This document shows positions 1-58,512 of a DNA stretch of 58,512 bases, in pieces. The notes beneath the pieces were generated by a model. The model ran no database searches. It was not told where the DNA came from and was given only the letters and a program-made list of their open reading frames with translations. Both the position numbers and the translations under genes were made by a program. The DNA is taken from positions 1-58,512 of the forward strand of contig NKIB01013392.1 of assembly GCA_002256025.1 (NCBI GenBank). Direction: 5' to 3'. Source of the stretch: Asterionella formosa. Taxonomy: Eukaryota. Each line of letters opens with the position of its first letter. The stretch's first letter is position 1.

Positions 1-820
1 AAGCTCAAAGTCGGCTGGCTCCAAGGCCGGCATGCCCGAAGGTGCTCCATATCCATATCCCAAGCCAGTTGCTGCTCCATACCCATATGCCAAGCCAGAT
101 GCTGCTTCTTATGATGGTGATGATTACTATGTTGGTTCCAAATCTGATTCTAAGTCTGGTGGCTCTAAATCTGGAGGTTCCAAGTCTGGAAAGGGCAAGG
201 GAGGCTCAAAGTCTGGAGGTTCCAAGTCTGGAAAGGGCAAGGAAGGCTCGAAATCTGGAGGTTCCAAGTCTGATAATGGCAAGGGAAGCTCAAAGTCGGG
301 AGGCTCCAAGGCCGTCATGCCCGAAGGTGCTCCGCACCAATACTATCCCAAGCCAGTTGCTGCACCATACCCATATGCTAAGCCAGTTGCTGATTCTTAT
401 GATGGTGATGATTACCATGTTGGTTCCAAATCTAATTCCAAGTCTGGAGGTTCCAAGTCTGACATGCATGAAGCTGTTCCATATTCATACTCTGAGCCAG
501 TCACAAATCCGTACCAGGGTGACTACTCTGCACCAATCCCCATCCCTATACCCCTTGCTTACAAGCCTTATGCTGCACCAATAGAGGCACCGGTTATGGA
601 GCCCCCTTCCAAGGGATCAAAGAGAGGGAAGAGCAAAGAAGGTAAGGGTTCGAAGGGAAAAAGAGGGAAGGGTTCAAAGGGAAAAGGAGGGAAGGGTTCA
701 AAGGGAAAAGGAGGGAAGGGTTCAAAGGGAAAAGGAGGGAAGGGTTCAAAGGGAAAAGGAGGGAAAGGTTCGAAGGGCAAAGGAGGGAAAGGTTCAAAAG
801 GAAAAGGAGGCAAACGCTAG
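1..820 (+). CDS. 5'-partial Gly/Lys/Ser-rich, Tyr/Pro-rich low-complexity protein; silaffin/cingulin-like candidate biosilica or cell-wall protein
   Basis: Frame is open from the window edge (SSKSAGSKAG precedes M at 32). Repeated KSGGSK/KSGK (KxxK) blocks alternate with PYPYPKP/YDGDDYY blocks, and the C-terminus is a GKGSKGKG array. The composition resembles diatom cingulins/silaffins; the N-terminus is not visible. Confidence 0.6.
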   Translation, partial: SSKSAGSKAGMPEGAPYPYPKPVAAPYPYAKPDAASYDGDDYYVGSKSDSKSGGSKSGGSKSGKGKGGSKSGGSKSGKGKEGSKSGGSKSDNGKGSSKSGGSKAVMPEGAPHQYYPKPVAAPYPYAKPVADSYDGDDYHVGSKSNSKSGGSKSDMHEAVPYSYSEPVTNPYQGDYSAPIPIPIPLAYKPYAAPIEAPVMEPPSKGSKRGKSKEGKGSKGKRGKGSKGKGGKGSKGKGGKGSKGKGGKGSKGKGGKGSKGKGGKGSKGKGGKR

Positions 821-840
821 AAGGGAGGGAAAGGTTCAAA
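640..840 (+). repeat. 24-bp coding tandem repeat (GGGAAGGGTTCAAAGGGAAAAGGA; GKGSKGKG), about 8 units
   Basis: Directly visible tandem units; a partial unit continues past the TAG at 818-820. Confidence 0.9.
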
Positions 841-1339
841 TGATCCATGACTACTAAAAAGCATGTTTCAAGCGATTCGACAATGAGTTCATTAGATTGG
901 ATGGTTGTGTATACTTTTTTATCTTGTGTGGTTCTGTTGGGTATGACATTCAAGCACCAAACACTGTTACCAGCCATAAAAGGCAAGCGCTTCATCTCTT
1001 CTTGTATCATTGAGTGTAGGTTACATACAGCACATGCATTGTTGTTATCTGCAAAGTAGTGGATAAGGACATGAAATAATCTTTCATTACGAGCTCTGAC
1101 TCAACAATTTTACATGAATTCAATTGGTGCTTCACACCAATGCAGCTATTGATAGTTACACAATATTATTTCTTTTCCTTAGCAGAAAGCATCTTTTCTG
1201 TCCTCTTTGATAGTACAACCTCTGTTCCAGGTGGAGACTTACTAGATAGAATAGCTACTATCAGACAATAATAGTAGATAGAATAGCTAGTATTGGACAA
1301 AAGGATTTGTTCAGATTAGGGGGACAACGCAAATTAGTT

Positions 1340-1750
1340 GAACCATGCAGCAACACATTCCACAGCTTTCTCAACTCCTTTGTTCCAACTCTCCAATTTC
1401 CAGTGTGTGATACGCCGCCTTGCAGTTTCCTTCAGTCGGTCGATCACATTGCTCCAAGATCAGTTTAAGTTGGCCACCCTTCAGTTTCCTTGCTATCTTC
1501 CAATCATTGGGATATGATTGATGGAGCAAGCAAATCGTGCTATTTTCTGCAGAGCAGCGCATAGGGAAAAAGTGATTAAGAACTGTTCCACGAAGAGCTC
1601 TTTAGCAGCTTCTGTGCCAAAGTTTGAGAGAGAGGCAAGCCGAGCATTTAAAAGAATAGCTAGAGTCCCCATGCCAACTTATTTGCGAATCTGCTCCATT
1701 ATGAAAAGTTCGTTTGGTCCAGGAAGCACACATTGCTTGTCAAAAAAACT
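1340..1750 (-). pseudogene. Decayed C-terminal fragment of a DUF1995-like plastid protein
   Basis: Minus-strand frames give PGPNELFIMEQIRK*VGMGTLAILLNARL...LLHQSYPNDWKIARK...ELEQ/GVEKAVECVAAWF with an internal stop and frameshifts. ILLNARL and L.R.YP..W resemble DUF1995 proteins (recalled, not searched). Confidence 0.5.
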
Positions 1751-2837
1751 TCATTTGTGTCTCATTTTTCCGTTGGTAGTTTCAGGGGGTGACATTTTGA
1801 TCACTGACCACAAAACCTTGCAAATTAATTTGGTTGATTGCCAAATTTCGTAGTCAGAGACACAGTGGGCGTGGGAGATTCACAAGTTGGATGAGAATGC
1901 ATTTGGGACGTTTGTATTGAATGGAAAAGGGGCACCATGAGACTTTCTTGTAACTGCTGTTGGGTTGCTGGTGCTGGAGCACTTATCTTGCAGAGGTTGT
2001 ATGACATTGAGCTTGTGCTGTTAGACGTGCATTTCTCATTATACGAGCTACACACACATCTTCTTAATCGCATGAAAATTAAGTACACAAGTGATATGAA
2101 ACTCGTTCAAAAGTCAAAGCACTCACTCACTCTAGCCAATGATCAAATCAATTCATTTGGAGATGGGTATATCGTCATTGAGGACTCGGCAACTCTTTTC
2201 TTCCAAGTTGATCGTCCTGGTACTCCTGGATTTGAGTTTTCAGAGCTGATCAATCCAGTTGCAAGTGCACTCGATAGAAGCCATCGTGATATCTCTAGTT
2301 CGAGAGATGCTGCTCGGAAAGCCTATTGTGCAACCAACTACTTCGAAGCCTACAGCAACGCCCACTGCGAAGCCTACTCCAATGCCCACTATGAAGCCTA
2401 CTGCACAACCTACTGCTGCTCCAGTGACGGCTTCTTCATCAGCTACCAATGCCACTGCAATTGTCCATAGCAAGTCCATATACCTTGCTTCCATTGAAGA
2501 TGTTCGGCAACAACCGTCAGAGAGAGCATGGAATGAGGTAAACAATAAGTTATTTGGGAATAAGCTTGCTTTCTACAATGAACGATTTTCCCAAAAAGTT
2601 GGAGAAATAGTCGAGCCAATTTAACATGGAGATTACTTCATCGGAAATTCGTCAAACAACATGGTCTTTGGAGATTTCCAGACTGGTTACGCCTTTGGTA
2701 TCGATGCGGTTAGTTCTGGTGCGAGCTTTGCATTCGAATACAAAAGCAAATGCATATTATCGGGAGAGGAACCATATTTATACCATGAATTTGCAAGTGA
2801 TGTATTTAATCTTGTCGCAAATACACGAGTGGATGCT

Positions 2838-2987
2838 TGTTGAAATTGCGTCCCGAAGCACTCTATGCTTTCTTGTATCCTGTAAGGACACGTCAGGGAC
2901 CAAATAGGCTGTAGATATGAACAACGATGTCTCCGTGATCGATTGTAATCGTTCCTAAGAGTTTTAATAGAATTATGGGTTTTGACT
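2838..2987 (-). repeat. Truncated 3' LTR (~150 bp remaining)
   Basis: Matches 6747-6896 with about 8 substitutions and 1 indel by eye; similarity stops at the MITE at 2988. Confidence 0.9.
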
Positions 2988-3268
2988 GGGCGCGCTCTGA
3001 TAATAAAATATAACTATATCATGTGTATTATAACACAAATCGTTGTACCCATAACCCCAGGCGGCATAGCATACAAGAGGATGCATCGATATGAAAATTT
3101 AACTGTTGAAAATTAAAGTTAAAAATATATATAATGTCAGAGAAGTAATCTATGTAAAATATCTCTATTATCCGAGCGCAAGGATGATATTATGTAGCAG
3201 ATCACCAGAATAATTTGTGTTATAATACACACATGATTTAATAATTTTTTTATTATCAGAGCGCGCCC
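2988..3268. mobile_element. MITE (~280 bp) with ~55-bp imperfect TIRs at the break point of the 3' LTR
   Basis: GGGCGCGCTCTGATAATAAAA...TCATGTGTATTATAACACAAAT from 2988 is the reverse complement of ATTTGTGTTATAATACAC...TTTTATTATCAGAGCGCGCCC ending at 3268. No clean TSD (ACT vs AAT). Confidence 0.8.
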
Positions 3269-3629
3269 AATGAGAATATTATTTCCGGTACACTTTTGCA
3301 CTTCTGTTCATAAAATAAATAAATAAACCTATAAAATGTAAAGTACAAACAAACCATCCACATGCGAAATCTTGATGCTTTTTTAAATATCGCATCTAAC
3401 GCTTGTCTTATTGCGCGCTTGTTCGTACAATCCCTCGTGATGAGCGATCCCCACCACAACTACGAAAAAAAGGCTGGCTCCCTGTGGTCCAACCTCGATG
3501 GCGGTCTCCCGCTAGGCATACTTTGTTGTTGCGGTTGACACACGGGTGCTTCTTGCTTTCTTCATCGACTCAGTGGGAACCGGCGAGATTTGGGAGGGAC
3601 CTTTTACTTTTGGAGGATGAATACGGCGA

Positions 3630-5308
3630 GTAGCAAACCTATAATCTTCATAATGATTCGTTCCCCCTTTTCTTTCTCATCGATATCCACTTGCACAAAT
3701 GCATTGGGTATATCCGCAGTCATAACATCGCGATTTTGCTTTGCATCAATTGTTCCTGTTATCATAACAGATTCAGTCATGGTATTTGGACCAGCTGCTT
3801 TATCTCTTTCCATGTATTCACGCTGGGAACTGCCATTGGCACATGCTCTGCCTTTAATGCTCTTGTCTCTCTTTTCAACCAAAAAAATTAGACTTTCCAT
3901 TGCAAATCGCTTTTCGGTTAGGTCCTCAATCCTAATCGGTTCAAATACAACTCTATCATGTAGTTGCTTCATTTCTTCATAAGCGGCGTCTCTTCCTTTC
4001 TGGCCAAATTTCTTGAGGCCTTTCCTTAAGCTGTATGACTGAACAAAGTGAAATGCTTCTTTATCGATACACATCTCATTCATATAACACATTGTCTTTG
4101 AGATCACTTTCGCATTATCAGTCGTGTATTCTTCTCGACAATGTGCTTGGGTATGCAAATGATTTTGGACCATGGTTAGTTTTGACGGTGGTCTTGAGAC
4201 TCTTCCAGACCTTGTAGTTCCAACATTTGGGTCTGAGTCATCCTGAGTGCTTGGATTGAATTCTAACATTGCCTCTTCATTTTCAGTTTCATTGCTGGCT
4301 TTCATCCTCATCTTGGATTTCATCTGCATCCATTTCAATATTATTCTCATTGTTTCCCTCGTCAGGTTCAGAGTCATCCTCTTGAGTATTGTTGTTTAAT
4401 TCAAGCTGTTCTGCTTCATATATTTCATCCGAAGTCATTTCATCATAGTCTTCTTCTCCAAGAATTTCATCATTGCTTTCGTAGTCACTAGCGTCTTGAT
4501 CTTCATCATCTTCATCTTGTGCATCTCAATAGACTTCAGCTGTCTGATTCTTGACCCATTGCGCTGTCCTATACATAATGTTTCGAGAAATTGTTGTGAG
4601 AAATGATTGTCCATTCACTTTCATTCCATCCATGCAAAGAATAACTTCGCATTGAGCTTGGATAAGCTCCTTAGGAATCTCGATGTAGTCGTTCACGACT
4701 GGCAGCGGCTTGTGACGAGTTGTCTTGCCTTTTAGTGTTCCGATGTCAGGTCCAAAAATTTTCTCTGCAATTTTGATATCATCGGTAGTCACTGGATTAT
4801 TGTTGATCGTATTCATACGAATTATTGCCTTGAAATCATTAATTGATGGTGTACCCAAGACATGAAATAGATCACGAGCTCGTTTAGCTCTCTGAAATTG
4901 ACGTTCAGTGTAAAATGTTTTGTTTTCTTCAAGTGTATTTAACATTTGAGCATTCTCCGCTTTAATTCTTGTATTTGGCTTGAAAACATATAAGTTCATC
5001 CCAATTCTTTTGAATCGAACTGGCTTGTTGGGCAAATGAACAATGAATGCATCTTCTTTCTCAGAGTTGTAGGTAATTCTGTACCTACCTGCCATTTCGG
5101 CATAACTGAAGATGTTTGTGATTGCCTTTTCATTAAACCATACTTCTCCCCATTTTGGAAGATCAGCCTTCATATTAGTGACCATGGATCCACCATTTGT
5201 GGCCAGGTGCATGCTTCCATTGGTTGACATTCGAATGTTTTCAACCATTTTTGGATTGCAAAAGACTGTGACACTTGATTGATTATCCAATAGTATCCAG
5301 TCACGCAT
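3630..5308 (-). pseudogene. Copia pol remnant: protease, integrase N-terminus, partial RT; integrase core, RT C-terminus and RNase H missing
   Basis: WILLDNQSS protease motif. LCMDGMKVNG integrase start ends at a stop near 4526 and runs directly into the acidic linker. RT motifs FLVEKRDKSIKGRACANGSSQR and VMTADIPNAFVQ stop near 3630. Confidence 0.85.
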
Positions 5309-5309
5309 C

Positions 5310-6613
5310 TCAGATGCTTGGTAATATTGTAGGCTTCATATGAGCTCCCGTCCATACAAATTGATTGACATTTGCTTGTTGTGAAGCTTGTGATGATGGC
5401 GGGTTGTTGGAATTAACAGAGGTAACTGTACTTGTGTCAAATGTGTTAGCCTGTGCCTGTGCATGGCTTTGGGCCTTGTTAATTGCCCATTCCTCTTTGG
5501 GTTTATTCTTGTCTCGACACGAAGGAGATTTGTGACCTGCTTTTCCGCAGTAGTAACATTTTCCTTCTAACTGTGCAAACGATAAGTTCACATCTTCGTC
5601 TTCCTTGCCTGCATCCTTATGTTCTCTCTCTTTATTACTATCTCCTGGTTTCTTGTAGTTGGCTTTATTTGTTACATCAAACCGATGGTTGCTGAGAACA
5701 TTATTTGATTCGGTGATGGTCTTCGGGTATTGATCGTTGCCAAGTGATTGTTGAGTGTTCAGCCCGGTCATAATTGATCCATATTTGGCCTTGTCGGCAT
5801 TATCGAGATATAAATATGCCACAAAAATTGACTGCAAGCTTGTTCACGAAATTTATCTCGTTGCTTGATGTCAGTCTCGTTGTATCCATCCATGGCTTCA
5901 ACGAACTTGGTGAGGATAATGGGTCCTCCCATGTGTGACTTGAGCACATCACGTGCCACACGGAATCTCTTGGTGTAGTCTTGTAGACTTTCTCCTTCTT
6001 TTTGCTTTGTGAATAAAAGCGTTCTCATTGCATCTAAAATGATCGACATTGAATATCGATTTTCTTGAAAATTTAGTGCGTGTTCTTTAATTGCCATAAA
6101 CAATGTTATTGGGTTATTTTTGATCCTATTGTAATCGGATCTCGCTTCAATCTTGTTCTTCATGGCTTTGTTGCATCTTTCCCAGAGCAACGCATATGCC
6201 TTGGTATTATTATTTTCGTAGGCCTGTACCCTTTTACTGTAGGTGTCATAATTGACCTTGAACTCAATCTCATATTGTTGATTCTCTGCAGTGCGATCTT
6301 CTTCTGTTGTTGCAATGCTCACTTGCATTCTTGGCTTCCATGCCGATGTGTTGATTGGTTCTAACAACTTGAGCGCGGTTCCTATGTCGTTGCCATAGTC
6401 GAACACTTTCTTGATATGATTGATGAGGTACTCAGTAGTAGTCTCATAATCAGATGCCTGCTTCGATGATCCGAGGTAGTAGTTATAGTCATTGACTGAC
6501 TTCTTGATGGAGTGAGAAGCAATTTTGCTCCCTTCCTTGGCTTGAAACTTGCCCTTGGCTTGAAACTTGCCCTTGGCTTGAGCCTTCTTGGTGAACTTTC
6601 CTTTGCCACTCAT
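5310..6613 (-). pseudogene. Copia gag (frameshifted) with CCHC zinc knuckle
   Basis: ORFs 5768-6613 and 5310-5837; KQKEGESLQDYTKRF gag motif and CYYCGKAGHKSPSC knuckle. Confidence 0.85.
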
Positions 6614-6746
6614 GATGCGCCTTGTGCGACTTCTTCAGACTCTGGATGGTCTGGTACCCTCAGATCTTGTCTCCGGACTCTCAACGGTCGGCCTGTTGTT
6701 AATTGTGATCTCACGACTCTTCCTGGCCGGCTAATTTTATTAAAAC

Positions 6747-7018
6747 TGTTGAAATTGCGTCCCGAAGCACTCTATGCTTTCTTTTATCCTGTAAGGACAT
6801 GTCAGGGACCAATAGGCTGTAGACTTGAACAACGATGTCTCCATGATCGATTGTAATCATTCCTAAGAGTTTTAATAGAATAATGGGTTTTTACTGTTGA
6901 CGTAGATTGTTTTCGAATTCTCTGGTACCATACCAGTATTCTTTCTTGATTCATTCGATTCAATATGTAGTAGGTAATTTATACCGGGATTTTCTTTCCT
7001 AAAATAATTTCTCCAACA
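6747..7018 (-). repeat. 5' LTR (272 bp, TGTTG...CAACA)
   Basis: Terminal inverted TGTTG/CAACA; the first ~150 bp match 2838-2987. Confidence 0.92.
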
Positions 7019-7786
7019 ATGCTCAACGAGGAGACATTTTTGTGGGCAATCGTACAAAAACAAATAAGAAACTGTACCTTCAGATTGGTAACTTCACACG
7101 GTCACTATTTTATGATCATTCACTTGTGGTTCAAATGCGAAAGGCCATGTTCCGTGGCCCAATTGCTGCAACGTCACTAACTGGTCTAAAACCTACAGAT
7201 CCTGTGAAATTTGGTACATCCCATCTCAAGTCCAGCAATCAGCCAGTATTCGTAACCGGAGTAGGATATTGGTTTCTGTCGAACAGGACACTCCATGGTC
7301 TCAAGTTACACCAGAAAGTGGCATGCAAGGAGTAAGTAAACCTTTGGTTTCGGAAAACTCAGGTCAATAGCTAGGATTGCAGCAGAAAGATCCAAATCGA
7401 TCCGTGGAGCAATTCACAAGTATATACTTCATGACATGAATGCCACCACACAACATAAATACTACTCCTTGGGAATGGAATTATGCATTTCCCATTTCTT
7501 GATTGCAAATCTATAATATATTTATTTCATATTTCTTCATTCTCAAGATTCTTCATTTATATATATAATGTATGATGTAGAATATAGACTTGAGTGAAAT
7601 GTGGGAGCGCTTATTTGTATCAGCCTATAGATGGAATACAGTTCACGACAATAGGACTGTGTCTGTCTGCACCATTCTCTGGTTTACGACGAATTCGTGA
7701 GGGTGCACAATCAATTCTTCGATGCACATGATTAGAATGAAAAGATGATGTTTTTTAATTATGTTTTGGCCCTAACTTTTCATTCG

Positions 7787-9916
7787 TCATTTGAATGTGT
7801 TGTAATCTCTAACTTCATTAACAATTTCCAACGCTCGGCCCAATAAGTCTCTCATTTCTACACATGTTTGCCGTCTCTGGGCAATGTCTTCAGCTTCTGC
7901 CATTAATGTCCCCATCTCAGCATCTCGGTATAGCTCACTCACCAACTCGTTTTGCATGGCATCATTGACGTGATTTACCAAAAAGTACATAATTGTCTTG
8001 GGCACCATATCAACAAATGTTTTCCTAACAATGTTGAAGTAGGACTCAATCAATGACTTGATGACTTCCATTTCCACTCGTTCACGTTCTGTTGGAGCCA
8101 CATCTGTCTGTCGCATACTGTCTGGGACTTGCGGTAAATGAACAATAGTTGGAGGACCACCATCCATCACACGACGAGCTTGAGGTTTTTGACCGCCTCG
8201 AAAAATAAAATCCATCAATCCCGTTCCTCCTTCGTCAACTATTGTATCACCATAATTAGACAGAGATGAACTGGACAACGGAGTTGCCCCATGTGGTGTG
8301 CTACCATTCATGAGGTTTGGAGTTTGAGGTGTTGGACGAGTCGACGACTCCTTTCCCACTTTTTCCATCAATCGTGCCACTGCCCGTGATCCTCCAATAA
8401 AGTCTGGATGAGACGTATTGATGTAGGCCAATTCAATTTTTACCAAGTTGCCCACCATCATTTGAGTCGGTCCGACGCATCGTTTCAAAAGGGAGGAAAC
8501 GACTTCGACCATGCGATCTCTCAATATTGGGAATCGTTGCAGCTCAGTTGGTTCACTCTGACTTGCAATCCGCTGAAGTTCTTCATAGACTAAATCAACA
8601 CATTGGATCCCAGGTTGTTCCAATCTAGCAACTTGTCGTTTGACCAAAATATCGAATGAAATTTCTGGAACAAACAAGGCAGGCCTAGTTCCATTTGCAT
8701 TGCAGATTGTGGTCCTAATCTCTTCGTCACTCAGCCCATCAAAGGGGCCCACACCCAACAAGGACGAGCAGAAAATTTCAGTAAATATATATGAAATTCT
8801 AGCTCCACCAAAAAGTTCATGTGTTGCCTGTCGGGAAGTTTTCTCTGATGAGCCACCCCGACCTTCAATGATACTGCCAAAGTTGGTTGCGAACTTGGAG
8901 AGCATGGCCAATAATGCGCCCCCCATGGTACTTCGTGACGCTTCGTCTGTTGGAGTCCCTAGAGCATCTAATTCTTGCTGTACATCAGTCATCATTTTGG
9001 CAATGGTATTTTTCAATTCCGGCAAGCAATCTCTAATATGATGCATGAGCATCATGTTGAGAGCCTTCGCCAGATGTAGTGTTCCACATTTCTTTAAATC
9101 CCTTGAATAGACAGGATGATTTCTAAAGAAGGCATCTTCCTTGGCGAGTCCCTCGCGTATAGTAACATCAGCATCGACATCCTTTTGTCCTCTATTGACG
9201 ACTGCAATATATCCCCTTCGCAGGGGAATAACTTTATTGTGCAGTATGTCTGCAGCATCCGTCCCTGGGTCCATCAAGTCTAGCTTGGTCAATACCCCCA
9301 CAGTTCTATTTCCATATGGGTCCACGGCTTGCGATAGCTGCAATGCATCGCTGTTGGCCAGGTCTTGGTTGGCAGCGCTGACAGCCAAGATGATGGCGTT
9401 CGGGTTCGAAATGTACTGAAGCGACATGTCTCTGATTTGATCTTCAATGTCGTCCGGTTGGTCTCCCACTGGATTTTTGGCCATTCCGGGCAAGTCCACC
9501 AGGGTCAGCGCCAGAACGGCAGGTGAGTATATCTTGAGGTGTATGGGCGTGGGACAAATGCCTTTGTTGGTGCCAGTCAATCGTTCCGTTTCGCGGACAA
9601 TTTCCTTTCTGATTTGACCAAAGTCGTAAAAAAGCTTTCCGGGTAGATGGAGGAATTCTCCGTATTCGTCGGTGCTGACAGTGGAAGTGGCCGTCGCGTT
9701 GGCAGTGTTGTACAGCTGCAGAACAAGTGGTCGTCGCGTGACAATGCCATGGCCACGGGGCAGAAAGGAACGACCGACAATGGCCTCCAGCACGGAAGAC
9801 TTTCCTGACGATTGGCCGCCCACTACAACGATCTGCGGCAAATCAAGCACAGTGGACTGACCCAATGCGCCTAGCACATCTTGAAGCTTGGACGCAATGG
9901 GGATGAGCTGCTCCAT
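7787..9916 (-). CDS. Dynamin-related GTPase (Dnm1/Drp1/Vps1 family), single exon, 709 aa
   Basis: LPQIVVVGGQSSGKSS (G1), VTRRP, DLPG, TKLD, GGARI middle domain, C-terminal GED (YFNIVRKTFVDMVPKTIM); no PH or PRD domain. Confidence 0.95.
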   Translation of the reverse strand: MEQLIPIASKLQDVLGALGQSTVLDLPQIVVVGGQSSGKSSVLEAIVGRSFLPRGHGIVTRRPLVLQLYNTANATATSTVSTDEYGEFLHLPGKLFYDFGQIRKEIVRETERLTGTNKGICPTPIHLKIYSPAVLALTLVDLPGMAKNPVGDQPDDIEDQIRDMSLQYISNPNAIILAVSAANQDLANSDALQLSQAVDPYGNRTVGVLTKLDLMDPGTDAADILHNKVIPLRRGYIAVVNRGQKDVDADVTIREGLAKEDAFFRNHPVYSRDLKKCGTLHLAKALNMMLMHHIRDCLPELKNTIAKMMTDVQQELDALGTPTDEASRSTMGGALLAMLSKFATNFGSIIEGRGGSSEKTSRQATHELFGGARISYIFTEIFCSSLLGVGPFDGLSDEEIRTTICNANGTRPALFVPEISFDILVKRQVARLEQPGIQCVDLVYEELQRIASQSEPTELQRFPILRDRMVEVVSSLLKRCVGPTQMMVGNLVKIELAYINTSHPDFIGGSRAVARLMEKVGKESSTRPTPQTPNLMNGSTPHGATPLSSSSLSNYGDTIVDEGGTGLMDFIFRGGQKPQARRVMDGGPPTIVHLPQVPDSMRQTDVAPTERERVEMEVIKSLIESYFNIVRKTFVDMVPKTIMYFLVNHVNDAMQNELVSELYRDAEMGTLMAEAEDIAQRRQTCVEMRDLLGRALEIVNEVRDYNTFK

Positions 9917-10662
9917 GGATGGAGGAGATGGATATCTACGATATGATGGGTATGATGTGCTGACTGATACTCACTGTGTGGTCGTTGACGATCATGTCAT
10001 TGTTTTTTGATGAATCTTGCTTTCTCATCATGATGAGACATTTCGAACGAGGAAGCAACCAGCATAAGGAAAAGCTACATACATACCGGGTATGTAGAAA
10101 ATACTGAGGTAAGTACAATACCGGTATATCTACCGTACCAGTACATCAGATACTGTACAGTACAGTACTGAATTGTTAACAGGTTGTTCGATGTCGCACT
10201 TCTTCCCGCGTGCGCCTACTATACGTAGAACGAACTAATTATTATTTTTATGATCATCATTATTGCTAGTTTTCGCTATTGACCTTACTCTGTCAATCCT
10301 CACTGTTTCTTAGATTTAAAAGCTAAACTAAAACCTAATTTCAATCCCATTCATCACATTTTGAGAACCTGTTCTTCAAAATCCCTTTTCGTTGGCATAA
10401 ACCTCATTCTGATTGATCTGAAGCATCCATCGCTTTCTTTCTGCACTCAACTCTCTCCAGTGGTCACCACAATGTCCAACTGACACCCCTTGAGCAAAGG
10501 AGATGAGGGAAGGGTAAACCCCAACAAATAGTTCTACTAGGAGCTGTCATCAGGTTGACGAAAAATATACAGGATACAGCGCATTGTGGGATGTTTTGCA
10601 AATTATTATTACATGTAATCTTTGCTATTCCACCTTTGGGTTCCTCTTGTCAATAAATCTAT

Positions 10663-11557
10663 TTATGCCTGTATCTTTCCATAGGAATCAATAATGCTGT
10701 CAAAGATTGGTTTCATTTCTTGATAACAATGTTCTGGAGTTTGTGCAGTCAAAGTAATTAACACATTCCCAGCTCCTCCTGTTGCACCCAGTGCCATACT
10801 AAAAATGGCCCGGAAATGTGTTTCTGGCTGCTTGGTTGTCTTGACTGTGTAATCAAAGTAGTATGCATTATTCTTGCTTTTCGCACTGATCAAGGCACTC
10901 TCTGTATCTTCTCCTTGTATTTTCCCCCGTGGGAGGACAGTAGCTTGGGCGACCTGTGTATTAAATAGAATGGGTGTGTGAATTATATAAAATGTGATTT
11001 TGTAGTACAACACTTAACATTCGTTGTACACATACTTGGTCGACAGTCCCGAGTGAAGAGATGGAAGTAAAATCATCTCTAATGGGAGTAAAGGCGACAA
11101 AGAGCAATGTCTTTTCTTCGAGTTTGGTTGGATCCATAAAGAAAACAATCTTTCTCCTATCTGGCAAGGATTGTTCACTCTTTTCCCAAGTGGCAGGAAC
11201 ACTAATTTGAAAACCACAAGTCTCATCTTTGTATGTTTCGAACGTTTCTGCTGCAGAATAAGCGGCTGCTTCTTGGGTAACATGTGGAATGAACGTAGTC
11301 GTCAATACTGCAGCTCCTCCGGCAATCCAAGATCGTCGAGAAACGAGATTGTTGGAAGCGCTCATCATGGAAAGGCAATGAGTATGTGGCTGCTTCTGAT
11401 GATGATGAGTGTCATGGCAAGAGACTCGCTGGGCCATGGATGGAACGAGGAGGGTCGTCCTCCTGGCGGATGGAACAAAGGCAAAGGCCGATGCGGAAAC
11501 AATCAACATTCGCATGATCAGAACGAAAGAAAGGATGGTGGGGGTTTGTATCATCAT
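10663..11557 (-). CDS. PsbP-domain thylakoid lumen protein, 2 exons (intron 10954-11035)
   Basis: Signal peptide ending ASAFAF, twin-Arg SRRSWI plus hydrophobic stretch, F.ISVPATW and ISSLGTVDQVA...YYFDY PsbP-type motifs. The GT...CAG intron restores the frame. Confidence 0.85.
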
Positions 11558-13109
11558 TCTTGTCGCAGATTTTAAAGTGAAGAATACTGGGACTGTATGT
11601 ATATTAGTCAATAGTGTAAGAATATTAGATGATAATGCAACGAGGATGATGATGGCAACCGAACGTGAAAGATAGTTTATGTCGTTGGCTGTGTGTGATC
11701 ATGTCACTCAAAAGTCATCCTTTTATCATACACAGAAACAATGATCATATGATACCGGTAACAAATGCTGTATACCGTATCCTCGAATTATTCCAACCAA
11801 AAATAGTACCTGGTACCGTTATGCCAGCAGTAATAATACTGTTCTCTGCATTTGAACCCCTAAATCGAGGTAGGGTTAAAAGATTATATTGAGTCAGACT
11901 AATCAAACACATCATTTTCACGTCTAAAATAAACATGTATAACGCTCAACAGAGCTTTCACCAGTAGACTCCCTTTCCATATGCTTACATACAGTCTTTG
12001 GACAACGTCTGTTAAAGTGTTACCTTTTTAGATGGATTTATATCCTTAGACAAAGAAGACGTTAGACAAAGAAGACTATAGATAGAGACATTTGTTTCAC
12101 TTTAGTTTCTTCTATATTCTTACTATCATTCCAACCTTCCCTTCTTTGAACAAAACTCCACTCAATTAGAATATGATTTTAATGAATCTGTCAGCAACCC
12201 AAATTTATATTTTCACTCTCCACATGTGCTAATTTCATTTTTAAGGATTATGGAATCAACAACTCAATACCAGCTATATCTGTTTTCGTTTTAACAAATG
12301 GATGCAACTCAAAATGCATTTTGGGCCTCAAGACATCAAGAAACAGTGGCAAACTAAGATGAAAACTCAGTTTGAGGGATTGGAGAAAAAAACCCTGTTC
12401 TTTGATGTGTACTGGAAGGCATCAATGGTCTGCCTTTTTTGCGCCGCTATTGCTTTTTGTTGGCCATTCAAACAATGGATTTTGTTGTTGTAAATATTTA
12501 TAAGACCATTTGCAATTAGCTCTTATAGTTAAATAAGAATATTTTCAGCAATGCAATGACAATTTCAAATGTTAACGTCTTCATTCTTTTTGAAATGGAA
12601 CTCTGTCAATGTGTCGCCATTTTCTACTTAGTTTAAATATTCAAACAGGTACTTACATCATGGGAATACAAAGAAAAAAATTCCCTGTTCCACTTCAATT
12701 TTACAACCCTAGCATTTTTTCTCCAAATCAGGGTTGAGCCGGGACCGCAACCTTAGGCTGAAAATTACGGTGCCCGAAATACGAAGATCGAATATTGCGA
12801 ACCTATCATGGCCAAATCTTCGATCTTCGTATTTGGGAAATTTTGTGGCCACCTTATTTTACGGTCCCAAAGATTAAATAGTATGTCAATCCACACGTCA
12901 AATGACCGATCTCGAGAATTGAAATTTATTTCCTACATGAAAATTAGTAGTCTCGTCTGTAGGAATATTATTGTAATTAATTATAATGAAAATCGTCAAC
13001 ACTCAATGCTCCATCATCATTGTTGCTGCTGTTGTAAGGTGATCTGCCTTCACATCGGCCTATCTCCTTTCTCCTCTGTTCCCACCACCAGCATCTCCTT
13101 ATTATCAAA

Positions 13110-14432
13110 ATGTCGACTCAAAGGCCAACGGAATACTCAACTGAGGAGGAGCATTCCTTTTGCGACCGTATTCGATATTGGATAGGCAACCCCATCCAAG
13201 TGCACATGCTTCGAAGTGAGCAGATTGCCATTATATTTGCTGCTGGTTGTGAACTTCAACACAGGTTTGCATCTAGGGAGGAGAAGAAATTTCGAGATAT
13301 CATGGCTGAAGCGTATTTTCGAATTCTGGATGAAGACCTCCTTGAGGAGGATATGTGCAATACCAACATAAAAGTCAACTGCGATATACATGGGAGTCCG
13401 AGGATAAATCGAGCATGACTGGCGATACCTTATGGAGAAAGTGGCAGGAGATTAGAAACAAACTTTGCAACAGTATCATTTCTACTTCAAACATCGCTCG
13501 CCCAGGATTTGCACAAACTCCCAAGTGGACAAGGTTTGAAGGATGCATATTTCAAATTTGTCTGCAATATTTACAAGCAAAGATTCCAAAAGAAGAATCC
13601 AATGTGTCAAATCATGATTGATGGAGTAGATCTATCTGGTTAATCAACCAGCACACTCGAAATCATGGTTGTTCCAAGCCCACCCAATCATTGGGAATAC
13701 AGGGATCCAACTTTGTGCTATTTGCTTGCTTAAAGATTTTTCGGAAGAAATTACAAAAATGGTTCCAGATTTGAAAGACAGTGATGTTGTAAATATAAGT
13801 CGACGAAGATGCTGCTGGCAGATCGCGAAGAGAAGAGGCATAAAGAGCATGGAAGGAGCAGCAAACGAAAGCATCTTCATGATAATGAATATTCATCACA
13901 AAGCAAACAGAAAACCCCATTCATGATGGATATGTCGATGTTCAATTTTCGAGCAGCACAAACTCGAAAGGGAAAAGCTGATGAGGTTGTTGCTCATCTT
14001 GATCTATATGAGAGATTCAAGCACAGACTCCCTGAAGACAGATATCATGCAGCTGTTTTGAATTGTTTCGATAATCTACCTTCCCTACAAACTTATGATG
14101 TTGAGAGTACAAGTGTTTTGACTGACAAAAGTGTTGTCAGTGCATCAAGTGTCTTTGGAAATGAGCTCACTCCAACAAATACAACCCCAATTCCCTCTTT
14201 TTTTCGTAATGATGAGCAAGATAAAGATCCAGGCCCAGGACTTGTTGGAGGCATTTGCACTGACTGCCAAGTCCTGAACAGTGAACACCTTTGCATTGAT
14301 TTCAAAAAAAATGTATGCTCCATTTGCTGTGATGGTTTTCGAAATCTACAGAATATTTGGTGTTGTGGTGCTTGCTTTTCTATGCACAGCTCTGATGTTC
14401 AGGAACTAATTAGGCAACATAAATACTCATGA
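13110..14432 (+). pseudogene. Transposon accessory ORF (Myb/SANT-like segment plus C-terminal Cys-rich zinc-finger-like region), frameshifted
   Basis: Chained ORFs 13110-13418, 13355-13621, 13669-13926, 13809-14432; TGDTLWRKWQEIRNKL helix; CTDC..HLC...CSICC...CCGAC tail. Confidence 0.6.
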
Positions 14433-14452
14433 ATATATTTTACTAATATATA

Positions 14453-15210
14453 TTAAGCTATCTTGCCAACTTGCTTGTTACATATTTTACGAAATTCGTC
14501 ATAATGATCAACAAGTAGTTGAAATCTATTCCACCATTGACTTTGTTTATCCCGTAACATGCAATTCCTTGCAGTCACCTCGCACAGTATGCGCAATATG
14601 CTGTGTGTCAGAACTTTTACAGTCAAGGTAACCATCGCTTTCTAATAGCTTTCTAATAGAATTTTATGGAGCATACAGCATGATGTGAACGTATTTTCGA
14701 CATGCTCAGGTCGAGACAAGTTGTTCCAGTTCTTAAGAAATAACCATCGGCTTTTCAATATACCAAAAGTACATTCAATATCTTTTCGAACAGACTCCAC
14801 CATCATACCCCATGCCCTTTCTTTTCCATGTTCATTGCCATATTTAATTGGACAAATCAACACTGGCCATCGTAGGTACCCTCCATCACAAATGAAATAG
14901 AAGCTTTTACAAGTAATAGTAGACGTGTTAGGAACTTCTTTCACCAACATGACTCTTCCCTTGACATCAGAGGTTGTTTCTTTCTTTTTCGCTTAGCAGA
15001 TGTTGTTGGATGGCGATTTCTGTTGGACGGCAATTGCTGATTCCCTCTTTCAGATTGAACTTCCAAATGGAACTGAGAAACCAGCTCATTTCGCAATGCA
15101 GCTGGCAAGGCTGCTGGTAGTTGCTATGACAACCATTGTTGCTTCCATGGCTGCACACACTGTTGATAATGTGCCAGGAAGGTTGACGATAGCGTTGGAG
15201 GAGTTGTCAT
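14453..15210 (-). pseudogene. Harbinger/ISL2EU-type (DDE_Tnp_4/Plant_tran-like) transposase with internal deletion and stops
   Basis: FICDGGYLRW, ESVRKDIECTFGILKSRW, CCMLH motifs. The N-terminal frame MTTPP...KRKRKK...SCW*KKFL abuts the C-terminal part, so the central region is missing. Confidence 0.8.
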
Positions 15211-15773
15211 GTTACAAATTATTATTATCATAGTAAAAATATTAAAAGTAAGAATTATTGTATTAATAATATGTAATAATAATGACAATAATACTACAAT
15301 AGAAGTATCAAAGTATCGAATACTATATCATCAGTATATGTGATGACGATTATAAATTGTTTCCGCTATTCTGATTGGTGGAGACAATCTTCGTTTGTCC
15401 GAAGATTACCGGTAATTACTTCGGGAAACTAGGATTGTTCAAGAAAATACGAAGATTGGGTAAATATCGGGGATAACCCTCGAAATACCGGTATTCGGGC
15501 GAACGAAGATTCATCTTCGAATCGGGGGGGGATTTGCGAGTTATTTAGCCCGTAAGGGACGAATCTGGGCTACTCAATCTTCGTAATTCGGGCACTGTAA
15601 GACTGACCAGATTTCTTGGATTCATAACTGTCCATTTCGAAACTAACTGTCCGTCGAGTTGGCCGCATACTATCAGCTACGGTGCAAGAGAGAGAGCGGG
15701 CGATGCTTTACTCAGCCAAGACTCCGCCACATTTTTCTTATTCAGCTGACAGCACACAAAAAATCAAGAACGA

Positions 15774-15847
15774 ATCGAACAAGCATTAGTTGCCGCAACA
15801 AGAAAAATGATCGAACAAGCATTAGCTGCGGCAACAAGAAAAACGAT
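15774..15847 (+). repeat. 36-bp tandem duplication at the PAP2 5' end
   Basis: ATCGAACAAGCATTAG(T/C)TGC(C/G)GCAACAAGAAAAA(T/C)G occurs twice. Confidence 0.85.
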
Positions 15848-16637
15848 GGATCTTGGAATGCTTATGCGGTAAGAAGCTATCAGATATTATGAAGAAGCCC
15901 CTGTGTGGTATACGGTTGCGAGCGATGGGTGCTACAGAGAATCTGCTCTCGAATAATATACCTAATAAATCTCATTTGTTCTCATCAACGTGTCATTCAG
16001 GGATCCGTTGATTTCATATGTTGTCATCTGCTTTTGCTTTTGTGTTCTTGGAAATACTGTGTTCAAAATTATATCACTGACTTTTCCACCTACGTCAACG
16101 AACACAACTCGACCAGAACAAAACCATCAAGAGCATCCAATTCCCAAACCAAAAGAATTGGTGTCTAAATTCAAATTGTTTCTGCTTTGTGGGATCATGC
16201 CAATTATTTGCTTTCTTATTGCTGATTGGTGGTTTGTCTATCCCTGTGACAGCCTTTCGAGATGTTGCACGCTGTTTCTAGCCATTGGATTGACAGGGGG
16301 GTTTACCGACCTTCTAAAGCTGTGCTTTCCCAAAAGACGACCCAACTTTATGGAAATGGTTGATTTCGATCCCGAAGATGCAATGATGTCGTTTCCTAGT
16401 GGGCATAGTGGCCTCGCAAGCACTTCAATGCTTCAAATATCATTATGCTTTGTGGGAAAGAATGCGCCATATTGGCTCACGTTTTGCCCAATGTTCGTTG
16501 CGTTCCTGGTTGCATGGACTCGAGTCCATGATAAATGGCATTATCCAGTGGATGTTTGTGTTGGTGCTGTCATTGGCATTGCTTCTGTTATTATAACTAA
16601 TCAAACATGGTATGTTATCCAATGTGATATCGGTTAA
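15807..16637 (+). CDS. PAP2-family lipid phosphate phosphatase; probable intron 15869-16000
   Basis: KLCFPKRRP (C1), PSGH (C2), TRVHDKWHYPVD (C3) and several TM segments. The GTAAG...CAG intron joins MDLGMLMR to DPLISY. Start is 15807 or 15846. Confidence 0.85.
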
Positions 16638-16995
16638 AACCACAAGTTCGGACTATATTAATGTGCAGAAAACAGTCTGCCCATCAGCCATGAATGATGT
16701 ACCACAAGTAAAGATGAGTACTCACCTGGTACCGGTATACCATCGATTACAAAAAGAAATCAAGATATGATAAGAATCTATACCGGTCGAATGTACGGTA
16801 TACTGCTGGCATTTAAAATATATATTATTTGTGTAATATACTGTGCCTTTTATGTTATCGCAGGTACACGGTGCGTATATCAGCCACACCACATCATCAG
16901 ACAGGAACAGTATACAAAAGATACTGCATCCGCCATCAACTTCTAATACAAGCATGCTCAAGTGCAAACGAAATTCACAAAATAACACCTTGGTG

Positions 16996-18015
16996 TTATA
17001 ACAATGGCGCTTGTTCTGATTGTGTCACATCATCATTATTGTAGTCATCTTCTGAATGTGGTAGCAATGATGGTTGCCCCGTTGTCGTTGTAGTCGTAGT
17101 CTCAGTTGTAGTTGCATTCGTTGCCTTGGACTTTTCCTTGTTAGTTGATGATGATGGAACCATGGTCATGGAAATGAGCCCACCTTCTCTACTTGATTTC
17201 AATTTCCCAATGATTTCTCCTTTTGGTCCCACAATTTCTTTAATTTGATTCAATGTTTTGGTCAAAACATGTTCATCATTTGCCAATTTAAATTTGGATG
17301 CCATTAATGTCAACTGACAATAATGTCCCTTTTCTAAATATTTCAAAACATTTTGTGCCTTGCGCTGCAAATCATTGTCTCCAATACCAGCCTTGAATTT
17401 AATTTCTTTCATTGGTAATGATTGTTGTTGTGGCTTTCCCGAAGTAGCGACTCGTTTTCCATTATAATTTAGTGTTGTTGTTTGTTCTTCTGATTCTGAT
17501 TGTCCTTTCTTTTGACTCGAGGAGTGTTGTTGTTGGGCTCGAAGGACTGGTGGATCTTGTTTCAATTGAACCCCAAATAAATCCAAATTCCATTCTAGAC
17601 ATGTTTGTATGGCGTGCTCCAACGTACAAATCGTCATTGGTTCTCTCCCTTCCATTAGACCACGATCCACCACCAAACGTACTGTAATGGCAGATGGTGG
17701 CAATAGTTGTCCACTTTGTTTGACTAATTCTTGAATCAGAGCGGCATTTTTCAGTGGTTGATTATGGTTCCGACGAGACGAAAATTGTCGTTGATGTTGC
17801 TGCTGCTGATGCTGTAATAATGGTAGTGATATGGTTGCTGTCGAGTCTCCTCGATACAGCAGAGGAGTAGGAGCAATAGTATTATAGTGCCGATTAAGAA
17901 TTGTTGTGCTCGTGTTTCTGAATGCCATTGTTTGTAGCGAATGGCTTTCACGGACAATCAGGAGAGACTTGCCACAGAAGGAAGATGAGGAGGAGATGGT
18001 TCGAGTGAGCATCAT
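16996..18015 (-). CDS. Organellar (probably mitochondrial) translation initiation factor IF-3
   Basis: Ser/Arg-rich N-terminal presequence ending near RQFSS; IF3_N-like LDLFGVQLKQDPPVLRA; IF3_C KEIKFKAGIGDNDLQRKAQNVLKYLEKGH. Confidence 0.85.
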   Translation of the reverse strand: MMLTRTISSSSSFCGKSLLIVRESHSLQTMAFRNTSTTILNRHYNTIAPTPLLYRGDSTATISLPLLQHQQQQHQRQFSSRRNHNQPLKNAALIQELVKQSGQLLPPSAITVRLVVDRGLMEGREPMTICTLEHAIQTCLEWNLDLFGVQLKQDPPVLRAQQQHSSSQKKGQSESEEQTTTLNYNGKRVATSGKPQQQSLPMKEIKFKAGIGDNDLQRKAQNVLKYLEKGHYCQLTLMASKFKLANDEHVLTKTLNQIKEIVGPKGEIIGKLKSSREGGLISMTMVPSSSTNKEKSKATNATTTETTTTTTTGQPSLLPHSEDDYNNDDVTQSEQAPLL

Positions 18016-18692
18016 TTCATGGAGAAATGGTTTAGAGCAGAGAGAAAGAAATGAAAGTATATACTAGCTAGCTATTATAGACAGAGCGCAACAGAGACGA
18101 CGAAGCAAATAGTATCAAGACGAACCATTTGCTTTTTTCGTCGCATCATCACAACCAAGGAATGCATTACCGGTACCTGGTAGTAGTACATTTTAGTACA
18201 TACCGGTATGTACTCAGTATTACAGTACCGGTACGGTAGCATGCATGCTGCTGTCCCCCAATGACATCATCATCCAACATGGATCGGAAGAATCTTTATT
18301 TAATTAGCAAAACAATACGACAGTACATACAGACACATCATGGGTGTCTACATACTGTACCTGGTACCTGGTACCAGGTAGTTGATTTACTGGTAGTGCG
18401 AAGGACCGTCTGTTCGCAGTACAGACGAGTACATAGGACGGCCAACCAAAATAAATCTTCGAATAATCAGCATGGCTGATGGCTGTTCAGGATTTTATGA
18501 TTGTCAGATTGCATACCGGTACCGGTGCGTACCGGTATATAATCCTTTATTTTTGTGGCGCTCCATCATGCTGTTGTAACCACAGTTAGTTATATACATA
18601 CCCCTTGCTTTGATTGTAACATACACACACAGTCACACTTACCGGTACTCCAGAGACGATTAATAGTATTCGCTAGACAAATTGGTCGCATC

Positions 18693-21600
18693 ATGGCAGC
18701 AGCAGCAGCAGCATCTGCAGATGGCAAACCCAAACGACGACGAGGTCGTCAAGGCAAGCAAGAAGAAAGCAAGACCACCACTAAAAATAATAGTAATAAA
18801 AAGGCGTCAAGCATGAACAATGGTGGTAAAAACAACGACAGCAGTAACAATAACAACAGCAAACACAAATCCATGATGATTTCCATCCAAAACACAACGT
18901 GGTATGACTATTGCAGTGACACTCCAGGTAGAAATGCTACAACATCCACTCATCCATCACCAACAAAGGGACAGTACAACACTCCTGCCATGATACTCAA
19001 ATTTCAAAACAAGGCAGATGAACTCATGAGAGAAGAAGTTGCGTTGTTGTCATCGTCCAAGGACGAAGCCTGGGTGGAAAGTACCATGAAAAAAGGAACT
19101 CTCAAGGATAGAATTGCTGCCATGTCTGTCCTTGTAAGTACTCATCCAATTCACAAGCAAACGGCACTTGATCAATTGCTGGACCTGGCTGTTCATCAAG
19201 CAAACACTCGAGTCGCACAAATGGCTGCAGAAGCACTGGAAGATTTATTTATAAACACTCTTTTAGTGCCCACTCGCAAGTTAATTCCCATGCAACAACG
19301 ACCGATATACCTGTACGACACTGCCAATACTACCATATCACCTCGCATATTACTCCTCTGGAGGTTCGAAGACTTGATGATTAGCAAGTACAATACCTTC
19401 ATTACGGGATACTTGCAAGCGACATTCAAAAATGGCATGGAAGTATCCAAATTGTATTGTCTCAAATGCGCATCCCGCCTCCTACGAGGCACACCACAAG
19501 GGGAAGACGTTGTCCTATCCATGATGGTGAACAAACTCGGAGATCCAGACAAAAAAATTGCGTCCGCTGCCGGACACGAATTACGTCGGGTGTTGGAACA
19601 GTATCCCTCCATGCAAGTGGTCGTGGCACGAGAAGTACAACAACTAGCACATCGACCAGCACTATCACCCAAAGCGTTGTATCATTGTATTATCTTTTTA
19701 AATCAATTGACCTTGTCGACAAATGAACAAAATGAATTGCCAGCATCATTGATTACAACGTACTTTAGACTATTTGATGTTGCCACGAAAGAATCAAAAA
19801 GTACGAATAATGATGGCATGTTGAAAGGACGATTGTTGGGAGCACTCTTGACAGGAGTTCATCGAGCTCATCCATATTTGACCAATAACAATGCAAATGA
19901 TGCATTGAATGCTCACATGGACCAACTATATCGACTGGTACATACTGCACCTCCTAGTGCTTCGACACAAGCATTGCTATTGTTATTTCATGTGGCGGTG
20001 GGAAACAACAACAACAAGCAACAACAACAACAGACACCAGGTAAAACTAGTTCTAGCAACAGCAAAAATGATGATGATGACGATAAAACAAAAATCGCGG
20101 ATCGATTCTATCGAGCGTTGTATGCCAAACTTGCCAGTCTATCGAATGGAAAGCATTTGACCATTTTTTTTAACTTGCTATACAAGGCAATGAAGTATGA
20201 TGTCAATGAAACAAGAGTTATTGTGTTTAGCAAGCGATTGTTGTGCACGTGTTTGCATGCACCTGCACCCATTGTTGCAGCGTCGTTGTATTTGGTAAAT
20301 GAAGTTATGAAAAGTCACCCAACCTTACGCATGTCCTTGACGCAAGCATTGGAAACAGACGCCATGTTGGATGCTACCAAACGAGAGCCGAAATCGGCAT
20401 TAGTTATGGGCGATGATGGCACTACAACAACGATAACAGCCGGACTATGGGAAGATCAATTGCTCCAACATCATGTGCACCCTTCTGTATCTAAATTCGC
20501 CATTACTTTAGGGCAGATTGAGTACCAAGGCGATCCACTCAAGGACTTTGGTCTTGCACCCTTTTTGGACAAGTTTGCATACAAAAATCCAAAGAAACAT
20601 GTTGTGAAGAAAGCAGAATCAATTGCGGAACGACATTCATCAGACGGGCAACAACCATTGCCAGTCAATGACCCATCCTTTTTGACACAACGTGACGTTG
20701 GTGAGGACGATGTCTTTTTCCAGAAATTCTTCAGGGAGCGTGCTCGCCGGGATACGTTGAAGGGAATTGTTCGACATAAAGGGATGGACGATGATGAGGA
20801 CGATCGATACAAGGAGAAACGACGTGATGAAGACGAGGCTTTTGAAATGGCCGAAGGCGCCGATGCTGATCATGCTAGGATATTGGAAGAAGGATGGGAG
20901 ACGGATCCCGAAGAGGAAGATTTTGTCGACCACCTTGCGGAGCAACTCATGGAGAACCATGCTGCGACGACGGGAGGAGATGCTGTTGACTTTGACGACG
21001 AAGATCCTGACATGGAGGGATGGGATGATATTAATGACGAAGATGTTGATGTTCAGGACGACATTGCAGATGGCGATGACGAAGATGATATCAGTGAAGG
21101 AGTCGAATCTTCAGATGAAGATGAAGATGAAAATGCAGGACCAATGCATATTTCTGAAATTTTCAGCGACGAAAGCGACGGGGAGAGCTCAGAAGTTATT
21201 GACAAAGACAGTGACGACGACGACACTTCTGAATGTGGAAATGACATTAATCCTGACGTAGATGACGACGACTTTATGGACGATGGAGGTGACAGTGATA
21301 GTGACGAAATGCCTCACTTTGAGGGTACGACCGGTTCCAATGACGACAGTGACAGTGATGAAATGCCTCATTTTGAAGGCAAGGCCGATTCCGACGACGA
21401 CAGTGATGACAGGCCGGACTTCAGGGGCGGAAACACTGCGTCCGACGAAATTTTGGACAATGCTATGTTTGGTTTCGAGGACTCGGAAGATGATGACGAC
21501 GAGATGGAACAACCGCCACCAAAAAAGGGCAAGAAGGCAAAGAAAGGTGAGACTGAGATTCAGTTCAAAGAGAAGAAAAAGAATAAGAAAGGCAATGTTG

Positions 21601-21779
21601 ACGAAAATGTCTATGCTGATGCCAGCGAATATGCAGAGTTGCTAGCCAAGGCCTATGGTGAGCAGCTACCCTATGAGGACAATGAGCAGGCCGAAAAAAA
21701 GCAAAAGCAAGAAGCTCCATCTTCCGCGGGATCAGAGAAGAAACGAAAGCGAAGAAAAAAGAAGAAGCAAAGTAGCTAG
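18693..21779 (+). CDS. CEBPZ: CBF/Mak21 (CEBPZ/Noc1) ribosome biogenesis factor
   Basis: KGTLKDRIAA, VNKLGDP, GALLTGVHRAHPY, DRFYRALY, HPSV..FA, Y.GDPLKDF.L..FLDKFAYKNPK; long acidic region and basic C-terminus. First ATG at 18693. Confidence 0.92.
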   Translation: MAAAAAASADGKPKRRRGRQGKQEESKTTTKNNSNKKASSMNNGGKNNDSSNNNNSKHKSMMISIQNTTWYDYCSDTPGRNATTSTHPSPTKGQYNTPAMILKFQNKADELMREEVALLSSSKDEAWVESTMKKGTLKDRIAAMSVLVSTHPIHKQTALDQLLDLAVHQANTRVAQMAAEALEDLFINTLLVPTRKLIPMQQRPIYLYDTANTTISPRILLLWRFEDLMISKYNTFITGYLQATFKNGMEVSKLYCLKCASRLLRGTPQGEDVVLSMMVNKLGDPDKKIASAAGHELRRVLEQYPSMQVVVAREVQQLAHRPALSPKALYHCIIFLNQLTLSTNEQNELPASLITTYFRLFDVATKESKSTNNDGMLKGRLLGALLTGVHRAHPYLTNNNANDALNAHMDQLYRLVHTAPPSASTQALLLLFHVAVGNNNNKQQQQQTPGKTSSSNSKNDDDDDKTKIADRFYRALYAKLASLSNGKHLTIFFNLLYKAMKYDVNETRVIVFSKRLLCTCLHAPAPIVAASLYLVNEVMKSHPTLRMSLTQALETDAMLDATKREPKSALVMGDDGTTTTITAGLWEDQLLQHHVHPSVSKFAITLGQIEYQGDPLKDFGLAPFLDKFAYKNPKKHVVKKAESIAERHSSDGQQPLPVNDPSFLTQRDVGEDDVFFQKFFRERARRDTLKGIVRHKGMDDDEDDRYKEKRRDEDEAFEMAEGADADHARILEEGWETDPEEEDFVDHLAEQLMENHAATTGGDAVDFDDEDPDMEGWDDINDEDVDVQDDIADGDDEDDISEGVESSDEDEDENAGPMHISEIFSDESDGESSEVIDKDSDDDDTSECGNDINPDVDDDDFMDDGGDSDSDEMPHFEGTTGSNDDSDSDEMPHFEGKADSDDDSDDRPDFRGGNTASDEILDNAMFGFEDSEDDDDEMEQPPPKKGKKAKKGETEIQFKEKKKNKKGNVDENVYADASEYAELLAKAYGEQLPYEDNEQAEKKQKQEAPSSAGSEKKRKRRKKKKQSS

Positions 21780-21897
21780 ACTCCCTGGTAATATTACAGA
21801 AACAACACGAAAGAAATTCCTCACGATTGCGCTACTTGTGAAACTACATACGAATGATGTGCTTATACACCATCATAGGACTCTCTATAAAAAAAGG

Positions 21898-23734
21898 TTA
21901 TTCCTTTTGAACTGTGGAAGCTGCTTCGTCATTGGATACAATTTCATTGAGGGATTCCGTCTCGTCCAAAGGTTTCTCATCAACAATATCCGTGTCGGCG
22001 GCTTGTTCCAAGATTTCCTCCCACGGTGCAGCACATGACAACAGTACAATAGCAACCATGAAAAACAAAGTCACCGACATGACACCATACTTTTGGTTAA
22101 TGTCATTTTGCACCAAGATACTAAAGAGTAAGGGAGGGAGCCATACCAAAATTTGAGTACAATACACAAAGAATCCAGCCAACTCTGCTTCAAGGCCCTT
22201 AGGAAGACACATGGAAAAGAATAAATTTTCCGTAGGGTAGAACCATCCCAAGAGAATCCCAATACACACACCCCAAACATACGCCAAAGTGTTGTCTCCT
22301 TCCTGAAGCAACAATGCTCCCACAATAGTAACGACAATCAGACACAGAGCACACAATCGTAGGGATACATTGGGGTTGGTGTTGCGTGTGACCATGGCCC
22401 CTAGCACACTCCCCGGCAAAGTTCCAAAGAGTGTTACAATGAAAAAGAGTCCAATTTCAGTTCCAGTCATATTAATGTGATCAGCCAAATACACCACAGC
22501 CACAACAGTAAATGCGTTCACAGCTGCTTCACCAAAGACTGTTGCCAATAAGAACCATTTTAATCCCTTGTTATAGTGCCTTTGAATCAATGTTGCAGTA
22601 GCAATATTTTGATAAAATCCTTGCGTGAGCAATCGCCTTCCTTGTGGCAAAATGTGATTTGCAGCAACATGGGGAAGCAGCTTCCACCCAAAGTAAAAGC
22701 CAATTCCTACCCAAACTGTGTTAATACCTTGACTGAGTTGAGCGGTTTGAACATCGTCCAAACCAAGAGCAAGGGCTAGTACAATGGTGACAATAAGAAA
22801 GGACACTTGAGATCCGAATTGTACCATGGTGAATGTAGCAGTGTCTTCGAACCATGAAATTGAGTGAGCAAGTGATTCAAATTTGCACAAGACATGCCAG
22901 ACATGCCGCAAGCACACACAATAAGATGACTCAACTCTTTGTCATGGCAACTTCTCCAACGATTCTAGCAATATCAGGTAAATATGCAAATGTTGCCAAA
23001 ACTTCTACTTGATATAAGAATCCGGAAAAGGCCTGCAGGAGAGCCATGGCAAACCACGTTTGTTCTACTGTTCCAATTTGAATGGCTTGAATGAGTGTCA
23101 TGGCAGCCGCAGCTGAAACTCCTACCGATTTCCGATGGCGAGTATAGTCCACCATGGCTCCAATAATGGGCATAAAAATGGCGGACAAGAGTCCAGAAAT
23201 GACGGCAATGTTGGTAATGAGTGATGTTGGACTGAATCCATACACGTTGGTGCTGCACTTGTCCACCACAGTCCCTTGGTCATCTACACAACCGGCTTGT
23301 TCGGATGCCAAATAAATGAAACTGGTGGATAGAAATATATTGGACATGATAATGGCACCACGTGCCGTTCCGAGCTACATGGCATGATTTATATAATTGA
23401 AATGATTGTCATTGTGGAGTAGACTGTGTGAGTTAGTAATACTGATCACTCCGGTACCAACAGTTTTCGTCGACAGTCACAGTACAGCAAGGCAATCGCA
23501 ATTACTAGCACTAGCACAAACACAAACCAACCATGTGAACATGACACTTACAATATTGTATCCCTTGGCCATGTCAACATCATTGAAATGAACCCAACGG
23601 CAGCATCCATTGGTCGTCGTTTCTGCTCTCGTCGATCCTACTTTGCTTATTGCATCTTGCAATTCAATGTTGGGAACGGCCGGAGTTTCGAGTGATGCAT
23701 GCCTCTCGTCTGGGACTGTTGCGGTCGTCGTCAT
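21898..23734 (-). CDS. MFS transporter, ATG22/UMF1-like, 3 exons
   Basis: Multi-TM ORFs with PIIGAMVDYTRHRK and AYLPDI. Intron 23375-23551 (GTAAGT...TAG) and a second intron of about 22846-22935. Confidence 0.85.
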
Positions 23735-25923
23735 GATGAGTGTGGCGAGGAACACTAATCGTGCTGGTGCGCAGTGTTAACAAATGGAAAGCGTTTTGTC
23801 AAACGGTGATGAAATTATGTTCCAAGCTGTAAAGAAACAAAGTTAGCAGTTCTGATACGGTATTCTTCAAGATGCCCGGTATGATATAATATAACGCCCG
23901 CTATATCATAGTTACTGCTCCATCTGAAGTTCAGGTAACTGGTATGGTACATAGTACCGGAACCTGGTACCTGGTACCGTACCGGTAATACGGCTTTGGT
24001 AACAACAGCCAACAGTACATAGGTCGCTGATACTGTAGGATATACTGTGGGCTATATTCCCTAGACTATCTTACCGGTACACCGTTATCCATATTTTGAG
24101 AAAGATAGTACCTGGTAACAGGTACCTGATACCTGGTACTCCAATAACAGTTGCATCGATAATTCAAATTTATGCGGGGCCATTTTGACTCCTACGATTT
24201 TCTCCTGCAGAATTGCCCTATTGTGCGACTTGCTCTAAGCTACGGAATCATGTGTATATATGATTTATGAAAAGATTGAAATTGGCAACTACATTTCAAA
24301 AAAGTTTTTGGGCTTTTTTGATTTTCACTTATAGCTATCTCGAGCAAAATGCAGATGCATGAGGACCCATTTTTCTTCGAACCATCTACCGGTATTCTCA
24401 ACATACGTACAAAGTACGATATAACAGTAGAACAACGGTAACTTGCATTCAATTATGGAATGCGCAACCCAGAAAGTGGTGATGATGAAAAGCAAGAACG
24501 ATGGTATGCTCGTTTTGAGGATTGTAACCGTTAAACATCCGGTGGTATGGTCTATGTAGGTGCAACAACCGTAGAAAGTATACTGAACGACAATCAATCT
24601 ATTCAATGTTATAATTATGATAGTGGCTTGTTGTATTGGGTTTCCCGCAAATATTTGACTGGCCGGCCGATGTGAAACAGCATTTGGCGAAATGTACATC
24701 TATGCAATGAATATGCGTATGTTAAATTGGTTTCGAATCATTTATTTACAAGCTAATAATTTAATTACAGAAACCGAGTACCGGTATGCATGTTTACGTA
24801 TATATAACTCATAAATAACGCATTATTTCGAGTAAGCCGACCCTCAAGTTAGAAAATTGGTATATCCGTTTCGTCATTTGCTTGTTGGAACTGTCCCTTG
24901 CCTCAAACCAGCTTACCGGTACCACCAGCTTGATGTGCGTACACACACTTTTGACTTGTTTTCATTGGTATGTTGTTCTTGTATTCACTGTTGAACTTGT
25001 CCGCATCTTTGTTACCATCAATTCGCTCGTTGGAACTGTCCGTTGCCTCAAACCTACTTAGCGTGCGTGTACTTACACTATAGACTTGTGTACATTACAG
25101 CAGTGACTTAGCTAGTAAAGTGTGTGTTATAATGTCATACTCCGTAGTATGATGCAGAATACAGTTCCCTCATCTTGATAAGATGATAATGTGATATCAC
25201 GATAGGGTTACATCGATGCATATATCACCAAAATATGATACTTAATATTGAATGATGTTTATCACATAGCTATGATACATTGATCATGGAACTATGATGA
25301 TTTATTAAAATGTTTATGATAAAATTTTAGTCAAAATATGATCTTGTTAAAGTAAAACAATGATCTGTTTGCTCAAGTTTGCTTCTCAAGTTTGCTTGTG
25401 TCTACCCACCACCCTCAAAGACATTAGTGGTGGCTTTACTTCGGAATCATCGACTCTAGAAGCCTCATCAGTATGAATAATTCTAATGATCCTCTTCAGG
25501 ATTGATTAATCCTCCAAACCTCTGGATCTCATGGTATCATTGACCAAGAGTGCATACAACAGTTCTTATGCAGCAGTCACAAACTACTTTACCACAATAA
25601 AAAGTAATTGGATGACAATCCTTGATTCTCATCTAGCACCAGTTTCAACACGATTTGTCATTTTCTGGCCTACTCTTAAAAATTTTCCATGACAACAATT
25701 GTTAGAAAAAATTTGAACAAAACTCAAAACACTCATTAATTTTTTCTCCCTTTGCCTCATGGATACATCATATTATACAGACATGTTGCGAACTTTCATT
25801 AATTTGTATCAATTGTGTTCAAAACAAGGCACACTCCCATTGGTAACTCATACTGAAATTCAAAATTGTAAATAATAAAATAAATACTATACAAATTCCC
25901 CTCCATCCATCATTCATGTACTA

Positions 25924-27425
25924 TCAACTATAAAATGCAATTCCTTTAATAAGCGGCGTCAGGGTAGTGGATGGGGAAGAGTTTTTTGGTTGCTCTTTCC
26001 AGTACCCTTCTGTCGCATTTTCGTCTTCCACTGTTGCTGTTCTTGGCAGTGAATCACTCGAGCTTGGCCAAATTTTCAAGTTGGCACTAGCAGGCATGGG
26101 ATGGTCACTTGCTAAATTTGACGGCCATTCACACATGACTGTTGTATCACTTTCAAAGTTCCGAGGAGATCCAGGGGGAGTCAAGAGTGGGACTGGTAGT
26201 GCGTCGCTCTCCTCACAGCAGCCCACCAAGTCGTCGTCCAATTCTTCACTCAATTGGCGATCGTTTTCTTCGTCTTGTGTCGATGGTGATACAGCTCCTT
26301 CGTTATTCCATGGTTGTTGCTCTTCTGACAACCATGCCGATGGCCCCAAACTCAAGTCAGGCATCCATAAAGGCAATTCTGTCAGGTGCGTTTGACTGAA
26401 ATCATGGGTAGATACAAATCTCATACGTTTCGGAGATTCCGCCGTCAAAAGTCTGGATTCTCGTTCATCTTCCAACATTGTATGCCTGGACAAGCACCGT
26501 TTTACTTTGGGTTCTGAATTGGCTGCGCTTTCTACAAAGGAAAATTCCGTCAAATTTTGGTCCTCGTTACTCATGATGGGCATATCTTCCCATGAGTTAG
26601 TTCCATCATCATAGCTTGCCAATGCATGTTCCAAATCCAACAATTCTGGTGCTTCATCCACTTGCAATGACGTGTGGAAAGATTCAACGTCATCTGGATA
26701 GTGGTCGTCGTTCACATCATTGTCGTCATCATCGCTTTCGGACGAGGATTCTTCTTCCTCAGAGTCATCATCACAACTTGCTGGTGCCAATGGCAATCCT
26801 CGTGCAACATATTCCGATGAGCTATAATAACAATGATACCAATAACAACAATGTGTGCAACAAAACAAACAACGCCATGTTAGTTCTTGAGCCATGTGTG
26901 AATTACTCGAGTCATGCTTATATATACATGCACAAAACAAGTATCGTACCTGTTGGATGCATCGTCGTCATTGTCTTCATCAAGATCTTCACCCTCGGCA
27001 ATCGATTCAATAATTCGACCACGAAGGGCTTGAGGACTAACAATTTCGACGGATTGCTGAATCTGCCGGGTGACAAAGTTGACCACTTTCATATCAAATC
27101 TATATAAATATATTACGAAAATGCAATGTTAGAGATGCCACTCAAACAAATCAAGGTAACGGTATTGATATAGTTCGTACCTATTTGGTTCATTGGATTC
27201 CGATGTAACAGAGTCTTCCTCTTCCTCATCATCACTGCTACTGTCATAATCAGAATCCGGAGGAATACCACCACTGCAAGTCAACTTGACTTCTTCATCT
27301 TCCGTTTCATCGGCAGTGTCCAATGAAATGGCTGTCTGTTTTGTCGTTTTGACAGGCTGAGCGGTTGCTTCTTCTCCTTCGTCGTCACGTAGGTGCTTGT
27401 GAGGTGGCTGAAAGGCGGATACCAT
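25924..27425 (-). CDS. Acidic, largely disordered protein of unknown function, 3 exons (introns 27100-27180 and 26822-26949)
   Basis: Both GT-AG introns join the three ORFs in frame; contains VPLLTPPGSP and CEWPSNL motifs. Confidence 0.75.
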
Positions 27426-29454
27426 GGCGTTGTAGCTGTTGAGATGCTATTCTTGTTCTTGTCGGTGTCTGTACTGGCAGAGCCTTGTTGGAAATACTCC
27501 TGTTTTGTAGAATTAAAAAAGCAAAGCAGTGGGGAAGGCGGGGGTTAGCAACTTCAAGTTCAATATAGAGGGGGAGGAATTAAAATAAGGTACACAATGA
27601 TGGGCGTTTGATCGTCAAGCACATTGCTTTCTTGTTGTGGGTATCATAAGACATATGATTATACATGTTACGATGATGACTCCAACCATCGAGGATGAAA
27701 GTGATCGATTCATTCTTTAAACGCAACGATCGATTCGTGACGGGAACAAATCATATATCAAATCATTGATGCCAAAACGTCAAAGAAGATCGGAGTCGAA
27801 GTGGTCGTGGTATTCCTGCCGGTACGCACGCGAACCTTCTCATGATGGTGCTTCAATGCATCGACACCATCTTGACAACAAACTACGAACTCCTCACCGG
27901 CAACAAGCAGTTACATGAACTCGGTTACCGGTATATTCAGTACACACGACTGTACATACCAGAATATAATGCCCGTGAATGAGAAGGCGAGCGTGTATGA
28001 ATGTATGAAAGGTACGATCTAGTACGACGTGCGCCATCTGCCTCAATAACCCATAGTACCAAAGAAGCCCAATTTTTGAGGAACCACAAAATTGTACAGT
28101 AGAGCACATCAGCGAAGGGTAGACCACCTTGGCAGGTATATAGAACTAGCGGTACTAGTACGATATTCTACCTGATGGTACCTGGTACCAGGTACCCCAT
28201 AGTACAGCAGTAGCAGTGCCAGCGGTACATGACTGATACCAGGTCCACTTGGTATCATCCCATCATCCTTCTCACGATGGCTGAGGGACAACCAAACCAG
28301 CACAACAACGATCAAAACACAATGCATGAAACGAAAGTAAACGAATCGATACAACCAATGTAGCGCTCCATCGAATTGGACGGAGAGCCACGTCGATTGG
28401 GACATTCAATAGCAAGACGAACGATACTGGAATCGGCGAGACTGGACAAACTCCAGTTGACATGGTTTCCATTCACAAAAACAAACACAGATGTGGAAGC
28501 CAGCGTTTCCATGTGCAGCTGAGTAAGCTCGGTTGAATTCCAGCGAAACGAAGAAGACATTGGGGCTGAGAGGTTGCGGCGTTCCCCAAGATTCTCACAA
28601 GAACAACAAAGTGCCAAAGAAACGGAACGAATGAAAGAATGAACGAACGAGAAGCGTTCCTTTGAGGAAAGCAGCCGACATTGGTATTTCGGTACGTACC
28701 TGAATGGTGCTAAGGTAGACTTGGTGTTAATGAGCGGGTTACAAGTCAAGAGCTTCATTCAAAAATCGATTGTCTTGCTTTGTTCTGTTTTCTGAATTTT
28801 GTAGGCTGAGTTCTTTGATGAGCAGAGGAGTGCTTTCCTGTTTCGGAAGCAAAACGTCGTTGATATTTGTACGGGACGTACCGTACCGAACATACCCGTA
28901 TGATTTTTGAACTCAGCTGGTACCTGGTACCTGGTAGCTTTTCTCGCTCTACATAGGCACTTGTCATACTCCTGCCATGCTTTGTGGCCTGGTGACCTGG
29001 TACCAGGTACAAGAACGAGCTACGACATGTACCAGAACTTTCGCTCAAGGGCGGTCGTGTTTGCATGGTTCTGTGTGTATGTAGAGTTGTTGATTCACAA
29101 CAGCCACAAACGGACGTCATGTAGAATCTAACAACGTTGAATCTCGTTCTATAAGTAGGATGGTCTCGTCCATCGCCGTTTGTGAACAACTTACCTGGTG
29201 TGATGGGCCGAGGAACGTACCTGGTACCAGCTCTACATAGCACCGGTACCTGGTACTCAACTTGGTAACATAATAAACACAGGTATCAGGACATAACTTG
29301 TTTGTAGGAGTATCTATCGGCCAGTTTTCTACATAAACTACAACAAGTAAGATGAAATGTGTCGTGCACCTTCCCGACCAGTTTGCTCAGAGGGAAAAGA
29401 GAGTCTTTAAACAACAAACGCATGCTGTATGTGTAGACCAAATTACTAGGACGA

Positions 29455-29668
29455 GCAAATTGTGGTCATTTTGCTTGAAGAAACAATTTAATACCGGATA
29501 AAGATAGCTAAAGTTTTAGATTGAGCACAATTACCGCAACATGCAACAAGTTATACCGGTAGAAGTAATGTATGGGTCACCCTAGCAAGTTGCGGTCATT
29601 TTGCTTAAACTAACATTATAATCAAGGATAAAGATAGCTAAATCTTTAGTTTCAGCAAAATTACCGCA
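29455..29668. mobile_element. Two adjacent copies of an ~88-bp MITE-like element
   Basis: 29455-29544 and 29585-29668 share GCAA(G/A)TTG(C/T)GGTCATTTTGCTT...GATAAAGATAGCTAAA...TTACCGCA; they are the reverse complement of the copy at 49486-49573. Confidence 0.8.
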
Positions 29669-29989
29669 TACAGTACCAGGTAACGGTATACTTTTATACA
29701 AGATAGGATCTACAGTAGCATGAGGATACCAGTATCCATGTCGTACGGTAAACGAGGTAGCTGGTACCTACCGGTACCTCATCAGAGATGGTGACTGCAG
29801 ATTACGTACGGCTCTTGACTGATGAGAGCAACGCCACCGCATCGACCAAAAACCAAAGCCAATTCCAGTTGAAAATATCAACACACGTCATTTGGTCGTC
29901 GAGAAAATATCTATCAACAATCGAAAAATGGCTGGTTCCGTTTGTTGATTTTTCTGCATGTTTCTTGTTTGCTATGTTAGATCATAAAC

Positions 29990-30600
29990 ACAAGTTGCCT
30001 TGCAATTTTGTATTGAAATCAAGGGCACAGCGGTGAGTTTTGAATCATTTGACAAAGCTTCTCAAACTAGATGCCAAGTGGACCCCAGCAGCCAGTGCGG
30101 TCCACTTCATGGGTTGTTGGCTGTGTCAGCTTTGGCATCCATCCTGTCATCTTGTCATTAGCTTGTCAAGATCTTTCCAAATCTTGAAGTATGCACAAAG
30201 TATATATTGTCTTGCTCGGCCGCTTTCAAAATTCTTTTTGCTGTTCACACTTTTGTCTCTTGACACCATGATGCTCTCTTGCACTATAGACCTGTAGTTC
30301 TCATTCCTCTTCTTCCTCCTCAGAGCAACCCAACAGAAGAAATTTTTGGCGCAACCACAAGAATAATCAATTCCCTTTCATGCAACTCAACAGTGTCATT
30401 TTGGTGTCAACAAGTACTCCCATTTCCCTTTCTTCTCATTGACTGCAATAGTGTCTCCTCTTCCTCAAAATCAAGACAGTTTCCAGCCCTGAACCACATT
30501 TCAAAGGAAAGCAATCTTTTTTGGATGAATCCAAATTCTTCCTGATTTCCATTCAATGTGTTGTCGTCCAATCTCTTTTTAAATCCATGCTTCTAATCTT
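29990..30600 (-). pseudogene. Decayed IS630/Tc1-mariner-like DDE transposase C-terminus
   Basis: Manual translation across stops and frameshifts: NCLDFEEEETLLQSM..MGVLVD / TPK*HC..A*KGIDYSCGCAKNFF..KKRNENYRSIV..RARQYI..AY..FKTHRCALDF. This fits the PKxHxELAGEGIEYSWG...KTHRCALDF pattern (recalled). Confidence 0.6.
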
Positions 30601-31835
30601 TCGAATTTACTCTCATTTGACTGAATATGCATTGCAGCCATGTTTTCAAAAATTGCTCTTTGGAGACAAAGTGTGCATGTGTGGCCAGTGCAGATTTTGG
30701 GTTTGTTAAATCACTTGAAGGTGATAGTGCAACAACATTCCTGGGTCTTGTCTTCATGGCTTTGGAGAGAGTGAGCAATGTATTGGCATTTCATTTCTGG
30801 ATTGTCCACTTGTTGGGATGGGCGGCTGATGTTGTATTCTGGCTTTTTAGTTGGTGCTTGAAATTCAGAATCATTTTGTGTGTGGGTGCTTTCAGGGCGG
30901 GGACAAGTCTCAGTTATCGAGTTCATGTTTCACTGGGTATGTTGGTGCTCAGTCCCAAGACTTCAAATTGGTACCACAATGATTCAGTATCTACTTATGT
31001 TGAACATTCACACCCCTTAATTCCCTCCTCTTGCAGCAATAGTAGTTGCTGCTTCTTTCTGACACCTGACTTCATTTCTTCTCCTTCACTAGTCATAGTA
31101 CTTGTACTGGTAGAATTAAAAGGAGTAAGTAGAGCAACTTCTTTGTCTAATGTTCAAGGTGAAGTAGCTACTACTAAGTGATGTCACAGCCCTGTGACCA
31201 TCATGAAAATTTTGGTCATCACAACCCCAAGCAACTTCTACTCCTTCTTGTTTGCTGCCTCTTCAATGGGTTACATTTCTCCTCCCATACAGATGAATTC
31301 ACATAAGTAATGAGCTAAGTAACCGCTATCACTGAACTTTCTTTAACATAGATATAAGGTTTGTCTACTTTTGCTCATCATTTGATACTCATGTTGAAAT
31401 ACCATGATCACCTTCTTGCCTCTAGAAAACTCGACCTCATTTGGTTCCAAAATTTTGTTTGGATACAACTTCTTTAACTAACTTATCAATCTATTAGTAT
31501 TGAACTGTATATCATAGCCAATAACACTACTTTTCATGAAGATAATCCCTGAAATGACCGACCGGCGACCAACCACCATGTATGGCAAGGTCATTGATGG
31601 CGACCATAACTGATATTGCTGTAATTTTTTTAAACTTCTGGTGAAAAGTGATTAGTACCCAAAAGCAATTTATTCATGAAATAACCAACAGTTGTTCTAA
31701 AAGCCTTTGGGGAATCAGTTTTTCGCAAGAAACGACGGAGATCTTGAGTAACATAGTGAGCCAATCGAAGCAAACAAAGTGGTGTGATCTTTAGAACACC
31801 TATAGGGATAAAGATAATATTTTGTACTAGATCTA

Positions 31836-34449
31836 CCGTCTAAGCCGCTTCTTACTAGTACGTGAAGTGACCATCACGTAAATAAGCCTAGTTGATTTTG
31901 AATGGATCACATGAATTAGTTGAATACATCAAAATGCTTACTTGAATGTATCTATTTATTATCTGAATACATCACGTTAATTATTTGATCAGAGTATCAT
32001 GCATGCATTCCTGATAATCACTATATTACGTGATCACCTTCAAATAATTATTTGAAATACTTCATGTAATTTTTTGAAATACTTCAATTAATTCTGTAAT
32101 TAAGTTCATATTCTTGCCTTATAATTTTGTTCACGTAATTCTATAATATAGTTCATGTAATGTATTAAATTTGTTGATGTAATTTAAAAGTACTATCAAA
32201 TATGTTGATTTCTGATTCAACTGCCAGTATTTCACATTACATGGGAAACAAATCTCGATATGCAATCAAACAAAGCAAGTTCTTTCAGAATGGCATCTTC
32301 AGTCTTGATAACGCAGGCATCATGAGACGTTTGTAAGGACAATGCAAGACAAACAGAAGCCATTCATTCTGAATGAAAAAAATTCATTCTTGAAGAGGCA
32401 TCATGGTGCGAAATCGCAACAGGAATGTATCACACTGGCTTCCTTCTTGTCTTTGAAATGACTTCGTCATTGACCTGCAAAGATTTACATAACAACAGTG
32501 TGTCAGTAATACATATGATAGAACTAGCAACAGCAGAAAGCAACACACACATGTGACAGCAAGACACCGGTATTTGCCACCAGGCAGCATCGCAAATCAC
32601 TGATGCATTCAAAAGAATGCTCCTGTTGTGAAATGGACGGCTAAAATGTAAAATAAATGTAGACAACAATAACAGAACCATGTGATTTATCGCTCGCTTT
32701 GCTGATGTGACGACAAAAACTGAGGATTAAGCTTACCTTAATAAAATCTTCCATTGCAGGCGGGTCTCCATTTTGCATCATTTCACCTTCTGTCATTCCT
32801 GCTTTCAAAAGAACACTCCTTTTCTGAAAAGGCCTGTTCAAATGTCAAATGAATGATGAGAATAACAGCATATCATTATGAATTATCACTCGCTTGGTGA
32901 TATGATAACAAAAATAGCAAGAAAAAATATTACCTTAAAAGCATCCATTGCAGACGATCTCAATGTTGCATCATTCCACCTTCCAATTCACTCCCATGAT
33001 GAAATTTCAATATGTTGTGTCTTCCTCAATTCTGTGTAATTCGTACATTCAGAGCATTGTAGCAACTGCGTGGCAACCCATCGGTCCCATGCTTGCTTGT
33101 TCCACCGAAAAAGACCTCTTGGATCGCTCCCTCGAGTGTCATTGACTCCATATGACGTTATTATCCTTCTCAGTTCATCTTCTAGAATGGCTTCTGTTAC
33201 TGAAATCATTCCATCTGGCCCTATTCAGTTTCCAGTCAAATACAGTTTGGTCACAGCGCACCTCTCCTGATCCCATCAGCCAACGCCATGGCTCCTTTTT
33301 CCCGCATGTGATTCTTCCCTGCCAAGTAGAGCGTATGCAAGGCAGATCCAAACAAAGCACGTGCCTATGATCTAATCCCATCATCGCCGACTTGGTTGAA
33401 TCCAAGATCCAATGATACCAAAGCGCCGTGTGCTGAAATCCCGACAGCCAACGTATTAAAACATACCTTTGTTGCCCAAGTTGTTGTAACCTGGTTTGAG
33501 AATGGAAAGATTTGAATTCTGCAGCAGCGACAGTTTTACTAAGCGTGCATCCAATGACTGCAATCCTCGCTGTGATAATCAATCTACCAATTGTGATTAC
33601 AGATGGAGTATTTGAGGGGAAAAAGCGCCAAGGGGTTAGAACAACTGAGCCACGACACAGCGCAAGACAACAACACGCACTCAGGGTGCTTGTACCAGTA
33701 CTAAACTTGGTTAGCTATCATCGCATAAGTGCTTCTGATAAGCGCTGAAGGAAACTCTCTCAAGTCGGCGTTGCTTTGCTTGGCGTGGTGGTGCGAGTTC
33801 AATTTGCCAATTTTACATTGACAATGCGCACTTACTTCAGCCTACAGCGGCGATGTTTATGGTTGCGTCAATTTGGTGCATGAGGATGGCGAAAACATTT
33901 TTCGCTTTCATTTCTTGGCCGATTCATACCTTCTCGGCACATATACCATACTTTACTTGAGTTGCATTTCGCAATGATTTATCCTCTAAAACAATTTTAT
34001 CTTGAACTTTTAAAATATGTAGTTGTAACATGAACTAGTTTTGTCTTGGAAATCACTGTTGATTCTGAATCATCAAACATGAAAAACTCGAAGAGAAGTC
34101 TTGTTCACTATAATAGTTCATATTATTTACGTGAAGTGCACAACTATAGACTGTAGACTCTCCATGCATGAGAAAGACACTACAAATATTCTTACTATTT
34201 CACAATAAAGATGTGTGTAGTAAATGAATTAGCCATGAGAGCAGGATATTAGTTGAACTTTGAAATGAATTATTTGAAACATCAATAAATTCAGTCTCGA
34301 GTTCAAAGTTCATTATGAAAACTTCACATGAAACCTTTAAAAGTAACCTTTTTACGGGAAGAGTGGCATTAATTCATGTCAAGTACGCCATCATTAACAA
34401 TCCTACATTAATGAAATTTCGAAAAGTGGCGTATTTCGCGGCTTAGATG
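31836..34449. mobile_element. TA-flanked TIR element (~2.6 kb) nested in the Harbinger, with unidentified decayed minus-strand ORFs
   Basis: TA|CCGTCTAAGCCGC at the left end and GCGGCTTAGATG|TA at the right end; many (A/T)TCA(C/T)GT(A/G)A-like subterminal repeats at both ends. Confidence 0.6.
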
Positions 34450-34719
34450 TACTATAATTTTTATTTTGACACAACCAGCCGTAAAATAGTCGATTCTCAA
34501 GCCTACATTTTTAGAATTAAGGGTAGACTGTAGTTACGTGTATATCACTTTTGATTCATGAAGTAGCCGCATACATACCTTATTCTTACACAGTTAGCAA
34601 TATGGCTATCTGGTACTGCCCATCAATAAATTCTACGACCAAGGACTTGAATATCGATTGTAAATAATTGTGGCTTCTTTATTACCAATTAATATGATTT
34701 TTATTCATACACAGCGAAA

Positions 34720-35260
34720 ATGAGCAACGATAACGACTAGTCAGATGACAATCGCTTATTCCAATCCTTCCGCAATATGCGGAAGCAAAGTGAGAAGGCC
34801 AGCCAAGCAAGAACGAAAAAACGAAGGAGGATCAAAGGTCGTGGGAAAGGCATTGAATATCAATCGTTTTTTGACTGACGAGATTTTCAAAAAGGATTTT
34901 TTCGGTGAAAATCCGATTGTCAGAAATATTCAGGAGAGGACGCTTCCAGATGAGCCAGACATTGTTTGAGAAGTTCCTTGATAATTTGTTTTCTTCGGAC
35001 ATTTGGAGTTGTACAGGCCAGGAGGATGACCCTTGCACTTTCATGTAAACTTTGGTCAGTGGGTACTATGAACAGCTTAATTATTGCCTGCCATCATTTT
35101 GCACAACACCATGATCAGAGAGGATGAGTGAGAAAATCAAAATACAAATATCTATCTATTTGACAATATTCGGAATGGACATTTGGTTGACAACGCCAAC
35201 CATTACAATGTCCATACATTTCTTGATTTCAAGAATATTATAATAAACTACTTGAGTGAA
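34720..35260 (+). pseudogene. Harbinger (Plant_tran-like) transposase with most of the catalytic core deleted
   Basis: N-terminal DFFGENPI / FRRGRFQMSQTLFEKF is joined almost directly to C-terminal TFGVVQAR...LWS..TMNSLIIAC / IILHN / MIREDE. Confidence 0.7.
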
Positions 35261-35439
35261 GGGGAGCAGTGCTTGTGGATTCAAAACGATAACAAATAGT
35301 AGATAATAGCTTGATTCTAGATTAATATTTTTAATTCTGTAAAATACAGATTCAAGATTGACGATATGAAATGAATAGTGTAATGTAATGTCAATAAAAT
35401 CAAACTGGTTTATTTCTCTTGTGATCCAGTCTCTAGAAT

Positions 35440-36142
35440 CGAAAGCTCATCATCAGTAAATGATGAACAAGAAGTTTAAAAATCGATTTCAACTAAACTC
35501 TCTGACTCCAAGAACCGGTCTTGGATTTTTTGCGTGATGGTTTTGAACTGTCCTCCACCTCCTCCATAGCTCTTTCTTTCAATATTCTTTCCAACATCTG
35601 CACATGTTATTGTTCGATGACAAGCTGAGCATTTGCGAGTAGCTTTGCATCTTTTGCTTTTTTCGCTCCCTTGGGACTCACCTCTAGTAACTCAGGACAA
35701 CCCTTCTTTGTGATGTGCTGCTGATCTCGGACATATCCACACCCACCCTTCCACTTTGGGCCATCCTTCAGAATTCGCCAACACCATTCGAACATGAACT
35801 CTCTACCCAATTTCCTTCCTTTTCCCTCTATTTTAATTACTAGCTCCTGGATTCTTCAAGACAGTCGTCATCTGTCCACCCTGACTTAGCAATGGACGTA
35901 ATCTGTGAATGGAGGCCGCAAAAATTTGTCACATATTGATTGATTGTTCCCCACCAAAAAGTGCACGCCATTGAGGTGAGATCTTTACCATCTGGGATAA
36001 GCTCAACATAAATCTCGAATACCCTGCTCCAAAACTTGCTTGCTTTCTGACCAGTCCCAGTGATTGCGTCTTCACTTGCTGCTAACCAGGCCTGAGAGAG
36101 TGCTTCGTCCTTTTCCTTCTCCCATGTAACACTGAAACCCAT
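35440..36142 (-). pseudogene. Harbinger accessory Myb/SANT-like (NAM-associated) protein, disrupted
   Basis: WEKEKDEALSQAWLAASEDAITGTGQKASKFWSRV...SGWTDDD, then FMFEWCWRILKDGPKW in another frame. Confidence 0.8.
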
Positions 36143-37109
36143 CCTGATAATGATGATTGTTGTTTTATGATGTTGACTCAATATGTATATGGTACGCACC
36201 GAGATCACATTGTTGGCCTATAGAGTTCTACATGAAGATACTATAGTGAATGTACTGTAATTATGTATGCACTCATTAAACTATAAACATTAGGTTGCCG
36301 GCGTGAGCCACAATCAAAACCAATCATAGAAATGCTTCTTTTTTGGCTATGGTCGGAGTCTAATCGACTTGATACCCGATATTTAGTCGATAAGGCGGAC
36401 ATCCTTGACCAAGCAAGACCAAAGCATATTTGGTTTTGGCCAATGCGGTGGCTAAAATATTTTTTCTTTTTCGACCAACGCAACGCATCATGATGTGTAA
36501 TGTCCAGCACCTTCAATTGCCTTGGTATTTGGTCGATGCTATGGTGATGATGCTCTGATACCGGTATCTGTATCCAGTATTCTTGTAATACCGGTCTCTT
36601 TCATGTAAAAAATCAATGCTCATATACTACTAAGTGACACTAATGTGCCAGGAACCCTGCATATCGTCTATCATGTAGGAGCACCTTACTGCCAAGGGCT
36701 GGAGGTTACCACACTAATCATCAGCCACTGCTCACTCCTAAGTATAGCTCAATTGATGAAATGTGTGCCTTGCTCCTACATACTACTAGCTACAGATACA
36801 TTAACAATATTCATGTACTGTAGTTGATTTAAAAATATCATGTACATTTCAAAAAAGGCTTTTCATACCATGTCTGTAATGCCATCCTTGACTTCTTCTG
36901 TGACATCTTTTGGTCTGTATTCACAACTCCGTTTAGATTTATGGCTAAAAAGAAAGACTTGACCCTCAAAAGGAAGGAGGAATTCATATAAAGTTGCAAA
37001 ACAAGCAGGAATGAAGATCATAATTTCTTTGTTGTCTCTTTCTGCATGTATTGATCACCAGCCAATGTTACATTTAATCATATTGTGCAAATACAAATGG
37101 AATATCAAG

Positions 37110-37205
<96 letters not shown>
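37110..37205 (+). repeat. (CTA)32 microsatellite
   Basis: Uninterrupted 96-bp trinucleotide run. Confidence 0.98.
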
Positions 37206-37766
37206 GTAAGATATATACTTGCTTTGACTGCAGTTTGCTTACATATATCTCCAAATCACCATGCACTTTCACCAGGAGCACTTACAAGTAGTTTTCTCCT
37301 ACTAGCTATAGGTCACCTTCAGGTATAGGTGCACATCAACAAAGATATGTCTGCATTATTTAAAACAATGATCAGTTGAGATAGTAGCTCTTTACTGTTG
37401 GATTGTTGACTGGTGGTTTGTACAGTACTCCAATTTGGTATGATACTATCGCTATTTGGGATTACTAGCTAAAATATAACTACATCATCCTGAAAAGAAG
37501 GAAAAAGTTTTGGTTTCTAACACAATTGTGTAATCAATGATGAAATGTTCGCATATTCAGTAAAGTTTGGTTATATCTACCTGTAATCATCCACTCTATA
37601 TAATACTTGGGGCACACAGTGCAATCACTGATACCATGTACATGAAACTAGAATGATAAAAAATAAGTTAAGTAATAGTTCACTTAGACAAAAATGCAGT
37701 ATTCATTCTACCTTTAATGTATTCTCAATGTAAGAAAAAGGCCATGATAGCAAAGAAGCCACCATA

Positions 37767-38865
37767 TTAGTCAACCTTTTTTGTTTCAATTTCCCATGGA
37801 CGAATGGCTTGTTTAGGGAGTGGTACGCCATTGGCAACATCTCGATCACGTCGCGCTCTGCCCATGGCCCACGCCGCAGTCCCTCTCTTTCGTCCCCATA
37901 CCAAACCAGTAGCAGCCAAAATATCAATAAATAGTTTGGATGGATTGAATTGTGCTGATATTCCAAATTCACTCGCAGCATAATCAAAAGGATACTTGTG
38001 ATGCCAATTATGCCATCCTTCTCCTACACTGCACCAGCTGACAAATGGATTTTCAGCTGGATAGGACAATACATCGTATGGGTGGTCGCCGTACAAGTGT
38101 GCCGCAGAATTGACCAACCATGTAAAGTGCAACACGATGCAGTATCGCAGGCATCCAGCCACAAAAAAGGCGGTCCAAAAGTCTTGTCCCCAAAACCTCG
38201 ATGCCACTTGAGCAGGCATGACAAAGCACATGTACAGTGCAAACCATGGATCACAATGTTTCTGGAACATGACCAGTGAATCTTCTGAAAGGTCCGTAAA
38301 GTCCATGGTCCGTCCTGCTGTAATAACTTCTGGATGTTTCTTGACAAGCAACCATCCCATGTGAGCAAAGAAGAATCCACGCATGGCATTGTGAGGGTCA
38401 GCGTTTGTTTCACTGTACTTGTGATGCACTCGATGGTCTCTGGCCCAATGGAAAATAGATCCCTGATTGGCAACCGAGTTGCAGAGCATTAAAAAGAGTC
38501 TCACTGGTAGGGCGGCTTCGTAGGATCTGTGTGACCAGAGACGGTGTACACCTACGGTGATTCCAAAGCCACTGTTGTAGTGATGAGGGTGAGTGAGAGC
38601 GTGTGAGTGGGCGAATGAGAGTGATTGAGAACTATAGTTGGTCGGGCTTTTTAAGCAGAGAGCAACGTTTTCGCTTGACGTACCTGATCGGCCACAGCGT
38701 GAATGCCCAAATCAGAGTTTCCTTGGAGCAGTTCGGAAGCTTGAGTAGTCCAACAAACGCAACAATATGCACAAGTGAAATGTAAATCATCATTGGGTAG
38801 TTTAGGTTGCCCTCCTTGTAATGGAAGGCGGCTGTGTTGGCTGCGTCTCGGATGGCTTTAATCAT
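37767..38865 (-). CDS. Acyl-CoA delta-9 fatty-acid desaturase (SCD/OLE1/ADS type, no b5 fusion), intron 38572-38683
   Basis: His boxes HRLWSH (in exon 2 after splicing), HRVHH and GEGWHNWHH; DPHNAMRGFFFAHMGW; TWLVNSAAH. Confidence 0.93.
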
Positions 38866-39946
38866 GTTTGGAACTGTTTCAGTTGTAGCTGTAGTTGCTG
38901 TCTTGATGTAACTGTTGAATGTAGACGACAGTGAACAGTGGCGGATGAAGACTGTGATTACCAGAACCTGTATTGATAGCTGGAATGGATTAATTATGAG
39001 AAATATATGAACATGCAACGCATCTTTAGCTTTGCAGAAAAGTGATGATGAACAAATAGTCAAGAAAGAAAATCCTCAAAATTTCCTACTCCTATCGTAG
39101 TATGTACTGGCATAACATTTATATACCGAGTACCGGTAATACTGTACAGTAACTCCTTTATAATGTGTTGTGGTTCTTGCATCTGATGATGATGACGGAC
39201 GCCAACAATACGAACCTTGTCAGCATTCATCAGCGCCGAACTTGTCATGTACGTACCTGCTTTGCATGTACAGCACGTATCTATGGAATGAACAAAGCAG
39301 TTTGCTTCACTAGAAATAAATGTGCAACACCAGCGCACCGTTTGGTTCACACACTCCTCTCGCTACATACAGGATATTACCGGTATGCATGTCTTGGAAT
39401 ATACCGGTACCGTACCGAGGTAGTCGTGAGCGAGGGACTTTTGACTCCTACATACGTATTAGGTAGTTGGCGATGCGGTATGTTATTATGATGACGGTAT
39501 GTATATAGGAGCAAGTGAGCGACGTGGCACTTTTGTCCTCGTCATCGCAACCTCCGTCGTCCGTCGTTTGCTTCTGCTTTGGTGACAACAACCACCACTT
39601 GATTTACTTGTCTCTACATCAGATGTGCACAAACGCAACATAATAACCATACAGACAGACAAACTTGAGAAATGGAAATAACGACCACCGCCGCCATCAT
39701 GTGATTAATCATATACCCGTATACTTAGTTAGCTTCATATTTGTATATAAATATTGGAATGTATTTTTATGATATATTCCGGTATGGAGTATGGTATATA
39801 CTATAGAGGGTAAATGATAAAGACTGATTCAAACAACAAGCAGGAGAGCAAAGGAAATTTACACCATCTCAACCACATCAAAACAAACGAAATCTTAGTC
39901 CTGACAATAAAAAAATCGAAACTTTTGTCCATCCTTTACTATCATC

Positions 39947-42900
39947 ATGGCGCTCCAAATGGATCAGCTCTATGCTGCCTTGCAGAAAACAATCTCTCCA
40001 GACGAAAGCATCCGACGAAATGGTAAGTGCAGTACAGTGACTGTTCGATTGACTAGCAGACTTTAGAAGCAACAACAGAACAAGAACTAAATGTCTGACC
40101 CAACTGCGGCTTCCATCATTTCTGATTTCAACAAAACTATCTAATGCGACACGCAAACATTGACAGCCGAAGATCAACTCAAGATCTCTCAACGCATGCC
40201 GGAACATTCCATGAATGTCATTCGCCTCATTGCTAGCAACGAGACTGATCCTGCAGTCCGTCAAGCAGCAGCGGTTCATTTCAAGAACCTCATCAAGCAT
40301 GGATGGGACACGTCCACATCTGGCAACGAGATCCACAATGCAATTGTCATTTCGGAAGCTGATAGCCTTGTCATTAAATCGCATTTGGTGGATCTCATGT
40401 GCACCGTTCCACACTCAATTCAACTACAATGCAGCGAAGCAGTATCCCTCATTGCGACTCATGACTTTCCACACAAGTGGGATCAGTTGTTGCCGGATTT
40501 GATACTCAAATTGCAGTCGCACGATCTCAGTGTTGTCAACGGTGTACTACTCACGTGCAATTCCATATTCAAGAGATTTAGACATGCGGAACGAAGTGAT
40601 GAACTGTATCAAGTCATTTTGTATGTTTTGGAAAAGATGCAGCAACCGCTACTAGCTCTATTCAAATCCATGTCACAAGGGATTGATGCGGCGGCAAATG
40701 ATGAACTACAGCTCAGGGCACGCATATCATGTATGAACAACATGATGAAGATTTACTATTCTTTGATTTATCAGGATTTGCCGGAGTACTTTGAAGATAA
40801 TATCAAGGACATTATGGAGGTGCTTGCCAAGTTCTTGCAATACAACAACAACCTATTGCTTGACCTAGACGAAGAAATGGAACCTTCCCCTATTGATGCA
40901 CTACAGTCGGACATTGTGGAGATTCTTAACCACTATGCTGACAAAGATGAAGAGTGCTTCCTGCCTTTCTTACCACAGTTTACCAAAATGGTATGGGCTC
41001 TCTTGATGACAGTCACGCCGCACCCTAAACATGATGCCTTGGCAGTGAGATGCATCAGATTCTTGGCCAATCTTGTCAAGAAACTTATGCACAAACATTT
41101 GTTTGAACAGGAATCGACACTACGGGAGATTATTGGACGCATTGTTATTCCGAATTTGATGGCACGCGACGTCGATGAAGAGCGCTTCGAGGACGACCCA
41201 CAAGAATTCATTCAAACCGACATGGAAGGCAGCGACACAGACTCGAGGCGAAAGTGTTCACTTGACCTAGCAAAGGCCATGTGCAGACAGTTCGAAGCAC
41301 AGACTACGGTCATTTGTACGGAACACATTGCCAACATGATTGCTGATTACGGGAGGGATCCGAGTCAATGGGCACACAAGGACGCTGCTATTTATTTGAT
41401 GTTTGGTATTGCCATCAAAGCCGAGAGTACCATTGGAGGTGTCAGTGATGTGAATGAAAACGTTAATGTTTTGCAGTTCTTCTCTGTCAATATTTACCCA
41501 GAGCTAGAGGATATGCATCATGGGACACGTCCAATGTTGAAAGCGACGGCGCTCAAGTTCGTCGCTACCTTTCGCAATCAATTTACCAAAGAACAATTGA
41601 TAGCATTGATGCCACTCTTAATTCACCACGCTGGATCGCCAAGTGTTGTCGTGCACTCATATGCTGCATATTGTATTGAAAAAATCCTGACCACGAAGCA
41701 AGATGGACAACCTAAATTTGGGAGGCCCGAGCTCAAGCCGTTCCTAGAGACAATTTTTTCCGCTCTCTTTAGCATTATTGACAATCCAAACCTGAACGAA
41801 AATGAATACGCAATGAAGTGTGTGATGAGGTCGGTTGCGGTCGCCTCCGATGATATCTTGCCTGTCACTCAAGTTGTGTTGGACCGAATCACAGGTGCTA
41901 TGGGTCGAGTTGTCAAGAATCCTCGAAATCCGCAATACAACCATTACATGTTCGAGACGATTGCGGTCTTGATCAAGTCGGTTTGTACAAAGGAACCCGC
42001 TGCAACCACAGCTTTTGAGTCGTTTCTCTTTCCTCCTTTTCAAACGGTCCTTCACATGGACGTTTCCGAATTCACACCGTATGTCTTTCAGATCTTCGCG
42101 TTGCTGTTGGAGTTGCGTCCTGTAGGATCTGGTCTTGGTGAGTCGTACGAGATGTTATTCCAACCAATGTTGACACCCGAAATTTGGGAAAGAAAGGGAA
42201 ATATACCAGCCTTGACACGATTGCTCCGTGCGTACTTGGAACAAGCTGCTGCGCAGATTGTGGCTATGGGGTCCTTGCAAGCCATTCTTGGTCTCTTTCA
42301 AAAATTGATGGCCAGTCAACCCACTGAACAATCTGGGATGGAGCTGTTGTCTACTGTGTTGTTGACGGTAGAACCAACCAGTCTTGAACATTTTCTGACT
42401 GAAATATTCAAGATTTTGTTCATGAGGTTGCGACTCAAAAAGACTCCTCGATTTACACGACTATTAACCCAGTACTTTGCACTCTATGTCGGAAAGTTGG
42501 GTCCGCAGAGCTTCTTTGATCATGTCAATGCAGTCCAGGATGGCCTTGCTCTAAATATTTTGATGGGTGTTTGGATCCCCCAAGTGGAGTCAGACCCACC
42601 GACACGCTTAGATGCAAAAATTCAATTGATTGGATTGACCAAGTTGATGTGCGCAACCCCTGCTCTACTCGCTACTGACCAAGCCAAGCAACTTTGGGCA
42701 AGAGCTTTGGCTGCATCCATGAAATTATTGGCATCGGATTCGATCAAGCAGCAGATCGCCGGAATGGACACGCCAGAAGAGATTGAAATCAGCTACGATT
42801 CGGCATTTTCCAGTTTGAGTTTTGCACGCAGGCCCGTGGAAGATCCATTCCAGGAAATTTCTGATCCTGCTGCATATTTCGCTCAACAGCTATACACTCT

Positions 42901-43018
42901 TAGTACGCAGCATCCTGGTCAATTGACGCCAATCATTAGCCAAGGCTTGCAATTCGACCCCAAGCTCTCGGGAAGTTTGGAGGCCATCCTTGCTAAGTCA
43001 GGTATCAACTTGGTTTGA
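39947..43018 (+). CDS. CSE1: Exportin-2 / importin-alpha re-exporter CSE1 (CAS), intron 40023-40166
   Basis: IBN_N VRQAAAVHFKNLIKHGW, DFPHKWDQLLPDL, QDLPEYFED, FEDDPQEFIQTDMEGSDTDSRR, KNPRNPQYNHYMFE, EFTPYVFQI, GNIPALTRLL. Confidence 0.95.
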
Positions 43019-43347
43019 GCCAGGTACCATGTACTACTTGCTAAGGAAATTGATAGCAATAACAATTAGAAGGAATCTAAGTAGAGAAATTTACAAATTT
43101 TACGCGAACGCTATGTTTGATATGAAATTATGAATCGATAGAGCATCATGGTCAGCTTTGGTCGACGGTTGTAAATCCCCATGAATTCGATATACTGAGT
43201 GGAGGTGAAAAGTTTAAGGATATCATATCGATTCTCCAACACATTTCTGACACTGTACTCAATCATTATCATGTGATAGACGTCGCAAAACGTCCAAAGG
43301 AATCGAATCATGTATATAGATATCGCAAATGACGAAATATTCTCTCA

Positions 43348-43872
43348 TCATATGTCGTCGTGCTCTTCCAGGAATGCCAAACCTCGTAGAGATTCCTCCT
43401 CCTCGAATGGATCAGCTTCCATAAGTTCCGGGGCACATCGATTCGGAAGAAGATATCGATTACGAATGCATTTTTCAGAAGTACGAACCGAGGGGTGATG
43501 GTCCGGGACCCTCCGTTCGTCGTAGAGTTGGGTCGACGACTCTTGGCTCATGGATTTGCTCTTGTTAAATGTTGGTACGCCCACCTTGGTGGCAAGTGGT
43601 GGTAGCGACTTGGATCGTTTCAAATTTGCCTTACTTTCAAGAGACTTTACTAATGGACTCGTCCTTGGAAAGAAACCCTCATCTGCTTGTGGTCGGATCC
43701 ATTGTGGCGAACGATTGACGCTGGTTAATGGCATCATGAGAATTGATCGTTGTACTTTTATTCTCTTCGGGTTTTTTTTAGGTTTTCTGTTAAATGGGAT
43801 CGCTTTCCACGCGTGGAGTGTAGGGTCGATGAGTGGAGTGGCCTGTTCGTTTCGTGGTGTGATTTGATGCAT
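43348..43872 (-). CDS. Hypothetical 174-aa basic protein
   Basis: Uninterrupted ATG-started ORF convergent on CSE1; no recognisable domain. Confidence 0.45.
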   Translation of the reverse strand: MHQITPRNEQATPLIDPTLHAWKAIPFNRKPKKNPKRIKVQRSILMMPLTSVNRSPQWIRPQADEGFFPRTSPLVKSLESKANLKRSKSLPPLATKVGVPTFNKSKSMSQESSTQLYDERRVPDHHPSVRTSEKCIRNRYLLPNRCAPELMEADPFEEEESLRGLAFLEEHDDI

Positions 43873-44284
43873 TTGTATGTGGATTGAGGCATATGTTTAC
43901 ATGTATTTTCTATGCCTCACTGTGTCTTGGCGAAAAAGTGAGGTGCACGAAACAATAGCTACGAACTACTCAGTGGAACGTGGGACTGAGGTGCCGGCGT
44001 CACTGCTATGTAAAATGTTTATCTATGATAAATTATGATGCGTTCCGATCTATAATAATACCGTTAAATACATCAATAAATACATTCATTTCCATGCATT
44101 GGTGCCCCGCCCAGCAACATGTGATTGTGAGACTAACGGTACTTACTAAATGGACATTGCAGAATGCATTTTCGACGGCAAGTCAGAGATGGTATATATA
44201 GTGCGTGGTCGAGTTCCTGTCCAGCACCAGGGGAGTACGGTAAGCACATCTTTTCTGGAATGATCTAACGCACTCGAAGATTCA

Positions 44285-44600
44285 TGTGCTTCAAACCTGA
44301 TTCAGGTTGCATGTACTTTCCCATCACAGTAGGAGGGATTTACGGAATGGATCGTGGCAAATGAAGCGAAGCGAAGGGGCAGATTCTCATTTCACTCCGG
44401 TTTTTCTGACACACTAATTATACTAAGGATGCTTAGCTACTACGTACTACCGGTACCTGGTTACCAGGTTTGGTTTGGCAGGACCACTGAAATTTCCTCT
44501 CCAGTGCTTCAAACCTGATTCAGGTTGTTGGTATTCTGACTATTTGTACCTTCCCTCAGTATTTTTACGGGATAGATTGTGGCAAATGTAGCGAATGGGG
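44285..44600. repeat. Degenerate direct repeat (period ~220 bp) containing the palindrome AACCTGA-T-TCAGGTT
   Basis: GTGCTTCAAACCTGATTCAGGTTG and TTTACGG...GAT(C/T)GTGGCAAATG(A/T)AGCGAA each occur twice. Confidence 0.7.
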
Positions 44601-46398
44601 AGCGCCTTATTAGATAGACATGTGGCAGATGCTCGTTCCACTGCTCCGGATTCTTCTTTGAGAGGTGGAACGTTTAAGGATGTCATGACCAAAGTATTGT
44701 AGTAGTAGTGTTGCTTCCAGTACTGAAGGAGCTTGCTGTGCGTTAATGGGTAAAAGTGAGTGAATGGATTGACTTGGTAGCTGTTTTGGTGTTTTCTTCA
44801 TGGTAGTAATTGGAGTAATAGTATCAGGAGTAGGAGTACTAGGCATACCAACAATCTGAGCAATAGTGGTATTCATAGATTTTCGCATGACAACAGGATG
44901 CTCATGATATGTAAAATTGATGTTGGAAGGATCTGCTCTTTGTCCCAACCATTGTGATATCTGGTCCCTTGTAGTTGGCCCCTAATAAAGTCTTTTGTTC
45001 CTTGGCAGTCAAGGTTGGGCAATATATGCTTGCAGTAGTTACACTTCTTTGCCTTTGCCTTTGATTGGCAAGTATGATTAAAAAATTGAAACTCACATAT
45101 AATGCGCACCACGGTGTTACACAATGAATTTCATAGCATGGCCTGCTGACAAGTCCATGTGCTTCCCTAGTTTTGTTAGTGTAGGTAAGTCTCAACAATT
45201 TTTCACAAAAGGTGATTGTTTCGGAGGCGTTGTGAGAAAGTGAGACAATTAATTCAATGATATATAAACAATTGCAACAACAGTCAACCAACTTACAGGT
45301 ATTGTATGATGCTGCAATCAGAGATATCGTAAGTGCAAACAAGTTGCTAGAGGAGAATTGCAATATGTTCCTAGAAAGAAGTTCAAAAAAGAAGGCAGAG
45401 TTAATTGATGAGGTTGAGAATTGTGCACATAAAATTCACGCAGTCTTGTAAATTGTGATGCAAAGTGACAAAAACAAAGCGAATGATAAAACCACGCACA
45501 GTCATTGTCGGAACTTTCATGAAACCCTCCTGAGTCTCCTCCTTGGACGCAAACGGTCATCAACACTTGCTTACATATTGGATGATTGGTTTTAGAGTGC
45601 GGCAGAAGGTTGATTTGTCATGAGTTTTCTAAACTTACCTACTGCTTTGTTGAAAGGAACGATCTACTGTACCACAGTTGGCGGACTCATTTAATCTGCT
45701 ATCGACAAATTTCGCTTTCCGGAGAAGCGTCAAAAACTGAGGTGTTGAATGCCTGAATTCATCTCAATAAAGCAAGAGGCGAAAGATATAGAAGAGCATG
45801 CAATCATGAGAAAACACGCTATGAGGAAGCTGCTACTCCCGGCATGTTCAACAGTCACAAGGAGAAGAAAGCCAGTCTTCAAGATAAATTCTGATTTGGG
45901 CCTTCCATCTTCACAAGAAATTACTATCTCTACTTCCAATGCTATTGGTACTTATACTACTGCAATTGACACCACACCCTCGACTACAATCACCATCACC
46001 AACACCACCACACCCTTGACTTCAACCACCAACAACAAGACATCTATTCCTTTCTCCACATTCATTTCAACCCTTTTTTCTCCTGGTAAATTGACTTTGG
46101 TTCTGTTGACCTTGTACCCTTGACCGAAAACATTCTTGTCTATACCTTTGGTGATACTGGTGTTGGGGTTCATTTGAGGGTATCAAAGGTGGACTAACAA
46201 TAACAACTAAGAAATACATAAAGTAACATATTATGTAGAAAACTGCAAAAATACATGCAGTATACTAGTATAGAAACCAGAAATCCCTCTTCAATATATA
46301 AATCATCATATCCCTGCATCGATCATGCCATTTAAATTCAGCATGACAAAAAATGGATGATGAATATCCTTTTCACATGGTGGGGCACACTTTTACTA

Positions 46399-49392
46399 TT
46401 AGGCCTGAGAATCTTTAATAATCTGTTTGAAGCTGTACGGATTGAATCGAATACCATCTGCATAGAAAAACTTATTCTGAAACTCCACCCAATGAAGACG
46501 AAGGGCATGGAGGAAACATTCCAAGACATCCATCATCAACAACACACCAAACGTTACACCTGCAAAGATAGCGAACCCAATGTAGGCAGCAAACCAATTC
46601 ACTTGCAACGTAGAGAGCATAGCCTTCTCCCAAAATACAGTGGCCAACTCAGAGTGAGCCAAGGAAAGAGCCCAAAGACGAAGGTAAGAAGCTGTGTTAG
46701 ACACCATACCCAACACAAATTCAATTGTTTCAATTGCCTGATGAATCACAATTTCTCCAAAATTGTGTGAATCCTCGTCGTGCTCGTGATCACCGGCTTC
46801 TTCATCGTCATCCACGTGGTGAGTGATAAGAGTATGGGAATGCTGTTTCGACAAAAAGTAAGGTTTGGCGAGAAGTAGGATAGGAACGGAAACAAATGCA
46901 ATCAAGATCAACAAATTTTGGATTCTAGGCTGGCCAGCATACATGGGCTCTTCGACGTGGCCAGGCTGCAAGGCAATGTTGATGAGCGTCGTGATAAGGT
47001 TAGGTGGCTGACAACCGTCACCAGATCCACCGTAGTTGAGCGGGCATTTGGTAGCAGTGGTATCTGATCCAGTGCAGGAATATCCCCAGGGAGTACAGGT
47101 TCCATCTCCTCCTTGGGCACAAACAACCCATTCACCATTATAGTCCGAAGTGCCCCAAGTGCCACCGTTCGGATCAAGGCAAGTTGCAGAGAGCATGCGA
47201 GAGTTCCAATTGATGGTCCACTTCATAAAAATCAGGACAATCATGTACACAAACAAGGAAGACGCAAATGCCACCATGGGAAGGAACTCAAAGAAAAAAT
47301 CAAGTCTTTCTCCAAAGTAGATGGCATTTAATCCCTTCAAGCAGGTACCAGCAAACATCTGAATAATACCAAAAATCACCGAAAGCTTCATCTTGAATGA
47401 ATTGAAGAAAAGTAGCTCATTGGCGGACACATGCCACATTGGATCAAGACCGAATGGATAAACAGAATTATCACTTCCAAATGGGGCACTCTGAACCCCA
47501 ACTGCGCCACTTGCGACATTGCCTTCTGCTTGACCTTCAAAGGACCAGCGCGAGCCAAATAGGTTGAGTCCAAGCGAGAAGCAATCGTTGTAAATTAAGC
47601 CTGCATAAATGGCAAAGAACCCCATCATAATGATCATGTACCTGCAAATGATACGTAATGAACAAAACCGAGAGTGAGCTCGACAAATAATGATAGGCAA
47701 AAAGTATTGTAGAGGCTACGCACCGTCCGGCATGAAGACCAGCAGTCATCTCTCCAAGTCTGGCTTCATCGTTTGCTTTTTCATTCCACAAAAGGTACAA
47801 ACCCCCCGAAAAGAGGAATAACCCGTGTCCAATATCTCCGTACATGACACCGAACAAAAAGGGGAATGTGGCAGCAGTAAACAAGGCAGGGTTGGCTTCT
47901 TGGTAGCGAGGAATTCCATAGGTGTTTACAAACTCCTGGTATCCGTATGTAAACTTGTTCGTGGTAAAGTGTGTGGGAGGAGTGGGCCATGGCTGTGGAA
48001 CGTGGTCCACCATGGATGGCATGGACGTGTCCATTGACGAATGTGCCGAGTTGACTGCCGCCCTGACCGCGTCCAAGGATTCCGCAATAACCCACCCTTC
48101 GCCTCGAAGCATCCCGGTTACGTCCGCCTTGAATTGATTAAGAGAGTGGTAGATGGATTTTTCCCGCAACACAACCCAAATCCATTTTTCTGTCTTGGTG
48201 GCCAACATTTGGCAAAGGCGGAAGCGAGTGTCTTGATTTTTAAGCAAGACAGTGCGCGAGTCGACCAATTCTTGAGCATTTTCAGTCAGCATGCGATCTA
48301 CAGCAGGGGCATCGTCCATGTCTGGAAGAGTGTAACGGTGCGCACCAAAGGCGTCACAAATCTTTTTGAGTTTGGTCTCAATCGAAAGTGACTTGTAAAA
48401 GACAATGAAAACACATTTCTCCACCAGGAGTCCCGAGTTTGGGTCCGTGATGGGCTGCTCAATGCTCGCAAAACGCACGTAGCAGTTTCCACGAGTGGCC
48501 CTGAAAATCATGCGTTCAAAGCGCCCCTTCTCTTCCATGCTCACGACTCCCGTGATGGATGAAAAGCGCATATCCAAGTCTCGTCCGGCACCTGCCCCCA
48601 ACAGGTTGTCTGAATGGCTGTTCCCATCGTCGCCTGAAGCAGCCCCAAGATTGGCCACGGCAAGACGAGGAGCGTCCTTCATGAAGAACTTGCGTGCCTT
48701 CTCTAGTACTTCCTGCAGTTCCACCTTTTCGTTGTACTCTGTCGTGAGCTTCTCCGAATACGAATTGAGCTCTCTGAGCTGCGTTTCGTACCCCTCCAGT
48801 TCCACTTCCATGGACTCCAAGAGCTGGGCGCCAGATTCCTTAGTCCCGGGTGTTGTTGCTTGCTCCAAGAAGTTATCGATGGTGCCTGCTGGTTCCACTT
48901 CTAGCTCGAACTTGTCGCATTCAGCAGAGAAGAAACGGAGCCGACGCTCGAGTTCGTCGCAGCGCCTCACAAAGGAAACGTAGCGACGCTGGAAGGGAGT
49001 CAAGTCGGGGTTCAACTATCATTTGTGTCGTTATTCGGTGCAGTATAGATGATGGTACCAGGTAGTGCCAAGGAGGAAATGGAGATGTGAGACAAAGATG
49101 ATCGCGACAACGAGTCAGTGAGGGCAAAGAGAGTATTTTACACAAGAATTTAAAAAAGTAGCCAATGATGTTGGACAGACACAGCAAACAAGATAGCTAA
49201 ATAGTTCGTTCTGGATTTCATCCATGTATATGTGTAAACATACATACCATGCTCAATGTACAACAAGGAACTTACATCGGTAAACTGAATCACACCCATC
49301 CTTCCCAGATCAGCAAGACAATCATGAGCAGCATCTTCGTTGACAATCAACGAGATGTACTTCATAGGTTCCGAACGGAACCAGCGAGCCAT
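46399..49392 (-). CDS. V-type H+-ATPase V0 subunit a (Vph1/Stv1/ATP6V0A family), introns 49016-49275 and 47642-47723
   Basis: FRSEPM, QFTDLN, FERMIFRATRGN, PPTHF, YGIPRYQEANPA, MYGDIGHG, NSFKMKLSVIFG, SNTASYLRLWALSLAH (essential Arg), HALRLHWVEFQNKF. Confidence 0.97.
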
Positions 49393-49485
49393 GATAGGTT
49401 TCGTTCTCTACAAAATAGCAGTGAAACGAAGCAAAGCAGTGACTGATGGAGACGTAATAGAACAAAATTATGCAACAGCAGAGCA

Positions 49486-49573
49486 GCAAGTTGCGGAAAT
49501 TTGCTGAACTAAAGATTTAGCTATCTTTATCTCAGATTGAATTGTTGATTTAAGCCAAATGACCGCAACTTGC
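49486..49573. mobile_element. 88-bp MITE-like element about 95 bp upstream of the V-ATPase start
   Basis: Perfect 11-bp TIR GCAAGTTGCGG/CCGCAACTTGC, flanked by GCA on both sides; homologous copies at 29455-29668. Confidence 0.8.
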
Positions 49574-49598
49574 GCAGATTCATGTTTGCATTCTACAT

Positions 49599-49636
49599 TA
49601 CCAGGTACCCGGTACCTGGTACCTGGTACCTGGTAC
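49599..49636. repeat. (TACCNGG)5 heptamer tandem
   Basis: TACCAGG TACCCGG TACCTGG TACCTGG TACCTGG TAC. Confidence 0.9.
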
Positions 49637-50703
49637 ATATACTAACTATAGACCATACAGCATGTTATAACTGGCGCTACATACCTACCAGTGTGTGCTT
49701 TTACGTCGTAATTACTTCATACACACTACCTTGTACCTGCTCCCTCTGAAATTAGATCTGTCGTATTGTGTTAGGGTTACATTTTGTTTGAGAGTGCCGG
49801 TACGGTACGACCCGCTATAGCTACGGTACATGATCATACGCACACCGGTACCGGTACATCGATATGATACTTCTATGTAAAATGAGGTACTAACCAGTGC
49901 GTGTGTTTTTGGAGCGAACAAATTGATTCACCGGCATATACCGGTATACCGGTTTATGTATTGTGAATACATCCATACATCTGCTGGTGGTAAATATTTC
50001 CGGCAGCTACCAGTACCACGCCACCTCGTGTAAAAAGTCGGAATATCATATCATACCATACCTTCTGTAGAAAAACGCAACGCCAACACGAGCCCGCAAG
50101 TCCCTAAGTAATCATCCTACAAATATTTCGAAAGTCCCACCTTATATAGGCAGACCATAGTGCCTACTTTAGGCGTAGTAAACATATGAATAAGCATGTG
50201 ATGCACTTTTTAAGACCTAACAAAAAGCCTAAATCACGGAATCAGCAATGCACTAAATAGGGAAACTCGTACAGCTTTTGCGATAACAACGTCAAGTTAT
50301 TGATGAGCATCCCATCATGTATGAAAAGGCAGAGTTTAAGATAGAGACATTGACGAAGAAGGGGGTGGAAAGTTCTCCTACAATTGTATCTATCAAGCAT
50401 GGTGAAACAGACTAAGGGTCTTGGACAGTTTTCAAATTGTTCATCACATACTTTAAAAAACATAAAAAAATATATGCATTAAAGGAACTGGATCATAAAA
50501 ATACCTTCTTGGATAGTTGAGGTAAAACCTGCTGCTGGGCTGCTAGCAAACCAGCCTAGTCACACAAGATTTGTAAACACATTTTCATGAATGTGATACA
50601 CCAAGATGTCACATCAAACATAATGATAGCACACTGTCCCTGAATTTAATATCCATTCTTACAAAGGAAACTAATCTTTTCCCGTTCAGCTGTGTCCCAA
50701 ACA

Positions 50704-50912
50704 GCCAGGGGAATGGCTTAACTGGTGGTTAGCCCACTTTATGAGGGGTTGGATTCGATTCCTGCATTCTCCACCTGTCATTCTCCCTAGGGTTCCGGGG
50801 GGTGAAGCTGATGAAGAGACAGGCCCCATTGCACTTTATCCATTCAAGTGGTGGGCATGAGTGCGATTATTGAATAGCTTTAATGTACTATAAAATTTAA
50901 TTGACATTTTTG
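50704..50912 (+). mobile_element. tRNA-derived SINE, copy 1
   Basis: Degenerate box A (TGGCTTAACTGG) and box B (GATTCGATTCC), shared body and AT-rich tail. 20-bp TSD GTTCAGCTGTG(T/C)CCCAAACA at 50684-50703 and 50913-50932. Confidence 0.82.
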
Positions 50913-51263
50913 GTTCAGCTGTGCCCCAAACATTGAATTTAATCGAGCCATGATTGGTATGAAAGATCAAATGATAGATTTTAAGTCCCAAAGTTGCAAG
51001 TAAAATCTTTCGAATTCCCCCATAAAATGATGCTTGACAAATGTTATCTTCACCACTCCTCCGTCTCCTATGAGGATAATCTTGAACTTGGGTCTGTGGA
51101 AGAAGTATATGGAGGAGGAAGCAGGTTACAAGAAGGGGACTGGTGGGTGCAATAGGTAGTCCTGTTTTCTTTCTAGTTTAATTGCAACAAGATACAAAGT
51201 GTTTGATACCACGACCTTACCATGCTAATATTTGTGTCTATGCAGGAAGTGCTGATCGTAGTT

Positions 51264-51821
51264 CTAGAAACAAACACTTTTGGGAGTACTGGTGGTTGCT
51301 ACATAACGGAAATGTTTGTGTTGTAGCTCTCCATATTGACGCAACCTAAATGAACCAGGTCAAGCATGGAAACCTCCGCACTGATCAAGCATTGGTTAGG
51401 AGTGGTGTGAATGAAATATGAGCACCGGTAGCTGGCATACATACCATCTACTGAATCTACGTGGCGGGGGGTGGTTTAGTGGTTAGCACACCTTCTGCGG
51501 TGGTAGGTTCGATTCCTGTCTTTTTCATGTAGTCCCCAGGGTCCCGGGGGTTGCGGCTGAAGAAAAGACAGGTCCGGTTGTACCATACAAATGATTAAAA
51601 GTGGTACTAATTGTGTCCATTTATTTGGGCCTAAGTGCGATTATTGGATATTTTAAAATGATACGACTATAAATCTACATGCCCTCTACAGCTCGTTGTT
51701 CATTCACATTCCCCGCCAGTGTGAGCTGCCATGCTTGACCTGGTTCATTTAGGTCGCGTTCATATGGAGAGCTACAAAACATACATTCCAGTTGTGTAGC
51801 ATCAAAAAGTGTTGTTTCTAG
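51264..51821. repeat. ~100-bp inverted repeat (arms 51264-51369 and 51729-51821) enclosing SINE copy 2
   Basis: GTAGCTCTCCATAT...ACCTAAATGAACCAGGTCAAGCATGG is the reverse complement of CCATGCTTGACCTGGTTCATTTAGGT...ATATGGAGAGCTAC. Confidence 0.85.
51464..51671 (+). mobile_element. tRNA-derived SINE, copy 2
   Basis: Box A TGGTTTAGTGG (51472-51482), box B GGTTCGATTCC (51506-51516). TSD AATCTAC(G/A)TG at 51454-51463 and 51672-51681. Confidence 0.85.
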
Positions 51822-52758
51822 CACATTAATCACCTTACTAAAAACCAAAAATGAAAGCATTTTCTGTGATAGGACTAAGCAGCACTCCAAATTATCAGTT
51901 TCTTGGAATAATCACCACAATGAAGACACTGTCTTCGTGGACAATGATAGGAAAGGATGACCAGTCATGATATTTGACACCTATTGCTTGACCTATGTCA
52001 GGGATATTAATAGAGAGTCTAAAGTTTACATATTAAACAATAGTTATACGTCCTCCTTCGAAGCACTATCAGCACTTTCTACTATATTAGGTATGGATGC
52101 ATCAGTGTGGTCCGCCCGAGTTAGAAATCATTCTTGCGCGTACTTTTTGTCCTGACCGTTTTTTAGATGGTGTCGGTTTAGGACACACAAGGGTACATTG
52201 TGAAGTGTCTAACTTGATGCTCTAGCTACAAGGCATATTTAAAATCATTTTCGTAGTCATTGACATCCCCTACCCATGTACCTTTGCTGATCCTACTTCA
52301 ACTCACCCTGCATGCTCCTCTCTTGCCTCTGGATTTCATCAGGTTTGCTGCTCTCACCTTTTTGGGCCTGCTGTCCTACATATTATTCCTGCTGGCAAAG
52401 ATCGTCTGCCAGACTTCTTATTTTAAATTAACGGAAATGGCCATACAAATGCCTGATGTCGCTACCTTCTGCATCGCCCAATACACTTCTTTGGCTCTCT
52501 TATTATGTAGCATTCAGCTGGCAACCCCTATAATTGATTCGTCTAATTCCCGGATTCTCGTATTTTAGTTTTCCGAAATTGACTCTGCAGTTTTCAAATT
52601 GCTTTCTATTTCATGACGACTTGCAGGAGGCCTCTGTGCTCTCTCTGTGTCTCCTATAATGCTATTCACATGACACCGCCATCATTGGCTCCTTGCCCTT
52701 GCTCAACATATCTACAGCTTTTTCCCTAGTCTGCAGCTCCTAAGAGTCCAATAATGGA

Positions 52759-52998
52759 GGGGAGTGGCTTAGTGGTTAGTAGCACACCCACTGTGGTGGC
52801 GGGTTTGATTCCTGCATTCTCCACCTGTCTTTTTCATGTAGTCCCTACGGTTCCAGGGGGTGCGGCTGGCTGACGAAAAGACAGGTCCCATTGTTTTGTA
52901 TGGACAAGTAAAACCGGTACTTATTGTGTCCATCTATTTTGTGGGCCCAAGTGCAATTATTGGATAGCTTTAATGTACTATAAATTTTAACTGGCATA
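52759..52998 (+). mobile_element. tRNA-derived SINE, copy 3
   Basis: Box A TGGCTTAGTGG, box B GGTTTGATTCC. 18-bp TSD TAAGAGTCC(A/C)A(T/C)AATGGA at 52741-52758 and 52999-53016. Confidence 0.85.
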
Positions 52999-53521
52999 TA
53001 AGAGTCCCACAATGGACTCTCCCTGACTCATCATTCCCATGTGGCCAATATCATGGACTATATTGTTGCTGCAACAAAAGAAACTCCATTGGATTTGAGT
53101 TTCAATGTAAGTGTACATTAAGCATTATTTGCCTAGTTACAAATTTAAGTTTGTGTGAAATAAGTCTGTTGAGTTCTCTTTACCATAATCATATCGAGTT
53201 CTGATTATGCAAGTTTAACAGTAACCACATAAATCTTGATGTATACAGGATCTCTTTATGAATAACAATATTTGCTTGATGCGACACATAGTTGGAATGA
53301 ACTTGTAACATAGTATAGGGACCGCCATTAAAAAAAGGATAAAATGTTGTTGGATTATCTGGTGGCAACACCAGTATTTATTTCATCACCAATATAGAGT
53401 GATAACAAAAATTAGCATCATGGCAAAGGCGTTCATCAAACTTAATCTTTCCTTGGCGGTGTAACAATTGTAAATCAGGGATCAAAGCAGGCAGGAATAA
53501 TCAATATTGTATAGTATCCAA

Positions 53522-53673
53522 TTGATATCACCCAAATCATTCCAGGATTAGCAAGACAAGAACCATTAGCAGCATCTTTATTAACCAATCAAGGAGATGT
53601 ACTTGATATCACTCAAATCATTCCAAGATCAGCAAGACAATCATAAGCAGCATATTCATTAACCAATCAAGGA
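53522..53673. repeat. ~80-bp tandem duplication
   Basis: TTGATATCAC(C/T)CAAATCATTCCA...AGCAAGACAA...AGCAGCAT...ATTAACCAATCAAGGA occurs twice. Confidence 0.8.
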
Positions 53674-53951
53674 AGCAATGAGATGCACTTAAAAGGATCT
53701 GAACTGTATAGCAGCACCATATTTTTTCTTACAGTAGTTAGATTTGAGCTGGTTGTTGTCAGAATCTTCCAATGGCATTCTCCATGTTTATTGTCCCTTG
53801 TCTTGGAGCATGTATGATTGGACATCCAGAACACCTGTCATTGTTGCATTGCCAAGCGAAATCATAAAAACTCCCATATAAAGAGTGCTTCATTCAATTT
53901 TCGATTTACACCCAACTTCCTTTTGATGTCGTCAGTATTGATGACTTCAAT

Positions 53952-54160
53952 CATTTTAAATTCATTAAATTAAATTTATAATAGAATTTTAAAGCTATCC
54001 AATAATTGTTCTTGTGCTAAACAACAAGTGGACACAATTTGTACCACTGTATTTGTCTTGTACGGGTTCCTTTCCATCAGCCACATGAAGATGCCAGGTG
54101 GAGAATCTGGGAATCAAACCTGCCACCTCAGAAGGTGTGCTTACCACTAAGTCATTCACC
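53952..54160 (-). mobile_element. tRNA-derived SINE, copy 4 (reverse strand, internally deleted or variant body)
   Basis: Reverse complement reads TGACTTAGTGGTAAGCACACCTTCTGAGGTGGCAGGTTTGATTCC...AATTATTGGATAGCTTTAA. Perfect 13-bp TSD TGATGACTTCAAT at 53939-53951 and 54161-54173. Confidence 0.85.
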
Positions 54161-54568
54161 TGATGACTTCAATTGTTTTATCATTGGATGCCTTGAGGAT
54201 ATCACCTGGTACTGTGGCATGATGGAATTGGGCCTCCACACCGTCGAGGGTCCATTGACTATGGCATGGCAGCTCCCAAGTCAGCCTCCACTCCATTGCA
54301 AACAAATTTCATTAATTCCATTGTTACATGGGTAAAACTAGTCTATCATCATAGTTTGTCGTAAAATCACAGCAGCAGTTGTACAAACGAATTGAAATCA
54401 TCGTGAGCGATTGGGATATCAACACATGATTATTTGTTACTTTATTTCCAGAATGATATAATTCCTCGCTCAAAGTAGATTCGTTCACTTGTTCCTTAAT
54501 ATATTCGATTAAAATATTCGTGTGTTCTTCGAAAAGTACATCATCATGGCCGCAAAAGTATTGTAAAG

Positions 54569-55459
54569 TTAGTTGGCACCAAAAAGGTCCATAAGGGGGA
54601 CAGATCCAGGGATGGATTCAAACGCAAACATGGAAGCCATGGCAATCATACCAGCCCGTCCGTTCTTCAACTCCACATCCTTGTAATGCGCAAGCTTTTC
54701 AGCAGATAGCTTCTTTGTGAATCCAAGAGGCTTCGTTGTGACGAAAGACACGACAATGCATATAAACGGGCACAATGGAGTCAGGTCAAATCAGGGTCGG
54801 GACAGAACGATGTATACAAGAAATTAGTAATTCTACTCACATCAAATCCCAAATTTCCTGCTTCCTTCGTGCTCATTCCTCTCCAGTCGTCACCACTGTG
54901 TCCAACCGACTCTCCTTCAGCGAGGGAGATGAAAAGAAGGACAGCGCCAAAAAGTGCGGGTTGTTCGGCCTGCACAACACCAAGAGCCGTGGTCCAGTCA
55001 CTCGCTTCAGGCATGCCAGGAATGTGCATGCCAAGTCCCATGCCGCCCTATTAACAAGAATGAAGCAAAAGAGAGTGAGCTTAACTAATACCTGCACTAT
55101 GCCATAAAAGGGGGAAGGGAGACTTCCATACATGACAGGAATAGTATCAGAGTTCAAACGGTATTCTGAATCTCTCTATACGCAAATCACAGGACTCTAC
55201 TCACAACATGGGTGGCCCAGATTCCAGTCCAGGCAAGCATCGACATGCGTCCATGCTTAATCTCCGATTCATTCAAGTACTGGTAGTCCGGGAACATGCC
55301 AGGGAAAGTATCGAAGGCTTCCCCTTGTCCAAGCTTTCCAAGGCTCATTGGATCCCAACTGGCAGAAAGAGCCGATTGGCGAGAGACGGAAGCGGCAGGG
55401 ACAAATGCCGATGCGCCGGCAGCAAGAGTCGCAGCGAGAGCAAGAGATAGCTTGGCCAT
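54569..55459 (-). CDS. Light-harvesting fucoxanthin-chlorophyll a/c binding protein (LHC; subfamily uncertain, possibly Lhcr-like), introns 55048-55204 and 54731-54840
   Basis: Signal peptide plus ASAFVP; ESEIKHGRMSMLA (helix 1); GNLGFDPLG across the splice junction; VELKNGRAGMIA (helix 3). Confidence 0.95.
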
Positions 55460-58400
55460 GGTGAGCGTCGACGTTGAGTGCAGAGTAGGGTAAGTCTAGT
55501 CAAGCGGAGGAGGAGGAGCGAGTGTATAGCGAGCTCTCTTTTCCTGATGTGTTGCAGAAATCATAAGTACTGAAAGATATGCAAGAATTTCTTCAATGCA
55601 TAAAGGACTCACCCGACCCCACAATTAATGCTACGTCATGCTCCCGTCTTGGTGACGTATTGATCAAAAGCCACATACCTACGATATCATACGTACTATA
55701 AATCCAACGTGTGGGCTGCTGGCTGCATAGCGATACCTAAATTAACGGTACCAGTACCTGGTACCAGGGTACCTTGTACGGTACAAGTACCCTGGCACCA
55801 TGCTGATCATGCCTGATTGATACTACGAACGTACCCGAAAACTAATCAACTCTCAGCGCAACCTTTTTTGGCCATACATGTTGTCGTGGTTTTATACTGC
55901 ACTGGTAGTTTAGTAGTCCGCTTACCGGCAATTTGCGGTAATTTTGCTACCGGTATACGAACAGTGTGATCCATATCTTAGTGCTACACACGTCATCATG
56001 CCAGCAATAGTGATTCCAATTCCAAATTGATTCATGTGAATCTCTTATGATTTTTCATTTCATTTAATAAACCACCCCACCACCTGGTTGTTTGGAATTA
56101 AATGTAACTTTAATCTGATTTAGCCTACAACAATTTTGAGACCTATCTTTTTACTTATTCTGCCAGTTGGTACCATGATAGCTAGGGTTTGCTTAATGTT
56201 TGACCGCTTTGCTTGAAGTATCGATTTCCCTTAATGTGTGATGTCATCATTTCAACCCAAATGCCAGCATCACAGCCAAATACCTACATAACACTGTAGT
56301 TAATAATACAGCATACCGGCGGTAAACAACAAGGTGAAGTAGTAAGGAATATATTGCCCATGAAACATGCGGCCGATATATCATACACCTTTTGATGGAT
56401 GCATGTACAGGGTACCGGAGGTAGCCCACATAGGCACTAGAATGTAATTATTTAGGGGGGGGGGGTGAACTAGTCATTCTGAACGGCTGGAGAGCGAATT
56501 CTGCATAATGTTGTCCCAGCCTTGACCATGACAAAGATAACAAATAACTTAACGAAAAATCAGAACGACGCTTTGCTATTTTCTACGTACAATCACGACA
56601 TCATCGACAATGCAATCAAAACAATTATGCTGATTACACTGATATTGACAACGAAAATTGAAGCACATTTTTTCATGTAAATCAGCGATGCATGTTTTTA
56701 AAATGACATGTTACGAGAAGCTTTGACACTTTTACAGTAGTTACACAACAAATAATACTACAACTACTACGTCGATAACATGAATAATTGGAGCAACAGA
56801 TGCTAAATAAGTTATTTATCTGCTGATAATTGATTGATTACGAATTGGCAATTTATATATTGGTAAAAGCTGACAAACGTGAAGTATGCTGTCAAAACTA
56901 TTAGTGATACCCTATATTAATGTTTGGCAGCCCCTTAATGCAGCAGCATACATGTGAGTGCATACAGGAGTGCAGAACACCATTATGAAATAATGCTACA
57001 CCTTGCGATCCACTTTTTTTACCAACACATTGTTGACATACAGGTAGACCAATGCAGGTAAATCTCTTTCCTTCTGTAGCGACACATACAGCCATGTACA
57101 TATGAATTCAGGACTGTGCACGCTTGTCTACAAAGTTTAAGCAAAATATTGCTTCAAATTGTCTTGCTTAAAGTTGAGTCCATCATTTGCTTAACACTAA
57201 ATAGTCTTTCAGTACTTTAACCCAAAATAAAACGATTTGGAAAGCAAAATGGCTGTTGATCCAGACTACAATAGTAGTAAGACACTATAAAGACGTTAGT
57301 TGTTCTTACACAGGAATGGGAGGTTGGGATTGGAGGGTAAAAGCCAGAAAGGCTATTTACAAGGGTTGAAAGGAGTAGAGTGAGTAGAGTGAAATTCATT
57401 TACTGCTGGTGCAAAATTCTGTGGGAGACAGTGGCAATGCTATTTCGTGCTGGCTGTACTCCTGCAAACACAGCAATAGACCGAATTTATGAGCCATATA
57501 GCCAAGACAAAATAGTGACATACAAACTCATGCATCTGATACAAGATTGTTGCACTGGCGGGCATTCACTACTGTGTGTTTAGATAATTTCATTTAAATA
57601 TTAAAATTGCAATCTCTTTAGTATATACATTGCTTGTTTACTAGTACCTCAATTGTTATTAACTATTTAATCTACTAGTAGTAGAATGGTTTGCATGTAA
57701 TATGCATATTACAAGAAAACTGGCTGGGGAGGTACGACAACAAGGGATTTCATTCCATGACAAAACTATTAGAGGTGATGGTATTACCCACTCTATACAA
57801 GGCAGTATATACAACGAGATTTGTCGAAGGTGCTAGTTACCAGAGCACTACATAGGTACGGCTAGATATGATAGCCAGCCTATATAAGTAGTATCATACA
57901 TCTCGAGTTTTGTCGAAAGTGCTACCGGTAGTCTACTTAACTATAGAACTGGTACCATTGCACCAAATAGTTACGACTCCATGTGTACCAGGTACCACTA
58001 GACTACCAAGTATCCAGTCGATACACGTACATATCGCGAGCTTTGTCGAAGGTGCTTTAGTAAAGTACCAGTGCAGTATAAAACCACGACAACATGTATG
58101 GCCAAAAAAGGTTGCGCTGATTTGAGAGTTGATTTATTTTCGGGTACGTTCGTAGCAGAATACTCCTACTTACGAGGTATTAACGGTACTTGCGTCCTGC
58201 CTTTGTGTGAACTCCTTGAGCAATTCCCGCTCCAGCTATCGTCTTGCCATTTGGGTACTTCTAAGTAATTTTTAGGCTCCAAGTAATTTCTTAAGTAATT
58301 TTTATTTAAGGGCAATATGGGGCACATCGAATTTTTCGGCAATAAAATTGCCGATTTTAGCATGACAACCAGAATATCGGTAATATGCATAGAGATGGTA

Positions 58401-58512
58401 CAACAAGCGTCAAACACACGAGAATGATTGTAACATGCAACATCAATGAAAATTGAACATGATGTTTGGAGCAACCAAAGTATGAAATGCGATGTAATAA
58501 GTAGCATCAAAT

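Follow-up and report, generated by a model that had tools for sequence, protein, structure and literature searches.

The window, i.e., the whole stretch of DNA analysed here (58,512 nucleotides of contig NKIB01013392.1 of the diatom Asterionella formosa), carries genes for a dynamin, a PsbP-like protein, PAP2, IF3, CEBPZ, an MFS/Atg22-like protein, an acidic protein, a desaturase, CSE1, V-ATPase subunit a and an LHC protein, together with an ORF at 43.3–43.9 kb. Their bounds were drawn from ORFs and RNA joints, and the names are backed by Pfam, in the case of IF3 only below the cut-off; no Pfam family was found for the acidic protein or for the ORF at 43.3–43.9 kb. The RNA runs consist of assembled contigs, so that transcription start sites and strand cannot be read from them, and one run (X3) covers the 10–30 kb stretch only in pieces. 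Clusters of short palindromic words had been listed around these genes by the original prediction, and all of them were found where it had placed them (Table 1).

Table 1. Word clusters and associated repeats in the window.
Position	Feature	Setting
10084..10126	TACCGGGTA + TACCGGTA	about 170–200 bp upstream of dynamin (Pfam)
11753..11817	TACCGGTA + TACCTGGTACC	upstream of PsbP-like gene, just past RNA contig ends (11628, 11724)
15407..15493	two TACCGGTA	inside right end of Plant_tran/DDE_Tnp_4 transposon (about 12768–15598)
16725..16800	small cluster	gap between the convergent PAP2 and IF3 genes; does not fit the 5' rule
18168..18647	10 words	divergent gap between IF3 and CEBPZ; no word falls in an RNA contig of either gene
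23963..24138	stacked CCWGG + CCGG words	upstream of MFS/Atg22-like gene (Pfam)
24387..24394	TACCGGTA inserted in repeat copy	6 bases absent in 6/7 homologous copies, present in none
27926..29776	clusters	5' of acidic-protein gene
39131..39411	three TACCGGTA	desaturase/CSE1 divergent gap
44448..44470	stack TACCGGTACCTGGTTACCAGG	upstream of an ORF without assigned family
49487..49572	86-bp MITE, TIR CAAGTTGCGG..	partial copies also near 29543–29668 and 55929
49599..49946	five-unit array, the longest, with A, C or T at the centres; also TACCGGTA words	upstream of V-ATPase subunit a
55747..55775	stacked units (CCAG, CCTGG, CCAGGG)	upstream of LHC gene
57923..57996	words in repeated DNA	near contig end

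Within the window, TACCGGTA occurs 28 times and TACCWGGTA 23 times, where Markov models of order 1 to order 3 predict 0.3–1.5 and 0.2–0.6, respectively (an excess of 20–100-fold), and GGTACC occurs 42 times against 5.9–18.9 expected under the same models. GTAC alone is a weak signal, since its 271 copies compare with 247 under order 2, and, with TACC(C/G)GGTA found just twice, the spacer has to be read as W or as absent rather than as N. The predicted excess over a Markov background therefore holds for TACCGGTA, TACCWGGTA and GGTACC, whereas the free spacer and the inclusion of GTAC had been drawn too widely. The suspected genome-wide occurrence has been confirmed as well, with 28,528 copies of TACCGGTA and 26,886 of TACCWGGTA (1,718 and 902 in the reversed controls) and 2,186 period-7 triple arrays (0 in the control); these ~55,000 words appear to be the most enriched long words of the genome. 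In a 642 kb sample, the centres of CCWGG-type words are A or T in 195 cases versus C or G in 14.

The words are clustered and lie mostly upstream of genes, as had been proposed. A neighbour is found within 100 bp for 37 of the 51 window words (TACCGGTA plus TACCWGGTA), versus a mean of 12.6 and a maximum of 27 for random non-genic TA sites (2,000 draws). One of the 51 falls within a gene span (a V-ATPase intron), and one or more words lie in the 600 bp upstream of 11 of the 12 window genes, PAP2 being the gene with none in that interval; counted by side, words within this distance of window genes give 42 counts upstream (divergent gaps counted for both genes) versus 3 downstream. The wider sample comprises 1.44 Mb in 49 contigs, which are long ones chosen from the matches of array, pogo, and TIR searches and hence non-random, with 234 ORF-based gene models left after 35 weak ones of 269 had been removed before counting; short first exons can escape models of this kind. 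For the 152 genes that have free DNA on either side, the 500 bp flanks hold 230 words upstream versus 56 downstream (p 3e-12). Word density is about four times higher upstream than downstream, with a peak of 4.0–4.6 per kb at 200–500 bp upstream and 0.4–1.3 per kb downstream. At the acidic-protein gene, the clusters up to 28200 are inside RNA contigs ending at 28728 (two studies) and the rest lie beyond. The words had also been described as sparse in coding exons and transposon bodies. The former is correct, as 343 kb of CDS contain 15 words; the latter is so only in part, as repeat bodies far from genes carry 0.3–0.4 words per kb and two window words (15486 and 24387) are insertions into transposon copies, the site of the first being a bare TA in another copy of the same Plant_tran/DDE_Tnp_4 transposon.

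The words arise when 6 or 7 bases are inserted at a TA. A bare TA has been found in repeat copies and in lake haplotypes where the genome has TA-CCGG-TA or TA-CCWGG-TA. For example, in all-against-all alignments of the 1.44 Mb, 27 of 165 six-base indels convert TA into TACCGGTA; none of the 27 is a tandem duplication, and 3 represent one shared event. Bare homologues only were found at 30 of the 120 TACCGGTA sites with a homologue, with 26, 15, and 14 bare copies versus 0 filled at example sites. Another example is the single-copy IF3/CEBPZ gap, where 9 substitutions and 4 intergenic indels separate one lake contig from the genome. Three of these indels remove whole CCGG, CGG, or CCWGG units and the fourth removes TAG beside a word; the units missing from the lake haplotype lie at 18180 (3 nt), 18225 (11 nt, two stacked units), 18357 (7 nt), and 18529 (6 nt), the last being absent in a second run too. 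With 4 or 5 bases between two TAs, each word resembles the TA target that Tc1/mariner/pogo-type elements duplicate. The words are indeed not a conventional transposon, as the original prediction had it, although its "no TSD" fails in the sense that these TA flanks resemble a duplicated target.

Two resident families have terminal bases equal to the inserted ones, i.e., CC+GG from TA|CCG, and CCA+GG or CC+TGG from TA|CCA. The first is a pogo family with a DDE_1 transposase (PF03184, E 2e-23), TIR pairs, and ends of the form TA|CCG.., of which the genome holds 95 exact ones (an exact-pattern count and so a lower bound). TA precedes 31 of its 35 distinct ends and empty sites show one TA, i.e., the TA is duplicated on insertion; GG precedes that TA in 1 of 31 cases and none of the ends adjoins a word. 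The flanks of CCGG words are mixed, and only 63 of 629 such words are stacked. The end sequence and the flank pattern suggest a link between TACCGGTA and this family; against it, no clear three-state site (empty, filled, and scarred) was found for the family among the repeat sites compared. A search of the genome with the PF13358 profile (Tc1-type DDE_3) gave no match, which is not proof of absence.

The second family has TIRs, ends of the form TA|CCA.. (460 exact ones in the genome, again a lower bound from an exact pattern) and a TA duplication, as seen in full copies and empty sites. TA precedes 46 of 52 ends examined; in 41 of these 46 the TA follows G and in 35 of 46 GG, compared with 11% of the TAs in 5' regions (p 8e-25). 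Among distinct full copies, 7 of 8 lie in GG-TA, 4 of them in exact GGTACC, and 16 of the 52 ends adjoin a word. CCWGG words have G before TA in 81% of cases and share a TA with another word in 254 of 515. A GG-TA-C(C) target bias is therefore present in the CCA family and not in the CCG family, and the flanks and stacking of the two words mirror it. One repeat TA has been found in three states, bare in five contigs, occupied by a CCA element in C251, and carrying TACCTGGTA in C417. Within 1 kb of genes, 6 CCA ends lie upstream versus 0 downstream, which is thin direct evidence of 5'-biased landing. An intact frame of 779 residues lies between CCAG-type TIRs, and the transposase has conserved D..D-37-D motifs (D-D-37-D, pogo-like). 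Its lack of any Pfam match speaks against the footprint reading given below. Alignment of the family profile with a pogo alignment (hhalign) is weak (E 0.002, probability 14%), as are the fold matches to Metnase (E 0.009), Mos1, and Sleeping Beauty, none of which reaches E 0.001 and which come from a low-confidence model (mean pLDDT 59); a PDB sequence search with the profile gave chance matches only. The array recurs in a marine metagenome, on contig L293, 30–90 bp outside a TA|CCAG end and together with a related transposase; it is present at 1 of 17 metagenome loci, a count against the reading, most of these loci being short and without element ends.

Taken together, sequence comparison suggests that the words are most probably excision footprints of these two cut-and-paste families, where the presumed scar of the CCA family would rebuild its own GG-TA target and stack. 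Excision of a CCG element would leave 2 bases per end (CC+GG), and that of a CCA element would join CCA and TGG with one base shared or lost, giving CCAGG or CCTGG at random; the A/T centres and the rarity of C/G would follow from the ends being CCA/TGG. One GGTACC would thereby become GGTA-CCWGG-TACC, i.e., two GGTACC sites, in a feed-forward loop. Since the CCA family would land on the very word that its presumed scar rebuilds, ~55,000 words could have piled up with the look of a promoter code. Landing would be biased to accessible 5' DNA. Whole elements would be purged or move on, and the 6–7-bp scars would be tolerated until point mutations erode them. Several observations count against these footprints. 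Bare copies exist at only 4 of 42 CCWGG sites with a homologue, so de novo cases are few; the CCAGGG/CCCTGG class (36 cases) is left without an account; TACCATGGTA, the simplest fill-in product of CCA+TGG, occurs once in 642 kb; and ~55,000 words beside a few hundred element copies (lower bounds) would need long or intense turnover. As a further step, which we regard as rather unlikely, the loop might write palindromic promoter arrays at near point-mutation rate (4 indels beside 9 substitutions in the IF3/CEBPZ gap), with the host reading some words as putative binding sites, by analogy with the MYB factor that binds the Tc1-like word TACATGTA in Phytophthora; such secondary use may occur, and if both held, footprints would have gone unnoticed in stramenopiles as a general origin of promoter motifs.

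The strong 5' bias, with its peak 200–500 bp upstream, could also reflect a selected cis code, in which the words would be dimeric-factor sites or nucleosome-positioning signals kept at promoters whatever their origin. TAGCTA, another common TA insertion, shows 0.3–0.8 copies per kb on both sides of genes with no 5' bias, so a general tolerance of small insertions cannot explain the bias of the words; and a precedent exists in TACATGTA, found upstream of 12,070 Phytophthora genes and bound by PsMyb37 (PMC3520976, PMC11134190; both available in part). On the other hand, populations differ in which units they carry in one and the same promoter (IF3/CEBPZ), words are inserted into transposon bodies as well, every word position decays, and no fixed word–gene distance and no period of 150–200 bp (nucleosome scale) was found among word distances. 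For TACCGGTA, the ratio of one-mismatch relics to perfect words is 0.67 in 5' DNA, 0.65 in unique DNA elsewhere, and 0.54 in repeats; for TACCAGGTA the corresponding values are 0.73, 0.83, and 0.88, slightly lower in 5' DNA, although age differences could mask selection in these ratios. A cis code or a nucleosome-organising element as the cause, both put forward originally, is therefore improbable, the words being TA insertions that differ between populations, decay no less in promoters, and lack nucleosome-scale periodicity.

Replication slippage or hairpin-guided repair of a palindromic microsatellite, which transposons would merely follow, would agree with the abundance of period-7 arrays and with the 7-base indel at 18357, which can be read as one tandem unit, so that slippage may add to existing arrays. 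As the origin of the words it is already largely refuted and has a very low probability: first units arise at a bare TA without a flanking template (27 of 27 TACCGGTA insertions being non-tandem), the inserted bases match the ends of resident elements, and in the 1.44 Mb sample neighbouring 7-mers differ at W in 56 of 111 cases and 37 of 158 neighbouring words mix 6- and 7-mers. Least probable of all is a HIP1-like drive, with a DNA methyltransferase and methyl-directed repair turning near-matches into the palindrome, since, although the words contain CCGG, CCWGG, and GTAC and orphan methyltransferases have been linked to HIP1 (PMC4390886, available in part), they arise by insertion of 6–7 bases and not by substitution, which also gives no support to a DNA-modification target as their cause, CCGG and CCWGG without TA flanks are not among the top words of the window, and the CpG centre decays fastest (349 versus 66 expected).

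The preferred reading as excision footprints is close to one earlier suggestion, a self-propagating microrepeat in open chromatin, with the difference that propagation would be tied to transposon target choice and not to slippage. A literature search covering few subscription journals and no supplements found neither a description of the words from any diatom nor a report of footprints stacked at promoters. Unstable tandem repeats of promoters, or promoter microsatellites, form polymorphic short arrays in 5' DNA, as the words do; unlike them, the words have heterogeneous units and start at a bare TA, which slippage cannot do. The HIP1 palindrome of cyanobacteria is common in coding DNA, and the diatom words are almost absent from CDS. 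Like them, HIP1 is hyper-abundant, short, and of unclear function (PMC4390886, PMC5861425), but it has been tied to methyltransferases (PMC4390886), as far as the accessible text of these reports goes, while the words are insertions.

With regard to the IS630-Tc1-mariner/pogo footprints, the words share the plan of TA, element terminal bases, and TA, the resident elements duplicating TA and having matching ends. The footprint of Tc1 is taCATGta (PMC3520976, available in part), those of ZB (IS630-Tc1-mariner) measure 0–3 bp (PMC7913693) and those of Passer (pogo) 0–4 bp (PMC9976928, available in part). ZB and Passer favour open chromatin or the vicinity of transcription start sites (PMC7913693, PMC9976928), the latter with a TSS-proximal bias in the available part of its report, and the words are likewise 5'-biased. 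Known footprints are rare events, unlike the ~55,000 copies in one genome described here, and they differ from the 5-base CCWGG scar and from a GG-TA-CC bias by which the presumed scar would recreate two targets and stack. A parallel exists in another stramenopile, Phytophthora, whose motif-1/AM-20 (TACATGTA) is an abundant 8-bp palindrome with TA flanks; it has the form of the Tc1 footprint and precedes thousands of genes. The motif is conserved between species and has the MYB factor PsMyb37 as a binding partner (PMC3520976, PMC11134190), and its origin as a footprint was dismissed by the authors on grounds of abundance and conservation (PMC3520976), in the portions of these reports that are available. 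By comparison, the diatom words have a demonstrated insertion origin, and their binding by a protein is conjectural. The present case removes abundance, one of the two arguments used against a footprint origin of TACATGTA (PMC3520976, in its available part), and offers a simple test for Phytophthora and other genomes, namely bare-TA homologues and matching element ends.

Footprints are usually treated as rare by-products; here they would pass for a promoter code and could mislead motif discovery. A loop in which scars rebuild their target would be a slippage-free route to heterogeneous promoter arrays, and the scars would form a fossil map of transposon landing, besides often making promoters differ between populations. 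Two minor observations concern other repeats. The inverted arms at 55823–55915 and 58058–58155 first looked like CCAG-ended TIRs and were rejected as internal parts of a repeat, because their flanks are common to the copies. Finally, members of the CAAGTTGCGG MITE family insert into CCWGG words and duplicate 3 bp (CWG) as they do so. The family was rejected as the maker of CCWGG, since CWG is duplicated inside pre-existing words, and is a user of them; this MITE would take the scars as secondary targets.

Clusters of short TA-flanked palindromes, the CCGG word TACCGGTA and the CCWGG word TACCWGGTA (W = A/T), lie where the original prediction had placed them in the window, which spans contig G000:C13392 completely; the spacer, predicted to be any base, is A/T or none and almost never C/G. 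In the window, TACCGGTA occurs 28 times, TACCWGGTA 23 times and GGTACC 42 times, against Markov-model expectations of 0.3–1.5, 0.2–0.6 and 6–19, respectively, and GTAC by itself is close to expectation (order-2 model). The proposed genome-wide enrichment, checked against reversed controls, is real: the 68.4-Mb assembly holds 28,528 copies of TACCGGTA versus 1,718 for the reversed control, 26,886 of TACCWGGTA versus 902, and 2,186 triple arrays versus 0. The sequencing runs that match are freshwater and algal.

The words are mostly found 5′ of genes and are sparse in coding DNA (0.04 per kb of CDS), as had been noticed by eye. This has been established in a non-random 1.44-Mb sample (the window and stretches of 48 further long contigs, picked from earlier hit lists), for which 269 ORF-based gene models were built and 234 retained. 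For 152 genes, the 500 bases on either side are free, and around these genes 230 words lie upstream versus 56 downstream (p 3e-12); density reaches its maximum, 4.0–4.6 per kb, at 200–500 bp upstream, is 0.4–1.3 per kb downstream, and amounts to 5.4 per kb in divergent gaps of 0.5–1 kb and 0.65 in convergent ones. No 150–200 bp periodicity was found among word distances in this sample. In two runs, the RNA contigs around the divergent IF3/CEBPZ gap end at 18072–18097 and start again at 18672–18699, so that the words fall between both transcripts; this is a weak hint, as RNA contigs show no TSS. Elsewhere (27181–28728), two studies have RNA contigs ending at 28728; one of these runs on into the exons of the acidic-protein gene, which possibly has a 1.3-kb 5′ leader holding word clusters.

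Repeated DNA of the sample showed 3,986 distinct indels in an all-against-all alignment. The change from TA to TACCGGTA makes up 27 of the 165 six-base indels, with no tandem duplication among the 27 and three of them representing a single shared event. A homologue exists for 120 TACCGGTA sites: at 30 of these every homologue is bare, at one the bare copies are in the majority and at nine they are in the minority or tied; at 36 all homologues share the word, and 44 have changed otherwise. Because several sites show 10–26 bare copies versus no filled one, the direction of change is insertion. For TACCWGGTA, just 42 sites have any homologue, and a bare one, mostly G-TA-C, exists at four of these. 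In the single-copy IF3/CEBPZ gap, a lake contig (run X6) differs from the window by nine substitutions and four intergenic indels, the longer allele being that of the window in all four. Other de novo TA insertions in the sample are TA-C/G-TA (57) and TA-GC-TA (28).

In sequence-level tests, the words behave like footprints of Tc1/mariner/pogo transposons, a superfamily making staggered cuts of 2–3 bases, and their flanks appear to match each word to a candidate source among TA-duplicating families, CCWGG to one with CCA ends and CCGG to one with CCG ends. The CCA family (TIRs beginning CCA, 460 exact ends, full copies of 0.7–3.7 kb) includes a complete CCAG-ended element with an intact 779-residue frame (L265, G000:C14068:1-3540, G000 being the assembly and C-numbers its contigs). 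This candidate transposase gives no Pfam hit, has D..D-37-D motifs and shows a weak likeness, in profile and predicted fold, to pogo and mariner enzymes; its relatives (43–65% identity) come from freshwater and marine metagenomes. The A/T centre of CCWGG words would follow from ends that are CCA and TGG. At CCA ends, the TA is preceded by G in 41 of 46 cases and by GG in 35 (GG is found at 11% of 5′-region TAs), 16 of 52 ends abut a word, and seven of eight distinct full copies sit in GG-TA, four in exact GGTACC. G precedes the TA in 81% of CCWGG words (71% of isolated ones), and half of the CCWGG words share a TA with another word. One repeat TA exists in three states: bare (five contigs), with a CCA element (C251) and with TACCTGGTA (C417). 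The marine metagenome contig L293 combines a transposase 61% identical to that of the CCA family, a TA-CCAG end and the same array directly outside; among 17 such metagenome loci, most of them short, no other has the array. An end-to-end pair of CCA elements sharing one TA is also seen (L279, G000:C2608:1108-1137).

The CCG family is a pogo family (PF03184; TIRs beginning CCG, 95 exact ends), and a second family with CCG ends is present. TA precedes 31 of 35 distinct CCG-family ends, and empty sites carry one TA. Excision leaving two terminal bases per end would give TA-CC-GG-TA, built like the Tc1 footprint taCATGta as given in PMC3520976. GG precedes the TA at one of 31 CCG ends, none of which abuts a word; among CCGG words, the flanks are mixed and stacking affects 10%. 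A CCA-family scar in GGTACC would produce GGTACCWGGTACC, turning one target into two, and such doubling would explain why arrays with a period of 7 arise and why their centres are mixed; in the sample, 56 of 111 adjacent 7-mers have different bases at W. The footprint reading does not account for why there are >100 words for each element that survives, why TACCATGGTA is nearly absent or why a CCAGGG class exists. Nor does it explain what made the TA-C-TA and TA-GC-TA insertions.

The words had alternatively been proposed to form a genome-wide promoter cis code. One-mismatch relics are in excess at all word positions, most of all at the CpG centre, and their number per perfect word is about equal in 5′ regions, other unique DNA and repeats; this even decay, together with the polymorphism in the IF3/CEBPZ gap, argues against a conserved code and is compatible with the use of some words. 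TAGCTA, another frequent TA insertion, shows no 5′ bias in the sample; for the CC words, a preference during landing is therefore a likelier origin of the bias than tolerance. CCA ends within 1 kb of genes (six upstream, none downstream) give thin direct support to biased landing, and the pogo element Passer lands near TSSs according to PMC9976928. Novel features are how many such words there are, their concentration in promoters and a target that renews itself; a keyword literature search found no account of such words in a diatom or of stacked promoter footprints.

Positions of individual features (in the window unless a contig or locus is named; X2 and X6 are sequencing runs)
Feature	Position	Details
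TACCGGTA sites with bare homologues	15486, 24387	
IF3/CEBPZ indel	18180	3 bases
IF3/CEBPZ indel	18225	11 bases, two stacked units
IF3/CEBPZ indel	18357	7 bases, one unit
IF3/CEBPZ indel	18529	6 bases; bare TA in X6 and also in X2
CWG-duplicating MITE copies	49487-49572, 29543-29668, 55929; G000:C204, C118, C377, L007	
Degenerate LTR-retrotransposon-like frames	3600-6640	gag- and RT-like by eye
Transposon, TIRs TA-CRGTGCCCGAA	12768-15598	broken Plant_tran/DDE_Tnp_4 (Harbinger-like) nuclease; apparently TA-flanked
(CTA)n run	37110-37205	~95 bases; + strand frame open as poly-Leu
Related repeats with tRNA-like boxes (GTGGTTAG..GTTCGATTCC)	50720-54150	both orientations

CCWGG words are also the target of a MITE family of 86–96 bp (TIR CAAGTTGCGG) with a 3-bp CWG duplication, for which no transposase was found; within 1 kb of genes in the sample, 37 of its ends lie upstream versus six downstream. 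The one LTR-like frame scanned gave no Pfam match, and the repeats with tRNA-like boxes are perhaps a SINE family.

What the first reader, a model, noticed from the sequence alone, without database searches (positions are those of the whole stretch)
50684..54173. A tRNA-headed SINE family in a diatom: four copies in 3.5 kb, each with its own TSD
Seen: four ~210-240-bp homologous elements (three +, one -) with Pol III box A and box B, a shared body, a conserved 3' segment (TGC(G/A)ATTATTGGATAGCTTTAA...TATAAA) and AT-rich ends. Each is flanked by a different 10-20-bp direct repeat. Established: this is the signature of LINE-mobilised SINEs inserted by target-primed reverse transcription. To my knowledge SINEs are scarcely characterised in diatoms. 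The box A-B spacer is only ~23 nt with a single CACC/GGTG hairpin, shorter than in tRNA. The local clustering suggests a hotspot or targeting.
Basis: partly seen in the sequence, partly recalled or inferred. Interest (0 to 1): 0.78.

Follow-up and report, generated by a model that had tools for sequence, protein, structure and literature searches.

The report
High-copy tRNA-derived SINE in a diatom
Four copies of a short mobile element that starts with a tRNA-like piece sit in one gap between genes of a freshwater diatom, and the same element is repeated on the order of a hundred times or more in that genome, giving one of the few clearly defined SINE families in diatoms.

Summary
Four homologous elements of 202-240 bp (three +, one -) lie at 50704-54160. 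They are the only four in the 58.5-kb window.

- **Structure:** each has a tRNA-like cloverleaf head with box A and box B motifs 23-26 nt apart, a shared body, and an AT-rich 3' segment.
- **Flanking repeats:** three copies have 18-20-bp direct repeats that 0.2-0.4% of control positions match. The fourth has only 9-10 bp.
- **Host:** a diatom of a lineage with no named close relative.
- **Genome-wide repetition:** contigs from three independent DNA runs pile up roughly 40-340-fold on copies 1-3 and 4-8-fold on copy 4. They break into unrelated flanks exactly at the element ends.
- **Family 3' end:** the family majority ends in an oligo-T run.

This fits a tRNA-derived SINE family. Three things are inferred, not shown: Pol III transcription, the partner LINE, and target-primed reverse transcription. 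The window has no reverse transcriptase in 144 ORFs scanned. The clustering is nominally unusual (p about 0.001, post hoc), and targeting is unproven. Published diatom SINEs seen here are only pipeline classes. Dfam, Repbase and SINEBase could not be searched. Verdict: new member of a known kind, moderate interest.

The parts
50684..50703 (+). c1 target-site duplication, 5' copy (20 nt)
   Evidence: It matches 50913-50932 at 19 of 20 positions (family D8). Only 4 of 2000 control positions reach this score.
50704..50912 (+). SINE copy c1 (209 nt). Four extra nt precede the head, which starts at 50708. It has an internal deletion in the body and ends in T5.
   Evidence: Profile hit at E 3.6e-52 and alignment. 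Contigs show loose ends with unrelated flanks at 50911 in all 4 runs.
50913..50932 (+). c1 target-site duplication, 3' copy
   Evidence: family D8.
51454..51463 (+). c2 candidate target-site duplication, 5' copy (9-10 nt, one mismatch; weak)
   Evidence: Read. In the abutting-repeat test 32-41 of 3000 controls reach its score. It is not distinguishable from chance in the free-placement test (582 of 2000).
51464..51671 (+). SINE copy c2 (about 208 nt). It lacks about 18 nt just after the T arm. It lies inside a local palindrome.
   Evidence: Profile hit at E 2.4e-58, alignment, depth pile-up.
51672..51681 (+). c2 candidate target-site duplication, 3' copy
52741..52758 (+). c3 target-site duplication, 5' copy (18 nt)
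   Evidence: It matches 52999-53016 at 16 of 18 positions. 8 of 2000 controls reach this score.
52759..52998 (+). SINE copy c3 (240 nt), the most complete copy and the closest to the abundant subfamily
   Evidence: Profile hit at E 2.8e-64. Rfam tRNA hit at 52759-52823, 21.4 bits, E 0.57, below the gathering score of 29. It carries the highest depth pile-up.
52999..53016 (+). c3 target-site duplication, 3' copy
53939..53958 (-). c4 target-site duplication (on the 3' side of the element as the element reads)
   Evidence: It matches 54161-54180 at 18 of 20 positions (family D9), with a 13-nt exact core. 4 of 2000 controls reach this score.
53959..54160 (-). SINE copy c4 (202 nt), the most diverged copy, with a deletion in the body
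   Evidence: Profile hit at E 1.4e-47. Inverted repeats I2-I9 match the other copies. The depth pile-up is only about 4-8-fold.
54161..54180 (-). c4 target-site duplication (on the 5' side of the element as the element reads)
   Evidence: family D9.

Best explanation
These are four old, fixed insertions of a tRNA-derived SINE family, a short non-autonomous retroposon, in the nuclear genome of a freshwater diatom.

**Proposed mechanism.**
1. RNA polymerase III starts at the first G of the tRNA-like head, directed by the internal box A and box B.
2. It runs through the roughly 130-nt body and the AT-rich tail and stops at the terminal oligo-T run.
3. That RNA is copied into DNA at a staggered chromosomal nick by the endonuclease and reverse transcriptase of an autonomous non-LTR (LINE) element encoded elsewhere in the genome. 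This leaves target-site duplications of variable length, 9-20 bp.

**Shown.** The family, its sharp ends, its high repetition, the tRNA-like head, and the variable flanking duplications.

**Inferred.** Pol III transcription, the LINE partner, and target-primed reverse transcription.

**Clustering.** Four copies in 3.5 kb most likely reflect accumulation in a rare large AT-rich gap between genes in an otherwise gene-dense region. Active targeting is not excluded.
For: **Only four copies, all in the cluster.**

**tRNA-like head.**
- A cloverleaf with a 7-bp acceptor stem, a 3-bp D stem, a 5-bp T stem and a 4-bp hairpin in place of the anticodon arm pairs in 87.8% of cells. Slid partners pair in 45-57%.
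- Rfam tRNA matches c3 end to end at 21.4 bits.
- Box A and box B motifs are 23-26 nt apart.

**Flanking duplications.** They are different for each copy and 18-20 nt long for c1, c3 and c4. Only 4, 8 and 4 of 2000 controls score as high.

**Genome-wide repetition (contigs laid at 80% or better).**
- On the 4-kb stretch 6274 pieces were laid from X1, 774 from X2 and 758 from X3.
- Summed depth on the peak bin of c3 is about 340 (X1), 160 (X2) and 300 (X3) times typical flank bins. For c1 and c2 it is about 40-105 times, and for c4 about 4-8 times.
- Up to 97 distinct contigs cover one c3 position in X1.

**Sharp ends (table 7).**
- At 50911 there are 39, 25, 18 and 10 loose ends with non-agreeing flanks (agreement 0.41-0.48).
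- Before 52780 the loose parts end in the shared head start, preceded by unlike letters.
- After 52990 the family runs on for a few letters into a run of 6-7 T.

**Insertions shared between studies.** X2 contigs bridge all eight junctions with at most 5 other letters each. The piece over c4 also has 10 gaps. An X3 contig bridges two junctions (table 8).

**Copies outside the window.** Two loci of one JGI metagenome, L074 and L079, hold family copies.

**Host.** A diatom, with an FCP/LHC gene next door.
Against: - No reverse transcriptase or endonuclease was found in the window: 0 of 144 ORFs scanned. No LINE carrying the same 3' end was found among the 118 loci that hold the tail motif.
- There is no evidence of a discrete Pol III transcript. 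In the RNA-library run X20 the ratio of element depth to flank depth is no higher than in the DNA runs, and one X20 contig runs from flank into c1.
- The box A to box B distance of 23 nt is shorter than in any class I tRNA, which has about 32 nt by my recall. It is also below the 25-50 nt that SINE-Finder accepts. Promoter activity is therefore not assured.
- ARAGORN at default settings finds no tRNA in any copy.
- The c2 duplication is weak, and the one complete outside copy (L074) has no clean one.
- No empty-site allele appeared among the 15 joints shown. 105 further joints were not shown.
- Three of the four window copies have at most a two-T end (c3 ...CATA, c4 ...AATT) or stop short of the T run (c2).
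- No covariation is seen in any helix. This is expected for decaying copies but gives no positive support.
Confidence: 0.8

Rival explanations
1. The cluster is a true integration hotspot. The partner retrotransposon is drawn to Pol III-bound DNA or to existing SINE heads, as Dictyostelium TRE elements and yeast Ty3 are (recalled), so copies seed further copies nearby.
For: - Four insertions span 2.6 kb of non-SINE DNA. Simulated random insertions do so with p = 0.0004 over the whole window and p = 0.0011 within ORF-free space.
- In L079 one family member is followed directly by, or interrupted by, a second copy.
Against: - The window was picked because of the cluster, so the p-values are post hoc.
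- Spacings between copies are irregular (about 550, 1090 and 960 bp) and orientation is mixed.
- Flanks of other copies show no shared sequence (agreement 0.41-0.6).
- No Pol III gene was detected in the window.
- The gap of about 5.2 kb between genes also holds other junk: a palindrome, a tandem duplication and another repeat. That fits passive accumulation.
Confidence: 0.15
2. Local duplication of a tRNA pseudogene-containing segment, not transposition.
For: All four copies lie within 3.5 kb, and none lies elsewhere in the window.
Against: - Each copy has its own different flanking repeat.
- The sequence between copies is unrelated.
- The element is repeated on the order of a hundred-fold in three runs, with unrelated flanks.
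- Copies exist on other contigs.
Confidence: 0.02
3. A non-autonomous element of another class: a MITE or other DNA transposon, or an LTR-type element carrying a small-RNA-like piece, such as a solo LTR or the Helenus/Ajax kind listed.
For: - The tRNA-like piece is followed by A-CC in 5 of 6 copies (alignment). This recalls primer-tRNA or strong-stop origins proposed for some SINEs (recalled).
- LTR retrotransposons dominate the diatom repeat content reported for P. tricornutum.
Against: - No terminal inverted repeats were found within or at the ends of copies.
- Flanking duplications vary from 9 to 20 bp, instead of a fixed 2-10 bp (DNA transposons) or 4-6 bp (integrase).
- The ends are not TG...CA.
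- No paired copies flank an internal region.
Confidence: 0.03

Closest known systems
Plant tRNA-derived SINEs as defined for SINE-Finder and AnnoSINE (PMC8825457, passages read)
   Same: - Box A and box B sit in a tRNA-related head.
- A body of 20-500 nt follows.
- The tail is a low-complexity stretch that may be poly(T).
- Flanking target-site duplications abut the 3' end.
   Different: - Box spacing is 23 nt in 3 of 4 window copies, below the 25-50 nt window.
- Duplications reach 20 nt, against the 8-16 nt quoted there.
- The host is a diatom.
- No sequence comparison with plant families was possible.
infSINE families of the oomycete Phytophthora infestans (PMC3429519, passages read; the primary paper, Whisson et al. 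2005, was seen only in its reference list)
   Same: Short non-autonomous elements in another stramenopile, said to carry an internal Pol III promoter.
   Different: - The passage read reports 32 copies of infSINEm. Here the pile-up is on the order of a hundred-fold.
'Putative SINE' classes from automatic repeat annotation of diatom genomes: P. tricornutum has 13 copies covering 1,454 bp (PMC5859163). SINE classes are also reported for Cyclotella cryptica and Skeletonema costatum (PMC8147415 and PMC7466962).
   Same: The same host group and the same nominal class.
   Different: - The passages I read give counts only, with no head, tail, duplication or partner.
- Here the anatomy is explicit and the copy number far higher.
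- Their supplementary tables were not consulted and might list families.
tRNA-related AfuSINE2 of Aspergillus fumigatus (PMC5063351, abstract seen in the listing)
   Same: tRNA-related SINEs in a microbial eukaryote with short direct-repeat duplications.
   Different: The duplications are 4-14 bp there and 9-20 bp here. The hosts are unrelated and no sequence comparison was made.

Membership tests
tRNA-derived SINE | Short (under about 600 bp), non-coding | tested here: met
   The copies are 202-240 nt. Pfam finds nothing in the ORFs that cross them.
tRNA-derived SINE | Dispersed multi-copy family with defined 5' and 3' ends | tested here: met
   One search shows pile-ups of 40-340-fold on c1-c3 in three DNA runs. 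Loose ends with unlike flanks fall at 50911, before the head start and after the tail. Outside copies are L074 and L079.
tRNA-derived SINE | 5' head related to tRNA, with internal box A and box B | tested here: met
   - Rfam tRNA matches c3 over model positions 1-71 at 21.4 bits, below the gathering score of 29.
- The cloverleaf pairs in 87.8% of cells, against 45-57% for slid partners.
- Box motifs are found in 6 of 7 heads.
- The consensus box motifs are recalled.
- Promoter function was not tested.
tRNA-derived SINE | Target-site duplications of variable length | tested here: met
   The duplications are 20, 18 and 20 nt for c1, c3 and c4, matched by at most 8 of 2000 controls. c2 has 9-10 nt and is weak. 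L074 has none detectable.
tRNA-derived SINE | 3' tail that is A-rich, T-rich, a simple repeat, or derived from a LINE | tested here: inconclusive
   The tail is AT-rich. It ends in T5 in c1 and T8 in L074, and in T6-7 in the family majority (loose ends after 52990). c2, c3 and c4 lack the run. Derivation from a LINE could not be tested.
tRNA-derived SINE | Autonomous LINE partner in the same genome, sharing the 3' end | not testable with these tools
   No genome is held. The window has 0 of 144 ORFs with reverse transcriptase. None of the 116 other tail-motif loci extends the match beyond the motif.
tRNA-derived SINE | Pol III transcript from head to terminator | tested here: inconclusive
   Contigs of the RNA library X20 cover the copies, but with no enrichment over the DNA runs, and they run into the flanks. 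Contigs cannot show transcript ends.
Genuine tRNA gene | Complete cloverleaf with anticodon arm, detected by tRNA finders | tested here: not met
   ARAGORN at default settings finds 0 of 6. Only relaxed thresholds give inconsistent calls. The anticodon arm is reduced to a 4-bp hairpin.
MITE / DNA transposon | Terminal inverted repeats and fixed-length duplications | tested here: not met
   No inverted repeat joins the two ends of any copy. The duplications vary from 9 to 20 nt.
Solo LTR / LTR-type non-autonomous element | TG...CA ends and 4-6-bp duplications | tested here: not met
   The ends are GGGG... and an AT-rich or oligo-T stretch. The duplications are 9-20 nt.

The most novel reading that the evidence does not exclude
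This would be the first anatomically defined, high-copy SINE family of diatoms, with two unusual properties. Its Pol III transcript ends in oligo-U, and that end is used directly for priming. Its partner retrotransposon integrates preferentially next to existing Pol III-type heads, producing the cluster and the nested pair in L079. That would be a self-seeding insertion preference not described for algal SINEs.
Probability: 0.12. Interest if true: 0.6.

Novelty: new member of a known kind. Interest (0 to 1): 0.42.

Why it matters
- **Gap in the literature.** Diatom genomes are described as dominated by LTR retrotransposons. In the passages I read, SINEs appear only as small automatic classes, for example 13 putative copies in P. 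tricornutum, and their roles are said to be poorly understood.
- **What this adds.** A family with clear head, body, tail and duplications, and on the order of a hundred or more copies, shows that LINE-type retroposition has been substantial in at least one freshwater diatom lineage.
- **Practical use.** It gives a marker family for insertion-based phylogeny and population typing of that lineage in lake metagenomes.
- **A concrete search.** It points to an unidentified LINE partner.
- **Limit.** It is not a new kind of element.

Tried and rejected
**Whole genome and earlier findings.** No genome is held for this window, so no genome-wide count or LINE search was possible.

**Collection scans.**
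Only 2 of the 118 loci (L074, L079) are family members. L021 and the rest share just the motif.
- Scans of genome contigs with two patterns and of viral contigs with the same two patterns found nothing. This is expected for prokaryotic and viral collections.

**Known RNA families and structure.**
- Rfam over the whole window at gathering threshold gave 0 families.
- RNAalifold on 6 copies gave no covariation and no convincing body structure.

**Source tRNA.** It was not identifiable. ARAGORN at relaxed thresholds gave inconsistent guesses (Cys, Trp, undetermined) for 3 of 6 heads, which I reject as uninformative.

**Expression.** X20 gives no verdict.

**Empty sites.** None appeared among the 15 joints shown, and 105 were not shown. 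The joints that were shown are other family copies aligning partly to one window copy and partly to another.

**Palindrome around c2.** I considered it as a MITE. Its arms have single-copy depth, so it is not a repeated family at 80% identity.

**Phylogeny.** The careful tree search did not finish. Only the quick tree is reported.

**Catalogues.** Dfam, Repbase and SINEBase cannot be searched with these tools, so 'not catalogued' is untested.

**Literature.**
- Searches found no paper describing the anatomy of a diatom SINE.
- I read only the passages that contain 'SINE' or 'SINEs' in PMC8147415, PMC7466962, PMC12803021 and PMC5859163. I did not read their supplements.
Full report
**1. What is in the sequence**

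Reading 50300-54600 and the repeat scan show four homologous elements:
- c1: 50704-50912 (+)
- c2: about 51464-51671 (+)
- c3: 52759-52998 (+)
- c4: 53959-54160 (-)

They align over their whole length, with internal deletions in c1, c2 and c4. Pairwise identity is 69-78% among the window copies and up to 86% with outside copies.

These are the only four copies in the window:
- A motif over box B and the acceptor strand gives 4 matches against 0.00 expected.
- A motif over the conserved 3' block also gives 4 matches against 0.00 expected.
- A profile HMM of the four finds them at E 1e-47 to 3e-64 and nothing else below E 0.036 in 58.5 kb.

**2. The head**

All copies begin with a run of G followed by a box-A-like motif. 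A box-B-like motif follows 23 nt later in c1, c2 and c4, and 26 nt later in c3. For c2 the script's pattern caught a false box A, and I read 23 nt from its printed spacer. The consensus forms of the boxes are recalled, not taken from a tool.

Evidence on tRNA likeness:
- Rfam's tRNA model aligns to c3 from model position 1 to 71 at 21.4 bits. The gathering score is 29 and E is 0.57 for a search of all 4227 families. Most of the anticodon arm is missing.
- I wrote out a cloverleaf with a 7-bp acceptor stem, a 3-bp D stem, a 4-bp hairpin replacing the anticodon arm, and a 5-bp T stem. On six copies 87.8% of cells pair, against 45-57% when the partners are slid by 1-3 columns. No covariation is seen, as expected for decaying copies.
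- ARAGORN finds no tRNA at default settings and gives inconsistent guesses when relaxed.

So the head is tRNA-derived but is not a tRNA gene, and the source tRNA cannot be named. In 5 of 6 copies the acceptor strand is followed by A-CC (alignment printed). This is a weak hint of a processed-tRNA origin. I only note it.

**3. Flanking duplications**

The copy ends were set by the HMM envelopes, not by the repeats. I then searched 40 nt on either side for the best direct repeat and compared the result with 2000 pseudo-elements placed at random in the rest of the window.

| Copy | Repeat | Controls reaching the score |
|---|---|---|
| c1 | 20 nt, 19 of 20 | 4 of 2000 |
| c3 | 18 nt, 16 of 18 | 8 of 2000 |
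| c4 | 13 nt exact within 20 nt at 18 of 20 | 4 of 2000 |
| c2 | 9-10 nt with one mismatch, abutting both ends | 582 of 2000 |

When the c2 repeat is required to abut the ends, 32-41 of 3000 controls reach its score. A second 14-nt candidate lies 12 nt off the head.

The complete outside copy L074 has no clean duplication. The lengths of 9-20 nt and their variability are those of staggered-nick retroposition. They do not fit transposase or integrase.

**4. The host**

The window is gene-dense with long exons. It holds a dynamin, a CBF/Mak21 protein, CSE1/exportin-2, V-ATPase subunit a, a PsbP-like protein and a fatty-acid desaturase.

- For the 957-aa CSE1 ORF, every named hit at 44% identity or better is a diatom. 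The first named non-diatom is Tribonema at 41%. The closest relatives, at 81-83%, are unnamed.
- In a quick maximum-likelihood tree the protein and those two unnamed relatives form their own branch inside a diatom clade of 19 rows with SH-aLRT 100. The outgroup holds Tribonema, two oomycetes and a moss. The careful search did not finish.
- A chlorophyll a/c-type antenna gene lies at about 54572-55495 (-).
- Runs that hold the stretch are labelled algae or freshwater metagenomes.

'Diatom' is therefore supported. The lineage has no named close relative in the data seen.

**5. Is it a dispersed family?**

No genome is held, so I laid contigs of three DNA runs from three studies (X1, X2, X3) and one RNA-library run (X20) on 50400-54400 at 80% likeness or better.

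*Pieces laid.* A single-copy stretch of 4 kb would need a few dozen pieces. Instead 6274 pieces were laid from X1, 774 from X2, 758 from X3 and 410 from X20.

*Depth.* Typical flank bins are about 760-2700 in X1, 7-17 in X2 and about 27 in X3 where covered.

| Copy | X1 | X2 | X3 |
|---|---|---|---|
| c3 peak bin | 511,761 | 1617 | 7994 |
| c1 | 157,129 | 420 | 2257 |
| c2 | 105,838 | 406 | 1482 |
| c4 | 11,196 | 38 | 146 |

The tool warns that summed contig depth is not a copy number. I take it only as on the order of a hundred or more copy-equivalents within 80% of c3. Up to 97 distinct contigs cover one c3 position in X1.

*Ends.* The loose-end table places the family's ends where the duplications do:
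- After 50911, 39, 25, 18 and 10 contigs continue into letters that do not agree with each other (agreement 0.41-0.48).
- Before 52780 the loose parts end with the shared head start, preceded by unlike letters.
- After 52990 the family majority continues for a few letters into a run of 6-7 T.

c1 ends in T5 and L074 in T8. The others have at most a two-T end (c3, c4) or stop short of the run (c2).

*A second head.* A second head variant with a slightly different box A is common (60 loose ends before 52795 in X1). It is also seen in L079.

**6. Age and fixation**

Contigs of X2, from another study, bridge all eight element-flank junctions. Each piece has at most 5 other letters, and the piece over c4 also has 10 gaps. 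An X3 contig bridges two junctions (table 8). The duplication pairs differ at 6 of 68 positions in total. The insertions are therefore old and shared, not recent. No joint skipping a copy was among the 15 shown, and 105 were not shown.

**7. Expression**

The RNA-library run X20 covers the copies, but its ratio of element to flank depth is no higher than in the DNA runs. One of its contigs runs from unique flank through c1. A discrete Pol III transcript is therefore not shown.

**8. Partner**

None of 144 ORFs scanned (16, 128) has a reverse transcriptase or an endonuclease domain. Of 118 loci, only L074 and L079 carry the family, and none of the others extends the similarity beyond the 18-nt motif. 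The partner is unknown.

**9. The cluster**

The four copies lie in a gap of about 5.2 kb between genes. On one side is the V-ATPase gene. Pfam support for it ends at 49015, and an upstream exon to 49407 is my reading. On the other side is the antenna gene.

Simulated random insertions span as little DNA with p = 0.0004 over the whole window and p = 0.0011 within space free of ORFs of 100 aa or more. This is post hoc, because the window was flagged for the cluster.

- L079 shows one family member followed directly by another.
- Against targeting: spacing and orientation are irregular, other copies' flanks share no sequence, and no Pol III gene is detected.

I favour passive accumulation in a permissive AT-rich gap, and I give targeting about 0.15.

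**10. Comparison with what is known**

- The anatomy is that of tRNA-derived SINEs as defined for plants. The tail may be poly(T) and the duplications abut the 3' end (PMC8825457, passages). The box spacing here falls just below that tool's 25-50 nt.
- In stramenopiles, Phytophthora infestans has infSINEs with an internal Pol III promoter (PMC3429519, passages).
- For diatoms, the passages I read report 'putative SINE' only as pipeline classes. P. tricornutum has 13 copies covering 1,454 bp (PMC5859163). They state that SINEs were reported in only two or three diatom species and are poorly understood (PMC8147415 and PMC7466962).
- Searches found no paper giving the anatomy of a diatom SINE.
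- Supplements were not read, and Dfam, Repbase and SINEBase cannot be searched here. Prior cataloguing cannot be excluded, though the host has no named close relative.

**11. Verdict**

The mechanism steps beyond the anatomy are inferred. This is a new member of a known kind, of moderate interest for diatom genome biology. The hotspot idea remains open.

Noticed in passing
window 51261-51369 and 51729-51824: Copy c2 sits inside a local palindrome with arms of about 105 nt (82 nt at 85% plus a 22-nt extension). The arms have single-copy depth in the laid runs, so it is not a repeated MITE family at 80% identity. Its origin is unexplained.
   Followed up: partly
window about 52008-52141: Another short repeat lies between c2 and c3. 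Summed contig depth is about 7-15 times the flanks in X1, X2 and X3, with contigs of very high depth around 52100. It has no second copy in the window or in the fetched loci and no Rfam match.
   Followed up: partly
window 50916-51084: A second version of this stretch, with 31 differences in about 170 nt, is present at about half depth in X1 and a third of the depth in X2. It is the only form seen in X20. Its contig starts right at c1's 3' duplication. It could be a diverged allele or a paralogue. Whether that version lacks c1 could not be seen.
   Followed up: no
L079 1-296 (minus strand): The head and about 35 nt of body of one family member, with a variant box A, are followed directly by a second copy that lacks the box B region. 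This is a nested or adjacent insertion. The contig ends with the second copy.
   Followed up: partly
window 53522-53661: A tandem duplication with an 81-bp period and 78% identity lies in the same gap between genes.
   Followed up: no
window 14645-14992 (-): An ORF fragment matches PIF/Harbinger-type transposase domains (Pfam Plant_tran at 9.2e-13, DDE_Tnp_4 at 2.1e-06). It is a DNA-transposon remnant or a domesticated gene.
   Followed up: no
window copies c1, c3 and c4, plus L074 and L079b: The acceptor-like 3' strand of the head is followed by A-CC in 5 of 6 copies. This resembles the start of a CCA end and hints that the head came from a processed tRNA. It could be chance.
   Followed up: no
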